DNA from: Thermoplasmata archaeon
Lineage (GTDB): Archaea; Thermoplasmatota; Thermoplasmata; Lutacidiplasmatales; UBA184
Reading direction: 5' to 3'
Length of the DNA stretch: 64,000 nt
Assembly: GCA_049585415.1 (NCBI GenBank)
Contig: JBAUZT010000019.1
Coordinates: forward strand, 10,152 to 74,151
Positions 1 to 64,000 of this stretch are shown here, piece by piece. Every line of letters starts with the position of its first letter. Positions within the stretch are counted from its first letter, which is position 1. The notes beneath the pieces were generated by a model that worked only from the letters and a program-made list of their open reading frames with translations, was not told the origin of the DNA and made no database searches. Both the position numbers and the translations under genes were made by a program.

Positions 1-159
1 ATGGAATTCCTGCTCGCGACGCTGCACGCGCAGGGATTCCGGGCCGCCCGGACCCACGCGCGCGCCGAGGGCTTTCGCACCGATGCGCCGCGGAGCGTCG
101 TGGAGGCCGTGGCGCGAGGCACCGACGTCCGATAGTGTCGGGGGCGATGCGCCCCGGGC

Positions 160-1326
160 TCACGATCGAACGAACAGCACCCTTCCGCCGCGGACCGTCG
201 CGCGCACGCGGGCGAACGCGAGAAGGTCCGTCCGAGGATCCCCGTCCAGCAGCACGAGGTCCGCGCGTCGCCCCACGGAGACGATCCCGCGATCCGTGAG
301 AACACCGAAACGCTCGGCGGGGGCGGTCGTCAAGGCCGCGAGGACGGCCGGCCAGTCAAGGCCCGCACGACCGAGGGCCTGATACTCGCCCTCCGTCGAG
401 TAATCCGGCATGAACCCGACGTCCGTCCCGAACAGCAACTGACCGCCGAGCTCTCGGAAGCGCCGAACGACCCGGTAGATCGGGTCGAGGTAGCGCGGGT
501 CCTCGCCGATCGTGGTCGCGAACATCTTGAGGGTCGGGATCATCGCCATCCGCCGCCCGACGATCTCCAGGAGCAGGGCATCGTCGACCCCTTCGGTCGA
601 GTCGGGGGGATGCGCGAGCACGTCGACGCCCGAACGGACGGCGACGTCGGTCCCCGCCCGGTTGGACGGGTGGCTGAAGACGAGTACGCGGTGGCGATGC
701 GCCGCTTCGACCGCCGCCCGAGCGACCCCCTCCGGCATGGGCACCACTTTCCCCCGGGCGACGTACGAGCCCGTGAACAGTTTGATGAGGCTCGCGCCCC
801 GAGCGATGGTCCGGTCCACGACGCGTACCGCCGCGGCCGGTGTCGCGGGCTGGGGAAGCAGCGGACGGACCCAGAACGGAATCTCTCCTTTGAGGTAGTA
901 CGGGAGGCCCCGTGGCGGATAGAGACCGGTACCGGCCGTGACGATGGCCGGACCGCGCAGCTCGCCCGCTTCGACCCGCCGGGCGAGCGGGAGCGTGATG
1001 CGGGGATCGGAGCCCGTGTCCACTACGCAGGTGAATCCCCGGCTCGTGAGCATCTCCCGCAGCGACGCGTCGAGCACCGCCGAGGGTGCCTTCGCCGCAG
1101 ACCGCCACTGGCGTTCCGTGAAATGGACGTGAGCGTTCCAGAATCCTGCCATAAGGAATCGACCGTCACCGGGAATCGTCTGCGCCCCCGAAGGAACGGG
1201 AATCCCGGCACCCATCGCCACGATGTGGCCGTCCCGGGCCACGACGGTGCACCGTTCGATCGGAGCGACATTGGGGGCGGGAAGCACCGTGGCGTTCTCG
1301 ATCGCGAGCCACTCGGAGTCGGTCAC
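160..1326 (-). CDS. amidohydrolase family protein (metal-dependent hydrolase)
   Basis: 388-aa ORF with natural residue composition and the motifs HVHFTE and HP...GTD typical of the amidohydrolase superfamily. Its start lies 10 nt after the stop of the upstream gene. Confidence 0.7.
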   Translation of the reverse strand: MTDSEWLAIENATVLPAPNVAPIERCTVVARDGHIVAMGAGIPVPSGAQTIPGDGRFLMAGFWNAHVHFTERQWRSAAKAPSAVLDASLREMLTSRGFTCVVDTGSDPRITLPLARRVEAGELRGPAIVTAGTGLYPPRGLPYYLKGEIPFWVRPLLPQPATPAAAVRVVDRTIARGASLIKLFTGSYVARGKVVPMPEGVARAAVEAAHRHRVLVFSHPSNRAGTDVAVRSGVDVLAHPPDSTEGVDDALLLEIVGRRMAMIPTLKMFATTIGEDPRYLDPIYRVVRRFRELGGQLLFGTDVGFMPDYSTEGEYQALGRAGLDWPAVLAALTTAPAERFGVLTDRGIVSVGRRADLVLLDGDPRTDLLAFARVRATVRGGRVLFVRS

Positions 1327-1336
1327 GGCCTCCCCG

Positions 1337-4183
1337 TTAGTCCCAGAACGCCCTGGTCTTCGCGTAACTGCGCTCGGACCGAAGGATCTCGGTGAAGAAC
1401 GCGTCGTCGTCCCGGTAGAGTCGCATCAGGAGCCGCCGTGCGGTCTCGGGTCCGATCCCGCGCGCCGCGAGGGCGAACAGCGCCCGCTCGCCGTAGTGGG
1501 CCACCAGCTCGGCGGACGTGTACCCGGCCCGCACGAGCGCCTCGAGCTCGGGGGACGGAGGGCGCTCCCGACGCTTCGCGCGCGGGGAGCCCCGCTTCGG
1601 CGGCTTCCATTTCTCCTTCGCGTACCGCGAGAGGCGATCCACCTCCTCCATGCGCCGGGGAGAGAGGACCGCGGAGAGCGAGCCATGGCAGAGCAGGCAT
1701 CGGCTCCCGCCCTCCGACTTGTACCGCGCCGGGGTCGTCGTGCGTACGAACCCGCAACGTAGGCAGACGAGGACGAGCGGTTCCTTCTCGAGGCGCTCGC
1801 GGACCGCTCGGAGGAGGGTCGGCGGGGGAGTGTCGGGAAGGGTTCGCCACTGGAGGCGCTCGAGCGGACCATCGGAGAGCGTGGACGCGACAGTGGCGAC
1901 GACCTGGATCGTCCCCGCACGGACCCGCTCGAGCACGGTCTCCGCGTGGGCGACGTCAAACCGGTCGTGAAGGGTCTTCTCGAGCACTTCTTCTCCGAGC
2001 GGCGACGCGCGTGCCGCCTCCAAGAGCGGCTCGAGAGTGCGGAGGTCTCGAGGGTCGGCCGATGACGGTAGCACGCCGAGCTTGCGCGCCACCGCGAGAA
2101 ACACCCAGCGGTAGTCGAGCCCGGACGGAACGAGTCGCTGGACGAGCGGGCGCAGGGAGGCCGGTTCGATCGAGAAGGCGTCGACCAGTGTAGGTGCGTC
2201 GACCGCGATCGGCAGTTCCAGGACGAACCACGTCGGCTCGACGGCCGCGACCTCGCACCGCGCCCCGAGTCGAGCGGTCAAGAGTCCCGACGTGGCGAGC
2301 GCGAGCGTCTCGTTCGTTCGGGTGCCAAAGCACGCCCCGTAGACCACGATCCTCCCCCGGGCGGTGACGGTCACCCGGTCGTCGGTCGGTAGCGCGTCCG
2401 CCGCGAGCGCCGCCGCCCGTCGACGGTCGAGCCGGGCCCGATCCTCGAGGGAGAGCGGGTACTCTGCGATGTTCCCTTCCCGTCGAAGTCGACCGATCTC
2501 CTGGGCAACGTCGAACGGAACGGGAAGGTCCTCGCCCGCCCAACGGGGCTCTTGGCCGATCTCGCTCACTGTCTCGACCAGGAGCTCGCCGTCGCGGTAT
2601 TCCACGACCTTCCAGGTCCGGCCGTGGAGGAGGAAGATCTCCTCGGGCTGGGCGAGGATCTGCGTGAGGACGAATCGCTCGTCCAACGTCCCGATCGTCC
2701 GTCGGGTCGCGATATCGCGCAATCGGTACGTCCGCTCGTCCGGGATGAGGGAAAGCGACGAGTAGAAGCGGTGCAGCGTCCCGCGGCCGCTGGTCAATTG
2801 ACCCACGGAACGCTTCGCGAGGCCGAGGCCGACGAGGTAATCGATCAGTTCGTCCCAGTCCGAGGGGGAAAGGTCCCGGACCGCGGCGGCGTGGCCGAGG
2901 GTGCGGACCAGGCGGTCCCGGTCGACCGACCCCTCGGCGCGGAGGGTCGCGACGATCTGCTGGGCCGCGGCGAGACGATTGCGCGTTCGCCACGACGCCG
3001 GCTCGACCTGTCCCTCGTCCGCCCGCCGGGCCAGGACCGTCGCCTCCTCGAGGTCGTCCTCATCGAGCGAGAGGACGACGCCGTGGATCGTCCGGTCGCT
3101 CCGATGTCCCGAGCGACCGACTCGCTGGAGGAGGCGGCCGACCTGGTGGGGCGAACCGAACTGCACTACATGGTCGACGACCCCGATATCGATCCCGAGC
3201 TCGAGGGACGAGGTCGCGACCAGGGCTCGAAGCTGCCCGTCGCGAAACGCGCGCTCCGCCTCCTCGCGCACCTCGCGGGAGAGGGAACCGTGGTGGACCG
3301 CGATCGCGAGGTCCGGGGCGAGGAGGTTGAGGCGGGCCGCGAGCCCCTCCGCCGTGGGGCGCGTATTGACGAAGACGAGGGTCGTCCGGTGGGCGCGGAT
3401 CTCCTCCTCCACGGCCCGGAGCCCGCGACGGAGCGGGGCGTCGGCCTTGAGGTCCCGAAGCATCTCGGGAGCGAGCGGGGTCGACTCCTCGGGCGCCCAG
3501 CGGGCGGTGAGCACGAGGTCCCTCGGCTCCCGGGCGGTCCTCACGGAGATCGTCCGAGGGGCGGGGGAGAGGAAACGGGCCACGTCTTCCGGATTGCCGA
3601 CGGTCGCGGAGAGCCCGATCCGACGGACGGTGCGACCGGTCCAGGCGTCCAGTCGCTCGAGCGTGAGACCGAGCTGGGCGCCTCGGTCGGAGCCGACCAG
3701 TTCGTGGATCTCGTCCACGACGACCGTGCGAACGTTCCGGAGTCCCTCACGGAGCCGCTTGCCCACGAGCAGGATCTGGAGCGTCTCCGGGGTCGTGAGC
3801 AGCAGGTCGGGAGGGGAGCGCGATTGCGCCAAGCGGGCCGAGGCCGTGCTGTCGCCGTGACGGACCGCGGCCGTCAATCCGATGTCCTTCACGAGGGCCA
3901 CGAGCCGGTGCTCGAGGTCGCGATTGAGCGCGCGCAGTGGGGTGACGTAGAGGATCGAGATCGGCGGAGAGGGGGTCGCGAGCCGCTGGGAGAGCAAGGG
4001 CAAGAGCGCCGCTTCGGTCTTTCCCGTTCCCGTCGGCGAGAGGAGCAGGGCGTCCTCCTCCGTCTCGAGCACCGGGAGCGCGAGGCGCTGGATCTCGGTG
4101 TACACCCGGATCCCCCGCCGACCGACGGAGTCGGAGATGCGGGGGTCGATCCCCTCGAGCGGAGGTGGTGCGTCCGTCGCCAT
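1337..4183 (-). CDS. lhr: Lhr-like ATP-dependent DEAD/DEAH-box helicase (large helicase-related protein)
   Basis: Walker A (SPTGTGKTEAA), DEIHEL motif II, SAT motif III and a C-terminal Lhr domain with a CxxC...CxxC zinc ribbon. The start is placed at an internal ATG (MATDAPPP..., 4183) because the upstream part of the 1102-aa ORF overlaps a separate DUF296 gene. Confidence 0.8.
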   Translation of the reverse strand: MATDAPPPLEGIDPRISDSVGRRGIRVYTEIQRLALPVLETEEDALLLSPTGTGKTEAALLPLLSQRLATPSPPISILYVTPLRALNRDLEHRLVALVKDIGLTAAVRHGDSTASARLAQSRSPPDLLLTTPETLQILLVGKRLREGLRNVRTVVVDEIHELVGSDRGAQLGLTLERLDAWTGRTVRRIGLSATVGNPEDVARFLSPAPRTISVRTAREPRDLVLTARWAPEESTPLAPEMLRDLKADAPLRRGLRAVEEEIRAHRTTLVFVNTRPTAEGLAARLNLLAPDLAIAVHHGSLSREVREEAERAFRDGQLRALVATSSLELGIDIGVVDHVVQFGSPHQVGRLLQRVGRSGHRSDRTIHGVVLSLDEDDLEEATVLARRADEGQVEPASWRTRNRLAAAQQIVATLRAEGSVDRDRLVRTLGHAAAVRDLSPSDWDELIDYLVGLGLAKRSVGQLTSGRGTLHRFYSSLSLIPDERTYRLRDIATRRTIGTLDERFVLTQILAQPEEIFLLHGRTWKVVEYRDGELLVETVSEIGQEPRWAGEDLPVPFDVAQEIGRLRREGNIAEYPLSLEDRARLDRRRAAALAADALPTDDRVTVTARGRIVVYGACFGTRTNETLALATSGLLTARLGARCEVAAVEPTWFVLELPIAVDAPTLVDAFSIEPASLRPLVQRLVPSGLDYRWVFLAVARKLGVLPSSADPRDLRTLEPLLEAARASPLGEEVLEKTLHDRFDVAHAETVLERVRAGTIQVVATVASTLSDGPLERLQWRTLPDTPPPTLLRAVRERLEKEPLVLVCLRCGFVRTTTPARYKSEGGSRCLLCHGSLSAVLSPRRMEEVDRLSRYAKEKWKPPKRGSPRAKRRERPPSPELEALVRAGYTSAELVAHYGERALFALAARGIGPETARRLLMRLYRDDDAFFTEILRSERSYAKTRAFWD

Positions 4184-4233
4184 GGTCCGTGCTCCGACGA
4201 CCGCGACCGAGGGGAAAGGGGTGTCGGGAACCC

Positions 4234-4689
4234 CTACGGATTCTTCTCCGGCTCGAGGTCGAGCATTCGGAGCCCCCAGCTCTCCACCAACGGTCGACCG
4301 AACGTCCGACCCGGGAACGTTTCGATCGCCACCTCCTGGAGGACTCCGACGGTGGCGCGGATCAGATGGCCCCCGACCAGGCGATGGTCGGGGCCGGCCA
4401 CGGCGCTGTGGAGATGGATCGACGGGGCGCCGTCCGCACGCGCGATCGTTCCGTGCAGCGCGACGACCTCGTGCGGTACAGAGAGCTCGTGCGGCTGGTA
4501 CTGCTTTCCATCCCAGTAGCCGAAGGTCGCCTTTTGGAACATCCCAATACCGAACGGTATCTGAGCGGCGGTGATCCCTTCTCGCCGGGCGAATTCGCTG
4601 AGTGTCGCAAACAGGTCCTGTCCATCGTCGAGACGGACCATCCATCGTGAACCGTCGTGCACCGCTTGCATCGGCCGGCCGAGACGCAC
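4234..4689 (-). CDS. PPC (DUF296) domain predicted DNA-binding protein
   Basis: About 150 aa matching the plant-and-prokaryote-conserved DUF296 fold (FATLSEFARREGITAAQIPFGIGMFQKATFGYWD...HLHSAVAG). Sits immediately upstream of lhr on the same strand. Confidence 0.6.
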   Translation of the reverse strand: MRLGRPMQAVHDGSRWMVRLDDGQDLFATLSEFARREGITAAQIPFGIGMFQKATFGYWDGKQYQPHELSVPHEVVALHGTIARADGAPSIHLHSAVAGPDHRLVGGHLIRATVGVLQEVAIETFPGRTFGRPLVESWGLRMLDLEPEKNP

Positions 4690-4794
4690 GGCCTAATTGG
4701 GGTTTGCCGAAAACACCGCGTGCGTCCGCGGCGTTTCCGCCGGCGTCGGCGACTCGCGAAGGGTTAATGGTGGCCGTCGGGCCGTGGGGGGAAC

Positions 4795-5286
4795 ATGTCG
4801 CCCCCGGAGTCGAACGCTCCGCCCTCCCGCCACACTCGGGTGTCGGTCGGCGGGGTCCTGATCCGAGAAGGGAGGGTGCTGGTGAACCGGGCGTCCTACC
4901 GTACTCGATTCACGATCCCCGGCGGGTTCGTCGAGCGCGGGGAATCTCTCGAGGCGGCGTTGGTCCGGGAGTTCGAAGAGGAGACCGGAGTCCTCGTCCG
5001 ACCCGACCGGCTGTTTCTCGCCCGGTACGAAGTGGCCAACGCGACCGAGTCCGACGCATACTACGCGTTCCTGGTGTCGTACGTCTCGGGCGAGCCCGCA
5101 CCTCGCCCTCCGGAGATCGTCGAAGTGCGGGACCCGGCGCTGGACGAGGCGCTCCGAGCGGATTGGATCTCGGATGCGTCTCGGTTCGCTCTGCGCTGCG
5201 CGCTCGAGCGGGGTGCGGGCTGGGCCCGAGGGAGCTGGCAGAGCCGAGCGGAGCCCCCGCTCTTCACGGAAGTCTACCACCGTTAA
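4795..5286 (+). CDS. NUDIX hydrolase
   Basis: Nudix box GGFVERGESLEAALVREFEEETG. Confidence 0.75.
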   Translation: MSPPESNAPPSRHTRVSVGGVLIREGRVLVNRASYRTRFTIPGGFVERGESLEAALVREFEEETGVLVRPDRLFLARYEVANATESDAYYAFLVSYVSGEPAPRPPEIVEVRDPALDEALRADWISDASRFALRCALERGAGWARGSWQSRAEPPLFTEVYHR

Positions 5287-5355
5287 CCCGGAGCCTCTCA
5301 ACGCTCGAGCGGGGGCCAAACCGTTTAGGTTCCGGACTCCTGCCAACAGACTCCC

Positions 5356-6186
5356 ATGCACCCGGTACTGCATTCGCCGCTCGGCGCTACGCCCGAGCGG
5401 GAGGTCATCTCGCGCCTCCGCGCGGGCGGGCCCGTGCTCGTGGCGCTCTCGGGTGGCGTGGACTCATCGGTCGTCGCCGCCCTCGCTCATGACGCGCTCG
5501 GCTCCGCGAGCGTCGCCGTGACGCTCAGTGGACCAGCGGTGTCGAACGCCGAAGTGGAACGCGCTCGCCGCGTGGCCGCGGCCATCGGTATCGCGCACGT
5601 CGTGGTGCCTGTCAATCCGCTCACCCGCGAGGAGTACCGGTCGAACCCCCCGAATCGATGCTACTTCTGTCGCTCGGTCGAATCCGAAGCACTGCTCCGT
5701 GTCGGGCGGGAACGCGGGGTCGTCCAGTACGTGGACGGGATCCACCTCGACGATCTCTCGGACGACCGTCCCGGGGTGAAGGCCATGGACGCCGCCGGTT
5801 TCGACCATCCGCTCGTCCGCGCGCATTGGACGAAGGCGGACGTCCGCACGTCCGCCCGTGACCGAGCGCTTCCGAACTGGGACCAGCCGTCCGATGCGTG
5901 CCTCGCTTCCCGCGTGGCGCACGGAGAACCGCTCTCCCAAGAACTGTTGACGCGGATCGAACTCGGCGAGCAGTGGTTGCTCGAACGGGGATTCCGTCGA
6001 GTGCGGATCCGAACGAGCCAGGGGGCGGCCCGAGTCGAGGTCGACCCCGAGGAGGTGGCGCGGCTGGGTGTGGAACCCCTCGCTTCCGGGCTTCGGCGGG
6101 CGTTGGAAGCGTTGGGATTCCATCCCGTGACGATCGACCCCCGCGGGTACGGGGCGGCGCGCCCGCTTCGGCGCGGGCCGCCATGA
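5356..6186 (+). CDS. PP-loop ATP pyrophosphatase, LarE/TIGR00268-like sulfurtransferase family
   Basis: SGGVDSS PP-loop motif near the N-terminus and a conserved CYFCR motif. About 276 aa. Confidence 0.65.
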   Translation: MHPVLHSPLGATPEREVISRLRAGGPVLVALSGGVDSSVVAALAHDALGSASVAVTLSGPAVSNAEVERARRVAAAIGIAHVVVPVNPLTREEYRSNPPNRCYFCRSVESEALLRVGRERGVVQYVDGIHLDDLSDDRPGVKAMDAAGFDHPLVRAHWTKADVRTSARDRALPNWDQPSDACLASRVAHGEPLSQELLTRIELGEQWLLERGFRRVRIRTSQGAARVEVDPEEVARLGVEPLASGLRRALEALGFHPVTIDPRGYGAARPLRRGPP

Positions 6187-8231
6187 CGCCGCCGACGTCC
6201 GCGCCGGCGGAAAGCCCGCCGCTCCCGGGACGCTTCCAACTCGAGACCGACCTCGTGCCTCAGGGCGACCAACCGAAGGCGATCGAGGAGATCGTCCGCC
6301 GGGTGGAGAACGGCGAGAAGTACATCACGCTCCTCGGGGTCACGGGAAGCGGCAAGACGTTCACGATGGCCCACACGGTCGCTCGATTGCAGCGACCGAC
6401 CCTCGTGGTGAGCCCGAACAAGACGCTCGCCGCCCAGCTCGTCAGCGAGTTCCGTGCGCTGTTCCCCCGCAACGCCGTCGAGTACTTCGTGAGCTACTAC
6501 GACTACTATCAGCCCGAGGCATACGTCCCGCAGATCGACCTGTACATCGAGAAGGACGCGACGATCAACGAGGAGATCGACCGTCTCCGCCACCGGGCCA
6601 CGCAAGCGCTGCTCACGCGACGCGACGTGCTGATCGTCGCTTCAGTGAGCTGCATCTACGGCCTCGGGTCGCCGGAGGATTACCGCGCGTCCGTCATCGA
6701 CCTCGCCGTCGGCCAATCGATCGGGCGCCAGTCGTTGCTCGAGCACCTCGTCCGGATGAAGTACCAACGGAACGACATGGAGCTCAAGCGCGGTCGATTC
6801 CGAGTCCGGGGCGGCACGATCGACGTGATGGGGGCCGGGGAGACGGTCCATCGCATCCTCCTCGACGGCAGCACGGTCGGCGCGATCGCCGAGCTCGACC
6901 CGATCACTCAGGAGGAGGTCCGGGAGCTCAGCCGCCTCTCGATCTTCCCGGCGACCCACTTCCTGACGGTCGACGAGCGCGTCCGCACCGTGCTCGGGGA
7001 GATCGAGAAGGAGAAGGAGGCTCGGGTGCGCGAGCTGCGACAAGCGGAGAAGATCGTCGAGGCCCAACGGTTGCAGGGGCGGGTCGAGTACGACCTCGAG
7101 ATGATCCGGGAGACCGGTTTCTGCTCGGGGATCGAGAACTACGCGCGGTACTTTTCCGGTCGCAAGCCCGGTGAGCCCCCGTACACTCTGATGGATTTCT
7201 TTCCGGACGACCTCCTCGTCTTCCTCGACGAGTCGCACGTCACGATCCCGCAGCTCCAGGGGATGTACAAGGGCGACCGGAGCCGCAAGGACAACCTGGT
7301 CGAGTTCGGCTGGCGTCTCCCCTCCTGTCGCGACAACCGGCCGCTCAAGTTCCCCGAGTTCCTCGAGCACGTTCCCGAGCTCGTCTTCGTCTCCGCGACC
7401 CCCGGACCGTTCGAGCGGAAGGTGTCGAAGGGGGTCGTGGAGCAGATCATCCGGCCGACGGGCCTCGTCGACCCCCCCATCGAGGTGCGACCGCTCAAGG
7501 GCCACATCGCCGACCTCGTGGAGGAGCTGCGGGCGTGCATCGCCCGCGGGGACCGCTCGCTCGTCACCACTCTCACGAAAGCGACGTCGGAGGAGCTCGC
7601 GAACTACCTCTCGAACCAGGGGTTCAAGGTCCGCTATCTCCACTCGGAAGTGGAGACGCTGAAGCGCGTCGAGATCCTCCGCGACCTGAGGGTGGGCCGG
7701 TTCGACGTCCTGGTCGGGATCAACCTCCTGCGGGAAGGGTTGGACCTCCCCGAGGTGAGCTTCGTCGCGATCCTCGACGCCGACAAGGAGGGGTACCTTC
7801 GGAGCGAGACCTCGATCATCCAGACCGCGGGCCGCGCGAGCCGGAACCTCGACGGGAAGGTCATCCTCTATGCGGACCGGACGACCGGCTCGATGTCCCG
7901 GGCGATCGCCGAGATGTCGCGACGCCGCGCTGCGCAGGTCGTCTACAACGCAGCGCATGGGATCGTTCCCGAGACCGTCGTGAAAGAGGTCCGCGCGCTC
8001 CTGGGACCCGAAGAGGCGTCTCCGTCCGGCGAGCTCTCCGTCTCGGGACTTGGGAAAAAGTGGAAGGAGCGCCTCCCTCTGCTGCTCGCGAATCTCGAGG
8101 AGGAGATGCGACTTGCGGCCGAGCGACTCGATTTCGAGGAAGCGGCGCGCATCCGAGATCGGATCCGCGAAATCAAGCGCGATGTCGCGTCGACACCCGA
8201 CCAGCGGCCGAGCGCGGTCGCCCGGACCTAG
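6183..8231 (+). CDS. uvrB: excinuclease ABC subunit B (UvrB)
   Basis: Walker A GVTGSGKTF, the YYDYYQPEAY β-hairpin region, helicase motifs and the C-terminal UvrB/UvrC interaction helix (EEAARIRDRIREI). The start at 6183 overlaps the previous gene's stop (ATGA). Confidence 0.9.
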   Translation: MTPPTSAPAESPPLPGRFQLETDLVPQGDQPKAIEEIVRRVENGEKYITLLGVTGSGKTFTMAHTVARLQRPTLVVSPNKTLAAQLVSEFRALFPRNAVEYFVSYYDYYQPEAYVPQIDLYIEKDATINEEIDRLRHRATQALLTRRDVLIVASVSCIYGLGSPEDYRASVIDLAVGQSIGRQSLLEHLVRMKYQRNDMELKRGRFRVRGGTIDVMGAGETVHRILLDGSTVGAIAELDPITQEEVRELSRLSIFPATHFLTVDERVRTVLGEIEKEKEARVRELRQAEKIVEAQRLQGRVEYDLEMIRETGFCSGIENYARYFSGRKPGEPPYTLMDFFPDDLLVFLDESHVTIPQLQGMYKGDRSRKDNLVEFGWRLPSCRDNRPLKFPEFLEHVPELVFVSATPGPFERKVSKGVVEQIIRPTGLVDPPIEVRPLKGHIADLVEELRACIARGDRSLVTTLTKATSEELANYLSNQGFKVRYLHSEVETLKRVEILRDLRVGRFDVLVGINLLREGLDLPEVSFVAILDADKEGYLRSETSIIQTAGRASRNLDGKVILYADRTTGSMSRAIAEMSRRRAAQVVYNAAHGIVPETVVKEVRALLGPEEASPSGELSVSGLGKKWKERLPLLLANLEEEMRLAAERLDFEEAARIRDRIREIKRDVASTPDQRPSAVART

Positions 8232-8255
8232 CGGCCCCGGGCGTTCGCCGCGCTC

Positions 8256-9146
8256 TTGTACCCCCTCCGGTCTGTCGGAGATGTGCCCACCCGGCGTCCC
8301 TCGCAGTCGCTGCGCCGGGGCGGGCTCTCCACGCTGCGCCGTTCGGGAGCGGTGAGCGACCTCCTCTTCCTGTACGAATGCGAAGCCCACGACGTCCGTC
8401 AGCTCCGGGTCGTCGCCGAACGACTGGGGCTCTCGGTCCAGGCGGTGTCCCACACGTTCCGGACCTTGGCTCGGCGCGGACTCGCCGAGCTCCGGGACGG
8501 ACGGTACCGTTCCACCGTGCGCGGGGTCGACTGGTTGCACTCGGCCCTCGGAAGCGTACGGGACGACCTCGCCGAGCGTCTCGATCGGCTGCACATCGTT
8601 CGGACGACTCCGGCGCTCGCCGGCGCATCGATCGCCTCGGGGGAGATGGTCCGCCTCGAGATTCGAGACGGGGTGCTCACCGCCACCCCGGGGTCGACCC
8701 CGGGATCGCGCGGTCGTTCGCGCGGGGCAGCGAAGTCCGGTGAGCTCGTGGAGGTCGGGGAGCTCGAAGGGATCGTTCCCCTACCGCTCGGAAGGGTCCA
8801 GGTGATTCCGCTCCCGAATGACCGGATCGGGGATGCGACCCTTCCCGCCGACCTGCGGTCCACCCTGTCGAGCGCGCGGCCTGGACTGCTGGCGGCGTTT
8901 GGGCTCGGTGCCTACCACGTCCTTGCGCGGGCCGCGCCGCGCCGGCCGTTCGTGCGATTCGGCGTGGCGTCGGCGCTCACGGAGGCGACAGCGCTAGGGG
9001 TCGATGGGACGGTAGTGGTCACGGACCGCGACCTGCCGCGACTCTTCCTCCAGTTCGATCGGCCCGAGACTCCATCGTTGGAATTCCTGCCGTTACGGCG
9101 TCGGGGCGTCCGGCGCCCGGAATCGCGCGGCCATCGCCGCGACTAG
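8256..9146 (+). CDS. putative winged-helix transcriptional regulator with an uncharacterized C-terminal domain
   Basis: HTH-like segment (LSVQAVSHTFRTLARRGLAELRDGRY). The start codon is uncertain (possibly an internal GTG). Weak identification. Confidence 0.35.
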   Translation: MYPLRSVGDVPTRRPSQSLRRGGLSTLRRSGAVSDLLFLYECEAHDVRQLRVVAERLGLSVQAVSHTFRTLARRGLAELRDGRYRSTVRGVDWLHSALGSVRDDLAERLDRLHIVRTTPALAGASIASGEMVRLEIRDGVLTATPGSTPGSRGRSRGAAKSGELVEVGELEGIVPLPLGRVQVIPLPNDRIGDATLPADLRSTLSSARPGLLAAFGLGAYHVLARAAPRRPFVRFGVASALTEATALGVDGTVVVTDRDLPRLFLQFDRPETPSLEFLPLRRRGVRRPESRGHRRD

Positions 9147-10397
9147 CGCGTCCACGTCGCGCACTCGGACCGCGCCCTCCCTCAGCAGCGCCTCCCGGGT
9201 CGCAGCCGCCCGCCCCTGCGCGAATTCGAGGGAGACGCCCGAGGGCGGGTCGGCCAGGAAGACCGGGACCCTCGGTGCGAAGCCCCGGACGTCCTCGAGG
9301 TTCGCGAGATTCGAGGGGCCAACCGGGAACGGCGCCACGACGATTGCCTCGGCGGCATTGAGCAGGATTCGATGTCGCGCCCGGACCTCCGCGCTGAGGG
9401 GTGCGAAAGGTATCTCGACCGCGGTCAGTACCCCGAGCGATTCCGCGGCTTCCGTATCGGAATCGAAGAGCGAGAGCGCGCCGGCGGTCACCTCGTAGCC
9501 CGCTTCGACCAGCCGACGAAGGTACGGCACTCCGGTTCCGCCACCCGCGACCACATGGACCCGGGGTCGGTGAGAGAGCCGAACTGCGGCCGGCTCGGGT
9601 CCGAGGGGCAGCTGGGGGATGAGGTAGGGGAGACCGGTGGCTGCATCCCGTCGCAATTCGGCCACGACCCCCCAGACCCGGGCGAGGAGCTCGGGAGAGA
9701 GGATCGCGGAAGGAGTTCCCTCGGCCACGAGCTGACCGTGCGAGAGCACAGCGACCCGGTCCGCGAACCGGGCGGCGAGATTCAGGTCGTGCAGCGCGAC
9801 GATCACCGCCCGCCCGTCCCTGCGAGCGATCCGGCGCACGCGCACGAGTAGGTCGAGCTGGTGACCGACATCGAGGTGCGCCGTCGCCTCGTCCAGTAGC
9901 AGGATGGGAGCTTCCTGAGCGAGGACGCGCGCGAGGCGGGCCCGCTGTCGCTCCCCTCCGCTGAGTTCCAGCATTCCTCGGTCCGCCAGGGCAGTCACGT
10001 CGGCGTCGGCCAGCGCCGCCGTCACCGCGCGCTCGTCCGCCTCTCGCTCGGGGGTCAGCGGAGGAATGTGGGCGAACCGGCCGTACCGAACGTAGTCCCG
10101 AACGGGGACGTTGTCCCCCAGCGGTTCCTCCTGGGGCATCCATGCTAGGGCTCGCGCCCGCTCCCGCAGGGAGAGTTCCGACAGGAGCCGGCCGAGGATC
10201 CGGACCGACCCGCCCGAAAGATGTTCGAGGCCGGTGAGCGCCCGGAGGAAGCTCGACTTTCCGGAGCCGTTCGGTCCGGCGAGGGCCAGCACCTCCCCCT
10301 CGGGGACCTCGATGGAGACCGAGCGAACCGCAACCTCGTCGTGATACCGAACCGAAACCGCATCGGCCTGCACCGGAAGGACCGGAGGAGAGGTCAT
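9093..10397 (-). CDS. ABC importer ATP-binding protein (FecE/BtuD-like) with a roughly 180-aa C-terminal extension
   Basis: Walker A GPNGSGKSS, signature LSGGERQR, Walker B LLLDEATAHLD and an H-loop. The start is 10397 (MTSPPVLP), overlapping the permease stop with ATGA. The upstream part of the 772-aa track ORF is antisense noise. Confidence 0.8.
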   Translation of the reverse strand: MTSPPVLPVQADAVSVRYHDEVAVRSVSIEVPEGEVLALAGPNGSGKSSFLRALTGLEHLSGGSVRILGRLLSELSLRERARALAWMPQEEPLGDNVPVRDYVRYGRFAHIPPLTPEREADERAVTAALADADVTALADRGMLELSGGERQRARLARVLAQEAPILLLDEATAHLDVGHQLDLLVRVRRIARRDGRAVIVALHDLNLAARFADRVAVLSHGQLVAEGTPSAILSPELLARVWGVVAELRRDAATGLPYLIPQLPLGPEPAAVRLSHRPRVHVVAGGGTGVPYLRRLVEAGYEVTAGALSLFDSDTEAAESLGVLTAVEIPFAPLSAEVRARHRILLNAAEAIVVAPFPVGPSNLANLEDVRGFAPRVPVFLADPPSGVSLEFAQGRAAATREALLREGAVRVRDVDALVAAMAARFRAPDAPTP

Positions 10398-11530
10398 GCG
10401 GTGGGCCTCCCGCCCCCGGTCAGTCCTCCCGGGCGATAGAGAAGATACAGAAAGAACGGGGCGCCGGCGAAGGCGGTCGGAATCCCGACCGGGATGACCA
10501 CCGATGGGATGACCGACTGGGCGAGGTCCCAAGCGAGCACCAGGAACGTCGCTCCGACCAGTCCGGAGATGGGGAGTACGACTCGATAGTCCGGGCCGAC
10601 CAAACGTCGAACCACGTGAGGCGACACGAGGCCGACAAACCCGATTACGCCACTGAAGGCGACGGCCACGGCCGTGAGCATGGTGGAGAGAATGATCACT
10701 CGTCGAGTGGTCCTGCCGGCGTCGACACCGACGCTCTGGGCGACGTCCCGCCCGAGCTGCAGCACATTCAGGGAGCGCGCGTGCAGGGCGATCAACGTTC
10801 CCGCGATGAGGAGGACACCGAGCACGATGCCGTCGCGCGTCCAGGAGGCATCGCCGAGGCTCCCCAGGAGCCAGAAGTTCACCTGTTGTCCGCTCGTCGG
10901 GTTGTAGATGAGGAGGGCGTCCAGCAGCGCGGCGAAGAGGAAGTTGAGCGCGACCCCCGTGAGCAGCAGGGTCTGTACCGAACGCCCTCGACCGCTCGCC
11001 GCGAAGTAGACGACCGTCCCGGGGAGCATCCCGCCGACGAACGCGAGCACCGGCAGGAAGGTCGCCTGTTGGGCCGGCGCGAGGTTGAAGGCGAACAGGA
11101 TCGCGGCGCCGGCCGCGGCCCCCGTCGACAACCCGAGCAGGTACGGGTCCACGAGCGGGTTGCGGAACACGCCTTGCAAAGCCCCGCCCGAGATTCCGAG
11201 GGCGATCCCGACGAACACCGCCAGGAGAAGCGCCGGGAAGCGCGCCCCCCAGATGATCTCTGTCTGGATGGTGCATTGGGCCCCGCTCAGCGAGGAAGGG
11301 CAGGGCGACGACGGTGCGAGGCCTCCGGTGACGTGGTATCCTACGACCCAGAACACCGTGGACCAGGGAATGACCTGGGAACCCGTGAGCGGTCCGACGA
11401 CCGTGGACCACACGACCAGGACCGCAAGGCCGGCCACGAGCGCGGTCACGACCAACCAGCGTCGAGCCGGACGGTGGACCGGGCCCCGCGCGGAAGGGTC
11501 CGCGGCCGTGACTTGCGTGACCATCCCCAC
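10394..11530 (-). CDS. FecCD-family ABC permease (iron-siderophore/cobalamin type)
   Basis: Polytopic membrane protein with a typical BtuC/FecD hydrophobic profile. Translationally coupled to the ATPase gene. Confidence 0.8.
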   Translation of the reverse strand: MGMVTQVTAADPSARGPVHRPARRWLVVTALVAGLAVLVVWSTVVGPLTGSQVIPWSTVFWVVGYHVTGGLAPSSPCPSSLSGAQCTIQTEIIWGARFPALLLAVFVGIALGISGGALQGVFRNPLVDPYLLGLSTGAAAGAAILFAFNLAPAQQATFLPVLAFVGGMLPGTVVYFAASGRGRSVQTLLLTGVALNFLFAALLDALLIYNPTSGQQVNFWLLGSLGDASWTRDGIVLGVLLIAGTLIALHARSLNVLQLGRDVAQSVGVDAGRTTRRVIILSTMLTAVAVAFSGVIGFVGLVSPHVVRRLVGPDYRVVLPISGLVGATFLVLAWDLAQSVIPSVVIPVGIPTAFAGAPFFLYLLYRPGGLTGGGRPTA

Positions 11531-11542
11531 CGACCCGCCGGT

Positions 11543-12598
11543 TCAGCCCGACGGAACGGGTGCGAGCGTCGGGTGGAGCCAGTACTGGAGCCAGGGGAGT
11601 TCGAGCAACATGGTGGGGTCCGCCTCGGTGATCACGGTGACGTCAATCGGGATCTTGGAACCGTTGAGCTGATCCCAATAGGGGGCCGTCGGCCAAACGG
11701 ACGGGGTCTCGTTCGCTACGAGATACGCGTCGTTCCAGCTGGTCCCGTAGAGAATGATCGACGGTTGGTCCGAGAGAACCACCGTGGCGTTGATCTCGGC
11801 GTACTCGAGAGGAACCCCTGCGGAGATGCTCGAACCGGCCGCGAGGTCGATCAACGACTGCCCGAACGTGCCCGGTCCGTACGTATAGTAGCCCAGGTCG
11901 TCGAAGTAGTATGTCAGCAGGACGGAGGGGATGGGCGTCGCATTGTCGGCGAGGAGATTGTCAAAGGCGGTCGCGTTCGTCAGGGCCCCCTCGAGCGACG
12001 CGTCGAGCGCCGTCGCCGCTGGGTGCGAGCTCGGGAACAGCTCGGCAACCAGATTGACATCTCCGACGATTCCGTCGAGCGTGGACGGGGCCAGGATTAC
12101 GACGGGAAGATTGTAGGTGGTCGTCAACGTGGCCACGTCGGTCGCGGACGTGATCGTGGTGGCGAGGACCAATTGAGGGTTGAGCGTAGCGACCTGCTCC
12201 GTGTTCAAGCTGGGGTAGTCCGTGACACAGAGTGAGCTCGTCAGGTTCCACTCCGCCGTCTGATTCGGAGAGTACTCGTTCAAGATACCTCCCGTCAGTT
12301 CCGGCGTGCAACCGATGCCGACAACCCGGTCACGCAGTCCCAGTCGGAACACGATATCCATGACGTTGGGCGCGAGCACCACGATACGGCTCGCGTTCGA
12401 CGGAGCCACGACCGTCCGGCCGAGATCGTCGACGACGGTGACCGTACCCGGACCTGGAGTGCTGCAGCAGGCGGAGCTCCGGAGCTCGAAGTACGCGGCG
12501 GTGCCGACGACCGCGACACCCGCGGTTAACAAGATCGCGACGACCAGGAGAGTGGTGGAAATCGTTCTCGGTGTGGGCGCTGGAGGATTCAATGCCAT
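11543..12598 (-). CDS. ABC transporter substrate-binding protein (cluster A, FecB/BtuF-like), membrane anchored
   Basis: N-terminal TM/signal (MALNPPAPTPRTISTTLLVVAILLTAGVAVVG), Thr-rich sequon-rich mature domain. Position in the operon with the permease and ATPase supports the call. Confidence 0.65.
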   Translation of the reverse strand: MALNPPAPTPRTISTTLLVVAILLTAGVAVVGTAAYFELRSSACCSTPGPGTVTVVDDLGRTVVAPSNASRIVVLAPNVMDIVFRLGLRDRVVGIGCTPELTGGILNEYSPNQTAEWNLTSSLCVTDYPSLNTEQVATLNPQLVLATTITSATDVATLTTTYNLPVVILAPSTLDGIVGDVNLVAELFPSSHPAATALDASLEGALTNATAFDNLLADNATPIPSVLLTYYFDDLGYYTYGPGTFGQSLIDLAAGSSISAGVPLEYAEINATVVLSDQPSIILYGTSWNDAYLVANETPSVWPTAPYWDQLNGSKIPIDVTVITEADPTMLLELPWLQYWLHPTLAPVPSG

Positions 12599-12716
12599 GA
12601 TAACGTAGGCAATTACTATTGAGCATAAAGGTTCCGAGCGAGGCCGAGCGGCCGCGCGCCCTCGGTCGGTCCCTCCCAGCAAAGGATATCTTGTCGGTCC
12701 ACTCCGAAAACTCGGA

Positions 12717-12882
12717 GGGAGCATAGGCTAACTTGGCAGACCAGCGGGCTCCAGTCAGGGTGCGGTCACTCGTGCCCTGTGAATATGGGTCTGCGGAGGA
12801 ACGCGAGCGGCGTTCCTGTGACGATTGACTGGAGCGCGCGGAGAGACCCGCATATGGGGGTTCAAATCCCCCTGCTCCCACC
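12717..12882 (+). tRNA. tRNA-Trp (anticodon CCA) with a roughly 91-nt intron (12755..12845) at the canonical 37/38 position
   Basis: Acceptor GGGAGCA/TGCTCCC, T-arm GGGGG-TTCAAAT-CCCCC, anticodon stem GCGGG/CCCGC, loop CUCCAG with the intron inserted after position 37. The CC of CCA is encoded. Confidence 0.7.
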
Positions 12883-12894
12883 TCTCCCGCCGCG

Positions 12895-14151
12895 CTAGTA
12901 CTTCATCCGTCGAACGCCCGGCAGAGCGAAGGCCAGCACCCCCGCGACGAGGAAACCGACCCCGACCTCGATCCCGAGACGGGTCGGGTTGCCACCGAGC
13001 GCGATGTCGCTGATGACCAGTGCCCCGATCGAGCCGCTGATCCCGGGGAAGAGGTACATGTTCGAAAACAGGCGGCCGATCTGCTCTGGCGCGACCGAGC
13101 CCCGAAAGAAGACGAACTTCCCGCTAGTGTACACCGTGGTGGCCACTCCAACGACGAACCATGCGGCCGCCGCCAGAAGCAGCGTTGGCGGCAGTGTCAC
13201 CGCCGCGACGAACGCGGCCCCGGCCGCGAGCAACGAAACGCTGAGCACGAGTCCAACCCGTTGCCGAGGGTTCCACGATCCGAGCGCAAGACCCGCGACG
13301 ACGCCTCCGACGACCGACGCCGTGAACAGGATCGCATAGCCGAGAGTCGAGTCCGCGTACTCGACGGTGGCGATCAGCGCGATGAGGATTGCCGTCGCGC
13401 TAACGAAGAACCCTTCGATCGCATCGACGGCCGCGAGCTGGAGGAGCGGTCGACCGACCCCTCCGACGACGAGCTTCCATCCGTCCCGGAAACTCTCGAA
13501 GAACGTCGACGGCGCCGTCGCGGGCGGAGAGATGCGGAGCGGCATCGCGAGCGCCGCCGCCGCGAGCAGCAATGCGGCGTACAGGTACATGCCGCCCGCG
13601 GCTCCCACGACGAGGAGAAGGTACCCCCCCACGCCGTAGCCCAGGAGAGTGAGGGCTCCGCCGACCGCGCCCGAGAACCCCGACGCGGCGAACTGTTCGT
13701 CGGGCGATAGCAGCACACCGGGTGCAGCATTCTGCGCTGCCCAGCTCATGTCCCACAGCAGCGAGACGAGTGCGACGAGCGCCAGGAGCAGCTCGATCGT
13801 GAGGAAGCGGTCGTGGTAGCCGAACCCGATCACTGCCACGGCGAACGCCTGCACGGGGTAGGAAAGGAGGAAGATCGTCCGCTGATTCCGGACCCGGTCG
13901 ACGAATGGCCCGACGAGGAACGTGGCCGTGTAGCACGCGTATTCAACGAAGAGAACGGCGCCGACATCGAGGAAGTTGTGGAAGAGCGTGACGGTGAGCC
14001 AGACGATCGAGATGGTGTACACCGAGTAACCGACCGTCGACGCGTTCGACGAAGCGAGGAAGATCAGATACTGGCGGTTGCGGAGCACTGTGCGGTAGGC
14101 TCCTTCCGTGCGACCGTCCGTGATCCTCCCCTCCCCCGGATGTGCCGGCAC
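12895..14151 (-). CDS. MFS transporter
   Basis: About 12 predicted TM helices, Gly/Ala-rich, with an MFS-like profile. Confidence 0.65.
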   Translation of the reverse strand: MPAHPGEGRITDGRTEGAYRTVLRNRQYLIFLASSNASTVGYSVYTISIVWLTVTLFHNFLDVGAVLFVEYACYTATFLVGPFVDRVRNQRTIFLLSYPVQAFAVAVIGFGYHDRFLTIELLLALVALVSLLWDMSWAAQNAAPGVLLSPDEQFAASGFSGAVGGALTLLGYGVGGYLLLVVGAAGGMYLYAALLLAAAALAMPLRISPPATAPSTFFESFRDGWKLVVGGVGRPLLQLAAVDAIEGFFVSATAILIALIATVEYADSTLGYAILFTASVVGGVVAGLALGSWNPRQRVGLVLSVSLLAAGAAFVAAVTLPPTLLLAAAAWFVVGVATTVYTSGKFVFFRGSVAPEQIGRLFSNMYLFPGISGSIGALVISDIALGGNPTRLGIEVGVGFLVAGVLAFALPGVRRMKY

Positions 14152-14238
14152 GCAGGGGGCCCTAAGAGCCCCGGGGGTTCACAAAGTCCGTCGGCGCGGA
14201 ACTGACGGCTCAAATACCGGGAAGGCGAAACCCCTGCC

Positions 14239-14640
14239 GTGCTCGAATACACGGGAATACGGGTCCGCGACATGGCTCGCTCGATCCGATTTTACACCGA
14301 AGGCCTTGGACTCTCCTTGGGTCCGACGGGCCGAATGGCCGCCGGCGGGTTGTGGCAAGAACTCAAGGACCCTGAGTCGGGGTCCGTCCTCGAGCTGAAC
14401 TACTATCCCGGGGACCCTCCGTACCGCGAGGGGGACGAGCTCGATCATCTGGGATTTCGTGTCGATGACCTCTCGGCCTCCATCGTGCGTCTCGAAAAGC
14501 TCGGAGGGCGCGTCCGCATTCCGGCGTTCACCGAGGGCGACGAGCGTCTCGCGTTCCTGTCGGACCCCGATGGCGTGTGGGTCGAACTCTACGAGCGACG
14601 CGCCGAAGAGGTCCCTCCGACCTCCCGCGGCGGCGGCTAG
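14239..14640 (+). CDS. VOC family protein (glyoxalase/lactoylglutathione lyase-like)
   Basis: MLEYTGIRVRDMARSIRFYTEGLG... with LGF and GVWVELYE motifs typical of the glyoxalase fold. Confidence 0.75.
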   Translation: MLEYTGIRVRDMARSIRFYTEGLGLSLGPTGRMAAGGLWQELKDPESGSVLELNYYPGDPPYREGDELDHLGFRVDDLSASIVRLEKLGGRVRIPAFTEGDERLAFLSDPDGVWVELYERRAEEVPPTSRGGG

Positions 14641-14709
14641 GCCGACCCGCCGTTTCCCTCGACCCATGGTCATAAGAAGGGACTCCCGCCTCGGTGGAAA
14701 CGGTCATCC

Positions 14710-16455
14710 TTGGAACCATCGAGCCCTTCGACCGGGAGCGCCCCGCTGCCACCCGAGGTGCCGAAGCAGGCGGTTTCGCTCACCCTGAGTTCGGGGGCGG
14801 TCTTCGCGGCCCAGGTCGCGACCCAGCTGATCGGATTCATCGGGAGCCTCTTTCTCTACAAGCACATCGGAATCTCCCAGCAAGGGCAGGTCCTCCTCGG
14901 AACGGTTCAGTTCTTCCTCTTGATCGGGTCGTCGATCAACGGGATCGGCGACCTCCGTCTCGGCACCGCCTACACGTTCTTCATCGCCCGAGGGAAGCCC
15001 CCGACCGACAACACGACAGTCTATCTCGTGACCCGCATGGCGATGGTCGCGGTCGCGGGGGCGTTCATCTTCGCCTTAGCGCCGACCGTCGGGCTCACGA
15101 CGAGCCAGCTCGAGCTCACCTCGCTCGGGATCTTCGTCGCGCTTCCGCTGCTCTGGTCGTTCTCGACGGTCTACAATCAGCTGTTCATCGGACTCGGCAA
15201 CTCGGTGAGGGCGCAGTATCCGGCGCTCATCGAGGCCTCGGCCCGGCTCCCCGTGCTGATCTGGGTCGCGTACTACGACCACTCGGTCCTCGGGCTGACC
15301 TTCGCCTACGTGGTCGGCGCCGCCTCCTCCACGATCTACTCCCTACCCGCCGTGATCCAGCGGCTGCGGGGTTTCCGGTGGCCCGAGGGGATCCGAATGT
15401 TCCGCTTCGCCTGGCCATTGATGGGCGCGCTCGTCCTCAACTATCTCGTCACCAACATGATCCCGCTCCTGGTCGAGGTGGGGCTCGGATACCGGAATCT
15501 CTCGATCTTCCTCGCCGCCAACGGTTGGCGCATCCTCGTGCTGTCGCTGCCGGCGGCCGTGACCACTCCGCTCTTCCCGTACATCGCTGGCCTTCATCAG
15601 CAGGAACGATACCAGGCGGTCCGGGAAGGGGCCTGGCAGGCGTTACGTTACACATCGATCCTCCTCGTCCCGGGAGTTCTCGCGCTCGTCGTCTACCGGA
15701 ATAACTTCCTCAACATCTTCGCGAACGGGCTCTACGCCGGCCCGGGCGCTCTCCCGCTGGCCATCCTGGTCGTGGGAGCGATACCGCTCGCGCTCAGCCA
15801 GATCATGCAATCGACCCTGAACTCCATCGGGCGTCAACGGCTCGAGCTCTACCTGACCGGCACGCAGGTCATCGTCCTCTTCGCTGCGGTGTTCCTGTTC
15901 CTACCGCCGTGGGGGTTCTTCCCCGCGAGCGACGGTCTCGTCGCCGCCTCGGTGGCCGTGCTGCTCTCCTCCGTCACGGCGCTCGCGCTGAACACCTACT
16001 TCCTAGAGAAACTGATCCGTGTACGGATCCAACCGTGGTCGATCCTCGGCATCACGGTGAGCGCGATCATCGCCTTCGGGGCGATCTCGCGGCTGAACAA
16101 GTATCTCCCCGTGAACACCTGGTATCAGCTGCTCTCGGTCGTTCTCCTCTGCTTCGCGGTGTATTTCGTCGTCCTCGCGCTTGTCGGCGAGCTGTCGAAG
16201 CAGGACGTTCGTCGTATTGGGCGGTCGATGGGTCTCCCGTCCCGCTCCCTCGAAGCGATCGCCCGGATGTGCTGGCGGGTGTCGTCACCGGGCCTTCCGC
16301 CCGTCGACCTTTCCCGGGCCCCGGGGCTCCAGCCGCTTCGAACCACGGAGCTACCCGAGACGTTCACCGGGACCCGAGAGATGCCCGACATCGGCACGCC
16401 GACGTCCGAGGAGCTCGAGCAGGGCACCCCGCCAGGCTCCCCGCCTCCGAACTAG
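14710..16455 (+). CDS. polysaccharide biosynthesis protein / oligosaccharide flippase (MOP/Wzx-like)
   Basis: 581 aa, about 12-14 TM helices, with the architecture of the archaeal polysaccharide-biosynthesis (Wzx-like) family. Hydrophilic Pro-rich C-terminal tail. Confidence 0.5.
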   Translation: MEPSSPSTGSAPLPPEVPKQAVSLTLSSGAVFAAQVATQLIGFIGSLFLYKHIGISQQGQVLLGTVQFFLLIGSSINGIGDLRLGTAYTFFIARGKPPTDNTTVYLVTRMAMVAVAGAFIFALAPTVGLTTSQLELTSLGIFVALPLLWSFSTVYNQLFIGLGNSVRAQYPALIEASARLPVLIWVAYYDHSVLGLTFAYVVGAASSTIYSLPAVIQRLRGFRWPEGIRMFRFAWPLMGALVLNYLVTNMIPLLVEVGLGYRNLSIFLAANGWRILVLSLPAAVTTPLFPYIAGLHQQERYQAVREGAWQALRYTSILLVPGVLALVVYRNNFLNIFANGLYAGPGALPLAILVVGAIPLALSQIMQSTLNSIGRQRLELYLTGTQVIVLFAAVFLFLPPWGFFPASDGLVAASVAVLLSSVTALALNTYFLEKLIRVRIQPWSILGITVSAIIAFGAISRLNKYLPVNTWYQLLSVVLLCFAVYFVVLALVGELSKQDVRRIGRSMGLPSRSLEAIARMCWRVSSPGLPPVDLSRAPGLQPLRTTELPETFTGTREMPDIGTPTSEELEQGTPPGSPPPN

Positions 16456-16606
16456 GCGCAGTCGGGCACCGGCCGGCATGGTTGTCTGCGCGTGCGCTAC
16501 TTTGACATTCCGATAGGGCCGGTGGTTTTCCTCGGAAGTTTGTCGCTGCGGGAGCGTCAGAGAGCTTATGGGCACGGACCTGGTTCTTTTGGTGAGGTAG
16601 CCGCCA

Positions 16607-17001
16607 TGGTGCACGTCGAGATTCGACCCGCGGCGATGGAGCAAGTGAAGACGCTCATTCGCGGCCAGAAGCCCGAGATCGGAGTGCGGGTGTACGCCCA
16701 GCCCGGTGGCGGGGGATGTTGCGGCGGCGGTAGCGCAGTCCAGTTCGGGCTCGCGTTCGCCAAACCCCGCGCGGACGACGAGGTGGTCCGGGTCGACGGC
16801 TTCGCCGTCCTCGTGGACCCGACGAGCACCAAGTTCGTCGACGGTGCGGTCATCGATTACGTCGAGGACCTTAGCCAGTCCGGTTTCAAAATTACGAACC
16901 CCACGCTCCCCGAGCCGGACGCGAAAGGTCTGGCGGGGGGATGCACCTCTTGTGGCAGCAACGCCGAAAACGGCGGCGGTTGCGGCTGCGGAAGCCACTA
17001 G
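16607..17001 (+). CDS. HesB/IscA-family Fe-S cluster insertion protein
   Basis: MVHVEIRPAAMEQVKTL..., a conserved Cys in the GGGCCGGG region and a C-terminal C-x-x-C-G-S motif (GGCTSCGS), plus a Gly/Cys-rich tail. Start chosen at an internal ATG. Confidence 0.65.
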
Positions 17002-17140
17002 ACGGACGGGCCCCGACGAACGCCGCCCTCCAGATTGGACGGTCCCCGGCGTGTGACCCGGGCCGTCGCGCCCCGGGGGCCCCCGATTTTGTCGTCAGAA
17101 AACGCACGGTTAAGTACCGTCCCCGAGTGGGCGCGGTCCC

Positions 17141-18067
17141 ATGAGCGGGGAAGCATTGCGGAGCGTCGACCTCCGCAAGATCTACGAGTCGCGGGGCACC
17201 GCTCCCGTCGAGGCGCTCACCGGCGTCTCGATGGAGGTCCACCGCGGCGAGCGGGTAGCGCTCCTCGGCCGGAACGGTGCGGGGAAGACGACGTTCCTCA
17301 AGATCGCCTCGACGCTCCTCCGCCCGACGTCCGGTAGCGTCGAGGTGTTCGGGTTCGACGTGCGCGACGCCCCCGAGAAGGCCCGACCGTACATCGCGGT
17401 CGTTCCCCAGGAGGGGAAGCCGTTTTTCCACCTCACCCCCCGAGAGCAGATCTACACCTATCTCCGGGCCCGAGGGTTCAGCAAAGAGACGGCGAAGTCC
17501 CGCACCGAGGACGCGGTCGAGCGGATGGGGCTCACCGGGTTCGCGGACCGGCTCTCGGTGACGCTCTCGGGCGGCCAGCGCCAGCGGACGATGGTGGCGA
17601 CCGTGATCGCGACCGAGTCCCCGCTGCTCTTCCTCGACGAGCCGACGATCGGCATGGACCCGTTCGCGCGCCGAGAGGTATGGGCGTCGCTGCGGACGCT
17701 CACCCAAAAGGGATCGACGATCCTCTTGACGACGCATTACCTCGACGAGGCCGAGGTCCTCAGCAATCGACTCTACATCGTCGAGCAGGGTCGCGTGCTC
17801 TCGAGCGGCACGGCGGAGGACCTGAAGCGTTCGGTCGGCGGCACGATCAAGGTCTTGATGCCGGAGGGCGCCGCTCAGGTCGACCGCTTCCGCTCGTTCG
17901 GCCACTGCGTGACCGACGGGCCGGCGCTCACCGTCATCGTGCAGCCGGACGTCCTCGGGGAGCTGATGGAGCTCACCGTTCGGTCGGAATTGACCGCGAC
18001 GGTGGGTCCGGTGACCTTGGAGGAAGCGTTCCTGCGCGCCGTAGGACGGTCGATCGATGCAGAGTAA
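17141..18067 (+). CDS. ABC-2 type transporter ATP-binding protein
   Basis: Walker A GRNGAGKTT, signature LSGGQRQR, Walker B LLFLDEPT. Confidence 0.85.
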   Translation: MSGEALRSVDLRKIYESRGTAPVEALTGVSMEVHRGERVALLGRNGAGKTTFLKIASTLLRPTSGSVEVFGFDVRDAPEKARPYIAVVPQEGKPFFHLTPREQIYTYLRARGFSKETAKSRTEDAVERMGLTGFADRLSVTLSGGQRQRTMVATVIATESPLLFLDEPTIGMDPFARREVWASLRTLTQKGSTILLTTHYLDEAEVLSNRLYIVEQGRVLSSGTAEDLKRSVGGTIKVLMPEGAAQVDRFRSFGHCVTDGPALTVIVQPDVLGELMELTVRSELTATVGPVTLEEAFLRAVGRSIDAE

Positions 18068-18821
18068 CCAGTCCCTCGCCCCGTCGCGCGCGTTCGCCGG
18101 CACGCTGGCCTTCCTCTGGACCGAGGTGCTCGTCCAGGGGAACGAACGGATGGCGATGCTCACGTCGATGGTGGTCCCCGGGATCATCCTAGTCTTCGTG
18201 CTGATCCTGAACCCGGCGCTCTTCTCGATCGCGCTCGTCGGGGCGATCCTCTTCTCGACGTTCACGATGGGCCAGCGCGTGCTCAACGAGGCGGCGTATC
18301 TTCGGATCGACCACAAGGCGAACGACCTCTACCTCGCCGGCCCGATGACCCCCGAAGCGTACTTCGTCGGCATGTCGGTCGGCATCTTGATCATCTACCT
18401 CACGCCCACCGTCTTCCTCGGGATCCTCGCGACGTTCGTCGTCCCGCTTTCGCTCGCCACGGGTCTCCTCTTGCTCGCCCTCGCCTCGGTCGTCTGGCTG
18501 TTCGCCGCCTCCACCGGTTACATCTTCTCGACGTTCTTCCGGGACAACCGCGCGATCTGGGCGTACTCGAGCCTGTTCTTCAACGTCTTCGGCGTCCTCA
18601 TGCCAGTGTTCTACCCGCTCGCGCTCTTCCCCGCGGACGTTCGACCGATCGCGCTCCTCCTGCCGCCGAGCGCGGCCGCCGCGCTCGTGCAATCGGCGAT
18701 CGGGGTGACCTCGCTCTCGTCGGCCCAGGTCGCGCTCGCGGTCGGGGGCCTCGTCGTCGAGACCTCGGCCCTCTTCGTCTTCGCGATCTACTGGGCGCGT
18801 CGAACCGTGAGGGAGCGCTAG
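18057..18821 (+). CDS. ABC-2 type transporter permease
   Basis: Six-TM hydrophobic protein overlapping the ATPase stop. Confidence 0.6.
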   Translation: MQSNQSLAPSRAFAGTLAFLWTEVLVQGNERMAMLTSMVVPGIILVFVLILNPALFSIALVGAILFSTFTMGQRVLNEAAYLRIDHKANDLYLAGPMTPEAYFVGMSVGILIIYLTPTVFLGILATFVVPLSLATGLLLLALASVVWLFAASTGYIFSTFFRDNRAIWAYSSLFFNVFGVLMPVFYPLALFPADVRPIALLLPPSAAAALVQSAIGVTSLSSAQVALAVGGLVVETSALFVFAIYWARRTVRER

Positions 18822-19604
18822 ATGGCGACCGGGACCGAGCTCTTTCCGAGCGTGCCCACCCGCGGCCGGGCGCTCCCCGCGTTCGGGATCGTCGGTTGGC
18901 GATGGATCTCGCGCAATCCCGCGGTGGCGATCACCCCGGTGTTGCTCCCGTTCATCTTCCTCTACTTCCTCTCGCTGATCTCGCCCCCGTCCCTCCTCCC
19001 GCTCGAGATCGTCGGCGCGATGCTGTTCACGATGCAGAACATCGGGAGCTGGACGCTCGGCGACAGCGCGTTCTGGCGGATCGAGTGCTCGCTCCAGGAC
19101 ATGTTCGTCGCGAGCCCGCTCTCGAGGATCCGCTACCTCTTCGGGATCGCGTTCTCGAACCTCATCGCGATGGTCCCGGCCCTCGTGGTGCTCATGGTGC
19201 TCCTCACCTGGGTCGGGGGACACCACGGCTACCCGTTCACCCCGTTGGCGGCGGTCGCGCTGTTCGCCGGCCTCCTGACCCTCTGGGTTCTCTTCTCGTC
19301 GATCGGGATCGCGATCTCGAGCCGGATCAAGACCCAGCGCGAGATCTGGCCGGTGGGGAACCTGACGTTCACGATCCTCGGGATGCTCTCGCCGTTGTAC
19401 TACCCGCTCAGCGCCCTCCCGCCCCTCTGGCAGGACGTCGCGCGGTTCCTCCCCACGACGTACGCCGCGCTCCTCGTTCAGGGAGCGCTCGGGATCACGC
19501 CCGCGACCCCGGCCCAACTGCTCCTCTACGCCGGGCTCCTCGCCGTGTGCGCCGTCGCCGGCCTCACGATCACACTGCGCCTCTACCGCTGGGGCGAAGG
19601 GTGA
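18822..19604 (+). CDS. ABC-2 type transporter permease (second subunit)
   Basis: Six-TM hydrophobic protein, immediately adjacent and paralogous in architecture. Confidence 0.6.
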   Translation: MATGTELFPSVPTRGRALPAFGIVGWRWISRNPAVAITPVLLPFIFLYFLSLISPPSLLPLEIVGAMLFTMQNIGSWTLGDSAFWRIECSLQDMFVASPLSRIRYLFGIAFSNLIAMVPALVVLMVLLTWVGGHHGYPFTPLAAVALFAGLLTLWVLFSSIGIAISSRIKTQREIWPVGNLTFTILGMLSPLYYPLSALPPLWQDVARFLPTTYAALLVQGALGITPATPAQLLLYAGLLAVCAVAGLTITLRLYRWGEG

Positions 19605-19775
19605 ACGACATTAAGGAAACGTTCAAACGGAGTGGCGTCATGCTCTCTTTGGTGCGCCCACCGAAACTCCAACCGGACGTTCGCCGCCCCGGCTTCCGGG
19701 CCGCCTCCCCGTTCGGTACCCTCCGATTTTCGATCCGTTCGCTTCCGCAAGGAGGACGGTACTAGAGGTCCCACG

Positions 19776-20093
19776 ATGGGCAACGACGAGTTCGACGAGA
19801 TCCTCTCCGCGCTCGACCGCGAGACGGCCCGCATCCGTGTGCGGGCGGAGCCCCGCCGGTACAACAAGCCCGCGACCGTGATCGGGGGGTTCCCGCCCGG
19901 GGTCGACCTCGCGGAGACGACCCGTTCGCTCAAGAACCGCCTCGCGACGGGCGGCTCGGTGGTGGACGGCGAGGTCTACCTGCAAGGCGACCACCGCGCG
20001 CGGATCCGCGACGAGCTCGCTCGCCTCGGTTTCGACCCCGAGACCGTCGAGGTCTCGGATGCGCCGCTCCCGAAGCGCGGACGCCGCGGATAG
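19776..20093 (+). CDS. translation initiation factor aSUI1 (eIF1 homologue)
   Basis: About 105 aa with ...YNKPATVIGGFPPGVDLAETTRSLKNRLATGGSVVDGEVYLQGDHR... characteristic of SUI1. Preceded by an AGGAGGA Shine-Dalgarno-like motif. Confidence 0.8.
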   Translation: MGNDEFDEILSALDRETARIRVRAEPRRYNKPATVIGGFPPGVDLAETTRSLKNRLATGGSVVDGEVYLQGDHRARIRDELARLGFDPETVEVSDAPLPKRGRRG

Positions 20094-20231
20094 CCTCCTT
20101 CCGCGGACCGCGTAAACCGCGCGCATCAACCCTTCGATTTCCCAATTTCTGCTCTTATTCGGCGCGATTCAGCGCCAATTGTGCGGGACGGTGAGGGTAT
20201 ATTCCCCGGCGCTTCGGGCGACCGGAGCTCT

Positions 20232-21089
20232 ATGTCCGCGTACGCGCACCCGGAAGTCCTCGTCGAGAACGATTGGCTCGCCCAGCACCTGAACGACCCG
20301 AAGGTCCGTGTCGCCGAGGTCGACTACGACCCCGCCGCGAACTACGAGCTCGGCCACATACCGGGCTCGGTACTGTTCGACTGGCGGAAGGACATCAACG
20401 ACCCCATCGCCCGAGACATCCTCTCGCAGCACGCAGCGACCGCGCTGTTCGGGCGCGGTGGGATCGACCCCGAAACGACACTGGTGCTGTATGGTGACTT
20501 CAACAACTGGTTCGCGGCGTTCGGGTTCTGGGTGTTCTCCTACTACGGCGTGAAGAACCTGAAGCTCCTGAACGGCGGCCGCAAGAAGTGGATCGCCGAA
20601 GACCGACCCCTCACGAAGGACGTTCCACCGGAGGGCGCGGGCAAGCTCAAGGCGAGCGCCCCCGACCCGAAGCTCCGCGCGTTCCTCGAGGACGTGCGAA
20701 AGGCGCTGCCCGAGGTCAAGGCCGGGAAGTTCGGCCTCGTGGACGTGCGGGGGCCGAAGGAGTTCTCGGGAGAGATCACGGCGCCGCCGGAGTACCCGAC
20801 CGAGCACGCGCAGCGGGGCGGCCACATCCCCGGCGCGAAGAACATCCCCTGGGCGCAGGCGGTCAAGGACGATGGGACGTTCAAGTCCCCCGAAGAACTC
20901 GCGCAGCTCTACAGCTCGAAAGGGATCACCGCCGGGACGCCGGTGATCACGTACTGCCGCATCGGCGAGCGGTCCAGCCACACCTGGTTCGTCCTGAAGT
21001 ACCTCCTCGGATACCCCGACGTCCGCAACTACGACGGGTCGTGGACCGAGTGGGGGAACCTCGTCCGGACCCCGATCGAGAAGCCGTAA
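20232..21089 (+). CDS. thiosulfate/3-mercaptopyruvate sulfurtransferase (two rhodanese domains)
   Basis: Tandem rhodanese domains and the active-site loop CRIGERSS. A TATA-like element (GGTATATTCC) about 25 nt upstream of the ATG at 20232 suggests a leaderless start. Confidence 0.85.
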   Translation: MSAYAHPEVLVENDWLAQHLNDPKVRVAEVDYDPAANYELGHIPGSVLFDWRKDINDPIARDILSQHAATALFGRGGIDPETTLVLYGDFNNWFAAFGFWVFSYYGVKNLKLLNGGRKKWIAEDRPLTKDVPPEGAGKLKASAPDPKLRAFLEDVRKALPEVKAGKFGLVDVRGPKEFSGEITAPPEYPTEHAQRGGHIPGAKNIPWAQAVKDDGTFKSPEELAQLYSSKGITAGTPVITYCRIGERSSHTWFVLKYLLGYPDVRNYDGSWTEWGNLVRTPIEKP

Positions 21090-21112
21090 GCGGCGAGGGT
21101 CCGGAAACTCTT

Positions 21113-21886
21113 TCAGCCCCCCGGTCGCCGCTTCGGCACCGGGTGGGCTTCCTTGCGAACCAGGAACTGGTGGAGGTTTCCCTCGCGCCGGCGCGCGAGG
21201 AGGGCGTGGCCGGTCTGGTCCGACCACCGCTCCATCTCGATCGGGCTGGTCGGGTCATCCGTCACGAGCAGGACGGCGGAGCCTGCGGGCCATCGCGTGA
21301 GCTCCTCGTTGAGCATCGTCAGTATCGCGGAGCATTCGATCCCGATCTCGAACATCTCGACTTCCGGGGTCCGGGGCCAGCAGCGGATCCGGCGGTCCCG
21401 GATGCGCTCGATGAGCCGGTCCCGGATCGCCTCGACCGACTGAAGGGTCGACGGAAGGGTCGCATCGCTCACGGGACGCACGCGCACGATCCAGCCCTCG
21501 CTGTATGGGGCGTCGTTGAGGAGGCGGGGCCGCTCGACGACCGCCGGGTTCCGCTCCACGATCTCCGCATCCATCGGGAGACGGACCGCCCCGGTGTACC
21601 GTTGGCTCTCGACCGTCGCGACGCTCCGGCCCTGGCCGACCGTGCCGACGATCGGCCGGAACGTGACCGATTGGAAGCGGCCCGCGAACCAGACGAGCGG
21701 GCCGAGGAGCCCCACCCGCCCACTGCCGCCCGAAGGGTCCGGGAGATACCATACCTCGTTCTCGAGGTCGTACAGCCGGTCCTCGGGAACGTCGCACCCG
21801 CCGATCTCCACGCCCGCGGAAGCCGGCGAGTCCGCTTTACTCCTGCGCGGCCGCAAGCTTTTCCATGCGTCCCGCTCCTCGCCCAC
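21113..21886 (-). CDS. GcvH-like (lipoyl-Lys replaced by Arg) / TusA-like sulfur-carrier fusion protein
   Basis: N-terminal half aligns to glycine-cleavage H protein (VATVESQRYTGAV...YSEGWIVRV), but the lipoyl Lys position reads Arg. C-terminal half matches TusA (IECSAIL...WPAGSAVLLVTDDPTS...TGHALL). Confidence 0.55.
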   Translation of the reverse strand: MGEERDAWKSLRPRRSKADSPASAGVEIGGCDVPEDRLYDLENEVWYLPDPSGGSGRVGLLGPLVWFAGRFQSVTFRPIVGTVGQGRSVATVESQRYTGAVRLPMDAEIVERNPAVVERPRLLNDAPYSEGWIVRVRPVSDATLPSTLQSVEAIRDRLIERIRDRRIRCWPRTPEVEMFEIGIECSAILTMLNEELTRWPAGSAVLLVTDDPTSPIEMERWSDQTGHALLARRREGNLHQFLVRKEAHPVPKRRPGG

Positions 21887-22089
21887 CCATGGTGGGGAAG
21901 CCGGAGTCTGCCCCTTCTCCGCTCGTCACGGCGCGGGCTCGGTGCCGATGCGGGCACCTGCCGACCCACCACATGCTCGTCGTGCCGGTCGGGTCGAGCG
22001 CGAGCTTCCGCCTCGACCCTTCCGGCCCGTGCGCGCTCTGCGGTGAGGGCGTCTGCCGCAAGTTCACTCCCGGCGGACCGTGAGGCGGA

Positions 22090-22548
22090 CTACCCGTAGG
22101 CAGCCTTGATCAGGTAGTCTTTGAGACGATGGAGCCGATCGTCCCATAGGTGGAAGTGCCACGAACGGGCGTCCTCCCACGCTTCCCCCGAGCCCCAACC
22201 CGAGTGTTCCAGCGTCACGTCGATTCCCTCCGGCGACTCGGCGAGACGCACATACACGTGCGTCTTCGGTTCCGGAGCATTGAGGAGGGTCTCGAACGGC
22301 GGAGGAGCGAGCCAGCTGAAGTCGATGTCGAGGTCCGTGTGCATGTCGAGGATCTTCCCGCGGCTTTCGAAGGAGGTCGGACTCGACCATCCGAGGACGT
22401 ACTCCCCGCCGACCCGCGGGTCCACTCGCGCGGAGTCGCAGAGCCAGCCCGTCAACTGCGTCGGGTCCGTGAACGCCCCGAAGATCATCGGGATGGGCAG
22501 TGGGACCGTCACCTGGATGAGGATCGGGTCGAGTTCGTCATCCACCAC
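22090..22548 (-). CDS. SRPBCC-family protein (AHSA1/START-like)
   Basis: About 150 aa with an SRPBCC-like profile. Confidence 0.5.
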   Translation of the reverse strand: MVDDELDPILIQVTVPLPIPMIFGAFTDPTQLTGWLCDSARVDPRVGGEYVLGWSSPTSFESRGKILDMHTDLDIDFSWLAPPPFETLLNAPEPKTHVYVRLAESPEGIDVTLEHSGWGSGEAWEDARSWHFHLWDDRLHRLKDYLIKAAYG

Positions 22549-22689
22549 GGCGCTCGGTTCCGCCTTCAGGGCCTAAAGGGTTTGCGAAGGGCCGGGGCAG
22601 AGAGAATGCATGCGGGGTTTTCGCGACGGCGACCCGGGCCCGCCAATGGAGGGGTCTTGCGGGGGGCTCGGGGAGGGATTTCCCCCCGT

Positions 22690-22715
22690 AAAAATCGTGG
22701 CCAACCTTTATGGTT
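22690..22715 (+). promoter_or_regulatory. putative archaeal BRE/TATA promoter (AAAATCG...CTTTATGG) for the large surface-protein gene
   Basis: An AT-rich octamer in an otherwise 68% GC context, about 20-25 nt upstream of the ATG at 22733, suggesting a leaderless mRNA. Confidence 0.3.
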
Positions 22716-22732
22716 TGTGAGGCGACAGCCCG

Positions 22733-25700
22733 ATGCGCATGAACGCACCTCGCGCGAAGGTGGGTCTCGCCATATTGGTGACCTTGGTTCTGGTGGTCTC
22801 GTCGCTGGGATTACTCGGGGCCGTGGGAACGTCCACCGCGGCCAGTTCCACTCCGGCCCCGGCGAGCGCAGCCCATGCCGCCAGCACGTCGGTCCCCGCG
22901 TCGCCCACGAGCCTGAGCGCCGGATCGACGACCCCGGTGGCCCATCTCGGCACTCAATCGATCCCCCTGCCCGAGCCGACGGTCCCATCGGCCGGCGAAG
23001 CGAACACTCCGGCCGCTCAGAAGATTCTGCAATCCCTCTCCGCGAAGGGCGTCCCTCTCCACGACGTCTTCCTTCCCTACTTGATGAACGGTCCTCACCC
23101 GGGCCTTACGAATGGGCACGTCAACCTCACCTACACCAGCAGCCCCGCGCCGTACGGGATCGGCGACTTCGGACTCAAGAACGTCTCGGGGGTCATCACC
23201 CCCTACCGCCTTGCCACCCCGAGCGTGGAAGCGAACTTCTCCACCGACGGACTCTCGGGGTACTCCGCGGATATCAGCGGCCCGGACGAATGGGGAGTCC
23301 AGCTCAACGCCGTCCTCAACAACGTCACCCTGTTCGGCACGGGAGGCTACCAGTTCTGGACCCAGAATGTTATCGAGTACTCCCCGGCGCTCGGTTCCCT
23401 GACGCTCCTCAGTAACATCTGGAACTTCTCGGCCTACGAGGCCGCCCTGCCCTGTGACGTCTTCATCGAGTATACGGGAGTCCTCGCGTGCCCGGAGTTC
23501 TGGTATACCGCCTCGACCCCGATTCCCACCACCATCCCGTTCACTCTCCAACTGTACCTGAACTCGTCTCTGGTCGGTGGCCGGGACAAGGTCGACTTCA
23601 ACTACTCGCTGACCCAGGGTTCCGGAACGACCTCCGGCAACTACGCTCATGCGGTCTTCAACTCGCTCGCACCGGGGGGAAACCCGGCCCTGACCCCCGC
23701 GCCCGCGTATGTCGCGAACGGTGCGGCCTACAACCCCGCCGGTCTTCCGGACGACTTCGAAGTCATGCTGGGTGGCCCCGGCGGTGGAAGCAACTTTGAC
23801 GTTTATCTTGCCTCATACACCTACATGACGCTCCAGTACTGGAGCGCCGCCGCCCACGCTTATCTCACGGTCCCCTCCGCCTACAACGTCGGCGGGGATA
23901 CGGGCGAGACCTCGGTCGGCGTGAACGCGGCGTGGAGTAGCTTCACCTCGGAAGGGGGTTCGCCTCCGTCGGAGATCCCCACCAGCTGCCTCGCCTGCGT
24001 GACGCTGTCGAACGGCCCCTCCTTCCAGTATGGTCTTTGGAACGTGTTGGGCGCCGGGGTGCACGGATATAGCCCGCACGTCGAGACCGACTGGTTTGAC
24101 CAGTCCCACATTGATTTCGAGTTACAGCCCGGGAATGCGTTCCTGTTCCTCGCCGAATCCTGGCTCTTCACCTCATGGGGTGGGACCAACTTCTCTACGT
24201 TCCAATGGACCCCGAACTTCGATTGGACGACGGTTCACGTTGTCCTGCCGGTGGGGAACTACACGGTGGTTAGCGTGCAGTCGGAATTCGACCCACTGGC
24301 CGGTTCCTGGAGTTTCGTCACCAACCTCGAGACGGCTTCCGGCCTGTTTTCGATGGTCCCCGACCTCAACAATGGGGTCTACACGCCGCTGTGGGCGTTC
24401 AATACCACCGGGCTTCAGAAGATCTCCTCCGGAGTTGACGGTCTGGGCGACGACGTCCTCTTCAACAACGAGTACGCCAACATTGGCCAGATCCCCGATA
24501 CGACTACGTTCGGCGCCACCCCGTATTTCCCGTGGTTCGGACTCATGAACGACTACGGGTTCCCGGTGTTCCCAGGAATCCTTCTCTCCGGCGTGGATTT
24601 TGTGGACGTCACCAGCGCCCCCTCGTTCACGGTCGCGGCCCCCGGCGCGCCGAGTTATGACCTAAACCTCGTCAGGAACCTGGGATGGCCGGAGACAAAC
24701 AATCTCCAGATGTTCATCTGGGAGAGCGCGTTCATCACCTTGGCATCGTCCACGATCACGGGTTGGTGGCCGGCGGTCTCGTTCTTCGGCTTGAGCCAGT
24801 CCTTTGCGAACGTGGTCTTTTGGAACACCTCGTTCGCGGTGATCGACGGAAACCTGTTCTCTACCGGGGGGATGGCCCTCTTCCTGTACGGCGGGGAATA
24901 CAACGAGATCGAGGGCAACGTCTTCGAGACCGGATCCTCCCCGCCCTCCGCCAACCCGTCCGCGACCGTCGCGGAGACCCAAGGCTCGATCGGACTCGTG
25001 GACGCCGATTGGGGGGACGCGTACCTCTATGGCGCTCAGGCGTGGTTCAACTGCGTGGTGTGCGACGAGATCTACAACAACGCATTCATCACGCTCATCA
25101 CAGCGGACAGCCCGTCGTTGGACCCGTATACGGGGAACGCTCCGGGGCTCGCGCCCTACTCCTTCAGTCAGGCCTGGAACTTCGCGTACACGACGGGCTC
25201 CACCAACATCATCGGCGGGAACTACATCGGCGGGAACTACTGGTGGGACTACGGGTATGCCGACAACCCCTACGGATACCTGCCGGACGTCGAGCTGAGC
25301 TACGTGCCGTTAGTCGAGTCCCACGACTCCTCTCCCCCCGCGACCATCTGCGTGGACCCTTTGGGGTCGTGTGACCAGGGTGCAGGGGATTACTATCCCC
25401 TCGTGAACGTCCCGATCTACAACATCACGTTCAAAGAGCAGGGGTTGCCCACCGGGACGGAATGGGAGGTCGAAGTTTACGTCCCACCGTTGTACTACTA
25501 CTTCCAGGACGAGGACGAGTACAACTACACGCTCGCGCCCAAGGTGCTGAATTTCACCGAGTCCGCCGGCGACTGGTACTACTATCCGTACACCGGCGAC
25601 CCGAACTACGCGGCGTTCGACGGGAACGTCACGATCACGAACAAGAGCGTGGTGGTCCTCGTGAAGTTCCAGACCGCGTACAAACTCACGTTCATCGAGA

Positions 25701-26644
25701 GCGGTCTCCCCTCGATGACGGACTGGGACGTGGAGGTCGAGAACTATGCCACGGACTTTGAAGGGTACAACTACAGCGATCACCCTTCGATGAACGTCTC
25801 GGGCATACTCCCTGGAACGTACGAGTATTATTCCTACACGTACGGTTCGGCGTCCGGGAAGTACATCCCGTCCCCGAACGACGTCTACATCACTGTCAGC
25901 GCGAATGCGACCGTGCACATCACGTTCGCACCCGCGTACCGATTGTCCGTCCATGCCGTCGGGCTCCCCTCGGGGTGGGACTGGTACTTCTCCGCGACCG
26001 GCTCGGGGGCGAACTACTCCGAGTACACTTCCGACACGTGGTACAACGTCACGGTCGGCTCCGGCACGTACTCCTGGCAAACCCAGGCGGTGGGATACGC
26101 CGCTTCGCCCAGCTCGGGGACACTACCGGTGACGGCGAACACCACACTCACGATCACGTTCGTGAGCCTGGCCTCGGCCACCGGAGCCCTCTCCGGCACG
26201 GTCACCCCGGCGTCGGCCACCCTGTGGGTGGACGGTACCCCGGAGACCCTCGGAGCGGGCGGAAGCTACGACCTGACGCTCCCGATCGGCATCCATAGCG
26301 TCGAGGTCAAGGACTCGGGGTACGCGACGTACTTCAACAACGTCACGGTCTTTCTCGGCCAGACGACGACGTTGAACATCGCGCTCACGCCGGTCACGTC
26401 CTCGAGCAGCTCAAGTCCGGGCGGCATTAGCAACCTCGGCTGGATCCTGATCGCGCTCCTCGCAGCGGTCGCGGCGATCCTCTTGGTGACGACGTTGATC
26501 TTCGCGCGTCGCCGACGCACGCCGCCCCCCGTCGCCCCGTACAACGCGCCACCCTCCATGGGAGGCGCGGCGGGTGCGCCCCCGGCGGGCGCCGCCCAAC
26601 CGTGGCAGGAGTCCCCACCGCCACCGCCCGCCGGCGGCAGCTAA
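22733..26644 (+). CDS. very large surface (S-layer-like) glycoprotein with right-handed β-helix repeats, a PEGA-like domain and a C-terminal TM anchor
   Basis: Signal peptide (MRMNAPRAKVGLAILVTLVLVVSSLG), more than 40 N-x-S/T sequons, pectate-lyase/NosD-like repeat region (NLFSTGGMALFLYGGEYNEIEGNVFE), PEGA-like β-sandwich near the C-terminus, then a Ser-rich linker, a TM helix, RRRR and a Pro-rich tail. Confidence 0.7.
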   Translation: MRMNAPRAKVGLAILVTLVLVVSSLGLLGAVGTSTAASSTPAPASAAHAASTSVPASPTSLSAGSTTPVAHLGTQSIPLPEPTVPSAGEANTPAAQKILQSLSAKGVPLHDVFLPYLMNGPHPGLTNGHVNLTYTSSPAPYGIGDFGLKNVSGVITPYRLATPSVEANFSTDGLSGYSADISGPDEWGVQLNAVLNNVTLFGTGGYQFWTQNVIEYSPALGSLTLLSNIWNFSAYEAALPCDVFIEYTGVLACPEFWYTASTPIPTTIPFTLQLYLNSSLVGGRDKVDFNYSLTQGSGTTSGNYAHAVFNSLAPGGNPALTPAPAYVANGAAYNPAGLPDDFEVMLGGPGGGSNFDVYLASYTYMTLQYWSAAAHAYLTVPSAYNVGGDTGETSVGVNAAWSSFTSEGGSPPSEIPTSCLACVTLSNGPSFQYGLWNVLGAGVHGYSPHVETDWFDQSHIDFELQPGNAFLFLAESWLFTSWGGTNFSTFQWTPNFDWTTVHVVLPVGNYTVVSVQSEFDPLAGSWSFVTNLETASGLFSMVPDLNNGVYTPLWAFNTTGLQKISSGVDGLGDDVLFNNEYANIGQIPDTTTFGATPYFPWFGLMNDYGFPVFPGILLSGVDFVDVTSAPSFTVAAPGAPSYDLNLVRNLGWPETNNLQMFIWESAFITLASSTITGWWPAVSFFGLSQSFANVVFWNTSFAVIDGNLFSTGGMALFLYGGEYNEIEGNVFETGSSPPSANPSATVAETQGSIGLVDADWGDAYLYGAQAWFNCVVCDEIYNNAFITLITADSPSLDPYTGNAPGLAPYSFSQAWNFAYTTGSTNIIGGNYIGGNYWWDYGYADNPYGYLPDVELSYVPLVESHDSSPPATICVDPLGSCDQGAGDYYPLVNVPIYNITFKEQGLPTGTEWEVEVYVPPLYYYFQDEDEYNYTLAPKVLNFTESAGDWYYYPYTGDPNYAAFDGNVTITNKSVVVLVKFQTAYKLTFIESGLPSMTDWDVEVENYATDFEGYNYSDHPSMNVSGILPGTYEYYSYTYGSASGKYIPSPNDVYITVSANATVHITFAPAYRLSVHAVGLPSGWDWYFSATGSGANYSEYTSDTWYNVTVGSGTYSWQTQAVGYAASPSSGTLPVTANTTLTITFVSLASATGALSGTVTPASATLWVDGTPETLGAGGSYDLTLPIGIHSVEVKDSGYATYFNNVTVFLGQTTTLNIALTPVTSSSSSSPGGISNLGWILIALLAAVAAILLVTTLIFARRRRTPPPVAPYNAPPSMGGAAGAPPAGAAQPWQESPPPPPAGGS

Positions 26645-26837
26645 GGCCGCCCGTCGCGACATGGGTCCAACCATTTCCTCCTCTCGGATACAGACTCCCG
26701 CGGCCCGCAAAGGGTGCCGGGGGGCGCTCACGCCCTCGCACGGTCGTCGAGCGCACTGGTCAGATCGCTGTCGCAGCGCGGCGGCAGCGGGGGACCCCAA
26801 ATTTATTGTCTCACGTCTTGTTCGGCCCCCCTGCACA

Positions 26838-28673
26838 ATGCGGTCGAGGTTCGGGCGTCGCACGATGCGTCCGTGGTTCGCCCTGCTCGTGGCGGGGCTC
26901 TTCCTGGCGAGCTTCTCGGGGTACCTGGCCGCGCCCCACGCGGCCTCGTCCGAGGCTTCCTCGGTCGCACCTGCGGCCGTGCCCGCGAGCGCGTCCAATA
27001 CGGTGATCGCCACCATTCCGGACATCAGCTCCCCCACGACCGGAACGTACGACCCGGCGAACGGGGACATCTACCTCCCGGACACGACTCTGGGACTCGA
27101 CTCCGGGACCAACGGGACCAACCTGACGATCATCGACGGCGCGACCAACTCCGTCACGGCCGTGGCGAGCCTCGGGATCAATGCTTACTACGAGACCCCC
27201 ACTTACGTGCCCCCAAACGAGGAGCTCTATGTCGCCGACCAGAACGGGTCGTTCGGCGTCAACAACGTCACGGCCTATACCGGGACGGACCACGTTGAGG
27301 CCAACATCGACACCGGAAACGCGTCGACGCCCACGACGCCGGTATACGACCCCGTCAACAAATACCTCTACGTTTCCGACCAGAACACGGCGTCGCTCAC
27401 CGCCCTCAACGACAACGTTTCGGTGATCAACACGACGACCAACACCCTCGTGACCCAGATTGGGGTCGGGTATGGCCCCGACCCGGGAGTTTACGATCCC
27501 GCGGACGGGGACGTCTACGTGCCGAACTTCAATTTCGGGAGCGGCACCAACCTCAGCATTATCAATGCGACCTCCGACACGGTCATCGACACCATCTCGC
27601 ATCTCAGCTCTCCGATCACCCCGGTCTACAACCCCGCCAACCAGGAGGTCTACGTCCCAGACGGCGGCCTGAACTCCTCGAACCTCACGATCCTCAAGGG
27701 AACGACGGTCGTGAAGACGATCGAGTTCAACACGGCCGACTCGGGTGACTTGTTGACCCCGGTGGTCGACTCGGCCAACGGGGACGTGTTTGTGACCCTG
27801 TACGCCACCGGTGGGATGGCCGTGCTCTCCCCCTCCAACACGGTCGTGACGACGATCTCCATCGGGGTCGAAAACTCGTTCTACAACCACCCGTCGACCT
27901 ACGACCCAGTCAACGGGGAGGTTTACGCCCCGGGGTACAGTTTCTATGGCGAGACTGGCGGGGTCTTCGCCATCAACGGCACAACCAATACGGTCACCAC
28001 CCTGATCGACGTCGGGGGCGCCCCCCAAACCCCCGTCTTCGACCCGGCCAATGACGAGGTATTCGTCCCGAACGAGGACACGAACAACGTAAGCGTGATC
28101 GACGGCGCTGCGTCAGGGGCGCCGCCACCGCCACCGGGCGAGTACGACGTGACGTTCACGGAGACGGGACTTCCGTCCGGCGCCTGGTGGAAGGTGACGT
28201 TCGACGGAACGACGATGAACGAGACCTCGAACTCGATCGTATTCTCGGACTACGCGAACAACTCGTACCCGTACACCCTTGATGGCTGGTACAGCGAGAG
28301 CACGTGCACTTCGGGGCTGACGAGCCCCTCGGGGATGCTAACCGTCAACGGCAAGGCGGCCACGATGACGATGCCGTTCACTTGCTCCAGTTCTACCCCG
28401 CCCCCGAGCTCGGGAGGCGGGGGATCGTCGTCCGGCTTCCTCGGCCTTCCCGGAGATGATGGCTACTTCCTGATCGGGGGCGTTGTCGCTGCCGTGGCGG
28501 TCGGACTGGCGGCTCTCCTGCTTCTCCGCGGCCGCGCTCCCAAGGGCGGCTCGTTCGCCGGAGCGCCCATGGGAGCCGGCGGCATGGCTCCCGGCGGTGC
28601 GCCACCTCCTCCGCCACCGCCTCCTCCCCCCCCGCCCGGCACGGGATGGCCGCCCCCACCGCCGCCGCCATAG
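26838..28673 (+). CDS. YVTN-family β-propeller repeat surface protein with a C-terminal TM anchor and poly-proline tail
   Basis: Signal peptide. Eight or more YVTN repeats (GTYDPANGDIYLPD, PVYDPVNKYLYVSD, GVYDPADGDVYVPN, PVFDPANDEVFVPN...). C-terminal TM followed by PPPPPPPPPPPPGTGWPPPPPPP. Confidence 0.75.
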   Translation: MRSRFGRRTMRPWFALLVAGLFLASFSGYLAAPHAASSEASSVAPAAVPASASNTVIATIPDISSPTTGTYDPANGDIYLPDTTLGLDSGTNGTNLTIIDGATNSVTAVASLGINAYYETPTYVPPNEELYVADQNGSFGVNNVTAYTGTDHVEANIDTGNASTPTTPVYDPVNKYLYVSDQNTASLTALNDNVSVINTTTNTLVTQIGVGYGPDPGVYDPADGDVYVPNFNFGSGTNLSIINATSDTVIDTISHLSSPITPVYNPANQEVYVPDGGLNSSNLTILKGTTVVKTIEFNTADSGDLLTPVVDSANGDVFVTLYATGGMAVLSPSNTVVTTISIGVENSFYNHPSTYDPVNGEVYAPGYSFYGETGGVFAINGTTNTVTTLIDVGGAPQTPVFDPANDEVFVPNEDTNNVSVIDGAASGAPPPPPGEYDVTFTETGLPSGAWWKVTFDGTTMNETSNSIVFSDYANNSYPYTLDGWYSESTCTSGLTSPSGMLTVNGKAATMTMPFTCSSSTPPPSSGGGGSSSGFLGLPGDDGYFLIGGVVAAVAVGLAALLLLRGRAPKGGSFAGAPMGAGGMAPGGAPPPPPPPPPPPPGTGWPPPPPPP

Positions 28674-28813
28674 TCGTGGGCCAGTTCGAACGGCGAAGTG
28701 AATCCACGACATTGGGCGCCCCGAGCTCTAGAGATTGTCTGATCGAGGTCGGAGCTCGATTCGGCCGAAACTATGGAGAGAAGGGGTTCGGGCCGATCCC
28801 GAGGACCGGGGGA

Positions 28814-30982
28814 CTAGGACGCCGGGGGCGGTGAACCCGGCCCCGTGGGAGCTGTGTTCGGTTGCCCGGGTTGCGTGGTGGTCGGCTTCTTCCGACGCCG
28901 CATGAGCAGCACCGCTGCGACGATCACGACGAGCACGACCACGACACCGACGATCAGGTAGGTCAACGTCGCACCACTCAGGCCCGAGCTGGAGCTCGGG
29001 CTGGGGCTAGGACCGGGCGACGGAGCCGCGCTCACGGTGATGGTGACCGAGTTCTTGGCCGTCCCGCCGACGGTGTCCGTGACCGTCAAGTTCACGACGT
29101 AATTGCCCGCCCTCGCGTAGGTATGCGCCGCGGGATCCTGTGCGGTGCTCGTGGTCGCATCGCCGAAGCTCCATGCGTAGGTGTACGTCCCGCTGCCCCC
29201 GGTGGGGCTCGTCGTGAAGGTGACCGCTCCGCCCGCCGTGATCGTCGTCGCGGAGGCGGTGATCGTGGCGGCCACGACCGGGTTCACCGTGAGGCTGACG
29301 CCGGAGCTGGTGCCCTCGATGTAGAAGAAGTCCGACCACGTCACCGTGGCCGTGAAGGCGCCCGACGTGCCGTAGGTGTACGGGATCATCTCCGAGTACG
29401 CCGCCGAGCTGCTCTCTCCGGCCGCCGCGCGCAGGAGTGTATGCATCCCGTCGCCGGTCGAGAGGTTCCAGCCGGCGTACCATCCGGTACCCGTACCCAC
29501 CGCCCACGCCGCGGTGAAAGTGACCGCAGTTCCCAGGTCCATGGGGTTCGGGGTCGCGGTCAGCGTCGCCTGGGGCGGGGTCTCAAAGACCCACTCGTGC
29601 CCGTCGCAGTTTACGGGGAAGTAGCAAGAACCGCCGACCAGGAACACACCGATGCCGGTGGAATTCACAGCGAGGGCGGGCCCCTCGAGCGGGACGTAGG
29701 AGGCCGGGGCTGCGGGGCTGATCGCATGCCAATGTCCGGCGAGGAACTCCCAACTGTCGTTGTACTCTCCGTAAGTGGCGTTGTACCCGGCGGTCAAGAA
29801 GACACCGCCGAGTTGGGCATCCCAGGTGATCGCGATGTCGCTGCGGCCCGGCGGGGTGCAACCGAGCGCGCAGCCGCCGTCCATCCCGGTGATGTTGACC
29901 CAGTTGTCAGCAAATTCCGTGCCCCCAGAGTAGGTGTACGTGTAATTCGTGTACGGGTACTCGGTGTAGAAGTCCCATCCGCCGAACAGGACCATGTACC
30001 CGTCGACCGGATCGTAGGCCATCCCCGGTTCATCAAGGAAGGTACCGTCGGCCAGGTAACCGGGCCCGTAGTCAATCGTGTGCCAACCGGTCGAGTTGAG
30101 AAGCCACGTGTACTCTTGTGAGTAGTCGCAGGAGTTGTCGTCGCAGCCATCGACGAGCAAGAATCCATGGAGCGCGGGGTCCCAAGCGGCCCCGGACCCG
30201 CCGATACCTCCCTCCGCCAGGTAATGGCGGAGGTTGTCCAGAAGGGGTCCCGTGGTCCCCGTGATGTTCTTCCAAGTGCCCGTGAAGAGCCACGTGTCGT
30301 TGAGACCCAAGCCGTCGACGTTCCACCCCCCGACGAGGATGACTCCACCCATGGCCGGATCATAGTCGAAGCCGAAGAACCACCGCGCGGAGGGCACCGT
30401 GTGGCCGAGAGTCGAGGTCAGGTTGGTCCAGGTATCCCCGTTGTACACCCAGGTGATGCTCTCGTAGGGGTTGTTAGGGTTCTCGACGCCGGTACCCGAG
30501 AACAACACGACTTCACCCAGGAGAGGATCAAACGCCATCCGCGCGCCGTACCCGATTGCGGGGACCACTCCACCCGATGCCTTCGCCACGTTCGTCGTGA
30601 CATTGTACCACGATGGGTCGGTTCCCGAAAGCGTCGGTGTATGAGCGGGCGAGGCCATCGCGGCGGCAGGGCCCTTCCGGGCACTGTCTCCGACGTTCGT
30701 GATGTCACGAGGAGCCGAGCCGCCACAGGTGGCCGCCGTTCCGGAGCTCACCGCGCACGTCGCGGTGGATCCGGATCGCGCGGCGCCCGCGTTGAGGTTC
30801 GCGACAGCCTTCTGAAGCAATGCAGTCCCGGCCGGCGTGGCATCGGAGGCCGGATGGGCTGAGCCTGAGGGGGTGCCGGAAATCGGTAGGCCGACGCCTT
30901 GAGCCGCGGCGACGAACCCACCACTCATGATGGCTACAACGACGATGGCCACGACGGCGGTCAGTAGTGGGGTCCGCGACAT
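28814..30982 (-). CDS. Kelch/galactose-oxidase-like β-propeller plus PKD-domain surface protein with a C-terminal TM anchor
   Basis: Signal peptide MSRTPLLTAVVAIVVVAIMSGG, Kelch-like repeats (GGW...DTW), a PKD motif (YAWSFGDATTS...HTYARAGNYVVNLTVTD), a Ser/Pro linker, then TM-RRRKK and a Pro-rich tail. Confidence 0.7.
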   Translation of the reverse strand: MSRTPLLTAVVAIVVVAIMSGGFVAAAQGVGLPISGTPSGSAHPASDATPAGTALLQKAVANLNAGAARSGSTATCAVSSGTAATCGGSAPRDITNVGDSARKGPAAAMASPAHTPTLSGTDPSWYNVTTNVAKASGGVVPAIGYGARMAFDPLLGEVVLFSGTGVENPNNPYESITWVYNGDTWTNLTSTLGHTVPSARWFFGFDYDPAMGGVILVGGWNVDGLGLNDTWLFTGTWKNITGTTGPLLDNLRHYLAEGGIGGSGAAWDPALHGFLLVDGCDDNSCDYSQEYTWLLNSTGWHTIDYGPGYLADGTFLDEPGMAYDPVDGYMVLFGGWDFYTEYPYTNYTYTYSGGTEFADNWVNITGMDGGCALGCTPPGRSDIAITWDAQLGGVFLTAGYNATYGEYNDSWEFLAGHWHAISPAAPASYVPLEGPALAVNSTGIGVFLVGGSCYFPVNCDGHEWVFETPPQATLTATPNPMDLGTAVTFTAAWAVGTGTGWYAGWNLSTGDGMHTLLRAAAGESSSAAYSEMIPYTYGTSGAFTATVTWSDFFYIEGTSSGVSLTVNPVVAATITASATTITAGGAVTFTTSPTGGSGTYTYAWSFGDATTSTAQDPAAHTYARAGNYVVNLTVTDTVGGTAKNSVTITVSAAPSPGPSPSPSSSSGLSGATLTYLIVGVVVVLVVIVAAVLLMRRRKKPTTTQPGQPNTAPTGPGSPPPAS

Positions 30983-31220
30983 CCCCTCCCTGTGCGCGCC
31001 CTCGTACATAGACCTGCCTAGAGAATCCCATCGGACAGCCCGCGCCGCTCCGCTCCCATGACCGTGGTCGGCTGTTCATCCATGGGATCCCGCGGGTACG
31101 AGCCAACTCGAGCGGATAGACCGCTCGGGATTTGTCCGATTGTGGGTTCAAAAAGGATTACGGCGCCCATCGGCGGGTTCCGCGACCGTGGGTTAATCCG
31201 CTCGAGCAGGATGGCCGGCC

Positions 31221-34200
31221 GTGGCAGCGGGGCGTCGGCTCTCGGCGGTCATGCTGACCGACATCGTCGGGTACTCCGCGTTGAGCCAACGCGACGAGAC
31301 CGCCGCACTCCGGCTCGTCGACGAGCATCGGCAGATCGTCCGGCCGGTGCTCGCCGAGTTCGAGGGCACAGAGATCAAGACCATGGGGGACGGGTTCCTG
31401 ATCGAGTTCCCGAGCGCGCTGAGCGCGGCCCTCTGCGCGATCGAGCTCCAGCGGCGCATTAACGAGCGCAATCAGTCGGCGCAGGGCGAGCGGATGCAGC
31501 TGAGGATCGCGCTGCACGTCGGCGACGTGACCCATGAGGGCGGCGACATCTTCGGTGACGCGGTCAACATCGCGAGTCGGCTGGAACCGCTCGCCGACCC
31601 GGGCGGGATCCTGGTCTCGGGTCCGGTCTACGACCAGATCCGCGGCAAGATCGAGGGCGACCTCACGCAGATCCCGACCCCGACCCTAAAGAACATCGCC
31701 ACCCCGGTGACCGCGTACCGGGTCGAACTCGCCTGGAGAGCGCCGGCGCTGCCCCGCGTTACCCCCTGGACGGATCGGGAACGCGAGATCGACTCGCTTC
31801 GGCCGCTCCTTCAGGACGTTCACCGTGGTGAAGGGAGCCTGGTGATAGTCCAGGGCGAGTCCGGGGTGGGGAAGACCCGACTCGCGGAGGAACTCCTCCA
31901 CGAAGCGGAGCCGGCGGGCTTCCGTGTCCTCCGCGGTCGGTCGTTCCGAGGGGAGGACGTCGCCTACGGCCCCTGGGCCCAAGCGATCCGCTCGTTCGTC
32001 CAGGACGCGTCCCCGGGGATCTTGATGCGCGCGTGCGGACCGTTCTCCGCCGACCTCGCCACGCTACTGCCGGAACTGGCCGACCGTCTCGGGCCGGCGC
32101 CGGCGACTTCGTCCGAGGCCCCGGACCAGCTGCGGGGTCGCATGCTCGAAGGCCTCGCCGGGTTCCTCGTCGCGCTCTCCCGAGAGGCGCCGCTCGCCAT
32201 CCTGCTGGACGACTTCCAGTGGGCCGACGTCTCCTCCCAACGACTCCTCCAGCGCCTAGTCTACGACCTGCCGGGCCATCGGATCCTCGTCCTTGCCTGT
32301 CTGCGCGAATCGGACCGGGAAGAGTCCCCGGGGCTCCAACGCCTACTGCTCGACCTTCGTCGCTCGCGACCTCCGACCGTCATCGGACTGAAGCGATTCT
32401 CCCGCGCGGAGTTCGACAACTTTGTCGACCGCCTCGTCTCCCGCCCGACGCTTCCCGAATCTCCGCGAGCCATCGTCTTCGAGAAGAGCGGCGGGAACCC
32501 GTTCTTCGCTGAAGAGCTCGTGCGTCGTCTGCTCGACGACGGGACCCTTCGGCGTTCCGGCGACGGATGGATCTTTTCGTCCTCGACCGACCTGCGGCTT
32601 CCGGAGAGCGTGCGCGCCCTCCTGAGCGAGCGGCTCGCGCACCTGGATGCCCCGACCCGAGAAGTGCTTCGGATCGCCGCGTTCGCCGGGCCGACGGTCT
32701 CGTTCGACGTGTTGAAGCACCTCGCGGGGATGAACGAGGACGAGCTGACGATCGCCCTCGAGCGCGCCCTTCAAGCACGGGTCCTGAGGGAACTGCCCGG
32801 GGCGCTCGCGGGCGACGAGCTGGCGTTCACCGACCTTCAGACCCGACAGGTCCTCCTGGACGAGGTGAGTCGCATCCGGGGTCGGCAATATCACCGCAAG
32901 GTCGCGGAGGCGATCGAGTTGCTCGACCCGCATGCACGGGATGCCCGCGCGGCGGAACTGGCCGAGCACTTCATCGAAGCCCATCAACCTGCGAAGGCGC
33001 TCGAGTACCTCGAGCTCGCGGGGGACGAGGCGACCCGGGTCTCGGCGTACGCGGATGCTGCCCGGCACTACGCTCTGGCCCTCGAACTCGCGGAGGAGGA
33101 GCGCGTCGTCACGCCCCGCGCGCGGCTCGTAGAACACCTCGCGGACGCCCAGATCAGCGAGGGCGAGTTGAACAGGGGGCGCGAGGGTTGGCAGAAGGCG
33201 GCAGAGCTGTACCGCACCGCGGGCGACCTCCGCCGGGCCGGGGAGATCTACGGCCGCATCGCGAAGACCTACTGGACCTACACGGACGATGAGTCTCGGT
33301 ATCGGGACGCCTACGGGAAGGCCCTCGAGCTGCTACGAACGCTCCCTCCCGGCCCAGAGCTCGCCCGGCTCCTCGCGTTCACGAGCTACGTCTTCGGATT
33401 CTGGGGGGACCACAGCGGGGCCCGGACCGTGGCCGCCGAGGGGCTCGAGCTCGCCCGCCAGCTGAAACTCCCCGCCGCGGAGGCACTCGCGGAGGTCGGT
33501 CTCGCGGTGATCGCACCGTTCCCCGACAAGGAGGGCGCGCTGAGTCACATCCGGAAGGCGGTGTCGCTGGCCCCAGTCGAGGATCTGGAGGCCTGGTTCT
33601 CGGTGCGAGGGATCTGGTCCGTCGTCATATCGAGCCTCCTAGAGGACCCCCTCGAGGCGTCGCGAGTGGACGAAGAGACCTGCGAGGAGGTCCACCGGCG
33701 TCGGCTCCCCGCCCTAGAAGTCCACGAGCACGACATCCTCGCCAGTAGATTCGCCGACATGGGCAACGTCACCAAAGTCCGGGAGCACCTCGCGCTCGGG
33801 AACGCGATCCGAGCTCGCTTGGCGTTCGAGGAGGGGCCGACCAGCGGGGCATTGAGATCCGCCCGTTCGCCGGGTCCGGACGAGATCGACGCCGCGGTGA
33901 AGTTCCACCTCGCCAACTTGGAGCGGTACGAGCGAAGTGCCCCCTGGCACTGGGGAGTGTTCCAAACGATGGCGCAACTGGGATTCTTGGCGCTCCAGCG
34001 CGACGACACCGAGGGCGCCCTCGCCTGGGCAGACCGGGCGCTCCGCGGTCTGGCGGAACACGGACGTACGGCATGTCTCGCGCCGACGTATGCGACTCAC
34101 CTGCTGCTGTCCGTTCGCGCGAACGCGGCCCTGGGCCGGACGGAGTTCGCCCTCACGCGTCTACTCGAGCTCCGGGCCGCGGCAGATGCCGCGCAGCTCC

Positions 34201-34490
34201 AGCTCATGCTCGGCTGCGCCCGAGAGGCCGAGGGTCACCTCGCACGAGCCGAAAAGCGGCCGGGCGATTCCGCGCGAGCCTTCCAGGAAGCCGAGGAACT
34301 GTTCACGCGTCGCCGAGTGATGAGCCCCGCTCTCGAATGCCGGATCGAGCTCGGCGTCGCGCTGAACCACTCCGGTCATCGCGAGGAGGCCCGGCTCCTA
34401 TGGAAGGGAGCGTTCGAGGCGGCGGCGACGATGGGATTCGACGGGCTGGCGGCTCGAGCGCAAGGTCTGCTGGCTCATGCGGATGGGTGA
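31221..34490 (+). CDS. class III adenylyl/guanylyl cyclase domain fused to an AAA+ ATPase and TPR-like repeats (STAND-like signalling protein)
   Basis: N-terminal CHD catalytic motifs (MLTDIVGYS, EIKTMGDGFLIEF, RIALHVGDV, GDAVNIASRLE). Walker A QGESGVGKTRLAEEL, Walker B LLDDFQWAD. A long α-helical repeat region follows, with no C-terminal HTH. Confidence 0.75.
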   Translation: MAAGRRLSAVMLTDIVGYSALSQRDETAALRLVDEHRQIVRPVLAEFEGTEIKTMGDGFLIEFPSALSAALCAIELQRRINERNQSAQGERMQLRIALHVGDVTHEGGDIFGDAVNIASRLEPLADPGGILVSGPVYDQIRGKIEGDLTQIPTPTLKNIATPVTAYRVELAWRAPALPRVTPWTDREREIDSLRPLLQDVHRGEGSLVIVQGESGVGKTRLAEELLHEAEPAGFRVLRGRSFRGEDVAYGPWAQAIRSFVQDASPGILMRACGPFSADLATLLPELADRLGPAPATSSEAPDQLRGRMLEGLAGFLVALSREAPLAILLDDFQWADVSSQRLLQRLVYDLPGHRILVLACLRESDREESPGLQRLLLDLRRSRPPTVIGLKRFSRAEFDNFVDRLVSRPTLPESPRAIVFEKSGGNPFFAEELVRRLLDDGTLRRSGDGWIFSSSTDLRLPESVRALLSERLAHLDAPTREVLRIAAFAGPTVSFDVLKHLAGMNEDELTIALERALQARVLRELPGALAGDELAFTDLQTRQVLLDEVSRIRGRQYHRKVAEAIELLDPHARDARAAELAEHFIEAHQPAKALEYLELAGDEATRVSAYADAARHYALALELAEEERVVTPRARLVEHLADAQISEGELNRGREGWQKAAELYRTAGDLRRAGEIYGRIAKTYWTYTDDESRYRDAYGKALELLRTLPPGPELARLLAFTSYVFGFWGDHSGARTVAAEGLELARQLKLPAAEALAEVGLAVIAPFPDKEGALSHIRKAVSLAPVEDLEAWFSVRGIWSVVISSLLEDPLEASRVDEETCEEVHRRRLPALEVHEHDILASRFADMGNVTKVREHLALGNAIRARLAFEEGPTSGALRSARSPGPDEIDAAVKFHLANLERYERSAPWHWGVFQTMAQLGFLALQRDDTEGALAWADRALRGLAEHGRTACLAPTYATHLLLSVRANAALGRTEFALTRLLELRAAADAAQLQLMLGCAREAEGHLARAEKRPGDSARAFQEAEELFTRRRVMSPALECRIELGVALNHSGHREEARLLWKGAFEAAATMGFDGLAARAQGLLAHADG

Positions 34491-34637
34491 AGGCCGAGCC
34501 CGACGATCGGGATCGGGCCGTTGCGGCCAGGGTGGGGAACGCCACTCCTCCATCCCGTAGGCGATGTAGGGCGCGTCGCGGCCCGTTCGGGTGCACGACC
34601 GGAGCTGCCTCCTAAGGGGGCTGCACTCCGAGCCGGA

Positions 34638-34711
34638 TGGACTGGTCGGGATTTGAACCCGAGGCCTCCGGTTTGCAAAACCGGCGATCTTCCGGACTGA
34701 TCTACCAGCCC
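34638..34711 (-). tRNA. tRNA-Ala (anticodon UGC)
   Basis: Reverse complement GGGCTGG-TA-GATC...GATC-G-CCGGT-TTTGCAA-ACCGG-AGGCC-TCGGG-TTCAAAT-CCCGA-CCAGTCC-A folds as a canonical 74-nt cloverleaf with a G3:U70 pair. Confidence 0.85.
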
Positions 34712-34823
34712 ATCCGGCGCGTCAGGTGAGCTTCTCGGTCTTAGCCTTTCGGACGACCGCGATGCCGCCGGTGGTGGCCCGCTCCCCGGGAAACGCCATC
34801 TACCCCGCTCGGGTCGCCGGTGC

Positions 34824-35813
34824 GTGAAGCTCAGCGCGTTCACGGTGGTCGACACGCATCCCGACGGACCCGAGGGAACGCCCGACCGGTACGCGGACGT
34901 GCTCCGGCTCGCGAAGGCGGTCGAGGCGGGTGGCCTCTCCACCTTCTGGGTCGCCGAGCACCACTTCCAACCGGGCGGGCTGTGCCCTTCTCCCCCGGTG
35001 CTTCTCGCGGCGTGCGGCGCGCAAACGCGGCGGATCCGCCTTGGGGCCATGGTGAGCGTCCTTCCGTTCCATCGTCCGATCGAGCTCGCCGAGCAGTACG
35101 CCATGGTCGACCGGCTCACGGGGGGCCGTCTCAACCTCGGCGTGGGGAGCGGCTACATCCCGCTCGAGTTCGAGGGGTTCGGGGTCGACCCCGCGACCAA
35201 GCGGGATCGATTCGACCGGAGCCTCGAGACCCTGCTCGCGGCCTTCGACGGCGGGGAGGTCCGTTCCGAGGAGCCCGGGGCGGTCCCGGTGCGGCTCAAC
35301 GTTCTTCCCGTGCAGCGACCCCATCCGCCGCTCTGGATCGCGGTCCAGCGGCGGGAGGCGCTCCCCTTCGTGGCGCGCCGGGGTGCTTCTCTCGGCCTGG
35401 TCCCCTACGCCACGGTGGCGAACCTCGCCGAGCTCGGCGAGGAGATCCGGGAATTCCGCTCCCACCTCCCCGAGGGACGCTCCGCGGAGGTCGCGGTCGC
35501 CGTCCACCTCTACGCCGGCGATCGACCCGAGCGGGCGCGGAAGGCTCTTGGGCGGTATCTCGAAGCGCGGCTCGCGACGCAGAGCACGTTCTATCAGGAG
35601 AAGGTTCGCCGCGACCCCCACCACGCGACCGCGGCGTCGATCGAGGCGAACGGCTTCGCACTCTTCGGCACCGCCCCGGAGGTCGCTCAGCGGCTCTCCG
35701 AGTACGCGGCAATCGGGGTCGATGAGATCCTCGGGATCTTCGATTTCGGAGGACTCGATGCCGGTGCCGCGACGCGATCGGTGCGCCGACTGGGATCCGA
35801 GTTCGCCCACTGA
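34824..35813 (+). CDS. LLM-class (luciferase-like) flavin/F420-dependent oxidoreductase
   Basis: TIM-barrel LLM signature (FWVAEHHF, LGVGSGY). Confidence 0.75.
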   Translation: MKLSAFTVVDTHPDGPEGTPDRYADVLRLAKAVEAGGLSTFWVAEHHFQPGGLCPSPPVLLAACGAQTRRIRLGAMVSVLPFHRPIELAEQYAMVDRLTGGRLNLGVGSGYIPLEFEGFGVDPATKRDRFDRSLETLLAAFDGGEVRSEEPGAVPVRLNVLPVQRPHPPLWIAVQRREALPFVARRGASLGLVPYATVANLAELGEEIREFRSHLPEGRSAEVAVAVHLYAGDRPERARKALGRYLEARLATQSTFYQEKVRRDPHHATAASIEANGFALFGTAPEVAQRLSEYAAIGVDEILGIFDFGGLDAGAATRSVRRLGSEFAH

Positions 35814-35871
35814 ACGGTCGTGACCCGGGCGCCGCTCCACCGGAGGGGCGCCGTCCGCTCCTCCCGCGACG

Positions 35872-38415
35872 CTACTGCGCGCCCGACGGGGGAGTCGGGA
35901 GCGGAGGTTGTGCGTCGGGCGCGGGAGCGTCCGTGGGAGGGGTTGAGGGAGTCTCCTTCCATTCCGTTGCCGGTGCGGTCGACGGAGCGGGCGCCGCGGG
36001 CGACATCGGCTCGGTGGCCGAATAGGTCGACGGAGTCGACTTCGGGCTCCGGCCGCGCCGCATCAGGAGGAACAGCACCAGCGCGACCGCGATGATCACG
36101 ATCAGGAGGATCAACATCCCTACCGTGAACCCGCTCCCGGCCCCGAGCTCCAGGCTCAGAAGCGACGGGTGGGCGTTGACGGTGATCGCCGTCTGGGCCC
36201 AGCAGTAGCCGGTGAAGTTGCTTTCCTCTTCGCAGCCCGGCCCGCTGAACAGACCGTGCGCGTAGACCTCGCCCCCGATCCCCAGTGAGCCCGAGGGGGT
36301 GTTCGAGGGGATCGTGAGTCCGATCGTCCCCGACGTCGCGGTGGTCGCGAGGGTCTCGGCGACGGCGACATTGGGGCCGAAGAAGAACGCGAGCGGGCCG
36401 AGAGCGATGTACACCTGGTACGTCGGGGGAAGCGGAAGTCCGCTGTACGAGTAGACCGCCCACGAGACTTGGATCGTCTGGCCGGGCTGGTAACTTCCGT
36501 CCGCGTAGTTGGAGGCCGTGCTCACGCCGATCTCGACGTAGTACCCGGTCTCGAGTTCGCTATCCGTACCCGCGGTGGCGTACACTCCGGTCGCCGTCGT
36601 CTGAGCGGAGACCTCGAGATCGTAGTACGTCGCCGCTCCGGTCCCGGGAACGGAGTAACTGACGACGTTGGACGAGCCGACCGTGCCGGTCGCCACGAGT
36701 CCGTTCGAGATCTCGTCACCGTACTGGTCGTCCCAGTAGCCGATCACCGTGTAGGTCGTCGTCGTGCCGGCGAGGGCTGCCGGCGAGAAAACGAGGTTCC
36801 AGCTGAGCTGGGACCCCGGCGTGAAATAGAGTGATCCCGAGACGGCGAGGGTCGGTTGCTCGACGATGGCGTACGCCCCTCCGGAGAAGCTCGAGGTGGC
36901 GTTCGTCGCGATGACCCAGACGTAGAATTGGCCCAGGAGGTCCGCGGGCAGCGGGACCGTGAACGTGCCGGTCGAGGCGGTGCTGGTGATGGATCCCGTC
37001 GCGAGCAGACCGCCGTTTTCCGTCGCGAGCTCCCACTCGGTGGCGTCAAGCGCCCCGACGGACGTGTTGGAGGAGCTGAGGGTCCAGGTCGCCGTTACGG
37101 TCGCGCCCGGGGCGTATTCGTTGGCGTTGAGCGCCACTTCCACCGCGCCCGTGGCGGCGCCGGGGGCCACCCGGAACGAGCCGTTATGCCAGGTGGTCCA
37201 TGCCCCTACGCCGGTGGCCTTGGTGTCGTTCACCGTGATGTTGACGGCGTTCACGAACGGGTGGACGGTGTCGAGGGTGAACGGAGGGACGTCGGCGGTG
37301 AACGAGAACGAGACCTCGCCGTTCGCGGCGGTGCTCAACGTAGTGGGTGGGTTACCGCCGGGCGTGACGTGGGTCGTGCCGTTCCAGAAGGCGATGGTGA
37401 CGGTCAGTCCCGGGACGGGGTTGAACTGGGCTCCAGCTTCCGCGCCCGCATATCCGATGACTTGGACGGGGCAGCCCACGAAGAACGCGCCGTCATTGAC
37501 CGTTCCACAGGGCGACGACATCGAGCCACCCGAGATCCAGGTGTTGCCTACGAACAGCGCGCTGTAGTAGGTCCAGTTGGCCGTGACCGTGCTTCCGACC
37601 TTGACCACGCCGGAGAGGTTGAAGTAGAACGTCGTGAGGGCGGCGGCGTCCGTCGGGATAGTGAACGTCGTGCTGCCCGCGGCCGTGAGCGGTAGGGCTA
37701 CGAGGGCCGTAGAGAACGCGTCGTGGTAGGCAGTGCCGTTGTAGTAGGAGCCCCAGAGGGTCAAGTTGGTGAGGTCGTTGTAGGCGCCACCGTTCGCGGC
37801 GCTGACGACCCACCAGTTGAGCGTGACGGATTCTCCCGGGAGCACGGCCGAACCCTGCGCCGGGTTCGACTGGTCCGAGACGCCGTAAGTGTAGAGTGTC
37901 AGGTTCTCGAAGGCGAACCCGCCGAGGGGAGCCGAAACGGTGACGTTCCATCCACCACCGTAGACGATGGCGGACGGGAAGGTGTAGACGAGGCCGTTCT
38001 GGGCCGGGGTGCTACCGTGGGTGATCGAGTCGATGGCGACCGATGCCGAGAACACGGGGTTCGAGAGCCCGTCCCGGGTCGCGTTCGGGTCATTGAGCGT
38101 GAGGTTGACGGTCGCGTCCGCGTCGGTGTCATGGACCTTGAATTGGATCGAGTTGACCCCGGGCGTGGGGAAGTACGGTGGCGATCCGCCGGGATCGTAG
38201 TACGGGCCGGAGTAGAATGCCGGGGTCGTGGTACCTGCAAGGTTGGAGGTCGTTACGGTGAGCGCCGGCACGTCGGGGGTGGCCGCGGTCGTGAACGGCG
38301 AAGCTTGCGGGGTGGACGCGCGCGGGGCGCCCGAGGTGGTCCCCGCGAAGGAACCGATCAGGACGGATACGATCAGCAGGGTGACCAAAGCGGTGGCTAC
38401 GACTACGCGCGACAT
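35872..38415 (-). CDS. large surface (S-layer-like) glycoprotein with a C-terminal TM anchor
   Basis: Signal peptide MSRVVVATALVTLLIVSVLIGSFAG. 847 aa, Thr/Ser/Gly-rich β-type sequence with many sequons. C-terminal TM (GMLILLIVIIAVALVLFLLMRRGR) and a Pro/Thr/Ser-rich tail. Confidence 0.65.
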   Translation of the reverse strand: MSRVVVATALVTLLIVSVLIGSFAGTTSGAPRASTPQASPFTTAATPDVPALTVTTSNLAGTTTPAFYSGPYYDPGGSPPYFPTPGVNSIQFKVHDTDADATVNLTLNDPNATRDGLSNPVFSASVAIDSITHGSTPAQNGLVYTFPSAIVYGGGWNVTVSAPLGGFAFENLTLYTYGVSDQSNPAQGSAVLPGESVTLNWWVVSAANGGAYNDLTNLTLWGSYYNGTAYHDAFSTALVALPLTAAGSTTFTIPTDAAALTTFYFNLSGVVKVGSTVTANWTYYSALFVGNTWISGGSMSSPCGTVNDGAFFVGCPVQVIGYAGAEAGAQFNPVPGLTVTIAFWNGTTHVTPGGNPPTTLSTAANGEVSFSFTADVPPFTLDTVHPFVNAVNITVNDTKATGVGAWTTWHNGSFRVAPGAATGAVEVALNANEYAPGATVTATWTLSSSNTSVGALDATEWELATENGGLLATGSITSTASTGTFTVPLPADLLGQFYVWVIATNATSSFSGGAYAIVEQPTLAVSGSLYFTPGSQLSWNLVFSPAALAGTTTTYTVIGYWDDQYGDEISNGLVATGTVGSSNVVSYSVPGTGAATYYDLEVSAQTTATGVYATAGTDSELETGYYVEIGVSTASNYADGSYQPGQTIQVSWAVYSYSGLPLPPTYQVYIALGPLAFFFGPNVAVAETLATTATSGTIGLTIPSNTPSGSLGIGGEVYAHGLFSGPGCEEESNFTGYCWAQTAITVNAHPSLLSLELGAGSGFTVGMLILLIVIIAVALVLFLLMRRGRSPKSTPSTYSATEPMSPAAPAPSTAPATEWKETPSTPPTDAPAPDAQPPLPTPPSGAQ

Positions 38416-38543
38416 CGGAATTCATCCGTGAGGTTCTACTATATCAATCTCCCTCCCGCGCAGACGATGGTATTGATACAGCTTAGCAAGGCTGGAGCGA
38501 ACGGAATTTATCCCGGTGGCCCTACCGGAATGGGGGGAATTGC

Positions 38544-39227
38544 ATGACCGAGATTTTGCCGGGGATTCACCTGGTCCCCGGCGTCGACCCGAGCCCAGAT
38601 TTCACGACCCACGTCTACCTGGTAAAGGACAAGGGGTCCACGTGGACGCTGATCGATACCGGTCTTCCGGGAGCCCATGCCGCGATTGAGAGGTACCTCG
38701 CCCAGTTGAAGATCGAACCGACCTCGATCAAGAAGATCTTGCTCACCCACCTCCACCGGGACCACGTCGGGTCGCTGAAGCCGATGGCGAACCGCACGCA
38801 CGCCAAGACCTACGCTCACTGGATCGAGGCCGCGTACATTGCCGTAGACCCCCCCTACACCGGTCCCGGCACCCCCCCCGCCGAGCCGTTCGTCGTCGAC
38901 GAGACGTTCAAGGATGGCGACCTGATCGATGCCGCCGGTGGCCTCATCGCCTACCACACTCCGGGTCACACCCCCGGCCACACCTCCTACTACCAGCCCG
39001 AGCGGAAGCTCCTCTTCGGAGGCGACCTCTTCTTCGTGGATGGGGAGACGGTCTCTCTCACTCCGGACGAGTACAGCCACCACCGCCAGACCGCGCTGAT
39101 ATCGGCCCGTCGCATGAACCAACTCGCCGTGGATTCCCTGCTGAGCTACCACGGTGGTCCCGTGCTGAAGAACGGCGGCAAGGCGATGCGGGCGTTCGTC
39201 GAACCGAAGTTCGCGCAACCCAAGTAA
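38544..39227 (+). CDS. MBL-fold metallo-hydrolase
   Basis: HLHRDHVG (the HxHxDH motif), YHTPGHTPGH. Confidence 0.8.
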   Translation: MTEILPGIHLVPGVDPSPDFTTHVYLVKDKGSTWTLIDTGLPGAHAAIERYLAQLKIEPTSIKKILLTHLHRDHVGSLKPMANRTHAKTYAHWIEAAYIAVDPPYTGPGTPPAEPFVVDETFKDGDLIDAAGGLIAYHTPGHTPGHTSYYQPERKLLFGGDLFFVDGETVSLTPDEYSHHRQTALISARRMNQLAVDSLLSYHGGPVLKNGGKAMRAFVEPKFAQPK

Positions 39228-39274
39228 GGCCCGGGGCACGGCCCGGACCGCACGGCTCCTGCCCTCGTCGCCGA

Positions 39275-39349
39275 TGGGACTGGCCAGATTTGAACTGGCG
39301 TCTCGGAGTCCCGAACCCCGAAGGATGGACCAAGCTACCCCACAGTCCC
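39275..39349 (-). tRNA. tRNA-Pro (anticodon CGG)
   Basis: Reverse complement GGGACTG...CGGGG-TTCGGGA-CTCCG...GCCAG-TTCAAAT-CTGGC-CAGTCCC-A, with a perfect 7-bp acceptor stem. The D-arm is slightly atypical, so the anticodon call needs tRNAscan-SE confirmation. Confidence 0.7.
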
Positions 39350-39572
39350 AGCGCGAGGTCGCGGACCTCTCTGCGCTATTTGAGCACGCGGGACGAGCGC
39401 GGCCCATCGGAGAGAGAGCGGGTGTTTCGGGACCTCCCGGAGGTGGTATTCAAGGCGTTCCGGCCATCCGGAGCTCGACCGTATGACATCGTCGTCGAGC
39501 GCCCCTCCGCTGCCGGTACCTGCACTCGACTCCCTTTCGTGGAGCATTCCGGGCTTGCGGGAAGACCCGTCG

Positions 39573-40820
39573 ATGTGCATTCGATGCCGCTCGGCTCAGC
39601 TGCTCTGCGGTAAGCCCGTCTGTCCCATCCTGATCCGGTATCACGCCTTCGAAAGAACCCTCCCCATGGTCGGGGGCCGGGACCTCTCCGGAAGTTCACC
39701 TCCCGGGGTCTTCGTGGGCCGTTACGGGTATCCCAAGGTGTCGTTCGGACCCCTCCTGAGCGCCGAACACGGTTCGACCGAACTCCTCGATACCCCGGAG
39801 GATTGGGTCGGCCGGTCCGTGTCGGAGGTCGTCTCCTTCCGAACGGGCCTCGTGCGAGGGACGTCGCCTATCCGGGTCACCGACGCGGAACGTCCGATCC
39901 CCCTGCTCGAGGATATGCAGCTCCTCGGGATCGCGGCGGAGTCCGCGGAAAGCGAGACCCATTTCCGTCGCGCCCCCCGGGGCCATATCTCACTCACCGA
40001 CTCGGCACCGCCCTTTGGCCCGTCCGCCCCGATCGAACGATTCCATCTCGACGTCCGGCGGGTCGACCCGCATCTGGACCGGCTCTCGTCGGACACCGAC
40101 GCGAACGCTCGCATCGCGGTCGGGGAGCTGTACGAACGCGGAGTGCGAGTGAGCCGGATCCAGCGGGCGTTCAGCGTGGGGACCCTCGGTCGCTCGGGCC
40201 GGCGGCGCCTCGTCCCCACGCGGTGGAGCATCACCGCGGTCGACGATCTCCTGTCGAAGCGCAACCTCGAGACGATCCGCGACCTTCCCGAGCTCTCCGA
40301 GATCCTCGTCCACCGGCTGACCGCGCTCGATAACCGGTGGGTCGTGGCGTTCCTCCCCGGCGCCTACCGGTACGAATCGATCGAGGCGTGGTACCCGAAC
40401 ACCCTATGGAACCCCGACACGACGAACATCGTGATCATGGGCGACCACGAGGGCCACGACGGGCGGACGACATACGCCGCGATCGGGGGATGTTACTACG
40501 CGGCCCGACTCGCCACGAGCGAGGCGCTCCTGAGCCTGGGCCGCCAGGCGGGCGTGGTCGTGCTCCGCGAAGTGCACCCCGGGGAGATTCTGCCCCTCGG
40601 CGTCTGGAACGTTCGAGAGCACGTACGGGCCGCGCTCCGCCGCCCTCCCGAGCACGTCTCGAGCCTCGCGGAGCTCTCGGCGACGATCGGCGCGACGTTC
40701 GCGATCCCACTCTCTCGCTGGCTCAAAGCAAGCGCCGTGCTCCACGACGCCCGGACCCAGCGCCGGCTCGACGAATGGCTCGTCGATCGCCCCTCGGAGC
40801 ACGTTACCGGAGCTAACTGA
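39573..40820 (+). CDS. NreA-like archaeal DNA-repair-associated protein (Nre_N/Nre_C family), tentative
   Basis: N-terminal C-x2-C...C-x4-C zinc motif (MCIRCRSAQLLCGKPVCP) followed by VFVGRYGYP. The length and architecture resemble the archaeal Nre family. The start could alternatively be 39483. Confidence 0.4.
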   Translation: MCIRCRSAQLLCGKPVCPILIRYHAFERTLPMVGGRDLSGSSPPGVFVGRYGYPKVSFGPLLSAEHGSTELLDTPEDWVGRSVSEVVSFRTGLVRGTSPIRVTDAERPIPLLEDMQLLGIAAESAESETHFRRAPRGHISLTDSAPPFGPSAPIERFHLDVRRVDPHLDRLSSDTDANARIAVGELYERGVRVSRIQRAFSVGTLGRSGRRRLVPTRWSITAVDDLLSKRNLETIRDLPELSEILVHRLTALDNRWVVAFLPGAYRYESIEAWYPNTLWNPDTTNIVIMGDHEGHDGRTTYAAIGGCYYAARLATSEALLSLGRQAGVVVLREVHPGEILPLGVWNVREHVRAALRRPPEHVSSLAELSATIGATFAIPLSRWLKASAVLHDARTQRRLDEWLVDRPSEHVTGAN

Positions 40821-41787
40821 ATCGCTCGCCGCAGCGACCACAGAACGTGTCGGCGGCGGTTCGAGGGGCCCCGCACCGCGGGCAGGTGGCCGGCGAGCGC
40901 GGGGTTCCGCATCCCCGACAGAACGCGTCGTCCGGGGTCGTGGGGTAACCGCAATGGGGGCAGCGCGAGGCGCTCGCCGCTCGCTCGGCGGCCTGGTCCG
41001 GGTCAAGCCCACCGGCCCCGCTCGATAGGGGCGGAGCGCCGACCGCGGGGGCGACCGTGCCGAGGTTTCCCCCGAGGCCCCGCCGCCCTTTGAGCGCGAA
41101 CGAGAACGCCTCGGTGTACTGGCCGGCGGCGAACGCCTGCTCGGCCTTCCCCTGGAAATCGATGGCCGCGAGGGTCGCCGGCTCCGATGGATGGGACTGG
41201 CGGGCGGTGACGAGGTCGGAGTCGAGCAGTTTCATCTCGAACTGCGACTCGACCTGGTTCCGCGGCAGACCCGTCGAGCCCGGACCGGGAGTCACGGCGG
41301 TGGCCCCGGCCCGGAGGGCCCCGGGGCCGGTCGAGCGCGGGTCCGGCCCGCGCGTCCCCGAGTTCGTCCGCGGGGCCATCGGTTCCGAAGTCGAAACGGG
41401 GGTCGACGGGAGCGCTTGGCCGTGGCGGATCGCGACCAGGTTCTCGTGGGCGGACTGCGCGAGCTCGTAGGCCCGGTCCATCTGTCCGAGGTCGAACGCC
41501 GATTGCGACTGGGCGATCATCGACCGCGCCTTCGAGATGTCCGTGCCCTGCCGGGCCAGGATCGCCGCCTCCCGTCGGGCCATCTCGAGGCGGTTGTACG
41601 CGCGGTCCGCGTTCAGTCGCGGGCTCGCGCGAAGTTCTCCGAGCAGCTCGGCCTTGCGGAGTCGAAGGCGCCGGATCGCGAAGAGGCCGATGGCGATGGC
41701 GACGATGATGAGCACGACCGCGACGGCGATGAGCTCGTAGAGCTGGGTCGTCGCCACGCGTTGCCTTTCCGCCGGGCCTCGCGCCAC
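40813..41787 (-). CDS. membrane-anchored protein with C-terminal tandem zinc-ribbon motifs
   Basis: N-terminal TM (LIAVAVVLIIVAIAIGLFAI), a helical middle, and a C-terminus with CPHCG...CRGCG...CPRCG...CGRCG (a double zinc ribbon). Confidence 0.5.
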   Translation of the reverse strand: MARGPAERQRVATTQLYELIAVAVVLIIVAIAIGLFAIRRLRLRKAELLGELRASPRLNADRAYNRLEMARREAAILARQGTDISKARSMIAQSQSAFDLGQMDRAYELAQSAHENLVAIRHGQALPSTPVSTSEPMAPRTNSGTRGPDPRSTGPGALRAGATAVTPGPGSTGLPRNQVESQFEMKLLDSDLVTARQSHPSEPATLAAIDFQGKAEQAFAAGQYTEAFSFALKGRRGLGGNLGTVAPAVGAPPLSSGAGGLDPDQAAERAASASRCPHCGYPTTPDDAFCRGCGTPRSPATCPRCGAPRTAADTFCGRCGERFS

Positions 41788-41884
41788 CGCGCCCGCGGGT
41801 TGCCCGACAGCGGAATATGTGCGGCTCTCGGGTATTTAGACCGACGCTTCGGGGCGGCGCCCGCTCTCGGGGGTCGCCGTGCGC

Positions 41885-43090
41885 CTAGAAGACCGTCAGC
41901 TTGCCGGTCAGCAGGCGTCGCGGGATCGTATCGATCTGGTCCATCCAACCGTTCGCGACCGCCTCGGCCTTCGCCTTCACCGCCGAGAGCTTGATCCCGT
42001 CCGCGGGGAGGATCTGCAGGCTCGCGACCTGGGGCTGGTCGACCGGTTTTCCGATCTGGGAGAGGATCTTCACGTGGACCTCCTTGACGTTCCCACCGGT
42101 CTCCTTGACGATGTCGTTCGCGATCAGGTTGCCCAAGATGTTGTAGATCTTCCCGACGTGGTTGACGGGGTTCTTGCCCGCGGACGCTTCGAGACTCATC
42201 GGGCGGCACGGAGTGATGAGCCCGTTCGCGCGATTGCCGCGTCCGACCGAGCCGTCGTCGCCCGCTTCCATCGAGCAGCCGGTCACGGTGAGGTAGAAGC
42301 GGCCGAGCTCGGGGTCGTCCGCGGTGTTGACATCGATCGCGACCTCTCGCTGGGTGAGCTTGGCCGCCTGGTCGGCGAGCTGCTCTTCGATCTGGTCGCA
42401 GACCGCGCGGTACTCCTTCGGGTTCGCGATCTCGCTGTCGACGAGCGCCGCGGCGACGGTCAGGCGGATCTTGTCGCCCTGTCGGTAGCCCATCACCTTG
42501 ACGTCCTCGCCGAGGGCCGGGAGCTTCTTCTTCAGCTTGAGCGTGAGAAAGTGCTCGCTTTCGAGGACGAGCCGCTCGAGGTCCGAAAGGGGAGCGAATC
42601 CGACCCCGAAGGACGTGTCGTTCGAGAGCACGTTCTTCTGTTCGAAGACCCCCCGGAGGTCGACCGACCCCTGGCCGATCTTGCAATCGAACTCGACGTG
42701 CTTGTCCACGTCGATGTGGGCGCAGATCGACTGGACATACTTGCGGGCGGCCTCGATCGCGGTGTCGTGGATCGGGAGCTTCTCGCCGTTCACTTCGGAC
42801 GTCGCGCGACCGACGAGGAGCATGTAGATCGGCTGCGTCACTACGCCGCCACCGAACTTCGGCTCGGACGCCCCGCCCACGACCTGGGTCTCGTCCGTGT
42901 TGTGGTGCAGGATGCGTCCGAACTCGTCGAGGTACAGGCGCGAGAGCGCCCGGCTGACCGATTCGGAGACCCCGTCGGCCATCGAGTCCGGGTGGCCGAG
43001 CCCCTTCCGCTCGACCATCTCGACGAACTGGTCTTCGATGTGGACGGTCCGGAGCGGCTCCACCTGGAAGTTACGAGGCATCGGGGTCAC
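41885..43090 (-). CDS. mat: S-adenosylmethionine synthetase, archaeal type
   Basis: Strong match to the archaeal MAT family ([22 protein letters not shown]; about 400 aa). Confidence 0.9.
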
Positions 43091-43162
43091 TTCGGTCGGC
43101 CGAGTCGGGGGTGGGTTTAAGGGTTACTCGAAGACGAAGCCGAAGAACCGCCTGCCGGCGCC

Positions 43163-44716
43163 TCAGGAGTTACGCCGCGCGCAGAGCGATTTCCTCATGT
43201 GAGGACCCGACCGCTCGTAGCCCAAGGCGCGATAATACTCCCGGGTCCCGACCGCGCTGGTCACGTACACCCCCGAGAATCCCGCCTGCCCTGCCGCCGC
43301 CTCAGCCGCCGCGAGGAGGGAGCGTCCGAACCCCCGGTGCTGATAGTCGGTCGGCCGGCCCGCACGCGTTCCCACGGCCACCTCGCTGCCGACGACCTTG
43401 AGCTCCCGGACCACCGGCTCTGTCAGCCCTCCCTCGGTCGACGACGACGGGAAGCGGAGCCGAACGAACCCGGCGACCGTATCCGTGACCTCGTCCTCCC
43501 ACGCGAAGAAGACCTCGCGTCCACCACTCGCCTCGTACTCCGTACGGTGCAGCCGGAACGCATCGAACGGGGGGGTGGCTCGCCGGCCGGCCTCCCGGCA
43601 CCGAAGGCACCGACAGTCGAGGCCGCTCTCGCGAAGACGGCTCCGCGCCATCTGACGAACGTTGCTCGCGCGGACCCCGGCCGCAACGAGTCGGGCGGGG
43701 ATGTCGCGCTGGATCCGTTGGATGCGAACCCAGGGGGGGACGATCCGCTTCATCTCGGCGAGCACTTCGACCGCCGTCGGGGTATCGTACGGGTCGTACC
43801 GACCGGCCTTCCAATCGGTGTAGAGCGGGGTCCCGGGCAGGACGAGGGTCGGGTAGATCTTCAGGAGGTCGGGACGAAACTCCGGTGACGACCACAGGAG
43901 TCGGAAATCCTCGAGGTCCCGGGCGGGGTCCATCCCCGGGAGGCCGATCATCCAGTGGTAGCAGACCTTGAGCCCGCGGTCGCGCAGCTCTCGGGTCGCT
44001 CGGGCCACGTCACCCGCGTCGTGGGCGCGACCCACGGCCGTGAGGACGTCGTCGTGCAGGCACTCGACGCCGATCTCCACCCGGGTCACCCCGGCGTCGA
44101 GGAGGAACGGCAGGACGCGCTCGTCGCACCAGTCCGGTCGGGTCTCTACGGTAAGACCGACCATCCGGTGCTCCGCCGACTCGTTCCGCGTGACCGCGGC
44201 CGCGAGCGTGGGCGCGGGGGAGCCGTTCAATCCGTCGTAGATCCCGTGGAGGACCGTTTCCTGGTAGCTCTGGGGGCGGGCGGGAAACGTGCCGCCCATC
44301 ACGATCACCTCGACCTTGGAGGTCGGATGCCCGATCGCCTCGAGGGTCTCCAAGCGGTGGCGCGTGATCTCGGCGGAGTCCCAGTGGAATTCCGCGCCGC
44401 GCAGCGCGGACGGCTCTTCGCCCGTGTAGCTCTGGGGGCTCGCATTCTCGACGCCGCCGGGGCAGTACGTGCATCGTCCGTGAGGGCAACGCGCGGGAGC
44501 GGTCATGACCGCGACCACGGCGACCCCGGAGAGCGTGCGCGACGGCTTCCGTCGGACCGAGCCCGCGAACCGCGCCTGCTCCTCCGGCGGTAACGATCGG
44601 ATCCACTCGACGTTCGAGGGGAGCGGTCCCGCGGGTCGGGCCTTCGCTCGCGCGAGCTTCTCGCGGTGCACGTCCTCGGGAGAGGGCGGAACCCCGACCG
44701 CTACCGGTGGAGCCAT
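43163..44716 (-). CDS. elp3: tRNA uridine(34) acetyltransferase Elp3 (radical SAM plus GNAT)
   Basis: Radical-SAM Cys cluster (CPHGRCTYCPGG) followed by a C-terminal GNAT domain (YQHRGFGRSLL). The start is at 44716 (MAPPVAV). The upstream part of the 689-aa track ORF overlaps the IDI-2 gene. Confidence 0.85.
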   Translation of the reverse strand: MAPPVAVGVPPSPEDVHREKLARAKARPAGPLPSNVEWIRSLPPEEQARFAGSVRRKPSRTLSGVAVVAVMTAPARCPHGRCTYCPGGVENASPQSYTGEEPSALRGAEFHWDSAEITRHRLETLEAIGHPTSKVEVIVMGGTFPARPQSYQETVLHGIYDGLNGSPAPTLAAAVTRNESAEHRMVGLTVETRPDWCDERVLPFLLDAGVTRVEIGVECLHDDVLTAVGRAHDAGDVARATRELRDRGLKVCYHWMIGLPGMDPARDLEDFRLLWSSPEFRPDLLKIYPTLVLPGTPLYTDWKAGRYDPYDTPTAVEVLAEMKRIVPPWVRIQRIQRDIPARLVAAGVRASNVRQMARSRLRESGLDCRCLRCREAGRRATPPFDAFRLHRTEYEASGGREVFFAWEDEVTDTVAGFVRLRFPSSSTEGGLTEPVVRELKVVGSEVAVGTRAGRPTDYQHRGFGRSLLAAAEAAAGQAGFSGVYVTSAVGTREYYRALGYERSGPHMRKSLCARRNS

Positions 44717-45846
44717 TGGCGGCTCTCTCCCGTCAGAAGGTACGGGGCGCGGCGCAGGTCGTCGAGCGTTCGAGAGCCGGTGAGGAACATCGCGACCTTG
44801 AGCTCGTAGACGAGTTGCTCGAGCTCTCGGCGGGCGTCGTCGTAGCCGGTCGAGGCGGCGCGCAACACGCCCCCCGCGGTTCCGGCCGCCGTCGCGCCCA
44901 GCGCGATGGCCCGGGCGACATCGAGACCCGAGCGGATCCCCCCGCTCGCGACCACGGGAACTCCGAGGGGAACGAGCTCCAGGACGGAGACCGGCGAAGG
45001 GATCCCCCAATCCCAGAACGTTTTTCCGACCCGGGCCTCGCGATCGGCCCCCTGCTCGGCCGCGCGGTAATGCTCGACCGCGGCGAAGGAGGTGCCGCCC
45101 GTCCCGCTCACATCGAACGCCCGAATCTTTCGGTCGAGCAGCTCTTCCGCGACGTCCCGGGAGATCCCGGCCCCGGTCTCCTTGACGAGGACCGGGAACT
45201 GGGCCGCGAGCTCGCCGATCTTGTCGAGGCATCCCTTCGCCCGTCGGTCCCCTTCGGGTTGGACCATCTCCTGAAGGAAGTTCAGGTGGATCGCGAGCGT
45301 GTCCGCGCCGATGAGCTCCATCGCCGCGCGCACCTCGTCGACCCCCACGACCCGGTCGCCCGGCCCCTGGGGGATGATCTGGGGGGCACCTATGTTGGCG
45401 AATTTGAGCGGTACCTTGTGGCGGGCGACGGTCGCGTAACTTTCGGGGTACTGGCCCTTCAGGACCGCCGCGCGCTCGCTCCCCACGCCCATCGCGACCC
45501 CGACCTCCTCGGCGGCCCGAGCGAGGTTGTCGTTGATCTTCGCGGCGTCGGGGAACCCTCCGGTCATGCCGGTGATCACGATCGGGGCCGCGAGCCGCTT
45601 CCCCAGCAGCGTGACCGACGGGTCGATGTCCGCGAAGTCGACCTCGGGGAGGGCCTTGTGGATGAGCTGGATGTCGTTCCAGTAACGGTACCGTCCCTCG
45701 ACGTTCTGACCGAGGACGACCTTGACGTGCTCCGCCTTTCGATGGCTCAGGTCGAGCCCGGACGGGTCCGAGGGCTTATCCGGACCGCGCGCGCGCCCAG
45801 CTCCCATAGACCATTTCCCCCCGAAGGGCGCGCGAGAGCCCACCAT
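44701..45846 (-). CDS. fni: isopentenyl-diphosphate δ-isomerase, type 2 (FMN-dependent)
   Basis: The type-2 IDI TIM-barrel motifs (SHRKAEHV, ITGMTGG, SGTGGTSFAAVE, ASGGIRSGLDVA). The true start is possibly the internal ATG at 45807. Confidence 0.8.
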   Translation of the reverse strand: MVGSRAPFGGKWSMGAGRARGPDKPSDPSGLDLSHRKAEHVKVVLGQNVEGRYRYWNDIQLIHKALPEVDFADIDPSVTLLGKRLAAPIVITGMTGGFPDAAKINDNLARAAEEVGVAMGVGSERAAVLKGQYPESYATVARHKVPLKFANIGAPQIIPQGPGDRVVGVDEVRAAMELIGADTLAIHLNFLQEMVQPEGDRRAKGCLDKIGELAAQFPVLVKETGAGISRDVAEELLDRKIRAFDVSGTGGTSFAAVEHYRAAEQGADREARVGKTFWDWGIPSPVSVLELVPLGVPVVASGGIRSGLDVARAIALGATAAGTAGGVLRAASTGYDDARRELEQLVYELKVAMFLTGSRTLDDLRRAPYLLTGESRQWLHR

Positions 45847-46594
45847 CCGTCAGTCCGCTAATAAGACCTGCGTCCGCGCCGGCGCCCGCGATGCGCAACA
45901 TCGTCTCCGCCTTCCCCCGGATCCCGCCGGTGACGTCCACAGCATCCGCCCCGGGGCGGAGCGCGGCGACCACGGACTCGGAGAGCTCGGTCGCTACGGT
46001 GCGCCGGCCGCGCGGCGATCCTTCGAGCACGCCCGGCACGTCGCTCACGAAGACGACCCGTTCCGGACGGAGGGGGCCGACCAGTTGTTCCGCGATCGTG
46101 TCCGCGCTCAGGATCGAGGCCCCCCAACGTTCGTCGGGCACGACGTCGCCGAACGACACCGGTAGGAGGCCCCGCCCGAGGCTCTCCGAGAACGGCGACG
46201 AGTCGAAAGCGACCAGTTTTCCTTCTCGGTTGCGCGCGTGAGTCGCGACCGGGACCGACGCGGGGGACGCTCCCGCACGAACGAGGGCGCGGAGGACCAG
46301 GAGGTGGAGTCGACGGACCTCGGTCGCGACGATCGCCGCCCCCCGAGCGCGCTCTCCGACCGACTCCGAGGGCAGGGGAGCCCGTGCGAGCCCGAACCGC
46401 TTCGCCCCCGGGTGGCCGAACGAGCCCGCACCGTGAAGGACGATGACCCGCCGATCCTTCTCGCCCGAGATCTCCGCGGCCAATCGCGCGAGGACCTTCG
46501 GGCGCACCCGCTCGACCTCGCGTTTCCGCGTGATGACCGAGCCTCCGAGCTTGACGATGACGAGCGGCCTATCCTCGGAGGCCGACACCGACAT
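45776..46594 (-). CDS. ipk: isopentenyl phosphate kinase (amino-acid-kinase family)
   Basis: VIVKLGGSVIT and HGAGSFGH motifs. The start at 46594 (MSVSASEDRPL) lies inside a longer track ORF. Confidence 0.8.
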   Translation of the reverse strand: MSVSASEDRPLVIVKLGGSVITRKREVERVRPKVLARLAAEISGEKDRRVIVLHGAGSFGHPGAKRFGLARAPLPSESVGERARGAAIVATEVRRLHLLVLRALVRAGASPASVPVATHARNREGKLVAFDSSPFSESLGRGLLPVSFGDVVPDERWGASILSADTIAEQLVGPLRPERVVFVSDVPGVLEGSPRGRRTVATELSESVVAALRPGADAVDVTGGIRGKAETMLRIAGAGADAGLISGLTDGGLSRALRGEMVYGSWARARSG

Positions 46595-46611
46595 TCGAGC
46601 GGACCTACGAA

Positions 46612-46836
46612 TTATGCGTGATCCAGCCCGGCGCGGTCGTTCAGGAACATGAGGACGGCGACGAGGACGAGGAGCGTCCCGATGACGAAGTACGGCCAGT
46701 CGATCTGTTCGGCGCCCCACCAGAGGGAGAGGATGCCCGTGGCCGAGATCAGCGCCGCGGCGACCACCCACGGCACGGAGATCGGACTCGAGACGTGTGG
46801 GGCGTGCTCCTCGGAGGAGTGGCCGTACTCCGACAT
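46612..46836 (-). CDS. small two-TM membrane protein (hypothetical)
   Basis: 74 aa with two clear hydrophobic helices. No recognisable family. Confidence 0.3.
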   Translation of the reverse strand: MSEYGHSSEEHAPHVSSPISVPWVVAAALISATGILSLWWGAEQIDWPYFVIGTLLVLVAVLMFLNDRAGLDHA

Positions 46837-47148
46837 CGAAAAACGGGACGCGTCCCCCCTTCAAATGCGTTCGGTCGAAGTCGTCGGGCCCTTCCGACGG
46901 TCACCGGGCCGACGCGACGCAGTCTGCGCGACTCCGGCACCGAAAATTCAAAATTTCTTACAGAAGGTTCTTATGGCACGCGCTCCTCGCATCGCCGCCC
47001 GAGGCCCGGGTAGGCGTCGACGGTGCCACCTGAATCAGACGACCGGTCACCGGAAACGGCGGCCCGGTTGGAATCGCAAACCGCCACTGGGGCGGCCACG
47101 CCCGTCAGTGACCGCCCCCCGAGCGGAGGGGCCGCGCCCGATCCCGCC
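46837..47148. other. candidate replication-origin/promoter region upstream of orc1/cdc6
   Basis: An AT-rich island (GAAAATTCAAAATTTCTTACAGAAGGTTCTTATGG) unusual for this genome, a 12-bp perfect palindrome GGGACGCGTCCC (46845..46856), and inverted partial ORB-like cores (CACCGGAAAC ... CCAGTGG on the opposite strand). Confidence 0.25.
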
Positions 47149-48450
47149 ATGGGGTCCGCGTCCCCTCCGCCCGGAACCACCGCCACCGAGTTCCTCGATG
47201 CGTTCCTTCAGCAGAAGAGCGAACTGTTCCGGGAGAGCCGCGAGGTCCTTCGCGATTCGTACGTTCCCGCGCGCCTCCCCCATCGGGACGGGGAGATCCG
47301 TCAGGTCGCGGAAGTGCTCGCGCCCGCGTTGCGCGGGGACGTGCCGTCAAACCTCTTGATCTACGGCAAGATCGGGACCGGGAAGACCGCGGTCGTCACG
47401 CAGGTCCGCCAGGACATCCAGCGGCGCGCCGAGGGCACCTCGAAGGTCACGTTCGTCACCGTCAACTGCGGGAACATCGACACCGCCTACAGTCTGCTCC
47501 AGAACGTCGGCAACACGTTCGCGAAGACCGAGGCCGACCGCATCCCCACGGGCTGGTCGCTCGACCGGGTCCAGGCCGCGATGCGTCGGTTGATGGACAC
47601 GAAGGGCGGGACGATCGTCCTCGTGCTGGACGAGATCGACCGACTGGTCGCACGGAGCGGCGACAACGTCCTCTACACGCTGAGCCAGCTCAACACCGAG
47701 CTCGAGACCGCCCGCCTCGTCCTCCTCGGGATCTCGAACGACCTCAAGTTCACGAACCACCTCGATGCGCGGGTTCGCAGCCGCCTCAACGAGGAAAAGA
47801 TCCTCTTCGACCCGTACAAGGCGCCCCAGCTCCAGGATATCCTTCAGGACCGCGCGAAGGTCGCCTTCCGCGACGGGGTCGTCGACCCCGGCGTGATCGA
47901 GCTGTGCGCGGCCTACGCCCAGCTCGAGAGCGGCGACGCCCGCCGCGCCCTCGCGCTCCTCCGGCTCGCCGCCGAGATGGCCGAGCGCGACCACGCGAAG
48001 CGGATCACCCGCGATCACGTCGTGAAGGCGAAGAACCGCCTCGAGAAGGACATCATCATCGAGTGCTGCCGATCGCTCCCGCCCCATTGCAAGGTCCTCC
48101 TCTACGCGATCCTCCAGTCGTACGAGCGACGCCGTACCGGCGTCCTCACCGGCGAGGTCTACGACAACTACAAGCGCCTCGCAGAGCGCCTCGGTCTCGC
48201 ACCGCTCCACGCCCGGTCAATCTCGAACTACGTGAGCGAGCTCGAGTCGCTGGGCCTCATCCGCGCGACGATCGTCTCCCGGGGCCGCGGAGGCCGCACT
48301 CGGGAGATCCAGGTCGACGTACCGATCTCGGAGACGATGCCCGCGCTCGAAGAGGACCCGCTCCTCGCGCCGATCGGTCGACCGAAGAGCCGCGGCCAGA
48401 CGCTCCTCACGAACTTCGACAATCCGGGGCGCACCGGTCCGACGTACTGA
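47149..48450 (+). CDS. orc1: Orc1/Cdc6 replication initiator
   Basis: AAA+ Walker A LLIYGKIGTGKT, Walker B VLVLDEID, a winged-helix C-terminus. An N-terminal LRDSYVPARLPHRDGEI region. The start could alternatively be 47023. Confidence 0.85.
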   Translation: MGSASPPPGTTATEFLDAFLQQKSELFRESREVLRDSYVPARLPHRDGEIRQVAEVLAPALRGDVPSNLLIYGKIGTGKTAVVTQVRQDIQRRAEGTSKVTFVTVNCGNIDTAYSLLQNVGNTFAKTEADRIPTGWSLDRVQAAMRRLMDTKGGTIVLVLDEIDRLVARSGDNVLYTLSQLNTELETARLVLLGISNDLKFTNHLDARVRSRLNEEKILFDPYKAPQLQDILQDRAKVAFRDGVVDPGVIELCAAYAQLESGDARRALALLRLAAEMAERDHAKRITRDHVVKAKNRLEKDIIIECCRSLPPHCKVLLYAILQSYERRRTGVLTGEVYDNYKRLAERLGLAPLHARSISNYVSELESLGLIRATIVSRGRGGRTREIQVDVPISETMPALEEDPLLAPIGRPKSRGQTLLTNFDNPGRTGPTY

Positions 48451-48481
48451 TCTCCCCGACCCGGGGCCCGGCCGTCCCAGC

Positions 48482-48688
48482 TCAGCTGACGACGGCCTCG
48501 TCCACGACCACGGGGGTCGCTTCGGACGAGGCCGCCTGGCGCCGGGCACGCTCCCGTCGCAGCTCCCGGAGGTCTCGCTCGAGCCCGCGAAGCTCGACCG
48601 CGGCTCGCCGGACCCGGAGGCGCGCGATCCGCTCCAGGGTGGCGATCTCGCGGTCGAGGGCCTCGTCCGAACCCCGGAACGCGCTCAT
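48482..48688 (-). CDS. small coiled-coil protein (hypothetical)
   Basis: 68-aa Arg/Glu/Leu-rich helix. Could be noise. Confidence 0.2.
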   Translation of the reverse strand: MSAFRGSDEALDREIATLERIARLRVRRAAVELRGLERDLRELRRERARRQAASSEATPVVVDEAVVS

Positions 48689-50181
48689 TCGCCGCCGTCG
48701 TCCTCGATCTGCGCCTTCTGGAGCTTGGAGGAGAAGTCCACGAAGACGGTCTTGATCTCGGTGAACTCCTCGATCGCGACGCTGCCGGCCTCTCGGCCGC
48801 CGTTGCCGGTGTTCTTCACGCCCCCGAAGGGGAGCTGCACCTCGGCGCCGATCGTCGGGGCGTTGATGTACGTGATCCCCGCCTCGAGGTCATCCATCGC
48901 GCGGAACGCGCGGTTGACGTCCCGCGTGTAGATCGAGGAGGAGAGGCCGTACTCGACGTCGTTCGCGACGCGAACCGCTTCCTCGTAGCTCCGGACCTTG
49001 ATCACCGAGAGGACCGGCCCGAAGATCTCCTCCCTGGAGATCCGGGTTCCGTGCTTCGTCTCGAAGACCGTCGGAGCGATGAAGTACCCCCGATCGTAGG
49101 CGCCGCCGGTGAGCTTGTTCCCTCCGTAGCGGAGCGTCGCCTCCTTCTTGCCGATCTCGATGTACTCGAGGATCTTCTTCTCCTGGTCCGCGGACGCGAC
49201 CGGCCCCATCCCGGTTTTGGGGTCGAGGGGGTTTCCGACGCGGAACTGGTCGAGGCGCTTCGTCAATCGTCCGAGGAAATCGTCGTAGACGGCTTCGTGC
49301 ACGATCAGTCGGCTCGTTGCCGTGCACCGCTGCCCCGAGGTTCCGAACGCGCCGAACAGCACCCCATCGAGGGCGAGCGCGAGGTCGGCATCCTCCATCA
49401 GGATCACCGGGTTCTTGCCGCCGAGCTCGAGGTGGACCATCTTCAGTCCCTGCGCCCCGCGAACGTAGACCTCGCGTCCGGTCTCGACGCCGCCGGTGAA
49501 GGAGACGGTGCGTACTCGAGGGTCCGAGACCAGGGCGTTCCCGACGACGGACCCCGACCCCGTGACCAGGTTGAGCACCCCCGGTGGAATTCCGGCGTCC
49601 TCGTAGACCTTGACGACCTCGACCGCGCACCGGGCGGTGTTCGATGCGGGTTTGAAGACGATCGTGTTCCCCGAGATCAGGGCCGCCGCGATCTTCCAGT
49701 TCGGGATCGCGGTCGGGAAGTTCCAGGGGGTGATGCACGCGACGACCCCCTTCGGCTGTCGAATCGTGAGGCAGAATTTCGACCGGAGCTCCGAGGGTAC
49801 CGTCTCTCCGAACAGCCGGCGCCCTTCGCCCGCCATGTACTCGATGAAGTCGATCGCCTCCTGGACGTCGCCGAGCCCCTCGGCGATGACCTTGCCCATC
49901 TCCCGCGTGACGATCTTCCCGACCTCGGGCTTGCGTTCCTTGAGGAGCCGCGCGGCGGCAAGGAGAAGGTCGCCCCGCTTCGGCGCGGGGGTCCCTTTCC
50001 ATGCGGGAAACGCCTTCGCCGCAGCGGCGACCGCTCGGTCGACGTCCTTCGGGGTTCCGGAAACGAACGAGGCGATCGGCTCGCGGGTCGCGGGGTTGAC
50101 GGTCTCGAACCGCTTCGCGTTCGGCGGCGACGCCCACTTTCCGTCGATGAAGAGACCGAACTGCTCTACCTTGGACGCCAT
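48685..50181 (-). CDS. NAD(P)-dependent aldehyde dehydrogenase
   Basis: ALDH motifs (LELGGKNP, catalytic Cys in FGTSGQRCTATSRL). Start at MASKVEQFGLFIDGKW (50181). Confidence 0.85.
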   Translation of the reverse strand: MASKVEQFGLFIDGKWASPPNAKRFETVNPATREPIASFVSGTPKDVDRAVAAAAKAFPAWKGTPAPKRGDLLLAAARLLKERKPEVGKIVTREMGKVIAEGLGDVQEAIDFIEYMAGEGRRLFGETVPSELRSKFCLTIRQPKGVVACITPWNFPTAIPNWKIAAALISGNTIVFKPASNTARCAVEVVKVYEDAGIPPGVLNLVTGSGSVVGNALVSDPRVRTVSFTGGVETGREVYVRGAQGLKMVHLELGGKNPVILMEDADLALALDGVLFGAFGTSGQRCTATSRLIVHEAVYDDFLGRLTKRLDQFRVGNPLDPKTGMGPVASADQEKKILEYIEIGKKEATLRYGGNKLTGGAYDRGYFIAPTVFETKHGTRISREEIFGPVLSVIKVRSYEEAVRVANDVEYGLSSSIYTRDVNRAFRAMDDLEAGITYINAPTIGAEVQLPFGGVKNTGNGGREAGSVAIEEFTEIKTVFVDFSSKLQKAQIEDDGGE

Positions 50182-50311
50182 GGGCACCGGACCGAGGCGA
50201 ATCGACCGCAAGAGTAGATAGGGGTTTGCCGACCCGACCGCGTCTGAAGGAGATCGCCCGGCCGCGACGCGGGGGTAAAGACTTTCGCGAGAGGGGGCTA
50301 CCGGGAGAGTC

Positions 50312-51607
50312 GTGATCGACCTCGAGCTCGTGCGCAAGGAACCCGACCGGGTCCTCGCCAACCTCGAACGACGGAGGAACCCCGAGTACGGGCGACTCTT
50401 CGCGGAGGCGCGGGCGAAGGACGCGGAATGGCGTGCGGCGCTGGTCGATGCCGACCGCCTGCGGAAGCGCCGCAACGAGTTGAGCCATCAGATCGCGGAG
50501 GAACGCAAGAAGGGCGCTCCCTCCCCCGCGCTGGACGCCGAGGCGAAGGAGATCCCCGACGCCCTCCGGGCGATCGAGGCGCGGGAGACCGAGCTGCGCG
50601 CCGCCCGGGACGCGCTCGCTCGACGATTGCCGAACCTCATCGACGACTCCGTGCCGTACGGGAAGGACGACTCCGAGAACGTGGTGGTCGCGACGTGGGG
50701 CACCCCCGGCGCCGCCCGGCCCGACCTCCTTCCCCACGGCGAGGTGCTCGAGCGTCTCGGGATGGCCGAGTTCGACCGGGCTCGGCGCTCGAGCGGCGCC
50801 GGATTCTACTACCTTCGAGGCTCCGCCGTGCTGCTTGACCTCGCGCTCCAGCGGTTCGCCCTCGACCTGCTGATGGGCCGCGGGTTCACGCCGGTCGCGC
50901 CCCCCGACATGCTCCGTCGTGGGCCGTACGAAGGGGTCACCGACCTCGCGGACTTCGAGAACGTCATGTACAAGGTCGAAGGGGAGGACCTCTACCTCAT
51001 CGCCACCAGCGAGCACCCGCTCGCGGCGCTTTACGCGGGCGAGATTCTCGACGAGGACCGGCTCCCGATGCGGCTCGCCGGGGTGAGCGCCTGCTTCCGA
51101 AAGGAGATCGGGGGCCACGGCGTCGACCAGAAAGGGATCTTCCGAGTGCACCAGTTCCAGAAGGTCGAACAGTTTGTCTTCGCCCGTCCCGAGGAGTCGC
51201 CGACGATCCACGAGGAGCTCCGGGCGAACGCCGAGGAGGTGTTCCGCCGGCTCGAGATCCCGTACCGCGTGGTCAACGTATGCACCGGCGACGTGGGAAC
51301 GGTCGCGTCGAAGAAGTACGACATCGAGGCGTGGTTCCCCCGCCAGCAGGCGTACCGGGAAGTCGTGAGCTGTTCGAACTGCACCGACTATCAGGCACGA
51401 CGCCTCGGGATCCGCCTCGGCAAAGCCGGTAAACCGGGAAAGCGGGTGCCGCACACGCTGAACTCGACCGCGGTCGCCACGTCCCGCGCGATCGCCGTCA
51501 TCGTCGAGCAGTACCAGCAGCCGGACGGCTCGGTCGGCGTGCCCGAGGTCCTGCGACCGTACCTCGGAGGGCTCGCCGCGCTGACCCCCGAGAGCCCCAC
51601 CCACTGA
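50312..51607 (+). CDS. serS: seryl-tRNA synthetase
   Basis: N-terminal coiled-coil arm plus class II core motifs (FRKEIGGHG, RVVNVCTGDVG). GTG start. Confidence 0.9.
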   Translation: MIDLELVRKEPDRVLANLERRRNPEYGRLFAEARAKDAEWRAALVDADRLRKRRNELSHQIAEERKKGAPSPALDAEAKEIPDALRAIEARETELRAARDALARRLPNLIDDSVPYGKDDSENVVVATWGTPGAARPDLLPHGEVLERLGMAEFDRARRSSGAGFYYLRGSAVLLDLALQRFALDLLMGRGFTPVAPPDMLRRGPYEGVTDLADFENVMYKVEGEDLYLIATSEHPLAALYAGEILDEDRLPMRLAGVSACFRKEIGGHGVDQKGIFRVHQFQKVEQFVFARPEESPTIHEELRANAEEVFRRLEIPYRVVNVCTGDVGTVASKKYDIEAWFPRQQAYREVVSCSNCTDYQARRLGIRLGKAGKPGKRVPHTLNSTAVATSRAIAVIVEQYQQPDGSVGVPEVLRPYLGGLAALTPESPTH

Positions 51608-51631
51608 ACCGAGATCCCCAAGGAGGTCGAG

Positions 51632-53368
51632 GTGGGCCGACAACGACTCCTCGACGATTTTGGGACCGTCGGCCCTTCCGTCGCCGAGACGCCGTTCGCC
51701 CCACCGACGCGGGCCCATCCCGACCCGTTGCCGGGGGTCTGGCGCGTCTCCCAAGGGCACGTCGAGCATCCCTTCCTCACCCCGGGAGTCGTCCGGGCCC
51801 TCCCGTTTCAGCTTGACCTCGCCCGGATCGGGCTCGACGAGGACCTGTTGGTCGTCCTCCCGACGGGGCTCGGCAAGACGGTGATCGCCGCGTTGTTGGC
51901 TGCCGAGATCCTTCGACGGTCCTCCGGCAAGATTCTGTTCCTCGCCCCGACCCGTCCCCTCGTCCAGCAGCACGCCGACTCGTTCGCCCGGTGGCTTTCC
52001 CCGATGCGCTCCGCCCGGTTCACCGGGACGGTGCGCCGACCGGTCCGGGAGGGGAGCTGGGAGACCGCGGACCTCGTCTTCGCGACACCGGAGATCGTCC
52101 GCAACGACCTCGCCGCCGGTCGCTACCGGCTCGGGGAGGTCGCGCTCATCGTCTTCGACGAAGCGCACCACGCGGTCGGGAAGTACGCCTACGTGCCGAT
52201 CGCCGAGCAGTATCGGGTGGAACGACCTCGGGACGGACGGGTCCTCGGTCTGACCGCCTCGCCCGGTGGAAAGGACGAGCGGATCGAGGAGGTCGTCGGG
52301 GCTCTCGGGGTCCAGCGGATCGAGGCGCGCTCCCGCGAGGACCCCGGGGTCGTCGAGTACGTGCAGCCGACCGAGGTCGAGCTCCGTTGGGTGGACCTCC
52401 CTCCCGAGTCGACCCGCATCCGGGAGATGCTCGCGAGCGCCGCGCACGCGACGGCACGCAAGTTGCAGAAGATGGGCTACCTGAGGAAGAAGCCGATCGG
52501 CTCGCTCTCGGTCAAAGACCTGATCGCGCTACGGGCGGAGATCTTCGCCCGGCCCGGACCGATGGTCCGTCGATTCGGCCCGCTCTTCCATCAGTTGGTC
52601 CTCCTGCATCTCCATCACGCGCAGGAGCGCCTCGAGACCCAGGGCCTCGACCCCTTCCTCCAGTACCTCGGCCGCGTCGAGGGAAAGGAGAAACCGAGCC
52701 GTGGCGACCTCGCGTTCCTGAAGCTCCCCGAGGTGGTGCAGGCCCGCGCCGAAGCGAAAGAGTTCCTCCGATCGACGAAGGAGCCGTCACACCCGAAGTT
52801 CGATGCGCTGGTCGAGCTCGTCCAGGAGACCCTCGCGCGCTCCCAGGACCATCCTCCCCGCGTGCTCGTCTTTGCCCAGTACCGCGACACGATCCAGGGC
52901 ATCCAGACGATGCTCGAGCTCCAGGGGTGGACCGTGGGTCGATTCGTGGGCCAGGCGACCCGCGACGCCGACGACAAGGGGATGAACCAGAAGGAACAGG
53001 GGCGGGTCCTCCAGGGATTCCGCGACGGCCGTTTCCCCATCCTGGTCGCGAGCAGCGTCGCCGAAGAAGGTCTCGACGTCCCGGATGTCGACCTCGTGGT
53101 CTTCTTCGAGTCGGTCCCGAGCGAGATCCGGGCGATCCAGCGTCGGGGGCGAACGGGCCGCACGTCGCTCGGTCGGGTCGCCGTCCTGTTGACGCGGGAG
53201 ACCAGGGACGTTCAGTACCAGACCGCCGAAGTGCGACGGGAGAAGGCGATGAAACGGATCGTCCGCCGTCTCTCGTCCGAGGCCCGGAATCGGAGCCGGG
53301 TCCCCTCGGAGGACGGGGGGTCGGGGCCCGACGCACCTTCGCGCGGCCGCCCCAAATCCGGCAAATAA
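51632..53368 (+). CDS. hef: Hef/FANCM-like superfamily-2 helicase (helicase domains only, no ERCC4 nuclease)
   Basis: Motif I VLPTGLGKT, II FDEAHHAVG, III TASPG, VI QRRGRTGR. At 578 aa it stops before any nuclease/HhH2 region. Confidence 0.8.
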   Translation: MGRQRLLDDFGTVGPSVAETPFAPPTRAHPDPLPGVWRVSQGHVEHPFLTPGVVRALPFQLDLARIGLDEDLLVVLPTGLGKTVIAALLAAEILRRSSGKILFLAPTRPLVQQHADSFARWLSPMRSARFTGTVRRPVREGSWETADLVFATPEIVRNDLAAGRYRLGEVALIVFDEAHHAVGKYAYVPIAEQYRVERPRDGRVLGLTASPGGKDERIEEVVGALGVQRIEARSREDPGVVEYVQPTEVELRWVDLPPESTRIREMLASAAHATARKLQKMGYLRKKPIGSLSVKDLIALRAEIFARPGPMVRRFGPLFHQLVLLHLHHAQERLETQGLDPFLQYLGRVEGKEKPSRGDLAFLKLPEVVQARAEAKEFLRSTKEPSHPKFDALVELVQETLARSQDHPPRVLVFAQYRDTIQGIQTMLELQGWTVGRFVGQATRDADDKGMNQKEQGRVLQGFRDGRFPILVASSVAEEGLDVPDVDLVVFFESVPSEIRAIQRRGRTGRTSLGRVAVLLTRETRDVQYQTAEVRREKAMKRIVRRLSSEARNRSRVPSEDGGSGPDAPSRGRPKSGK

Positions 53369-53410
53369 ATCTTCCGACTACGTGCTAGTACTTGCCCGTC
53401 CGTCGGCGAG

Positions 53411-53420
53411 GCTAAATAAC
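53411..53420 (+). promoter_or_regulatory. putative TATA box (GCTAAATAAC) for the kdpFABC operon
   Basis: The only AT-rich element in the 83-bp intergenic region, about 35 nt upstream of the kdpF ATG. Confidence 0.3.
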
Positions 53421-53451
53421 CGCCTCCGGGTCGCACCTCGCCAAGGTATCG

Positions 53452-53565
53452 ATGGGCCCGGTTGCCGCGCTCGCTCAGAACCTCGGACTGGTGACGCTGA
53501 CGGCCATCGCCATTGGCCTCGGGATCTACCTGCTCTACGTCATGATCCACCCTGAGAAGTTCTGA
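53452..53565 (+). CDS. kdpF: K+-transporting ATPase subunit F (KdpF)
   Basis: A 37-aa single-TM peptide MGPVAALAQNLGLVTLTAIAIGLGIYLLYVMIHPEKF resembling the KdpF consensus (...YLVYALINAEAF). Sits immediately upstream of kdpA and was too short for the ORF track. Confidence 0.55.
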   Translation: MGPVAALAQNLGLVTLTAIAIGLGIYLLYVMIHPEKF

Positions 53566-53580
53566 GGGGGCTCGTCACCC

Positions 53581-55281
53581 GTGGTCGCCCTCCAGTCCCT
53601 GTGGGACATTATCGTCGTCTTCGCGCTCGTCATGGCAGTCGCCCCGTGGTTCGGTGAGTACCTCGGCCGCGTCTACATGAATCGCCCCGCGTTCGGCGAC
53701 GTGATCCTCGCGCCGATCGAACGGGCCATCTACCGGATCCTCGGGACGTCCCCGCGACGCCAGATGCGCCCGAAGGAGTACATGATCGCCCTGCTCCTCG
53801 TGAACGCCTCGGTTTTCGCGTTCCTCTATGTCTATTTCTTCTTCCAAGCGGGGCTCCCGCTCAACGCCACCGTCACTCCGAACATGACGTGGGACCTCGC
53901 GTTCCACTCCGCCGCGAGCTTCACGACGAACACCGACTTCACCCACTTCACCAACGAGTCCCAGATGAGCATGGGTGCGGAGCTCATCGCCTGGCAGCTC
54001 GCCCTGTTCACGTCGGCCGCGACCGGCCTCTCCGCGGCGGCCGCGATGATCCGTGGGTTCGTCCGGAAGGACGGGACCCTCGGCAACTTCTACGTCGACA
54101 TGGTCCGGACCATCACCCGGGTCCTCCTCCCCCTCTCGGTCCTGTTCGCGGTCATTCTCGTGATCTTCGGCGTCCCTCAGACGTTCACGAATTACGTGCT
54201 CGCGCACCCGTTGACCGGCGGGACCCAGACGATCTACCTCGGACCCGTCGCGACGTTCCAGTCGATGTCCCTTCTCGGCACCAACGGGGGCGGCTGGTAC
54301 AGTGCGAACGCGTCCTCGCCTCTCGCCAACCCGTCCGCGCTCTCGAACCTGTTCCTGATCGGCGTGATGATGCTGATCCCGTTCTCCACCCCGTTCGCCT
54401 TCTCGACGATGATCCGCCGGAAGGGCGAGGCGTGGCCGTACGTCGGAACGATCCTGGTCATCATCGTCGTGGCGCTCGGGCTGTTCATCGCCTACCAGGC
54501 GGCGATGAACCCCGCCCTCGCGAGCGTCGCGAACCTCGGGGCGTCCACCAACGGCTACCCGGTGGGCCAGGAGACCCGGTTCAGCCTGCCCGAAGCGTCG
54601 ATGTTCCAGGTGATCAGCGTCTACTCGAACGTCGGCGCGAACAACATGGCGATCGGCGCGGTCTCCCCGGTCGCCCAGATGGTCCTCCTGTTCGGCATGT
54701 TCACCCAGAGCACGCCGGGAGGGGAGGGGACCGGCTTTGGCACGCTGCTCCTCTTCGCGGTCCTCGCGATCTTCATCGCGGGCCTCATGGTCGGGCGGAC
54801 CCCGGAGTATCTCGGGAAGAAGATCGAGACGAGCCATGTGAAGTGGGCCGCGCTCGCGCTCCTCATCCATCCCGCGATCATCCTCATTCCGTTCTCGGTC
54901 GGGGTGTTAGTGGGGGCTCCCGGGATCGGTCCCGCGACGATCCATGCCTCGGCGCACAACTTCACGTCCGTCCTCTATGAGCTGACCAGCGAGGCGGCCA
55001 ACAATGGGAGCGCGCTTTCGAGCGCGTCGTTCAACGACACAACGCCGTTCTGGAACGTCACCGGGGCCCTCGTGATGCTGATCGGTCGGTTCGTCCCGAT
55101 CTGGGCGATGCTCCAGGTCGCCGGCATCTTCGCGAACGAGTCCGAGAAGCCCCCGAGCGCCGGCACGCTGCGAACGGCCAGTACGACCTTCACGATCTAC
55201 CTCATCCTGATCCTTGTGATCATCTCGGCCCTCCTCTTCCTCCCCGTCCTCGCACTGGGCCCGCTGGCCCAGATCATCTAG
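53581..55281 (+). CDS. kdpA: K+-transporting ATPase subunit A
   Basis: 566-aa polytopic protein with KdpA selectivity-filter-like repeats (NTDFTHFTNES, LGTNGGG). Confidence 0.9.
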   Translation: MVALQSLWDIIVVFALVMAVAPWFGEYLGRVYMNRPAFGDVILAPIERAIYRILGTSPRRQMRPKEYMIALLLVNASVFAFLYVYFFFQAGLPLNATVTPNMTWDLAFHSAASFTTNTDFTHFTNESQMSMGAELIAWQLALFTSAATGLSAAAAMIRGFVRKDGTLGNFYVDMVRTITRVLLPLSVLFAVILVIFGVPQTFTNYVLAHPLTGGTQTIYLGPVATFQSMSLLGTNGGGWYSANASSPLANPSALSNLFLIGVMMLIPFSTPFAFSTMIRRKGEAWPYVGTILVIIVVALGLFIAYQAAMNPALASVANLGASTNGYPVGQETRFSLPEASMFQVISVYSNVGANNMAIGAVSPVAQMVLLFGMFTQSTPGGEGTGFGTLLLFAVLAIFIAGLMVGRTPEYLGKKIETSHVKWAALALLIHPAIILIPFSVGVLVGAPGIGPATIHASAHNFTSVLYELTSEAANNGSALSSASFNDTTPFWNVTGALVMLIGRFVPIWAMLQVAGIFANESEKPPSAGTLRTASTTFTIYLILILVIISALLFLPVLALGPLAQII

Positions 55282-55291
55282 GGAGGGGGCG

Positions 55292-57427
55292 ATGCCGGAG
55301 ATGGATGCGGCGGCGCCGGGGGAACAGGTCTCGGTCCGGCGGGTCCCCCACACTTCCTGGCGCCGCGTGCTGGTCGATTCGTTCGTGAAGTTCGACCCCC
55401 GGCGCGAGATCCACAACCCGATGATGTTCGTCGTCTGGGTGCTGTTCGTCTATCTCATCGTGCTCACGCTGTTCCCGCACGCCTTCCCCGACATCGCCCG
55501 GTTCTACAATCCCAACTTTTACCTCACGGTCACGACCATCCTGTTCCTCACGCTCTGGTTCGCGCACGTCTCCGAGGCGATCGCGGAGGCGCAGGGGCGA
55601 GCGCAGGCCGATAGCCTCCGGGAGATCCGCAGCGGGATCCGGGCACGCCAGGTGCGCCCCGACGGCACGCTCCAATGGGTCCCCGCCGACGTGCTCCACA
55701 TCGGCGACACGGTCGAGATCCACGCGGGCGAGCCCGTCCCGATCGACGGCGACGTCATCCGGGGCGCGGCGCAGATCGACGAGTCGATGATGACCGGCGA
55801 GTCGGCCGCGGTCCTCCGGGAGAGCGGAGGCGACAAGACGAGCGTCCTGGGCGGCGCCCGGGTCGTCCAGGGGACGATCAAGGTTCGGGTGAGCGCCGAG
55901 CGAGGAGAGTCGTTCCTCGACCGGCTCATCCGGCTCGTGGAGGGCCAGGAGCGCGAACCGACACCGAACGAGCTCGCGCTCGCGGTCTTCCTCGCCGCGC
56001 TCACGATCGCGCTCTTCACGGTCGTGGTCACGTTCCTCTACCTCGCGAACTTCACCGACATCGTCGCGATCGACCTCGCAACGATCGTCGCGCTGTTCGT
56101 CTGTCTCATGCCGACGACGATCGGGGCGCTCCTTCCCGCGATCGGGATCTCGGGGATCAACCGGGTCGCCCGGACCAACGTGATCGCCAAATCGGGCAAG
56201 GCGGTGGAAGCGGCCGGCGACCTCGACACCCTGATCCTCGACAAGACGGGCACGATCACCATCGGGAACCGGCTGGCCGTCCAGTTCGTCGCCGCTCCCG
56301 AGGTCCCGATGGCGACCCTCGTGGAGGGGGCGATGCTCGCCTCGACCCTCGACGATACGCCGGAGGGCAAATCGATCGTCCGCCTCGCGGCACGCTCCCC
56401 CTCTCCGGTACGCCGGATCGAGCAGGGGAGCTTCAAGGTCCTGCCGTTCACCGCGGAGCGGAGGATGAGCGGCATCGTCCTCGCGGACGGTACCGAGTTC
56501 TACAAGGGGTCGATCCAAGCGATCGAAGCGTACGGGGCGACCCTGCCGGTCGCGCTCCGCAGGAGCGCAGCGGAAGCGTCGCGCCAGGGGATGACGCCCC
56601 TCGCGATCTCCGTGAACAAGCGGACGGTCGGGCTCGTCTTCCTCAAGGACGTCGTGAAGCCGGGGATCAGGGACCGGATCCACGAACTGAAGCTGATGGG
56701 GATACACACGGTCATGTGCACCGGCGACAACCGTCTCACCGCCGCGGCAATCGCTCAGGAGAGCGGCGTCGACGATTTCATCGCGGAAGCGAAACCCGAG
56801 ACGAAACTCACGATCATCGAGAAGGAGAAGGCCGAGGGCCGTCTTGTCGCGATGAGCGGGGACGGCACGAACGACGCGCCGGCGCTCGCCCGAGCGGATG
56901 TCGGGCTCGCGATGAACAACGGGACGAGCGCCGCGAAAGAGGCTGGCAACATGGTCGACCTCGACAACGACCCCACGAAGCTGATCGAGATCGTCTCGAT
57001 CGGCAAACAGCTGCTGATCACCCGAGGAGCCCTCACGACCTTCTCGATCACGAACGACGTCGCGAAGTACTTCGCGATCATCCCGGCGATCTTCGTCGCG
57101 TCCGGTGCGGTCGCACTCCCGGGGGTCAGCATCCTGAACGTGCTCGGGCTCACGAACCCCTCGCTCGCGGTCCTCTCCACGCTCCTGTTCAACGCGCTGA
57201 TCATCCCGCTGCTCATCCCGCTCGCCCTCGCAGGAGTTCCGTTCCACCCCCGTCCGGCGATCGACCTTCTCCGCCGGAACCTCGTCTACTACGGCTTCGG
57301 TGGGCTCGTGAGCGCGTTCATCGGGATCAAGCTGATCTATCTGCTGCTCGCCTGGCTCAGCGGCCTCGGCTGGGTCCAGGGGATGGGCGTAGCGGTGTCG
57401 CATTACCTCCCGCTGGGGTTCCTATGA
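55292..57427 (+). CDS. kdpB: K+-transporting P-type ATPase subunit B
   Basis: DKTGTIT phosphorylation motif, TGDN, GDGTNDAPAL. Confidence 0.9.
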   Translation: MPEMDAAAPGEQVSVRRVPHTSWRRVLVDSFVKFDPRREIHNPMMFVVWVLFVYLIVLTLFPHAFPDIARFYNPNFYLTVTTILFLTLWFAHVSEAIAEAQGRAQADSLREIRSGIRARQVRPDGTLQWVPADVLHIGDTVEIHAGEPVPIDGDVIRGAAQIDESMMTGESAAVLRESGGDKTSVLGGARVVQGTIKVRVSAERGESFLDRLIRLVEGQEREPTPNELALAVFLAALTIALFTVVVTFLYLANFTDIVAIDLATIVALFVCLMPTTIGALLPAIGISGINRVARTNVIAKSGKAVEAAGDLDTLILDKTGTITIGNRLAVQFVAAPEVPMATLVEGAMLASTLDDTPEGKSIVRLAARSPSPVRRIEQGSFKVLPFTAERRMSGIVLADGTEFYKGSIQAIEAYGATLPVALRRSAAEASRQGMTPLAISVNKRTVGLVFLKDVVKPGIRDRIHELKLMGIHTVMCTGDNRLTAAAIAQESGVDDFIAEAKPETKLTIIEKEKAEGRLVAMSGDGTNDAPALARADVGLAMNNGTSAAKEAGNMVDLDNDPTKLIEIVSIGKQLLITRGALTTFSITNDVAKYFAIIPAIFVASGAVALPGVSILNVLGLTNPSLAVLSTLLFNALIIPLLIPLALAGVPFHPRPAIDLLRRNLVYYGFGGLVSAFIGIKLIYLLLAWLSGLGWVQGMGVAVSHYLPLGFL

Positions 57428-58110
57428 GTGCTCCATCGACCCCCACCCCGCCGACCCGGTCGGCCGCTCCCGCTGCCCTGTCCGCCGGGCCGCCCTCCAC
57501 CCCCTCGAAGCTGGCCGCCCCTCCTCCTCCACCGGCGCACAGCCTCGCTGGGCATCTCCGGGCGACCGCCCTCTTTATCGTCCTCACCTTGCTCGTCTCG
57601 GCGTTCGGCTATCCGCTGTTCGTGACGGGGATCGCGCAGGTGATCGAACCCGCGAGCGCGAACGGTTCGCTCCTGAAGGACCCGAACGGCACGATCATCG
57701 GCTCCTCGCTGATCGCCCAGAACACGAGCGCTCCCTACCTGTTTTGGGAACGCCCGTCCCCGACCGATTACAATACCACCGACGGGATGGTCACCCCGTA
57801 CGGTGCGACCGACCCCGCATTACTGAACGAAACGCTTGCCTACATGGCGCAGTATGGGAACTTCACGGTGAACGCGACCCTCCCGTTCTGGCTCGTGTCG
57901 CAGTCGGGGTCCTCGATCGACCCGGACCTCACGCCGGAGGCGGTGCTCGTCCAGGTACCCCGGGTCGCCCACTACGGGAACGTCACCCAGGAGTGGCTCA
58001 CCGGGTTCGTGAACGACCACATCACCGAGCCCCCCATCCCCTACCTCGGCGTTCCGTACGTCGACGTTCTGCAGCTGGACATCGACCTCTTGCCCTACAT
58101 CGGACGGTGA
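57424..58110 (+). CDS. kdpC: K+-transporting ATPase subunit C
   Basis: KdpC signature (single TM, then LFVTGIAQVIEPASANGSL...GSSLIAQ). Overlaps the kdpB stop. Has an N-terminal Pro-rich extension. Confidence 0.8.
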   Translation: MSAPSTPTPPTRSAAPAALSAGPPSTPSKLAAPPPPPAHSLAGHLRATALFIVLTLLVSAFGYPLFVTGIAQVIEPASANGSLLKDPNGTIIGSSLIAQNTSAPYLFWERPSPTDYNTTDGMVTPYGATDPALLNETLAYMAQYGNFTVNATLPFWLVSQSGSSIDPDLTPEAVLVQVPRVAHYGNVTQEWLTGFVNDHITEPPIPYLGVPYVDVLQLDIDLLPYIGR

Positions 58111-58112
58111 GC

Positions 58113-58922
58113 ATGTACCACCAGATCTTGATCCCGGTCCGTGAGCCGTCCGAGGTCGAGCCGATGATCCGGTTCGGGGCGATGCTCCTCGACCCCGACG
58201 GCGAGATCCGGGTCCTCCACATCATCCCGACCACGACCCTCCCCCAGGTCGCGCGCGAGTGGCGCAACTCGGTGAACCTGGTCGTCCCCGCCCACGAGGC
58301 CGCCGCCGCGCTGGACGTCCGCGTCGACCCCGAGGTCCGCGCGTCGACCGACGTGCCGGGGGAGATCCTCGATAGTGCGGAGTCGCACGGGGTCGACGCG
58401 ATCCTGATGAGCCTGCGCGGCGACAAGCGCAGCCGCAATCCGTTCGTCGGGCACACGGCGAGCGGGATCCTCCATCACGCCCACGCGGACGTGCTGATCC
58501 TGAACCGGCTCGCGCTCGGCGCCGGAAAGATCCCCCGGGTCCTGCTCCCCTCGTTCCGGACGTCCCCGTCGCCGCGCGCGATGCAGGTCGCCGAGGAGAT
58601 CGCGGTCCACAACGACGGGGCGTCCGTCACGACCCTCTCGCTCGAGCCCCGATCCGGGGGAGACGTGGACGAGGGGATCGAACGGGAAGAACACACGGCC
58701 CGCGGGGTTCCCGTCACGCGCAAGCACTCGATGTTCTCCGGCTCCCTCGTCCGCCGGCAGCGGCTTCCCCAGGTCATTCTCCAGGCCGCGCAGCGCGAGC
58801 GGTTCGGCCTCCTCCTCGTCAGCGAGGAAGGGGACCAGGCGGGAGGGGCCCTCCTGACGCGGCCGTTTCTCGAGGAGCTGTTCCGTGCGGCGCCGTGCCC
58901 CGTCCTCGCGCTACGGAGCTAG
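58113..58922 (+). CDS. tandem universal-stress-protein (UspA) domain protein, KdpQ-like
   Basis: Two Usp-like halves (HIIPTT..., GHTASGILHHAHADVLI). The start lies 3 nt after the kdpC stop. Confidence 0.7.
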   Translation: MYHQILIPVREPSEVEPMIRFGAMLLDPDGEIRVLHIIPTTTLPQVAREWRNSVNLVVPAHEAAAALDVRVDPEVRASTDVPGEILDSAESHGVDAILMSLRGDKRSRNPFVGHTASGILHHAHADVLILNRLALGAGKIPRVLLPSFRTSPSPRAMQVAEEIAVHNDGASVTTLSLEPRSGGDVDEGIEREEHTARGVPVTRKHSMFSGSLVRRQRLPQVILQAAQRERFGLLLVSEEGDQAGGALLTRPFLEELFRAAPCPVLALRS

Positions 58923-58939
58923 CGCGGCGGAGAAGCGCC

Positions 58940-59728
58940 GTGTCGGAACTGTCGTTCGTCGGGCTCGGGCTCTCGGACGAGCGGGGGCTCTCCTCGCGCG
59001 CCTGGGAGGCGCTGCGCGCCGCCGACGAGGTGTTCGCCGAGGAGTACACCGCGACGCCGCTCGACGGCACGTGGGAACGGCTCAGCGCCGAGCTCCACCG
59101 CCGGGTCCAGCGGCTCAGTCGAGCCGAGCTCGAATCCGAGCGGCCGATCCTCGAGGCGCTCGAGCGGTCTCCCCACGTGGTCCTCCTCGTCGTCGGGGAC
59201 CCGTTCGCGGCGACCACCCACGTCGCGCTCCGTCTGGCCGCCGAGCGGGCCGGCCACCGATGGACGTACCTGCCCAACGCGAGCATCCTCACGGCCGCGG
59301 CCGGATTCCTTGGGCTCCAGCCGTACCGCTTCGGTCGCACGGTCTCCCTGCCGTTCCCGGAGCCCGGGTTCGCTCCGCCCTCGCCGCTCGAACAGATCGC
59401 GGGGAACCGGGAACGCGGTCTCCACTCGCTCGTCCTGCTCGACCTCCGTCCCGCGGAGGGGAAGTTCCTCTCCGGGGCGAGCGCCCTCGCGTTGCTCCGC
59501 GAGCGCGACCCCGAGGGCGCCGTCATCCCCCGGGGAGCGCCCGTCGCGGTCGCGGCCCGGGTCGGCCGGGACGACGCCGCGGCGTGGTTCGGGCCCCTCG
59601 AATCGCTCGCCCAACTCGACTTCGGACCCCCGATGCACGTCGTCGTCGTTCCGGCCGCGGAACTGCACTTCGAAGAGGCAGCCGCGCTCGAGCGGTACCG
59701 CCACGATGCGGCCGGACGGTCGGCCTAG
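58940..59728 (+). CDS. dph5: diphthine synthase
   Basis: Tetrapyrrole-methylase-fold diphthine synthase (FVGLGLSDERGLS, LLVVGDPFAATTH). GTG start. Confidence 0.85.
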   Translation: MSELSFVGLGLSDERGLSSRAWEALRAADEVFAEEYTATPLDGTWERLSAELHRRVQRLSRAELESERPILEALERSPHVVLLVVGDPFAATTHVALRLAAERAGHRWTYLPNASILTAAAGFLGLQPYRFGRTVSLPFPEPGFAPPSPLEQIAGNRERGLHSLVLLDLRPAEGKFLSGASALALLRERDPEGAVIPRGAPVAVAARVGRDDAAAWFGPLESLAQLDFGPPMHVVVVPAAELHFEEAAALERYRHDAAGRSA

Positions 59729-60132
59729 GGATTCGTCGTGGTACTGGAACCGTTCGACGACGAGGGGAGGAGCGCCTCGGCGAACTGCCGGATCCGGAAC
59801 GGTCGAAGGAGCACCACGTCCGGCGCTTTCTCCTTCTCGGTCGAGATGCTGGGGGGACGGGAGGCCGGCGCGACGAGGATCACCCGGAGTTGCGGGGAGG
59901 CTCGACGGGCCTCGCTCACGAGCGCGCCGGGACTTCCTTCGGCGAGGTTCACGTCCGCGACGAGAAGGGTCGGGTGGTGTTCCCGGATCAGCTCGAGGCA
60001 CTGGGTCGCCCCTTCCGCCTCGCCATCCACGCGGAGATGGTGCAGTCGAAGGAGGCCCCGGAGCAGCACCCGCGTCTCTTCGTCACCCGCCGCTACGACC
60101 GCGGACGCCGCCGGTGGGCTTGTGTCGACCAT
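59725..60132 (-). CDS. receiver (REC)-like domain protein, stand-alone
   Basis: CheY-like pattern (RVLL...LLVADVNL...RVILV) with no output domain. Moderate similarity only. Confidence 0.45.
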   Translation of the reverse strand: MVDTSPPAASAVVAAGDEETRVLLRGLLRLHHLRVDGEAEGATQCLELIREHHPTLLVADVNLAEGSPGALVSEARRASPQLRVILVAPASRPPSISTEKEKAPDVVLLRPFRIRQFAEALLPSSSNGSSTTTNP

Positions 60133-60264
60133 TCTGTATGACCGGCCGCATTTGGCCTCCCGAAGGCCCGCTCACTGGTCGTTAGTTACACACACCGAGG
60201 GGGTATTTTTGACTATCCCGCGTACTCGCATCATTCGCTAACCGGCGTGCGACACTGCCTCCGG

Positions 60265-61830
60265 TCATTCATCGGAGGGTGAGGGGACGGGTTCGCGCTC
60301 CCCCCAGTCGGCGACCCCCGCGGCCTGGAGCAGCGCGTCCATCGCCGCGTGGTAGCGCTCCGCGGGGGCCGCGAGGACCGAACGGGCCCGGTCGGCGAGC
60401 GCCCCGCCGAACTCCTGCTCGGTCTTCGAGAACTGCCAGGCGTGCGCGTTGCCCCTCCCGAGCGCGATCAGTAGACCGAAAGCGATCCCGCGTTCCTTGC
60501 CCTCCTGGGGGAGCGACTGCACCAGGGCTCGCTCGGCGGCGCCGCTCCCGTGGGTCCGGTACTCCCGCGCGATGCGGTCGACCCACGCCGCTTCGTGCAC
60601 GAGACGTTGGTAGCGCGGCAGCTCCTCGAGCACGTGCGCCTCTTCCGTGCTCCGCTGGGCCCGTTTGAGGACCTCGGCGACGCGTCCCGGAGCGCCGCGC
60701 GCCTCGGCGATCCACCGGCGGGCGTCCTCCGGGTCGGGGACGATCGTGCTCACGATCACTTCGGCGTGCTGGGGCCACAGCCGCTCGAGCGCGCGGCTCG
60801 CCGACGGCTCGTCCACCTCGAAGTACCCTCGGACGTCCTCGAGCGCCCGGCCCACCGCGCGGCGCTCGAGCGGCGTGCCGTCGAGGGCTTCGAGGAACGC
60901 GTCCCGCTTGCTGCCGTAACAGACGCCGCCCGCGACGAACGTGGGGCGGGACGTCCCCTCGATCCGCGGGCGGAGCTCGTCCGAGTACGCGTCGAGGAGC
61001 TGGCTATCGGAGAGGCGACCGAGCTCGTAGCGCTTCCGCGTCGCCTTCGGGAGCTCGGGAAGTCGCGCGTGCACGCACTCGTCGCCGCCGAGGCACCGCA
61101 CGTTCCACTGGGCGTCGACGAGGAACTCGGCGCTCGGGTCCGGCACCGCGGCCCCGTCCGAGACGCTCGAGAGAAGGTGCCGCTCGGGCTTCGCGCACCG
61201 TCGGCAGACGCGGAACGCCGTGCCCGCGCCCGGCCACGCGACCTCGAGGAACGGGCGCGGCTCCCCGGCCTTGAGGTGCGTGCAGAGGAAGAGGTGCTTC
61301 GCCGGGTCCTCGATCAGGCGGTACGGGAGTTCCGCGACGCGTTCCGACCGGAACTCGTCGGGGGGCGTCGCGGATCTCCCCGTACACCAGAGGGTTTTGT
61401 GGGTCGCGAAGAAGTGGAAGCCGCGACGTGCCCACTCGACGTAGCCGAGGAGCAATCGGGCCGGCTCGTCCGACTGCTGGACCGCGACCTCGGACTCGCG
61501 CGGGGCGCGGGAGAGGCTCGCGTAGGAGACCTCCCCGTCGGGTACGGGGTACGAGACGACGGACGGCGTCTTGGGGTCGAGGTAGAACTTGAGGAGCCCC
61601 GCGTACGACCGAACGAGCGGGTCCCCCCAGCGGCTCATCCGCTCGAGCCGCTTCTCGTCGTCCCGCGCCTCGCGCGCCTCTTCGAGCTCGGCCTTCAACC
61701 GGTCGAACTTCTCGGGAGGACAGTCGCGGGTGCGGCGCGGCAGGAGGGGGTCGACCGACTCGCGGAGGACCTTCGCCCGCGCGATGAGGTCGTGCTCGCG
61801 CACGCCGGTCCCTTTCCGAATGCGGGGCAT
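60265..61830 (-). CDS. hypothetical protein (521 aa, conserved-looking, unassigned)
   Basis: Natural amino-acid composition (K, Y, F, W, C), in contrast to the overlapping Arg/Ala-rich antisense ORF. Contains Cys-containing segments (CTHLK..., CRRCAKPERH). No family recognised. Confidence 0.5.
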   Translation of the reverse strand: MPRIRKGTGVREHDLIARAKVLRESVDPLLPRRTRDCPPEKFDRLKAELEEAREARDDEKRLERMSRWGDPLVRSYAGLLKFYLDPKTPSVVSYPVPDGEVSYASLSRAPRESEVAVQQSDEPARLLLGYVEWARRGFHFFATHKTLWCTGRSATPPDEFRSERVAELPYRLIEDPAKHLFLCTHLKAGEPRPFLEVAWPGAGTAFRVCRRCAKPERHLLSSVSDGAAVPDPSAEFLVDAQWNVRCLGGDECVHARLPELPKATRKRYELGRLSDSQLLDAYSDELRPRIEGTSRPTFVAGGVCYGSKRDAFLEALDGTPLERRAVGRALEDVRGYFEVDEPSASRALERLWPQHAEVIVSTIVPDPEDARRWIAEARGAPGRVAEVLKRAQRSTEEAHVLEELPRYQRLVHEAAWVDRIAREYRTHGSGAAERALVQSLPQEGKERGIAFGLLIALGRGNAHAWQFSKTEQEFGGALADRARSVLAAPAERYHAAMDALLQAAGVADWGEREPVPSPSDE

Positions 61831-61893
61831 GCGATGACCTCCGCCCGAGCGAACGACGGGTCGTACATATTCCCGCGGGTCCCCTCTCGGGGG

Positions 61894-62457
61894 CTAGCGG
61901 TGGCACGCATCGAGGAAGTGGCGGAAGATCTCGCGCCCGCCTTCCGTGTGTTCGACCTCGGGGTGGAACTGCACTCCCCAGATCGGCTTCGAGGGGTGGG
62001 TCATCGCCTCGACCTTGCAGGCCGCCGAATGCGCGAGGACCTCCCAGCCGGGAGGCGCCTCCGCGACCTCGTCGTTGTGGTTCGCCCACACCCGGAATCG
62101 GGGCGGGAGCCCCGCGAAGATCGGGTGGTCCGGCCGGTCGACCTGGAGGTCGACGGAGCCGAACTCCGGCGAGGAGCGGAGGAGCTTTCCCCCGAAGTGT
62201 CGCCCGAGGTATTCGTGCCCCAAGCAGATCGCCAGCACGGGCACGTCGACCGTGTCGATCCACTCCCCGACCCGACCGAGGGGGTCGTCCGTCCCCTCGA
62301 GGCTCAGCGCGCCCCCCGAGAGGACGACGCCGTCGGCGTGGAGCTCCGAAAGGGGAGTGGTGTTCGGCACGATCCGGGTCTCCGCGCCCAGGTCCCGGAG
62401 GACCCGCCACTCGCGGTGCGTCCACTGACCGCCGTTGTCGAGGACCGGGATCCTCAT
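61894..62457 (-). CDS. guaAA: GMP synthase (glutamine-hydrolysing) subunit A, class I glutamine amidotransferase
   Basis: The 187-aa split-type GATase of archaea (AICLGHE, Cys-His-Glu triad with HPE). Confidence 0.85.
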   Translation of the reverse strand: MRIPVLDNGGQWTHREWRVLRDLGAETRIVPNTTPLSELHADGVVLSGGALSLEGTDDPLGRVGEWIDTVDVPVLAICLGHEYLGRHFGGKLLRSSPEFGSVDLQVDRPDHPIFAGLPPRFRVWANHNDEVAEAPPGWEVLAHSAACKVEAMTHPSKPIWGVQFHPEVEHTEGGREIFRHFLDACHR

Positions 62458-62816
62458 CCGCGGCCTCCGGTGGGGGGGCGTTCGGCTGGGGGGTCGCGGG
62501 CGTCGTTCGCGCGGGAGAGCCCGTCGACCGTCGCCTTGATGTCCCGGATCTCTCCCCGCATCTTGAGCATCTCCTCCTCGAACGGCGTGAACCCCTGGGT
62601 GCGGAGCACGCGGGCGGAGATGTAGATCCCGATGTAGACCGCCCCGACGAGCGCGAGGATCGTCGTGAACACGAGCGCGAAGACGAAGGCGAGGGGGTCG
62701 CCGATCGCGGACTGGATCGGCACGGTGAACACGTGGGTGATCTCCGCCACCTCGACGAACAGGAGGAACACGATGAGGACCGTCCAGAGGATGATCCCCC
62801 AGCGCGAAGCCCTCAT
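62454..62816 (-). CDS. small membrane protein (hypothetical, 3 TM)
   Basis: Hydrophobic N-terminal two-thirds, a charged C-terminus. Overlaps the guaAA start by 4 nt. Confidence 0.4.
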   Translation of the reverse strand: MRASRWGIILWTVLIVFLLFVEVAEITHVFTVPIQSAIGDPLAFVFALVFTTILALVGAVYIGIYISARVLRTQGFTPFEEEMLKMRGEIRDIKATVDGLSRANDARDPPAERPPTGGRG

Positions 62817-63397
62817 CCGCCGCCCCCGGACCCGACGTCGACGAGGGTGATGGGGAGGGGGAGGTTCGAGACCGGCGTGGAAAAGCCGCCGATCCCCGAC
62901 GTGCCGGAAGCGACGGTGAGGGTGTCGGTCGACGACCCCGGGGGCGTCCCGACCTCGAGGGCGATGAGTGCGACGTAGAGGGCGCTCGCCCCGTTCGCCG
63001 TGTAGAGGGCCGTGACGTTCACCGCGACGGGGCTCCTATTGGTCGACGCATCGACCGCCACGACCGAGGAGGCGTTCTGCCAATCCGTCCAGTTCAAGCG
63101 GCCCGAGGGAAAACCGCCCGTCCAGTTGAAATCGGTCGCGAGCGCCAGGCGGATCTCCGAGTAGCGGGCGGTGGAGCTCAGCGCGCGGACGTAGAAGTGG
63201 ATCGTCGAGTTTCCGGGGAGGGCGTCGACGATCAGCTCGGCCTGCGAGAAGATGCTCCCCGCCACGGGCTGCCCGTTCGAGGTGAGGACCGGCGTGAGGA
63301 CGATCAGGATCGCGAGAAGGAGCGCGACTCCGACGAGCGGACCCGGGAAGAGGCCGGCGAGACGGCTCACGGGCTTCCCTCCGCTCCGACCTTCCAA
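62813..63397 (-). CDS. secreted/membrane-anchored hypothetical protein with an N-terminal TM and sequon-rich β-region
   Basis: N-terminal hydrophobic anchor (LVGVALLLAILIVLTPVL), five N-x-S/T sequons and a Gly-rich C-terminus. Operonic with the preceding membrane protein. Confidence 0.4.
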   Translation of the reverse strand: MEGRSGGKPVSRLAGLFPGPLVGVALLLAILIVLTPVLTSNGQPVAGSIFSQAELIVDALPGNSTIHFYVRALSSTARYSEIRLALATDFNWTGGFPSGRLNWTDWQNASSVVAVDASTNRSPVAVNVTALYTANGASALYVALIALEVGTPPGSSTDTLTVASGTSGIGGFSTPVSNLPLPITLVDVGSGGGG

Positions 63398-63951
63398 CCC
63401 CGATACAGTCGATGGGCCACGCCGAGATGGTCGAGCACCTTGCCGGCGAGGTAGGCGGTCTGATCATCGACCGATTTCGGATGGAGATAGTAGGGCGGAG
63501 CCGCGTCCAGCACCACGACCCCGAGCTCGCTGAGGGTGGTGAGGTGCCGGAGCATCGTCGTCGGTAGGGGGGACTCGCGCGGGACGATGACGAGGGTGCG
63601 TCGCTCCTTCAGGTGGACGTGGGCGGCTCGAGTGAGGAGGGTATCGCCGAAGCCGAGCGCGACCTTGGCGACGGTATTCGCCGAGCAGGGAACGATGACC
63701 ATACCGCGCGTCGGGCTCGAGCCGCTCGCGATCGGCGCACCGAGGTCGTGGTCGGAGTACGTCTGTAAGGCCAGGTCCGAGAGCGCCTTCGGCTCGAGAC
63801 CGCACTCCTCGCGGAGCACCGCGGTCGCACCGTCGGAGATGACCAGCGCCACCGACACGCCGGCGTCCTTGAGGGCACCCAGCACCCGAACGGCGATCGG
63901 CGCGCCGCTCGCACCCGAGACGCCGACGACCACCGGGGCTCCGTTCGCCAA
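63367..63951 (-). CDS. ubiX: UbiX-family flavin prenyltransferase
   Basis: VGVSGASGA flavoprotein motif and UbiX/PAD1 conservation throughout. Confidence 0.85.
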   Translation of the reverse strand: MANGAPVVVGVSGASGAPIAVRVLGALKDAGVSVALVISDGATAVLREECGLEPKALSDLALQTYSDHDLGAPIASGSSPTRGMVIVPCSANTVAKVALGFGDTLLTRAAHVHLKERRTLVIVPRESPLPTTMLRHLTTLSELGVVVLDAAPPYYLHPKSVDDQTAYLAGKVLDHLGVAHRLYRGWKVGAEGSP

Positions 63952-64000
63952 TCGCTTACCCGTCCTTAAGAAGCTTCAACGAATCGGTCGATAAGACAGT

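Follow-up and report, generated by a model that had tools for sequence, protein, structure and literature searches.

A tRNA-Trp intron akin to the self-guiding box C/D introns of Euryarchaeota, probably remodelled in a Thermoplasmata lineage

Does the intron that interrupts a tRNA-Trp(CCA) gene of a Thermoplasmata archaeon guide the methylation of its own tRNA, and how much of the box C/D architecture does it keep? The precedent is the tRNA-Trp intron of Haloferax volcanii which, according to the passages of PMC4090602 and PMC2584109 that cite Clouet d'Orval 2001 and Singh 2004, guides the formation of Cm34 and Um39 and uses nucleotides of the intron itself in the guide pairing. Additional file 4 of PMC2584109 aligns such box C/D guides from the tRNA-Trp introns of 26 Euryarchaeota, in the order terminal stem, box C, an arm ending in GGGUCUN, box D', linker, box C', an arm ending in UGGAGNN, box D and terminal stem. 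Canonical archaeal box C/D sRNAs have two K-motifs and 12-nt spacers and obey the fifth-nucleotide rule, by which the methylated nucleotide pairs with the fifth guide nucleotide upstream of D or D' (PMC6009581). In our judgement it is fairly probable that the window (the whole stretch of 64,000 nucleotides that was analysed) holds an expressed tRNA-Trp(CCA) of the Thermoplasmata lineage whose intron descends from a euryarchaeal box C/D guide and was remodelled in that lineage, with a mechanism that we infer from its sequence.

The tRNA-Trp gene and the parts of its intron

The gene occupies 12717..12880 on the plus strand and matches the Rfam model RF00005 with 41.8 bits against a gathering score of 29, and the alignment to this tRNA covariance model opens an insert of about 95 nt in the anticodon loop. 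With introns allowed, ARAGORN reports a tRNA-Trp(cca) with a mature length of 75 nt and an intron of 91 nt; in its default mode it reports no gene at 12717..12880. The spliced sequence gives a normal, intact cloverleaf. An earlier, sequence-only reading of this DNA had proposed a tRNA-Trp(CCA) gene interrupted after position 37 by about 91 nt at 12755..12845, and Rfam and the intron mode of ARAGORN bear this out. Because both junctions carry AG, the boundary of the intron can be set in two ways 2 nt apart; ARAGORN gives the earlier one, and the mature tRNA is identical. The gene ends with the discriminator A73 at 12880; since trailers vary among relatives, the CC at 12881-12882 does not represent an encoded CCA.

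Upstream lies a putative promoter, AAAGGATATC, whose form AAAGG[A/C]TATC is kept at the same distance in related loci, where the surrounding GC-rich sequence is unconserved. A similar AAAGGCTAAG stands upstream of the tRNA-Ala in the window. The conservation of the upstream box supports transcription of the tRNA-Trp gene. For the open reading frame at 11543..12724 a more internal start is probable, since its first 8 nt fall within the tRNA. The minus-strand frame at 12330..12881 was rightly dismissed as spurious at the outset: it has no Pfam match and overlaps both the tRNA and, in another frame, a conserved periplasmic-binding-protein gene. The neighbouring genes (FecCD/Peripla_BP_2 ABC transporter, MFS, glyoxalase) showed no functional link to this RNA.

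Table 1. Features of the tRNA-Trp locus, in coordinates of the window (^ marks a splice junction here and in the text)
Feature	Position	Strand	Sequence or remark	Basis
Promoter-like element	12681..12690	+	AAAGGATATC, BRE/TATA-like, 27-36 nt upstream of the mature 5' end	
tRNA-Trp 5' exon	12717..12754	+	tRNA positions 1-37	Rfam RF00005, ARAGORN
Anticodon stem, 5' strand	12744-12748	+	GCGGG	
C32	12749	+		
C34	12751	+		
Anticodon	12751-12753	+	CCA	
Intron	12755..12845	+	91 nt, canonical position 37/38	Rfam, ARAGORN, BHB geometry
Intron nucleotide 1	12755	+	U	
Hairpin 1	12756..12779	+	CAGGGUGCGG-UCAC-UCGUGCCCUG, right after the 5' splice bulge	
Box C-like element	12779..12785	+	GUGAAUA, 5/7 matches to RUGAUGA	
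D' antisense arm	12786..12793	+	UGGGUCUG	
Box D'	12794..12797	+	CGGA, variant of CUGA/CCGA at the family-aligned D' site	
Hairpin 2	12798..12816	+	GGAACGC-GAGCG-GCGUUCC, canonical stem of the C'/D' kink-turn	
Kink-turn bulge and box C'	12817..12824	+	UG (12817-12818) plus U, then UGACGA (12819-12824)	
3' antisense arm	12825-12836	+	UUGACUGGAGCG; extra clade-specific CG at 12837-12838	
Intron tail	12837-12845	+	CGCGGAGAG	
D-like box and splice strand	12839..12845	+	CGGAGAG: D-like CGGA 12839-12842, overlapping BHB strand GGAG 12840-12843, then bulge AG	
tRNA-Trp 3' exon	12846..12880	+	A38 to A73; C39 at 12847	Rfam, ARAGORN
BHB outer helix h			anticodon stem, GCGGG/CCCGC	
BHB central helix H			CUCC (tRNA positions 32-35) with GGAG 12840-12843, 4/4 pairs	
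BHB bulges			3' bulge AG^A38 (AGA); 5' bulge A36 G37^U (AGU)	

From its 5' end the intron runs through a single U, hairpin 1, the box C-like element, the D' arm, D', hairpin 2, C', the 3' arm and the tail. Both hairpins are supported by comparison with relatives. Hairpin 1 occurs in 59 of 59 distinct clade introns (described below), with 96% of its cells paired in the proper register and about 46% after a shift by 1, up to six pair types per position and compensatory changes in RNAalifold. For the 7-bp stem of hairpin 2 the corresponding figures are 98% in register and about 53% slid, with GC, AU, CG and UA pairs found at the same positions; RNAalifold counts 13 pairs with double changes.

Kinship with the published intron guides

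The intron matches the 26 published tRNA-Trp intron guides element by element. Its box C-like GUGAAUA falls on box C of the published family, which in Thermoplasma reads UGAUUA, the core GGGUCUG of its D' arm is common to A. fulgidus, Methanosarcina and other published guides, and its box C' is identical to the haloarchaeal one. The sequence-only reading had quoted three elements, GUGAAUA (12779-12785), GUGACGA (12818-12824) and GGGUCUGCGGAG (12787-12798), all of which are present, and the two heptamers it called box-C-like fall at the positions of box C and box C' in the 26 published introns and in about 170 related loci. The homology that it assumed with the H. volcanii-type guide is upheld by alignment with the published introns and with the H. 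volcanii sequence. Judged by sequence, the window intron is thus a homologue of the H. volcanii/Thermoplasma-type tRNA-Trp intron box C/D guide. The covariance-model check against Rfam that had been suggested gave no match to C/D or sRNA families at E<=10 in 12600..13000, where tRNA and chance matches alone were returned, so the family assignment rests on alignment to published sequences; Rfam appears to have no model for the tRNA-Trp intron guide family.

With H. volcanii the window shares an intron at 37/38 of tRNA-Trp(CCA) and the order C, arm for position 39, D', hairpin, C' UGACGA and arm for position 34, which in H. volcanii is followed by D. In both, a hairpin serves as the D'-C' linker and gives a true kink-turn, the 3' arm lies on the exon-intron junction and makes the precursor the substrate, and a separate GGAG near the 3' end of the intron forms the BHB helix with CUCC. 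The H. volcanii intron is 103 nt long, with GGACGA as box C, CUGA as D' and a 16-nt D' spacer, whereas the window intron has 91 nt, UGAAUA, CGGA and a spacer of 8 nt. H. volcanii has a D box, CCGA, exactly 12 nt after C' and a terminal stem, GCGCC/GGUGC; in the window CGCG occupies the D site, the CGGA that stands 2 nt downstream is fused to the BHB strand, and a terminal stem is missing. Finally, H. volcanii builds helix h' from the two ends of its intron and has U39, whereas the window has a self-contained hairpin and C39, and the U39 that had been named as a methylation target is therefore a C here.

The introns of T. acidophilum, T. volcanium, P. torridus and F. acidarmanus (PMC2584109) come from the same class of organisms as the window. 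Their box C is likewise non-consensus, with U/A at positions 5-6 (UGAUUA, against UGAAUA in the window), the cores of their arms are those of the window (GGGUCAU or GGGUCUG before D', UGACUGGA after C'), and they too start with UCA. These Thermoplasmatales introns have about 58 nt, 12/12-nt spacers, a short D'-C' loop (K-loop), AUGA as D at 12 nt and a short terminal stem. Compared with them, two hairpins have been added in the clade of the window, its 5' arm is shortened and it lacks an in-register D. Set against canonical box C/D sRNAs, the window intron has in common the C'/D' kink-turn with tandem G-A pairs, box-adjacent arms and the fifth-nucleotide rule for C39; it differs in that a terminal C/D K-turn is not demonstrable, in its spacers of 8 and 14 nt and in being embedded in a tRNA intron. 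Among the defining features tested, a D box in register is the one that its sequence lacks, and in the strict sense it would stand outside the family. The locus reads as a lineage-specific, partly degenerate version of a known self-guiding intron, not as a new system.

The relatives of the intron were collected with a family pattern written from its layout, CTCCAG..GGGTYNNCNGA..TGANGANNNNNTGGA, which matches once in the window and in none of 100 shuffles. A scan of the GTDB species genomes returned at least 120 loci which, among the matches listed, span Methanomicrobia, Methanosarcinales, Archaeoglobi, Thermoplasmatota, Poseidoniales, Hadarchaeia, Bathyarchaeia and one Heimdallarchaeote. At least 13 high-GC 'Thermoplasmata archaeon' MAGs have exactly the design of the window and almost identical exons, and a metagenome scan, with 120 loci listed, added 48 loci of this clade, mostly from soil and peat. 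The clade comparison set consists of the 59 distinct introns from the genome and metagenome matches listed. In most of the clade's genome loci the tRNA-Trp gene adjoins the same FecCD/Peripla_BP_2 ABC-transporter genes, and the neighbouring proteins are 40-62% identical to those of the window, which implies that the clade is deep. Constant in all 59 introns are D' CGGA, C' UGACGA, the core of the 3' arm (GACUGGAGCG) and a 12-nt tail (GCGCGCGGAGAG), and the D' arm, with its GGGUC core, has the heptamer GGGUCUG in 53 and GGGUCAG, GGGUUUG or GGGUCGG in the rest. Invariant within the clade, CGGA serves as D' in 25 of the 120 genome loci among the matches listed.

One kink-turn, two arms and the missing D box

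The only kink-turn with canonical geometry in the intron is the internal one of C' and D', in which CGGA, the stem of hairpin 2 and NN-U-GA-CGA form a G-A and an A-G pair followed by C-G and G-C. The two nucleotides before box C' vary in the clade (CG/GA/UG/CA), as expected for L1 and L2. The arm upstream of D' pairs with C35-G42 of the spliced tRNA over 8 bp, including a U-G, and with AG^ACCCG of the precursor over 7 bp; it still pairs on the precursor because the intron ends in AG, like A36-G37. This duplex of 7-8 bp compares with 9-12 bp in canonical members. C39 (12847) stands opposite the fifth nucleotide upstream of D', a G at -5 with which it pairs, and guidance of a predicted Cm39 by the window intron is well supported. 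GGGUCUGCGGAG, which had been proposed as complementary to the exons across the splice junction, is antisense in one part: GGGUCUG pairs with C35-A36-G37^A38-C39-C40-C41, and CGGA is the D' box. As a single junction-spanning antisense the segment was rejected, since CGGAG would need a 2-nt bulge to pair with CUCC and CGGA aligns with the D' boxes of the family; nor does it supply a strand of the splice helix, for which the BHB uses a different GGAG (12840-12843).

In the sequence-only reading a second arm had gone unnoticed, namely UUGACUGGAGCG at 12825-12836, the partner of CUCCAG^UCA. It forms a 10-bp duplex with G31-C32-U33-C34-C35-A36-G37-U-C-A at the exon-intron junction, and this duplex appears both in the MFE structure and in the consensus of RNAalifold. 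When the extra CG is included, the pairing reaches G29 and C28 as well, giving 13 of 14 pairs with a G30-G mismatch. Across the family, intron nucleotides 1-3 covary with the arm (CGG/CCG, UUA/UAA, UCA/UGA, UUG/CAA, UGG/CCA, AAC/GUU), and 101 of 108 loci among the matches listed are fully paired, which shows that its partner is the junction before splicing, in agreement with what is published for H. volcanii. The invariant GCGCGC is self-complementary and also pairs with tRNA positions 27-32 with one mismatch; everything in it being invariant, it shows no covariation.

The terminal boxes are another matter. The canonical D position, 12 nt after C' (12837-12840), reads CGCG, and a D-like CGGA begins 14 nt after C', both in 59 of 59 clade introns. 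In nearly all D-bearing loci of the scan and in the published alignment, D stands exactly 12 nt after C' (CUGA 47, AUGA 25, CCGA 7, among the matches listed). Two loci of a related canonical Thermoplasmata lineage, L057 and L158, combine a terminal stem with a D box CGGA that stands at 12 nt. In another relative, L190, the exons are the same, and the intron of 119 nt has no box C, a tail GGCCGAGGAGAG and no in-register D; the introns of L190, Bathyarchaeia and Hadarchaeia keep the 3' arm with the D box wholly absent. No terminal stem joining the C and D ends can form in the window intron, because the 5' flank, the partner of the 3' flank in canonical relatives, is folded up in hairpin 1 and just GAG remains after CGGA. 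No consistent kink-turn partner for box C was found in the intron. One candidate, with hairpin 1 as canonical stem and G37-U-C-A as pseudo-D box, was unsupported: its 2n position would hold C in place of G, and hairpin 1 itself needs the CA/UG pairs. The spacer from box C to D' is 7-8 nt against 12 in most family members, a misfit to the geometry of an RNP with two kink-turns. At the box C site 45 of the 59 clade introns have NGA, the rest of the element being A/U-rich and variable and its GA the sole conserved part; this argues that box C is still active somehow and that a description with a single kink-turn may be too strict.

The proposal of a box C/D guide thus stands in part: the C'/D' kink-turn and an arm on C39 are there, whereas D at 12 nt and a terminal stem are absent and box C keeps 5 of 7 positions. 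Of the guide pairing expected at positions 34 and 39, the D' arm does lie on 39 and the 3' arm lies around C34, the latter with no D in register.

How, then, might the 3' arm work? We tentatively suggest, as a possibility that falls somewhat short of likely, that in the soil and peat clade the guide has been reduced to one internal kink-turn and two arms, apparently independently of a similar reduction in Bathyarchaeia, Hadarchaeia and L190. The 3' arm, invariant though it has no D box in register, would then act by a mechanism outside the current models of a C/D RNP with two K-turns, be retargeted to C32, or serve purely as an RNA chaperone whose unwinding of the anticodon stem lets C39 be methylated. 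As the D-like CGGA and the splice helix share nucleotides, assembly of a guide RNP there and splicing would be mutually exclusive and thereby coupled. A single kink-turn with an adjacent arm can suffice for site-specific methylation in vitro, as in synthetic half-mer C/D RNAs and in sR-tMet of H. volcanii. Those RNAs use a C/D motif with the arm of D, whereas the window has an intact C'/D' and a second arm 3' of C' without a D box.

It is unlikely, in our view, that the intron is still a fully canonical dual guide in which GUGAAUA and the 3' CGGA form a second kink-turn, and an RNP with two sets of L7Ae, Nop5 and fibrillarin methylates both C34 and C39 as in H. volcanii. C-like and D-like elements are indeed both present, CGGA is a bona fide D box in L057 and L158, the GA of box C persists in 45 of the 59 clade introns, conservation of the 3' arm is perfect, and haloarchaeal members already tolerate D' spacers of 16-19 nt. 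However, CGGA lies 14 nt and not 12 nt after C', which points it at C32; the terminal stem is absent, the C-to-D' spacer has merely 7-8 nt, and L190, Bathyarchaeia and Hadarchaeia keep the 3' arm without any D box. Any C in front of the GGAG of the H strand yields CGGA, and the CGGAG at the intron end of H. volcanii is not its D box; together with L190, which has no in-register D, this suggests that the D-like CGGA may be incidental.

If CGGA at 12839-12842 is instead taken as a functional D, the fifth-nucleotide rule selects C32, not C34: the CG insertion of the clade would have shifted the site by 2 nt, and Cm32 would replace Cm34. The 14-nt spacing is fixed in 59 of 59 clade introns, the inserted CG extends the pairing to C28 and G29 (13 of 14 pairs up to the D-like box), and Cm32 is natural in H. 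volcanii tRNA-Trp, where a protein enzyme makes it. Against this retargeting, which we regard as quite improbable, the G30-G mismatch sits 2 nt from the nucleotide that would be methylated, a C/D kink-turn faces the objections already raised to the dual guide, and Cm34 would be lost. A D box GAGA (12841-12844) at 16 nt was also considered and rejected, as the G30-G mismatch would then fall at the target position itself.

Very improbable is a relic intron, whose guide function is lost and whose conserved elements persist only to shape the splicing or folding of the precursor. Degenerate terminal boxes, a short D' arm and non-canonical spacers would fit such a loss, as would literature reports that H. 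volcanii can grow without this intron and its methylations. Yet D', C', the kink-turn stem and both antisense cores are invariant while the neighbouring proteins retain 40-62% identity, and splicing needs the BHB alone, about 20 nt, which leaves the conserved kink-turn and the antisense to C39 unexplained. As for a chance tRNA-like sequence or pseudogene, for which the silence of ARAGORN in default mode at this locus might speak, there is practically no chance of it given the above-threshold Rfam tRNA score, the intact cloverleaf, near-identical exons in 13 genome and 48 metagenome loci among the matches listed and the conserved synteny and promoter, and we regard it as already refuted by this conservation of sequence.

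Splicing, proposed mechanism and meaning

The BHB geometry fits a cut at 37/38, with two 3-nt bulges around a 4-bp helix (Table 1), and cleavage by the endonuclease is predicted. A classical helix h' between the 5' and 3' ends of the intron was sought and rejected, with 0 bp in 14 of 14 clade members. Hairpin 1 starts at intron nucleotide 2 and so takes the place of this inner helix h', and a three-way junction carries the body of the guide. A conformer forced into the BHB has -74.9 kcal/mol against -83.0 kcal/mol for the guide conformer, the predicted MFE; the lower energy of the guide conformer fits methylation before splicing and a conformational switch.

We propose that L7Ae, Nop5 and fibrillarin would assemble on the C'/D' kink-turn, and that GGGUCUG of the 5' arm would pair with A38-C41 and with the upstream AG or CAG, leading to 2'-O-methylation of C39. 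The 3' arm would bind the unspliced 5' junction from G31 to intron nucleotide 3, reaching into the anticodon stem, which it would open so as to present C34. The precursor may then switch to the BHB conformer, with CUCC paired to GGAG and hairpin 1 as inner helix, and be cut at 37/38 by the splicing endonuclease. Guidance of Cm34 (or of methylation at C32) by the 3' arm is uncertain, because the terminal C/D is degenerate and the register of the sole D-like tetramer is off by 2 nt.

That a tRNA intron can direct methylation of the very tRNA it interrupts is textbook knowledge on archaea, and the locus mainly confirms a correct annotation that tools run in bacterial mode miss. What is modestly new is that a clade of uncultured high-GC Thermoplasmata strictly keeps the internal kink-turn and both arms and no longer has a D in register, a terminal stem or the spacing of 12 nt, all of which are thought to be required for the function of a two-site C/D RNP. 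Other phyla have an even more reduced form. These introns offer a natural set on which to test how far guided methylation depends on the box C/D architecture, and how the binding of a guide competes with BHB splicing on one and the same precursor.

Repeated stem sequence in the intron tail

The tail of the intron in the tRNA-Trp of the window contains, within GCGCGCGGAG, the tetramer GCGG, which duplicates the anticodon-stem nucleotides G27-G30. This second copy is predicted to pair with C40-C43 with the 3' arm holding the 5' strand, and RNAalifold pairs alignment positions 126-129 with 136-139, which are these same two segments. The pairs are invariant and so show no covariation; they may be part of the conformational switch.

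Surroundings of the tRNA gene

The motif AAAGG(A/C)TA lies upstream of both tRNA-Trp and tRNA-Ala and is probably the BRE/TATA consensus of this lineage for tRNA genes; tRNA-Pro differs, having CTCAAATAG instead of the motif common to the other two. On the downstream side, the MFS-type transporter gene adjoining tRNA-Trp has no equivalent at any of the 13 syntenic loci of the high-GC Thermoplasmata clade that shares this intron design, and in several of these the tRNA is directly followed by glyoxalase and flippase-like genes. The transporter gene looks like a local insertion beside the tRNA gene.

Coordinates of the features discussed
Feature	Sequence	Position	Strand	Remark
GCGG of the intron tail	window	12836-12839
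C40-C43, predicted partner of GCGG	window	12848-12851
AAAGG(A/C)TA motif	window	12681-12690		about 30 nt upstream of tRNA-Trp
AAAGG(A/C)TA motif	window	34740-34750	minus	about 30 nt upstream of tRNA-Ala
MFS-type transporter gene	window	12895..14151	minus	immediately downstream of tRNA-Trp
tRNA-Trp intron guide	L033	7166-7223		Asgard archaeon

Forms of the intron guide in other archaea

Among the loci matched by the family-derived intron pattern (L-numbers), L055 and L117 are chance hits inside coding sequence of bacteria, and neither contains a tRNA. The label 'bacterium' on the bin of L076 is probably wrong, since this locus has the archaeal tRNA-Trp of the clade together with the clade's neighbouring genes.

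The metagenome contig Ga0080006_1111785 (L190) carries a tRNA-Trp with a 119-nt intron. Its exons are the same as those of the window's tRNA-Trp, as are the D' arm and D' of the intron, its hairpin 2 and C', and its 3' arm, but it differs in a longer D' antisense (11 bp), the absence of box C and the tail GGCCGAGGAGAG. The locus resembles a sister form in which both terminal boxes are missing. In low-GC Thermoplasmata (L070, L025, L086), as in the published guides of T. acidophilum, T. volcanium and P. torridus, the 3' arm reads ..CUGGAAC, so that an A faces C32 despite the exon CUCCAG, and the same opposition recurs in the BHB strand. This A-C mismatch appears to be consistent across these lineages.

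Beyond these, an Asgard archaeon (L033, a Candidatus Heimdallarchaeota MAG) has a canonical-looking guide with the order UGAACU, 12-nt arm, CUGA, loop, UGAUGA and an arm with ..UCUGGA. The tRNA-Trp introns compared from Bathyarchaeia (L001, L004, L021, L022, L030, L042, L061, L075, L118, L120) and Hadarchaeia (L054, L056, L072, L073, L080) retain only arm, D', a short hairpin or loop, C' and arm; no box C is visible upstream, and there is no GA in the tetramer found 12 nt past C' (GUCA, GUCU, GUGC, GCUA and others). They look like a stable version of the intron guide, with a single kink-turn, in phyla other than that of the window.

Follow-up and report, generated by a model that had tools for sequence, protein, structure and literature searches.

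In the 2018 description of LbpA (PMC6067878), this protein of the sHdr sulfur oxidisers is distinguished from the glycine cleavage H protein (GcvH) by two additional conserved cysteines, located towards the N- and the C-terminus respectively, and its lipoate-binding lysine is strictly conserved. The passages of that paper that deal with the two cysteines discuss a role in binding the sulfur substrate and mention no cluster. In Aquifex, TusA and LbpA interact physically (PMC11094781). The rhodanese SseA of M. tuberculosis is activated by the product of a neighbouring SufE-like gene, Rv3284 (PMC12375888).

Here, we analysed a 64-kb stretch of DNA from a soil archaeon of the Thermoplasmata (hereafter, the window), in which a protein that joins a GcvH-like and a TusA-like domain is encoded beside a rhodanese. 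Persulfide transfer from rhodanese to TusA is established biochemistry in other systems (reviewed in PMC11094781), and the CstR regulon of S. aureus includes CstA, a multidomain sulfurtransferase with rhodanese, TusA-like and DsrE-like domains. To our knowledge, the two conserved cysteines of LbpA have had no assigned role since the protein was described in 2018.

Results

The two genes of the pair converge. The rhodanese gene (20232..21089, + strand) encodes 285 aa of the CysA/SseA/1UAR subfamily, and the Pfam Rhodanese model matched it with 114 bits over two stretches. The best PDB match was T. thermophilus 1UAR (372 bits, full length), and the mycobacterial SseA/CysA2 structures scored 288-301 bits (SseA 3HZU, 288). 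Its two domains are in tandem, and the catalytic Cys242 (codon 20955..20957, + strand) lies in a six-residue loop of the C-terminal domain, C-R-I-G-E-R-S, which aligned with the active-site loop of 1UAR. The stop codons of the two genes are separated by a spacer of 23 bp (21090..21112), in which neither an Rfam match nor an intrinsic-terminator-like site was found. The tail-to-tail arrangement with a CRIGERS-type rhodanese, described in an earlier reading of the sequence alone (the sequence-only reading), was thus verified.

The open reading frame that this reading had assigned to the fusion protein, 21113..21886 (- strand), exists, but its upstream end is probably not the start of the gene. 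Homologues are nearly all about 231-232 aa long and begin with M-E-[IV]-x-G-C; therefore, the likely start codon is the GTG at 21811 rather than 21886, and the fusion gene itself probably spans 21113..21811 (- strand; 232 aa plus stop). The third-position G+C content was 0.89-0.91 in the fusion and rhodanese frames (0.89 in the fusion gene), which is typical of real genes in a genome of 68% G+C and indicates that both frames are coding. A GTAAAG element (21835..21840, - strand), roughly 27 nt before the GTG, may be the archaeal TATA box of a leaderless fusion mRNA. Rfam, promoter and terminator scans returned nothing in the locus, the promoter scan being based on sigma-70 and not applicable to archaea. 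GTAAAG is among the few A+T-rich hexamers in a spacer of 68% G+C.

The AlphaFold model of the fusion protein had a pLDDT of 95.9 and a pTM of 0.87. The N-terminal domain (residues 1-146; 21374..21811, - strand), which includes a C-terminal helix and the linker with Cys144, matched Pfam GCV_H (PF01597) with 61.2 bits against a cut-off of 22.2 (E 1.2e-16), and its model superposed on the T. thermophilus H-protein 1onl with a TM-score of 0.91 and an rmsd of 1.6 Å (Foldseek). The GcvH fold proposed for this half is therefore well above noise. The scores against the GcvH equivalogs were far lower than their cut-offs (TIGR00527, 38.9 bits against 115.85; PRK01202, 53.5 against 117). The C-terminal domain (residues 147-232; 21116..21373, - strand) carries the DDP motif and scored 26.0 bits with Pfam TusA (PF01206), slightly below the cut-off of 28.6, although PF01206 is recorded for most homologues of the fusion protein. 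Because the fusion-family profile matched E. coli TusA (E 4e-11) and the model superposed on E. coli TusA 3lvj_C (Foldseek; TM-score 0.86, rmsd 1.3 Å), the assignment of the TusA half is secure despite the sub-threshold score. The fusion of a GcvH-like with a TusA domain, as first read from the sequence, was thus borne out by both the profiles and the predicted fold.

Among weak Foldseek matches, the TusA fold also resembled IF3-C. A link to translation, drawn from this resemblance and from a neighbouring SUI1 gene, was considered and rejected, since SUI1 is syntenic only in the closest clade, and the whole family shares the cysteines and the sulfur-gene contexts.

In GcvH, lipoate is carried on the lysine of E-S-V-K. 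HMM alignment to 1onl and 3a8i placed the E-S-x-R of the family on this motif, with Arg71 (21599..21601, - strand) at the lipoyl-lysine position. According to the DSSP assignment of the model, residues 70-72 (Q-R-Y) form a 3-residue turn that joins strands 63-69 and 73-77, so that Arg71 occupies the hairpin tip, which was the point of the structural check suggested with the sequence-only reading. Arg was present at this position in all 121 close homologues and in 21 of 21 hot-spring loci, which confirms the claim that the lipoyl-lysine has been replaced and that the protein cannot be lipoylated. In the family as a whole, six residues (R, K, T, M, V and S) were seen. Among 34 diverse representatives, 20 had Arg, 11 had Lys and 3 had another residue, so that about one third carry a hairpin Lys, in the context E-[SGT]-x-K. 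Two orthologues that are 93% identical carry Arg (L026) and Lys (L043), and L024 carries Thr. Since the hairpin residue drifts even between such close orthologues, lipoate is evidently not the conserved function.

Set against this drifting residue are three near-invariant cysteines. Cys6 (21794..21796, - strand), the N-terminal cysteine of the LbpA signature (PMC6067878), was found in 32 of the 34 representatives and in every genome and metagenome locus except L057. Its C-terminal counterpart, Cys144 (21380..21382, - strand), lies in the inter-domain linker (I-R-C-W-P) and was found in 33 of 34; its loss was seen only jointly with that of Cys6, in P0187/L057. Cys160 (21332..21334, - strand), at the persulfide-carrier position of TusA and at the N-terminus of helix 160-171 in the model, was invariant (34/34). 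Together with the DDP motif, this cysteine, in IECSAIL, makes up the TusA signature that had been noted at the outset. The motif reads C-S-A-I in the query clade, and the classical C-P-x-P or C-P-x-x in some family members.

The closest stand-alone relatives of the N-terminal half were LbpA proteins encoded in shdr/dsrE/tusA clusters. One of them, P0173 (41% identical), is encoded in a dsrE-hdrC1B1A-hyp-hdrC2B2-lbpA cluster, and another, P0197, in a tusA-dsrE-dsrE-lbpA-...CCG cluster. For 33 of 35 fusion N-halves, the best stand-alone match had an N-terminal Cys, and for 32 of 35 the scores were higher with the LbpA-type set than with canonical GcvH (median difference, +9.5 bits). Judged by sequence, the N-half is of the LbpA type and not GcvH proper.

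Of 49 genome loci, 38 have the same rhodanese orthologue next to the fusion gene, and they come from Thermoplasmata as well as from Nitrososphaerales. The orthologue recurs even where the fusion protein shares only 23-40% identity with the query. The pair converges here and in Nitrososphaerales, so that its genes are not co-transcribed there. Co-directional operons with the rhodanese gene first are found in the distant members L053, L057, L058 and L059 and in 8 hot-spring loci, the gaps in the latter being about 3-83 bp and mostly 6 bp. In L053, the rhodanese and fusion genes are followed by genes for DsrE, TusA and a cysteine desulfurase (Aminotran_5), and in L061 a DsrE-TusA-Pyr_redox_2-ArsR-type HTH gene set runs divergently from the fusion gene. 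Nine loci of one clade (clade C) have a pirin-like gene in place of the adjacent rhodanese. The link to the rhodanese, which had been put forward as a candidate persulfide relay, is strongly supported by this adjacency across distant archaeal lineages. The rhodanese is 65-69% identical across archaeal phyla; this was not accepted as evidence for a recent transfer of the pair, because the subfamily is generally slow-evolving (372 bits to Thermus 1UAR over the full length).

A DrrA-like ATPase gene and two ABC-2 permease genes (17141..18067, 18057..18821 and 18822..19604, + strand), identified by Pfam and NCBIfam matches, lie 1.5 kb away, with the SUI1 gene between them and the rhodanese gene. 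They are syntenic in 17-19 close loci. In L054 and L059, ABC genes come immediately after the fusion gene; to these, the permeases of the window were 26-33% identical and the ATPase 39-41%, the latter being weak evidence by itself because ABC ATPases are in general 30-40% identical. Homologous ABC-2 genes likewise directly follow the fusion gene in 11 hot-spring loci; in these and in L054, the order is fusion>ABC>ABC2 and there is no adjacent rhodanese. The ABC-2 exporter may tentatively be regarded as a third partner of the pair. An A-type Fe-S carrier (IscA) is encoded 4 kb upstream, and 11 close loci, all of the closest clade, share this synteny. By tblastn, no homologue of HdrA/B/C or DsrE was found within 8 kb in 50 genome loci or in the 64-kb window. 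No lipoate-ligase or lipoyl-synthase family was present in the window or in the Pfam-listed locus contexts, and the window contained neither gcvT nor gcvP.

Two homologue searches returned about 630 and 563 matches, and metagenome loci were gathered by a scan with a 4-sequence sub-alignment. The family is thus not rare. The supposition that the fusion is undescribed stood: no description of a GcvH/LbpA-TusA fusion was found among PubMed Central open-access papers and bioRxiv. Current automatic labels are "glycine cleavage system H protein", "TusA family" and "hypothetical", the first of which is misleading for more than 1000 database entries. There was no cultured host among the cluster members examined. 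Overall, the claims of the sequence-only reading are supported as far as sequence analysis reaches.

Discussion

We consider that the two proteins probably form a cytoplasmic, cysteine-based relay of sulfane sulfur (persulfide), running from the rhodanese to Cys160 of the TusA-like domain and possibly on to Cys144 and Cys6. Thiosulfate or some other sulfane donor would load Cys242 of the rhodanese with a persulfide, and the rhodanese, if the direction of transfer is as we propose, would pass the sulfur to Cys160. The N-terminal domain would be a derivative of the LbpA of sHdr sulfur oxidisers that has given up lipoate (Arg71) and retained Cys6 and Cys144, and the entire domain may provide a scaffold for docking and carrier functions. 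Acting as a pair, the two retained cysteines could supply additional thiols for relay or resolution, or could staple the domains together in a redox-sensitive manner. The downstream acceptor would depend on the lineage: either DsrE/TusA/cysteine-desulfurase-linked biosynthetic trafficking or, probably here, the ABC-2 exporter. The latter would suggest disposal or export of sulfur species, should the transporter take part and such species be its substrate. Several observations speak against a relay. Nine loci of one clade have the pirin-like gene and no adjacent rhodanese, the convergent layout here and in Nitrososphaerales precludes co-transcription, the TusA half has C-S-A-I without the prolines of C-P-x-P and scores slightly below the Pfam cut-off, and the SUI1 gene parts the ABC genes from the pair in this window. 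A more specific form of the proposal, in which the LbpA scaffold carries a lipoate-independent thiol relay from Cys160 to Cys144/Cys6 that is fed by the rhodanese and coupled to the ABC-2 transporter in several lineages, is put forward here as a possibility, and a doubtful one; a basic hairpin (Arg71/Arg77) might then bind anionic sulfur species.

Other explanations of the locus were weighed against the relay. In our judgement, the rhodanese adjacency is unlikely to be a mere relic of past synteny or of the horizontal transfer of a block, in which sulfur is not handed over directly and the true partner is the ABC-2 transporter or an unlinked system, for example with the fusion protein as a regulatory or substrate-binding accessory. 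The convergent orientation here and in Nitrososphaerales, the L054 and 11 hot-spring loci with the ABC genes and no adjacent rhodanese, and the pirin-like gene of clade C would all agree with such a history. However, the rhodanese recurs beside fusion proteins of 23-40% identity in both convergent and co-directional order, with gaps down to 6 bp, DsrE and TusA genes sometimes follow, and rhodanese-to-TusA transfer is established elsewhere. Nor do we think it at all likely that a metal or an Fe-S cluster is ligated by Cys6, Cys144 and Cys160, perhaps with ligands from both subunits of a dimer, in an Fe-S carrier, scaffold or redox sensor. Cys160 falls exactly at the persulfide position of TusA, with C-P-x-P retained in some members, and there is no conserved His or fourth Cys. 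Three near-invariant cysteines, two of which are jointly absent in the single exception, would fit a cluster, but lipoylated LbpAs share both Cys6 and Cys144, for which the relevant passages of PMC6067878 name a sulfur-substrate role and no cluster. The IscA gene 4 kb upstream, syntenic in 11 close loci, and the cysteine desulfurase in the distant L053 operon also point towards Fe-S chemistry, but the IscA synteny is limited to the closest clade.

Least credible is a functional lipoate- or acyl-carrying LbpA/GcvH-TusA protein for sHdr sulfur oxidation or glycine cleavage, of which the Arg forms would be degenerate copies; we regard this as very improbable. Although the N-half is of the LbpA type, a hairpin Lys occurs in about one third of the diverse representatives, and LbpA is an interaction partner of TusA in sHdr sulfur oxidation, Arg is fixed in the 121 close homologues and all 21 hot-spring loci, and R, K and T are exchanged between near-identical orthologues. 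The HdrA/B/C and DsrE homologues sought by tblastn and the lipoate-ligase and lipoyl-synthase families were absent over the ranges given above, and the score of 38.9 bits is far under the GcvH equivalog cut-off of 115.85.

If the LbpA-scaffold thiol relay is correct, it would represent an undescribed system of sulfane-sulfur trafficking or export common to uncultured soil Thermoplasmata, Nitrososphaeraceae and hot-spring archaea, and the purpose of the conserved cysteines of LbpA would be revealed. The fusion family, in which lipoate is gone and the cysteines are kept, offers a clean system for asking what role these cysteines have and whether they are loaded by TusA. It also points to a conserved sulfur-handling module in abundant, uncultured soil archaea, including the Nitrososphaeraceae, which are the family of soil ammonia oxidisers. 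Sulfur trafficking in these archaea, for Fe-S clusters, cofactors, tRNA thiolation and persulfide detoxification, is poorly understood, and we know of no sHdr sulfur oxidisers among the soil Thermoplasmata and Nitrososphaeraceae.

Among known systems, LbpA resembles the fusion N-half in its GcvH-like fold with extra N- and C-terminal cysteines and in its tie to TusA/DsrE sulfurtransferases, which are its functional and physical partners. The fusion protein differs from it in having Arg at the lipoyl-lysine position (R/K/T/M/V/S family-wide), in the covalently joined TusA, in the lack of a nearby shdr or DsrE gene by tblastn and of a lipoate-ligase family in the window and Pfam-listed contexts, and in its hosts, which are soil Thermoplasmata and Nitrososphaeraceae. 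With GcvH it shares the fold (TM-score 0.91 to 1ONL) and the E-S-x-[K/R] hairpin geometry; unlike GcvH, it has no lipoyl-lysine, has the extra terminal cysteines and scores far below the equivalog cut-offs. The C-terminal half has the two-layer alpha/beta fold of E. coli TusA (YhhP; 1DCJ, 3LVJ), with Cys at the N-terminus of helix 1 and the DDP motif, and its genes are likewise associated with those for rhodanese, DsrE and cysteine desulfurase. It is, however, about 22% identical to E. coli TusA, has C-S-A-I instead of C-P-x-P in the query clade, and makes up the C-terminal part of a larger protein for which rigid packing is predicted (pTM 0.87). The SseA/Rv3284 pair of M. tuberculosis has a rhodanese of the same subfamily and a small, neighbouring, cysteine-bearing partner of the sulfur-acceptor type; there, the partner is SufE-like rather than LbpA/TusA, and the host is bacterial. 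The S. aureus CstA is also bacterial and has no GcvH/LbpA fold, but it has a TusA-like domain covalently fused to other sulfur-relay domains, and its operon, which handles reactive sulfur species, encodes an exporter.

Reading frame of the fusion gene

The window has a G+C content of about 68% and, by synteny and database names, belongs to an uncultured Thermoplasmata archaeon from soil. The mechanical ORF at 21113..21886 (-) encodes 257 aa. Hundreds of homologues of the fusion protein are 231–232 aa long and begin with M-E-[IV]-x-G-C; therefore, the gene likely starts at the GTG at 21811 and encodes 232 aa. The frame in the sequence-only reading held, whereas its upstream end likely did not. 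A GTAAAG about 27 nt upstream of this GTG could, by inference, be the TATA box of a leaderless mRNA. GC3 was 0.89–0.91 in the fusion and rhodanese frames. A public long-read assembly (L068; ENA ERZ25039587 contig_77214) was 99.83% identical to the window over L068:1-6567 (window 18319..24885), with six single-base indels, one of which leaves the fusion gene as two fragments of 188 and 80 aa. The indels also shortened the rhodanese to 260 aa and struck the ABC-2 and thermopsin genes. They are probably homopolymer errors of that assembly, and the unbroken frame of the window is judged the correct one by its agreement with the whole family.

Domains and predicted fold

Pfam GCV_H matched the fusion protein with 61.2 bits (cut-off 22.2) and TusA with 26.0 bits, slightly below its cut-off of 28.6. 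The NCBIfam GcvH and TusA equivalogs matched far under their cut-offs, and the NCBIfam scan returned no dedicated family model. A profile from 31 diverse family members detected E. coli TusA at E 4e-11 and GcvH structures at E values from 1e-25 to 1e-18. The AlphaFold model built on this 31-member alignment was very confident (pLDDT 95.9, pTM 0.87), and in Foldseek its N-half fitted T. thermophilus H-protein with a TM of 0.91 and an rmsd of 1.6 A, its C-half E. coli TusA with a TM of 0.86 and an rmsd of 1.3 A. The GcvH-like/TusA fusion proposed earlier is thus confirmed. The Foldseek search found no solved chain carrying both domains. Mean identity to the window protein among the representatives was 43% for the C-half and 34% for the N-half, and the two halves are under comparable constraint. 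Two proteins, P0175 (742 aa) and P0266 (824 aa), carry six tandem TusA-like domains, each with C-P-x-P-I, after a Cys-rich N-terminal domain, an unusual architecture.

LbpA character of the N-half

Among 34 family representatives at 50% identity, three cysteines were near-invariant: Cys6 (32/34), Cys144 in the linker between the domains (33/34) and TusA Cys160 (34/34). The sole member without Cys6 (P0187, locus L057) also lacked Cys144, which suggests that Cys6 and Cys144 work together. Two such cysteines, absent from GcvH and placed near either end of the GcvH-like domain, mark the sHdr-associated lipoate-binding protein LbpA (Cao et al., PMC6067878). Among stand-alone proteins, those most similar to the N-half were about 147 aa long with the pattern M-A-x-x-x-G-C...E-S-G-K-W-V-G-P...C. 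They included P0173 (41% identical) in a dsrE-hdrC1-hdrB1-hdrA-hyp-hdrC2-hdrB2-lbpA cluster, P0197 in a tusA-dsrE-dsrE-lbpA-...CCG cluster, and P0168 from a tandem GCV_H gene pair. With the Cys144 region left out of the query, the best stand-alone match bore the N-terminal Cys for 33 of 35 fusion N-halves, and LbpA-type proteins outscored canonical GcvH in 32 of 35 (median 9.5 bits) within a comparison set made up of the top matches to the window protein. By these comparisons, the N-half is assigned to the LbpA type rather than to generic GcvH.

In the HMM alignment, the family E-S-x-R falls on the GcvH E-S-V-K, and residues 70–72 of the model form a tight turn joining strands 63–69 and 73–77; therefore, the model places Arg71 exactly at the lipoyl hairpin tip. 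The replacement of the lipoyl-lysine by Arg, as first read, was thus borne out by alignment and predicted structure. The residue was Arg in 121/121 close Thermoplasmata homologues and 21/21 hot-spring metagenome loci; the 34 representatives had R in 20, K in 11 and T/V/S in 3, and genome loci had R, K, T or M. Arg77, a second basic residue, is kept in most members. L026 (Arg) and L043 (Lys) were 93% identical, and their clade-mate L024 had Thr. Because K, R and T interchange between near-identical orthologues, the position cannot be an essential lipoylation site, and lipoate is not what the family has conserved.

Rhodanese linkage and the ABC-2 exporter

The rhodanese (20232..21089, +) is a two-domain protein of 285 aa with the catalytic loop C242-RIGERS. 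Its gene and the fusion gene stand tail to tail, as originally described, and their stop codons are separated by 23 bp. Thermus 1UAR (372 bits) and mycobacterial SseA/CysA2 are close orthologues of this rhodanese. As a TST-type enzyme it is ordinary and evolves slowly; its genomic position is the notable feature. The rhodanese adjoined the fusion gene convergently in 38 of 49 genome loci, in Thermoplasmata and Nitrososphaerales, with Nitrososphaerales fusion proteins only about 40% identical to that of the window. The order was co-directional, rhodanese before fusion, in distant members (L057 and L058, 23–37% identical) and in eight hot-spring loci (gaps of about 3–83 bp, mostly 6 bp). In L053, the order is Rhd>fusion>DsrE>TusA>cysteine desulfurase. 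A clade of about nine loci (including L026:3314-4102 and L043:7216-8004) had no adjacent rhodanese; there, the first 4 bp of the fusion gene are shared with a pirin-like cupin gene, the two likely forming an operon, and a Zn-dependent alcohol-dehydrogenase-like gene is convergent downstream. A fusion and rhodanese pair on a contig labelled 'Candidatus Acidiferrales bacterium' (L029, DATIYC010000098.1) was 40% and 66% identical to that of the window, not distinguishable by similarity from Nitrososphaerales pairs, and could reflect misbinning or cross-domain transfer.

Eleven hot-spring loci, as well as L054 and its relatives, have the order fusion>ABC ATPase>ABC-2 permease, and the rhodanese belongs to the same operon in L059 (Rhd>fusion>ABC>ABC-2, stop/start overlapping). 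The window also encodes a DrrA-like ATPase and two ABC-2 permeases (17141..19604); the rhodanese follows 0.6 kb downstream of them, with only a SUI1 gene between. The ATPase was 39–41% identical to those of the fusion>ABC operons and the permeases 26–33% identical to operon permeases (E 1e-15 to 1e-24), and the ABC-2/rhodanese/fusion layout was syntenic in 17–19 close loci. The transporter is a probable but unproven partner of the pair.

The SUI1/eIF1 ORF (19632..20093, +) was called from GTG 19632 as 153 aa; because its homologues have 105 aa and begin with MGNDEF, the ATG at 19776 is more probably its true start. The gene just before the ABC-2 genes (16492..17001, +), which is syntenic in 11 close Thermoplasmata loci, encodes an IscA/ErpA-family A-type Fe-S cluster carrier (TIGR00049, 62.8 bits); its C-terminal tail, GGCTSCGSNAENGGGCGCGSH, is unusual in being rich in Gly and Cys. 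The gene at 22733..26644 (+) encodes a secreted, membrane-anchored protein of 1303 aa. This protein has a thermopsin-like protease domain at the N-terminus (165 bits) and weak NosD- and PEGA-like repeats, and its sequence varies widely (27–59% identity) between otherwise syntenic loci. An Rfam tRNA match at 12717..12880 (+), at 164 nt far above normal tRNA length, is probably an intron-containing archaeal tRNA.

Abundance and novelty

No paper describing a GcvH/LbpA-TusA fusion was found in open-access PubMed Central or bioRxiv, in line with the view that it is undescribed. The family is not rare: at 90% identity, one search gave about 630 clusters and another 563, and at 50% identity there were about 40. 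All sequences seen came from uncultured archaea. Database names for the protein are 'glycine cleavage system H protein', 'TusA family protein' or 'hypothetical'. Each component of the module belongs to a known type. What is new is the architecture, the sHdr-free context, and that lipoate was lost while the LbpA cysteines were kept.

A candidate sulfur relay

A lipoate-dependent LbpA function would draw on the LbpA-type fold and the Lys-bearing members; we regard it as very improbable given the interchange at the hairpin. By tblastn, HdrA/B/C and DsrE were not detectable in the whole window or within 8 kb at 50 genome loci, and lipoate-ligase and lipoyl-synthase families were absent from the window and the listed gene contexts. 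The near-invariant cysteines could also form an Fe-S or metal site, which seems improbable. Synteny of rhodanese and fusion without sulfur hand-off is unlikely, if slightly less so; the clade without an adjacent rhodanese fits it, and the recurrence of the pair in both convergent and co-directional order speaks against it.

The observed folds, residues, conservation and linkage are best read, with somewhat better than even confidence, as a cysteine-based sulfane-sulfur relay, a reading that draws on known sulfur-transfer systems. We infer that rhodanese Cys242 would hand sulfur to the TusA-domain Cys160. Docking would fall to the de-lipoylated LbpA-like domain, with a putative role for Arg71, and the Cys144 and Cys6 thiols of this domain may extend the relay, resolve it or act as a redox staple. 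Which acceptor follows may depend on the lineage: linkage to DsrE, TusA and cysteine desulfurase would point to biosynthetic trafficking, and linkage to the ABC-2 transporter to export or detoxification, with a presumed sulfur substrate.

Rhodanese-to-TusA persulfide transfer is established in sulfur oxidisers (PMC11094781). In L061 (L061:3608-5879), the fusion gene and a DsrE-TusA-Pyr_redox_2-ArsR-type HTH operon are divergent, and this arrangement resembles bacterial persulfide-responsive (SqrR/BigR-type) detoxification operons. The L061 archaeon encodes Topo-IB; the eukaryotic-type enzyme is typical of Nitrososphaerota, to which we take it likely to belong. TusA-DsrE-LbpA interactions are likewise established in sulfur oxidisers (PMC11094781). 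The M. tuberculosis system is alike in having a rhodanese of the same subfamily next to the gene for a sulfur-acceptor-type protein, and there the neighbouring protein activates the rhodanese (PMC12375888).

Follow-up and report, generated by a model that had tools for sequence, protein, structure and literature searches.

Do surface proteins with different ectodomains share a common C-terminal anchor in the Thermoplasmata, and what could be the role of the proline-rich tail in which this anchor ends? The question is raised by four genes, called here A, B, C and D, located in a stretch of 64,000 nucleotides (the window) that belongs to the MAG (68% GC) of an uncultured soil archaeon of the Thermoplasmata. 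A first-pass annotation of this DNA had described them as an accessory island of four giant surface proteins with identical C-terminal anchoring. All four ORFs are indeed present, namely A (22733..26644, forward strand, 1303 aa), B (26838..28673, forward strand, 611 aa), C (28814..30982, reverse strand, 722 aa) and D (35872..38415, reverse strand, 847 aa), and their codon-position GC is coding-like, with GC3 values of 0.82-0.87 (0.85 for A). The adjective giant suits A only, since B, C and D are each shorter than 1000 aa.

Signal peptides and topology were judged from hydropathy, charge and AF2 models rather than with a dedicated predictor. Each protein carries an N-terminal, signal-peptide-like hydrophobic segment and exactly one further hydrophobic segment, which is close to the C-terminus (Kyte-Doolittle values of 2.7-3.5). 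In all four proteins, this single C-terminal transmembrane (TM) segment is directly followed by a cluster of Arg/Lys residues (RRRR in A, RGRAPK in B, RRRKK in C and RRGRSPK in D) and then by a tail containing 27-46% Pro. The length of the tails, previously given as 25-45 aa, is 45 (A), 48 (B), 28 (C) and 62 aa (D), the tail of D clearly exceeding that range. D lacks the Ser/Pro linker that was said to precede the TM segment, whereas A, B and C have it. The C-terminal ends are identical in architecture but not in sequence.

A-D show all the features of type-I (bitopic, N-out/C-in) proteins, with a signal peptide, one additional TM helix and positive charges C-terminal to it. Among 40 such proteins of the lineage, K+R amounts to 3.2 within the first 8 residues of the tail vs 0.33 in the 15 residues that precede the TM helix. 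The ectodomains are rich in N-glycosylation sequons, as had been proposed: 23 in A, 15 in B, 12 in C and 15 in D (1.7-2.5 per 100 aa), about twice the expectation from composition-shuffled sequences (z 2.5-3.0), the density in the cytoplasmic proteins of the window being 0-0.5 per 100 aa. All these sequons are situated between the signal peptide and the TM helix, with zero in the tails. The AF2 model of D contains a TM helix (residues 765-786) followed by a disordered tail. Because of the K+R asymmetry, the confinement of the sequons and the TM helix modelled in D, the tail is predicted to be cytoplasmic, in line with the positive-inside rule, and the topology check did not place it outside. 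A-D are also predicted to be N-glycosylated, a modification that sequon enrichment renders probable.

Gene A codes for a putative surface protease of the thermopsin family (peptidase A5). The thermopsin model PF05317 matches A with 165.6 bits (cut-off 25; E 2e-48) over profile positions 4-256 of 256, and NosD β-helix and PEGA/CarboxypepD_reg-like domains are matched as well. The first-pass description of A as a β-helix plus PEGA protein named these two domains correctly but missed the main one. A shares the full thermopsin domain with the thermopsins of Sulfolobus and Thermoplasmatales, but it reaches about 1300 aa and has, in addition, the β-helix and PEGA-like domains and the anchor cassette. 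Homologs of A number 111, some of them named by their source 'thermopsin family protease [Thermoplasmata archaeon]'. Acidophilic Thermoplasmata typically possess extracellular thermopsins (PMC9287336).

Gene B would encode a surface β-propeller of the YncE/YVTN type. NCBI names homologs with 67-70% identity 'YncE family protein [Thermoplasmata archaeon]', but the YVTN repeats remain below cut-off (TIGR02276, 22.1 vs 27.85), as does a YncE match, and no Pfam match was obtained. In C, described as a Kelch plus PKD protein, the PKD model passes its cut-off in two stretches (54.8 bits, cut-off 23.5) but Kelch_3 falls short (18.6, cut-off 22); C is a surface protein that combines two PKD domains with a Kelch-like propeller.

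The ectodomain of D had been called a Thr-rich, β-rich domain. According to its AF2 model (pLDDT 77.8), it is rather an array of about seven macroglobulin/Ig-like β-sandwiches, for which no Pfam domain scores above cut-off (A2M_BRD, 20.4 vs 22.7). Foldseek relates the model to the MG arrays of alpha-2-macroglobulin and complement proteins (E 1e-18, TM-scores 0.16-0.33). The likeness to alpha-2-macroglobulin and C3-C5 consists in this predicted string of β-sandwiches; D has only half their length and lacks the thioester motif and the CUB and TED regions. A CxEQ thioester motif was sought at the four Cys residues of D and is absent. Candidate roles of D as an S-layer protein or as a thioester protein were set aside, nothing beyond the generic MG/Ig fold backing either of them. 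There are 28 homologs of D, and all those with a named source come from Thermoplasmata MAGs.

Do the four genes form a unit? A variable slot does exist. Its left boundary is an AHSA1-family gene (22090..22548, reverse strand; Pfam) that also flanks the slot in the relatives' loci L081, L083 and L084, and its right boundary is the tRNA-Ala(UGC) gene (34635..34712, reverse strand; ARAGORN and Rfam), which adjoins the LLM gene in loci L081-L083. Between AHSA1 and tRNA-Ala/LLM, L081 and L083 contain other genes, L084 contains A alone, and the window contains A, B, C and a cyclase gene (31221..34490, forward strand) that is missing from the slot in those three loci. This gene does not code for a surface protein but for a putative adenylate/guanylate cyclase with a STAND ATPase regulator; the Pfam domains Guanylate_cyc and AAA_16 were called on the identical gene of locus L001, and the TIGR03903-like match (182 bits) is below cut-off. 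D is found in conserved synteny, in the order tRNA-Pro, MBL, D, LLM, tRNA-Ala, the tRNA-Pro(CGG) gene (39273..39350, reverse strand; ARAGORN and Rfam) belonging to this core context. Only the A-B-C-cyclase block occupies the variable slot, and D is a core gene. The accessory nature proposed for the four genes holds for the A-B-C block, but they are not one unit.

The tRNA genes said to bracket the locus (Ala, Pro and Trp) are real. However, the intron-containing tRNA-Trp(CCA) gene (12717..12880, forward strand, 164 nt), missed by ARAGORN and recovered by Rfam (RF00005, 41.8 bits; the CCA anticodon was read in the sequence), lies outside the locus, at a distance of 10 kb and beyond housekeeping genes, and does not bracket anything. 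That the four genes make up a conserved island was rejected because the six closest GTDB loci have only C. An integrative genomic island was likewise discarded: no integrase was found among the annotated genes of the window, no att-like flanking repeats were found around the block, and its GC (0.60-0.67 vs 0.65-0.71 nearby) shows no strong anomaly. A search for DNA repeats between the 3' ends of the genes, as expected from gene conversion, gave none.

Modularity of the anchor is seen in B. Its C-terminal cassette (28434..28670, forward strand) is composed of the pre-TM segment GFLGLPGDDGY (28434-28466), the TM helix (28467-28526) and a tail (28527-28670) that begins with RGRAPK and ends in GTGWPPPPPPP; the near homologs of B also end in W plus poly-Pro. 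The pre-TM motif FLGLPxxEGY is present in 76 of 120 homologs, against a background of 6.4%. A profile built from the B motif, the TM helix and the basic cluster detects 941 cluster representatives at E<=1e-3, and 116 remain when the threshold is lowered to E<=1e-10. Among the best 150 representatives, the match is C-terminal in all 150, and the juxtamembrane residues of the best matches are almost invariant (G in 133/133, P in 132/133 and Y in 128/133). The ectodomains carried by these cassettes belong to at least 37 Pfam families (37 among 55 carriers). The B-type cassette recurs well beyond this locus and is a large, modular C-terminal domain. No NCBIfam or Pfam model matches it at cut-off. 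The canonical FLGLP motif is restricted to B, A, C and D matching the cassette HMM over the TM helix and basic cluster only.

The tails themselves are less easily compared. Pairwise Smith-Waterman alignments of the four window tails do not differ from shuffled sequences (z<1.2), except for A and D (z about 3). When profiles are aligned with hhalign, the A-tail and D-tail profiles match with a probability of 94% (E 9e-8, score 36), the score falling to 11-13 when one profile is reversed; scores are 19 for A-C (11 reversed) and 18 for D-C (10 reversed). The HMMER profiles made from the tails of D and of A, searched against the ORFs and proteins collected, recover only their own families, with a large bias correction. 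Because the tails are dissimilar beyond composition and the HMMER profiles do not cross-detect, they cannot be considered a single identical module. The similarity claimed for the tails is therefore not found among those of the window, the weak A-D case apart, but there is conservation within each family.

In the A family, for instance, the motif RRGRxPPxxxPY…PxW[QS]E…PPPPG is kept in about 50 cluster representatives with 38-67% identity. Of the A-type tails that were aligned (55), 53 carry a single Trp, 52 contain W[QSKRNT][EQGTSA] and 50 show PPP in the last 14 residues. In A itself, the cassette (26417..26641, forward strand) comprises the pre-TM segment PGGISNLGW (26417-26443), the TM helix (26444-26506) and the tail RRRRTPPPVAPY…AQPWQESPPPPPAGGS (26507-26641). 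The TM helix of distant thermopsin homologs, such as one of a Thermoplasmataceae archaeon, is followed by only 5-10 basic residues, and the Pro-rich tail would be a lineage-specific elaboration on thermopsin anchors. In C, the TM helix (28901-28957, reverse strand) precedes the tail RRRKKPTTTQPGQPNTAPTGPGSPPPAS (28817-28900), and orthologs with 47-72% identity in the relatives' loci L002-L007 keep RRRKKPxxAQPWQ…PPPPPPS. The D anchor (TM helix 36061-36117, tail 35875-36060, reverse strand) belongs to a family with overall identities of 31-54% in which the tail motif is PPAPAPS…EW[KQ]E…PPLPTPPxGA, W819 and P840 are invariant, and column conservation is 0.59-0.66 in the tail vs 0.42-0.61 in the ectodomain. 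Judging by these alignments, the tails appear to be family-specific versions of one template that are under purifying selection within families.

The architecture was found in 28 of 453 ORFs from the fetched Thermoplasmata loci and in 0 of 221 ORFs from high-GC bacterial loci fetched by the same query. Since these loci were fetched by their similarity to C, the census is enriched for surface proteins. These Thermoplasmata show the architecture throughout the lineage. Proline accounts for 25% of the tail residues vs a background of 7.4%, and the final 45 aa of 298 ORFs without an anchor contain 8.3% on average. The bacterial loci and the non-anchored ORFs rule out GC bias as the full cause of the Pro-rich tails. 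Pro reaches 50-55% in the lineage tails at positions -4 to -5, counted from the C-terminus. Trp is not enriched in them overall (1.1% vs 1.7%), so that the W motif is a family-level and not a universal feature. Tail length ranges across the lineage from 12 to more than 70 aa, some members having short or non-Pro tails.

Taking these data together, we consider it fairly probable that A-D are bitopic glycoproteins of an envelope without S-layer, whose tails show motifs to a sorting or cytoplasmic partner. The proteins would be exported by the Sec pathway by means of the N-terminal signal peptide, and the N/S/T-rich, K/R-poor ectodomain would then be glycosylated. The single C-terminal helix would stop transfer and the R/K cluster would set the orientation, the protein being permanently kept as a bitopic one. 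The Pro-rich tail (28-62 aa) would remain in the cytoplasm, extended and disordered, displaying short conserved motifs: PPxxxPY next to the membrane, one Trp within PxW[Q/S/K]E and, at the very end, PPPxG or poly-Pro. A shared partner, cytoplasmic or embedded in the membrane, could read these motifs and sort, position or turn over the envelope proteins, every ectodomain family having its own version of the cassette. The data show the genes and their architecture, the logic of the topology, the enrichment in sequons, the conservation of the tails, the modularity, a restriction to the lineage as far as named sequences go, and the lack of known CTERM models. In this proposal, we infer the glycosylation, the permanence of the anchor and the existence of any partner; the docking to a cytoskeleton or membrane skeleton suggested in the first-pass annotation would be purely conjectural. 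We found neither a binding partner nor a sorting enzyme, nor an adjacent gene that is conserved.

Eukaryotic type-I glycoproteins with Pro-rich cytoplasmic tails carry ligand motifs for SH3, WW or EVH1 domains. They resemble A-D in topology, in the glycosylated ectodomain and in the disordered Pro-rich tail with PPLP-like, PxxP-like and aromatic-by-poly-Pro motifs. This is an analogy that implies no homology, and no archaeal reader domain has been identified. With respect to the envelope, the guess that such proteins may be typical of wall-less or S-layer-poor archaea fits with cultivated Thermoplasmatales, in which cryo-tomography shows no S-layer but an unordered glycoprotein layer of about 20 nm whose component proteins are unidentified (PMC12448462). 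A-D may plausibly belong to the unordered 'exterior protein layer' that Thermoplasmatales have in place of an S-layer.

Alternatively, the cassette could be a cleavable signal. An archaeosortase-, rhombosortase- or sortase-like enzyme would recognise the TM helix, the basic cluster and the motif just outside the membrane (B, FLGLPxxEGY; A, GISxLGW; D, GAGSGLTVGW), cut off the TM helix together with the tail and attach the ectodomain to a lipid or to a polymer of the envelope, so that the tail would be of use only until processing. The succession of motif, TM helix and basic cluster is a hallmark of the LPXTG, PEP-CTERM, PGF-CTERM and GlyGly-CTERM signals, and this tripartite layout, the extreme conservation just outside the membrane and the strictly C-terminal, modular distribution over 37 ectodomain families are all in favour of such a signal. 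PGF-CTERM substrates, for instance the S-layer glycoprotein of Haloferax volcanii, are similar in having a signal peptide, a Ser/Thr-rich stalk, an outer-face motif, a TM helix and a basic cluster, and their signal is also modular on many ectodomains. However, PGF-CTERM proteins stop at the basic cluster, and known signals in general end a few residues past it, whereas a Pro-rich, predicted cytoplasmic tail of 25-70 aa with conserved motifs continues here. The first-pass annotation had excluded both a PGF-CTERM/archaeosortase signal and a lipobox, and the model searches agree. TIGR04126 (PGF-CTERM, cut-off 24.5) gives no match to A-D at E<=1 and at best 10.6 bits on related cassettes (1 of 60 at E<=0.01), and the PGF motif is absent from the four juxtamembrane segments. 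PEF-CTERM, VPXXXP-CTERM, LPXTG, MYXO-CTERM and other curated CTERM/sortase models do not match at cut-off, any one CTERM model matching at most 4 of 60 cassettes at E<=0.01. Several weak sub-threshold matches speak for a sorting signal, the best being that of GG_III-CTERM (NF041738, 21.3 vs 22) on one FLGLP protein outside the window. The nearest ones (GG_III-, GPS-, PVV-, GVDTG-, Loki- and Heimdall-CTERM and LPXTG) likewise describe a short C-terminal TM helix plus basic cluster, but they cover the TM helix only, not FLGLPxxEGY or the tail. No sortase-like or archaeosortase gene was seen in the 64 kb of the window, and the literature searched for archaeosortase or Pro-rich tails in Thermoplasmata yielded no relevant record. 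We regard a cleavable signal as rather unlikely. A lipoprotein anchor was rejected: no Cys follows the signal-peptide h-region in A-D, the first Cys being residue 241 (A), 490 (B), 76 (C) and 303 (D).

The tails could also be passive disordered spacers whose composition results from the 68% GC bias and relaxed constraint, giving generic anchoring with no common partner. P, G, A and R are amino acids of GC-rich codons, the window tails cannot be aligned beyond composition, the HMMER tail profiles are family-specific and strongly bias-corrected, and tail length and Pro content vary in the lineage, all of which would suit a spacer. Nevertheless, this explanation is improbable: tail columns are as conserved as those of the ectodomain or more so, with W and P invariant at 31-54% identity; about 50 representatives of the A family have ordered motifs that drift cannot explain; the reversed-profile hhalign controls fail; and no such tails occur in the high-GC bacterial loci or in non-anchored ORFs. 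A role at the ribosome, in which some 30-60 slowly translated poly-Pro residues would let the last TM helix leave the tunnel and integrate at SecYEG before termination, can draw on tail lengths (28-62 aa, family medians of about 27-45) of the same order as the length of the ribosomal tunnel and on the frequency of terminal poly-Pro, also in the B family, but it is very improbable, since the same type of ectodomain is anchored in relatives by tails of 5-10 residues and the conserved Trp, the acidic motifs and the juxtamembrane PPxxxPY would be left unexplained.

Returning to bitopic glycoproteins with a tail that would be read by a partner, the anchoring design appears to be common and conserved in this lineage and matches no curated protein-family model. 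It is possible, and we propose it only tentatively, that soil and peat Thermoplasmata have an undescribed sorting or anchoring system for an S-layer-less envelope, in which a dedicated partner recognises the cassette on both membrane faces; an enzyme of the sortase type, an adaptor in the cytoplasm or a membrane skeleton could fill this role. If so, the cassette would define the 'surfaceome' of the lineage. As a sequence handle, it would serve to list the envelope proteins of uncultured Thermoplasmata from acidic soils and peat, including proteases, propellers, binding proteins and phosphatases, and the FLGLPxxEGY cassette, with its 941 clusters, could be directly converted into an annotation model. 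If the tail has a reader, it would represent a rare prokaryotic case in which short linear proline motifs couple surface proteins with the cytoplasm, and a new entry among C-terminal sorting signals.

The first-pass annotation had recognised four large surface proteins in the window, and their open reading frames were confirmed. Those of proteins A (22733..26644) and B (26838..28673) lie on the forward strand and those of C (28814..30982) and D (35872..38415) on the reverse strand, all with a codon-position GC of coding type (GC3 0.82-0.87). Each protein has one N-terminal and one C-terminal hydrophobic segment, the latter being directly followed by basic residues (RRRR, RGRAPK, RRRKK and RRGRSPK, from A to D) and by a tail containing 27-46% Pro. 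This ending of transmembrane (TM) helix, Arg/Lys cluster and Pro-rich tail is common to the four proteins, as proposed, although the tails comprise 45, 48, 28 and 62 residues (A, B, C and D), so that the range of 25-45 residues suits A and C but is exceeded by B and D.

The ectodomains are rich in Asn, Ser and Thr, contain only about 2% Lys plus Arg, and have their Cys residues in close pairs. The dozens of N-x-S/T sequons previously noticed were counted (23, 15, 12 and 15 in A, B, C and D); they are about twice the shuffled expectation, reach 5-20 times the density seen in cytoplasmic proteins of the window, and fall without exception between the signal peptide and the TM helix. With respect to topology, 40 examples from the lineage show 3.2 Lys plus Arg in the 8 residues after the helix versus 0.33 in the 15 before it. 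Such an uneven distribution of charge suggests that the tail is cytoplasmic, inside and not outside, and the AlphaFold2 model of D agrees (TM helix at 765-786, tail pLDDT <50). No Cys follows any signal-peptide core in A-D, which therefore have no lipobox, and no NCBIfam CTERM sorting model matches them at E<=1 except for an insignificant GG_III-CTERM match on C (E 0.76); the earlier statement that neither a PGF-CTERM signal nor a lipobox is present thus holds.

An extracellular composition like that of A-D is also found in a FecCD-type ABC transporter substrate-binding protein with an N-terminal helix anchor (11543-12727, reverse strand; 8 sequons, z 3.5; 0.3% Lys). The 604-residue multi-TM protein encoded at 14641-16455 (forward strand), which gives a weak SpoVB/MOP-flippase-like match (32.6 bits) and has an 89-residue C-terminal tail with 16% Pro, may be an oligosaccharide/polysaccharide flippase relevant to surface glycosylation.

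The ectodomains of A-D belong to ordinary families. In A, the NosD β-helix and PEGA/CarboxypepD_reg domains had been described, but the thermopsin domain (PF05317, 165.6 bits) had been overlooked; A is a thermopsin-family acid protease, and its homologs are already labelled 'thermopsin family protease' in databases. The YVTN/YncE repeat matches of B are below the cut-off and Pfam finds nothing in it; homologs with 67-70% identity bear a YncE-type name, suggesting a YncE/YVTN-type β-propeller, as was thought. In C, to which PKD and Kelch had been attributed, there are two PKD domains, but the Kelch match is sub-threshold. D, formerly described as β-rich, has no Pfam domain above cut-off, and among its 28 homologs the named ones are all Thermoplasmata MAG proteins, the remainder being unnamed metagenome sequences. 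Its AlphaFold2 model, run on an alignment of 25 family members, is an all-β chain of about seven sandwich domains (mean pLDDT 77.8). The best PDB matches are macroglobulin-domain arrays of α-2-macroglobulins and complement C3/C5 (E 1e-18, TM-scores only 0.16-0.33). However, D is half as long as these and lacks a thioester motif, and the modelled likeness is one of fold, not membership of the family. Frameshifted versions of D and A (P0002 and P0031, on a 296,687-bp contig) occur in a second public assembly from the same or a near-identical organism, with 98-100% identity over part of their length only and the C-termini out of frame. These frameshifts may have arisen as artefacts of assembly or sequencing, and would conceal the anchor region from annotation.

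The proposal of an accessory island formed by the four genes stands for A, B and C only. The order tRNA-Pro(CGG) (39273..39350, reverse strand), metallo-β-lactamase-fold gene, D, luciferase-like oxidoreductase gene and tRNA-Ala(UGC) (34635..34712, reverse strand) is kept in relatives with 36-54% D identity. In contrast, the DNA bounded by the AHSA1 gene (22090-22548, reverse strand) and tRNA-Ala is variable: related loci L081 and L083 contain unrelated genes, L084 only the thermopsin gene, and the window A, B, C and a cyclase/STAND regulator. Therefore, A-B-C are occupants of a variable chromosomal slot beside a tRNA, and D is an adjoining core gene. C orthologs in six related genomes are found at other locations, with no A, B or D nearby. 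Neither an integrase nor direct repeats flanking the slot were found, and GC shows only a mild dip. As for the tRNAs said to bracket the island, tRNA-Ala lies at the slot edge and tRNA-Trp(CCA) is real (12717-12880, forward strand; 164 nt with an intron of ~90 nt; 41.8 bits with Rfam, missed by default ARAGORN), but 10 kb of housekeeping genes separate the latter from the slot. Cyclase genes recur by tRNA-Ala in the slot: the window has a 1089-residue adenylate/guanylate cyclase plus STAND ATPase (31221-34490, forward strand), and L082 a shorter cyclase-TPR gene at the equivalent position (13855-15777).

The window is archaeal chromosome (GC 65-71%) encoding an archaeal Nre, an archaeal-type SAM synthetase and Orc1/Cdc6; the closest genomes are 'Thermoplasmata archaeon' MAGs of uncultured soil organisms, and D is identical to an NCBI MAG protein (locus tag WB947_06140). 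Lutacidiplasmatales is an acid-soil order with ~69% GC (PMC9287336). The GC content, the thermopsin, a UvrB match among the window genes and two large multi-TM ORFs at 53.5-57.4 kb, which may be Kdp, appear to agree with its published description (PMC9287336). Adjoining Nre and SAM synthetase there is always a gene (window 40813-41787, reverse strand; L081 17045-17965; L083 6648-7574; L084 13422-14363) for a conserved, membrane-tethered cytoplasmic zinc-ribbon protein, in which an N-terminal TM helix precedes a long middle part rich in Pro, Gly and Ala and a double zinc ribbon at the C-terminus.

Homologs of B, down to 25-35% identity, carry the motif [S/T]x-F-L-G-L-P-[G/A]-x-[E/D]-G-Y before the helix (76 of 120, versus 6.4% of background 150-residue windows). 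A 53-position profile of this cassette (motif, helix, basic cluster and first prolines), searched against 1.84 billion representative proteins, gave 941 matches at E<=1e-3 and 116 at E<=1e-10, and in all of the best 150 of the 941 the match is at the extreme C-terminus. The motif is almost invariant among best hits (n=133 for each position), with counts of F 121, L 128, G 133, L 130, P 132, E/D 124, G 131 and Y 128, and the tails have a median of 27 residues and 22% Pro, frequently ending in G[D/E]PPxxP. The cassette is modular, since 55 full-length carriers include 37 Pfam families, such as NHL/YVTN/lactonase and PQQ propellers, Kelch plus PKD, ice-binding-like domains, PBP-like binding proteins, pro-kumamolisin and purple acid phosphatase. 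Most carriers are unnamed; those with a source name are all from Thermoplasmata or 'Euryarchaeota' archaea. A, C and D match the profile over helix and basic cluster only, and of the four only B is a canonical member. Many FLGLPxxEGY proteins (for instance, P0272, P0278, P0287, P0292 and P0308) show after RRRxKAPPEP a second conserved end, …(P)DAG[D/E]PPxxP-COOH, unlike the W/poly-Pro ends of the window proteins.

The fact that FLGLPxxEGY is extremely conserved on the outer side of the membrane could indicate that motif, helix and basic residues form a cleavable, sortase-type signal. This main rival is unlikely: the tail is long and conserved, no such enzyme is encoded nearby, and the cassettes score below the cut-off of every NCBIfam CTERM model (the best, GG_III-CTERM, scores 21.3 versus 22 bits on one protein), any one model matching at most 4 of 60 at E<=0.01.

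The anchor architecture is characteristic of the lineage. Among 453 GC3-filtered ORFs from 36 Thermoplasmata loci, including the window, 44 encode bitopic C-anchored proteins and 28 carry tails that are ≥15 residues long and ≥20% Pro, versus 6 and 0 of 221 ORFs in high-GC bacterial loci from the same query; loci were picked by similarity to C, which inflates the absolute frequency but does not affect the contrast. Pro averages 8.3% in the last 45 residues of non-anchored ORFs (n=298). In distant thermopsin homologs, one of them from a Thermoplasmataceae archaeon, the helix is followed by just 5-10 basic residues, and the Pro-rich tail is therefore a clade-specific elaboration.

Within families the tails are conserved. 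At 31-54% overall identity, D-family tails read RRGRSP…(T)PMxPPAPAPSxPPAxEW[K/Q]E…PPLPTPPxGA[Q/T], with W819 and P840 invariant and a mean column conservation of 0.59-0.66 versus 0.42-0.61 in the ectodomain. The A family (~50 cluster representatives, 38-67% identity) keeps GISxLGW, the TM helix and (A)RRGRxPPxxxPY…PxW[Q/S]E…PPPPG; 53 of 55 aligned tails have exactly one Trp, lying a median of 12 residues before the C-terminus. The C orthologs share RRRKKPxxAQPWQ…PPPPPPS, and near B homologs end in W followed by poly-Pro. Between families, the A and D tail profiles are colinear (probability 94%, E 9e-8, score 36, versus 11-13 in reversed-profile controls that keep composition), and A-C (19) and D-C (18) are weaker, versus 10-11 in controls. 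However, the single window tails, compared pairwise, do not exceed shuffled expectation except for A-D (z ~3), HMMER tail profiles match their own family only, and the tails as a whole show no Trp enrichment. To call the module identical, as was first done, is thus too strong; it is best described as a shared template (basic cluster, Pro-rich stretch, aromatic/acidic motif, terminal poly-Pro with a small-residue end) in family-specific versions. The lineage census, within-family conservation and profile links support more than a generic anchor. Conservation and controls contradict a passive spacer driven by composition, which is decidedly improbable, and a translational-pausing spacer, leaving both motifs and short-tailed relatives unexplained, is the least credible reading.

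Near the C orthologs, a conserved 464-466-residue multi-TM protein (L003 18983-20383, L004 15243-16637, L005 20546-21946, L006 11808-13208, L007 10265-11665) has a 62-64-residue tail with 17-27% Pro and invariant …FHSxPRFE…. A second C-anchored family (L003 5317-7497, L004 35-2098, L005 2960-5107), whose cytoplasmic tail is not Pro-rich, has a conserved tail region of ~118-128 residues, …ELERxARGRxHLLxxADP…GWTGPPVxPEEWAEWIxALVxDGSL…, possibly a folded domain; the lineage also has surface proteins whose intracellular domain may be structured.

On the best-supported reading, A-D are probably bitopic envelope glycoproteins, which would be exported by Sec, N-glycosylated and anchored by stop-transfer with the tail kept inside, remaining permanently in the cell envelope. 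Cryo-tomography of cultivated Thermoplasmatales revealed no S-layer but an unordered glycoprotein layer of ~20 nm, whose component proteins are unidentified (PMC12448462). Proteins like A-D are obvious candidates for such a layer, provided that this uncultured lineage shares it. Ordered motifs conserved in a disordered cytoplasmic tail argue for a putative reader, which could serve in sorting, positioning or turnover.

Anchoring by a C-terminal helix is well known, as are CTERM sorting domains. The Thermoplasmata-specific variant, with a conserved juxtamembrane motif and a conserved Pro-rich cytoplasmic tail, appears to be undescribed, since literature searches found nothing on it and no curated family model reached its cut-off. 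That it is the mark of a genuinely new system for sorting or docking is a tentative and rather doubtful proposal; the variant itself is solid, and of use in the annotation of archaeal surfaceomes.
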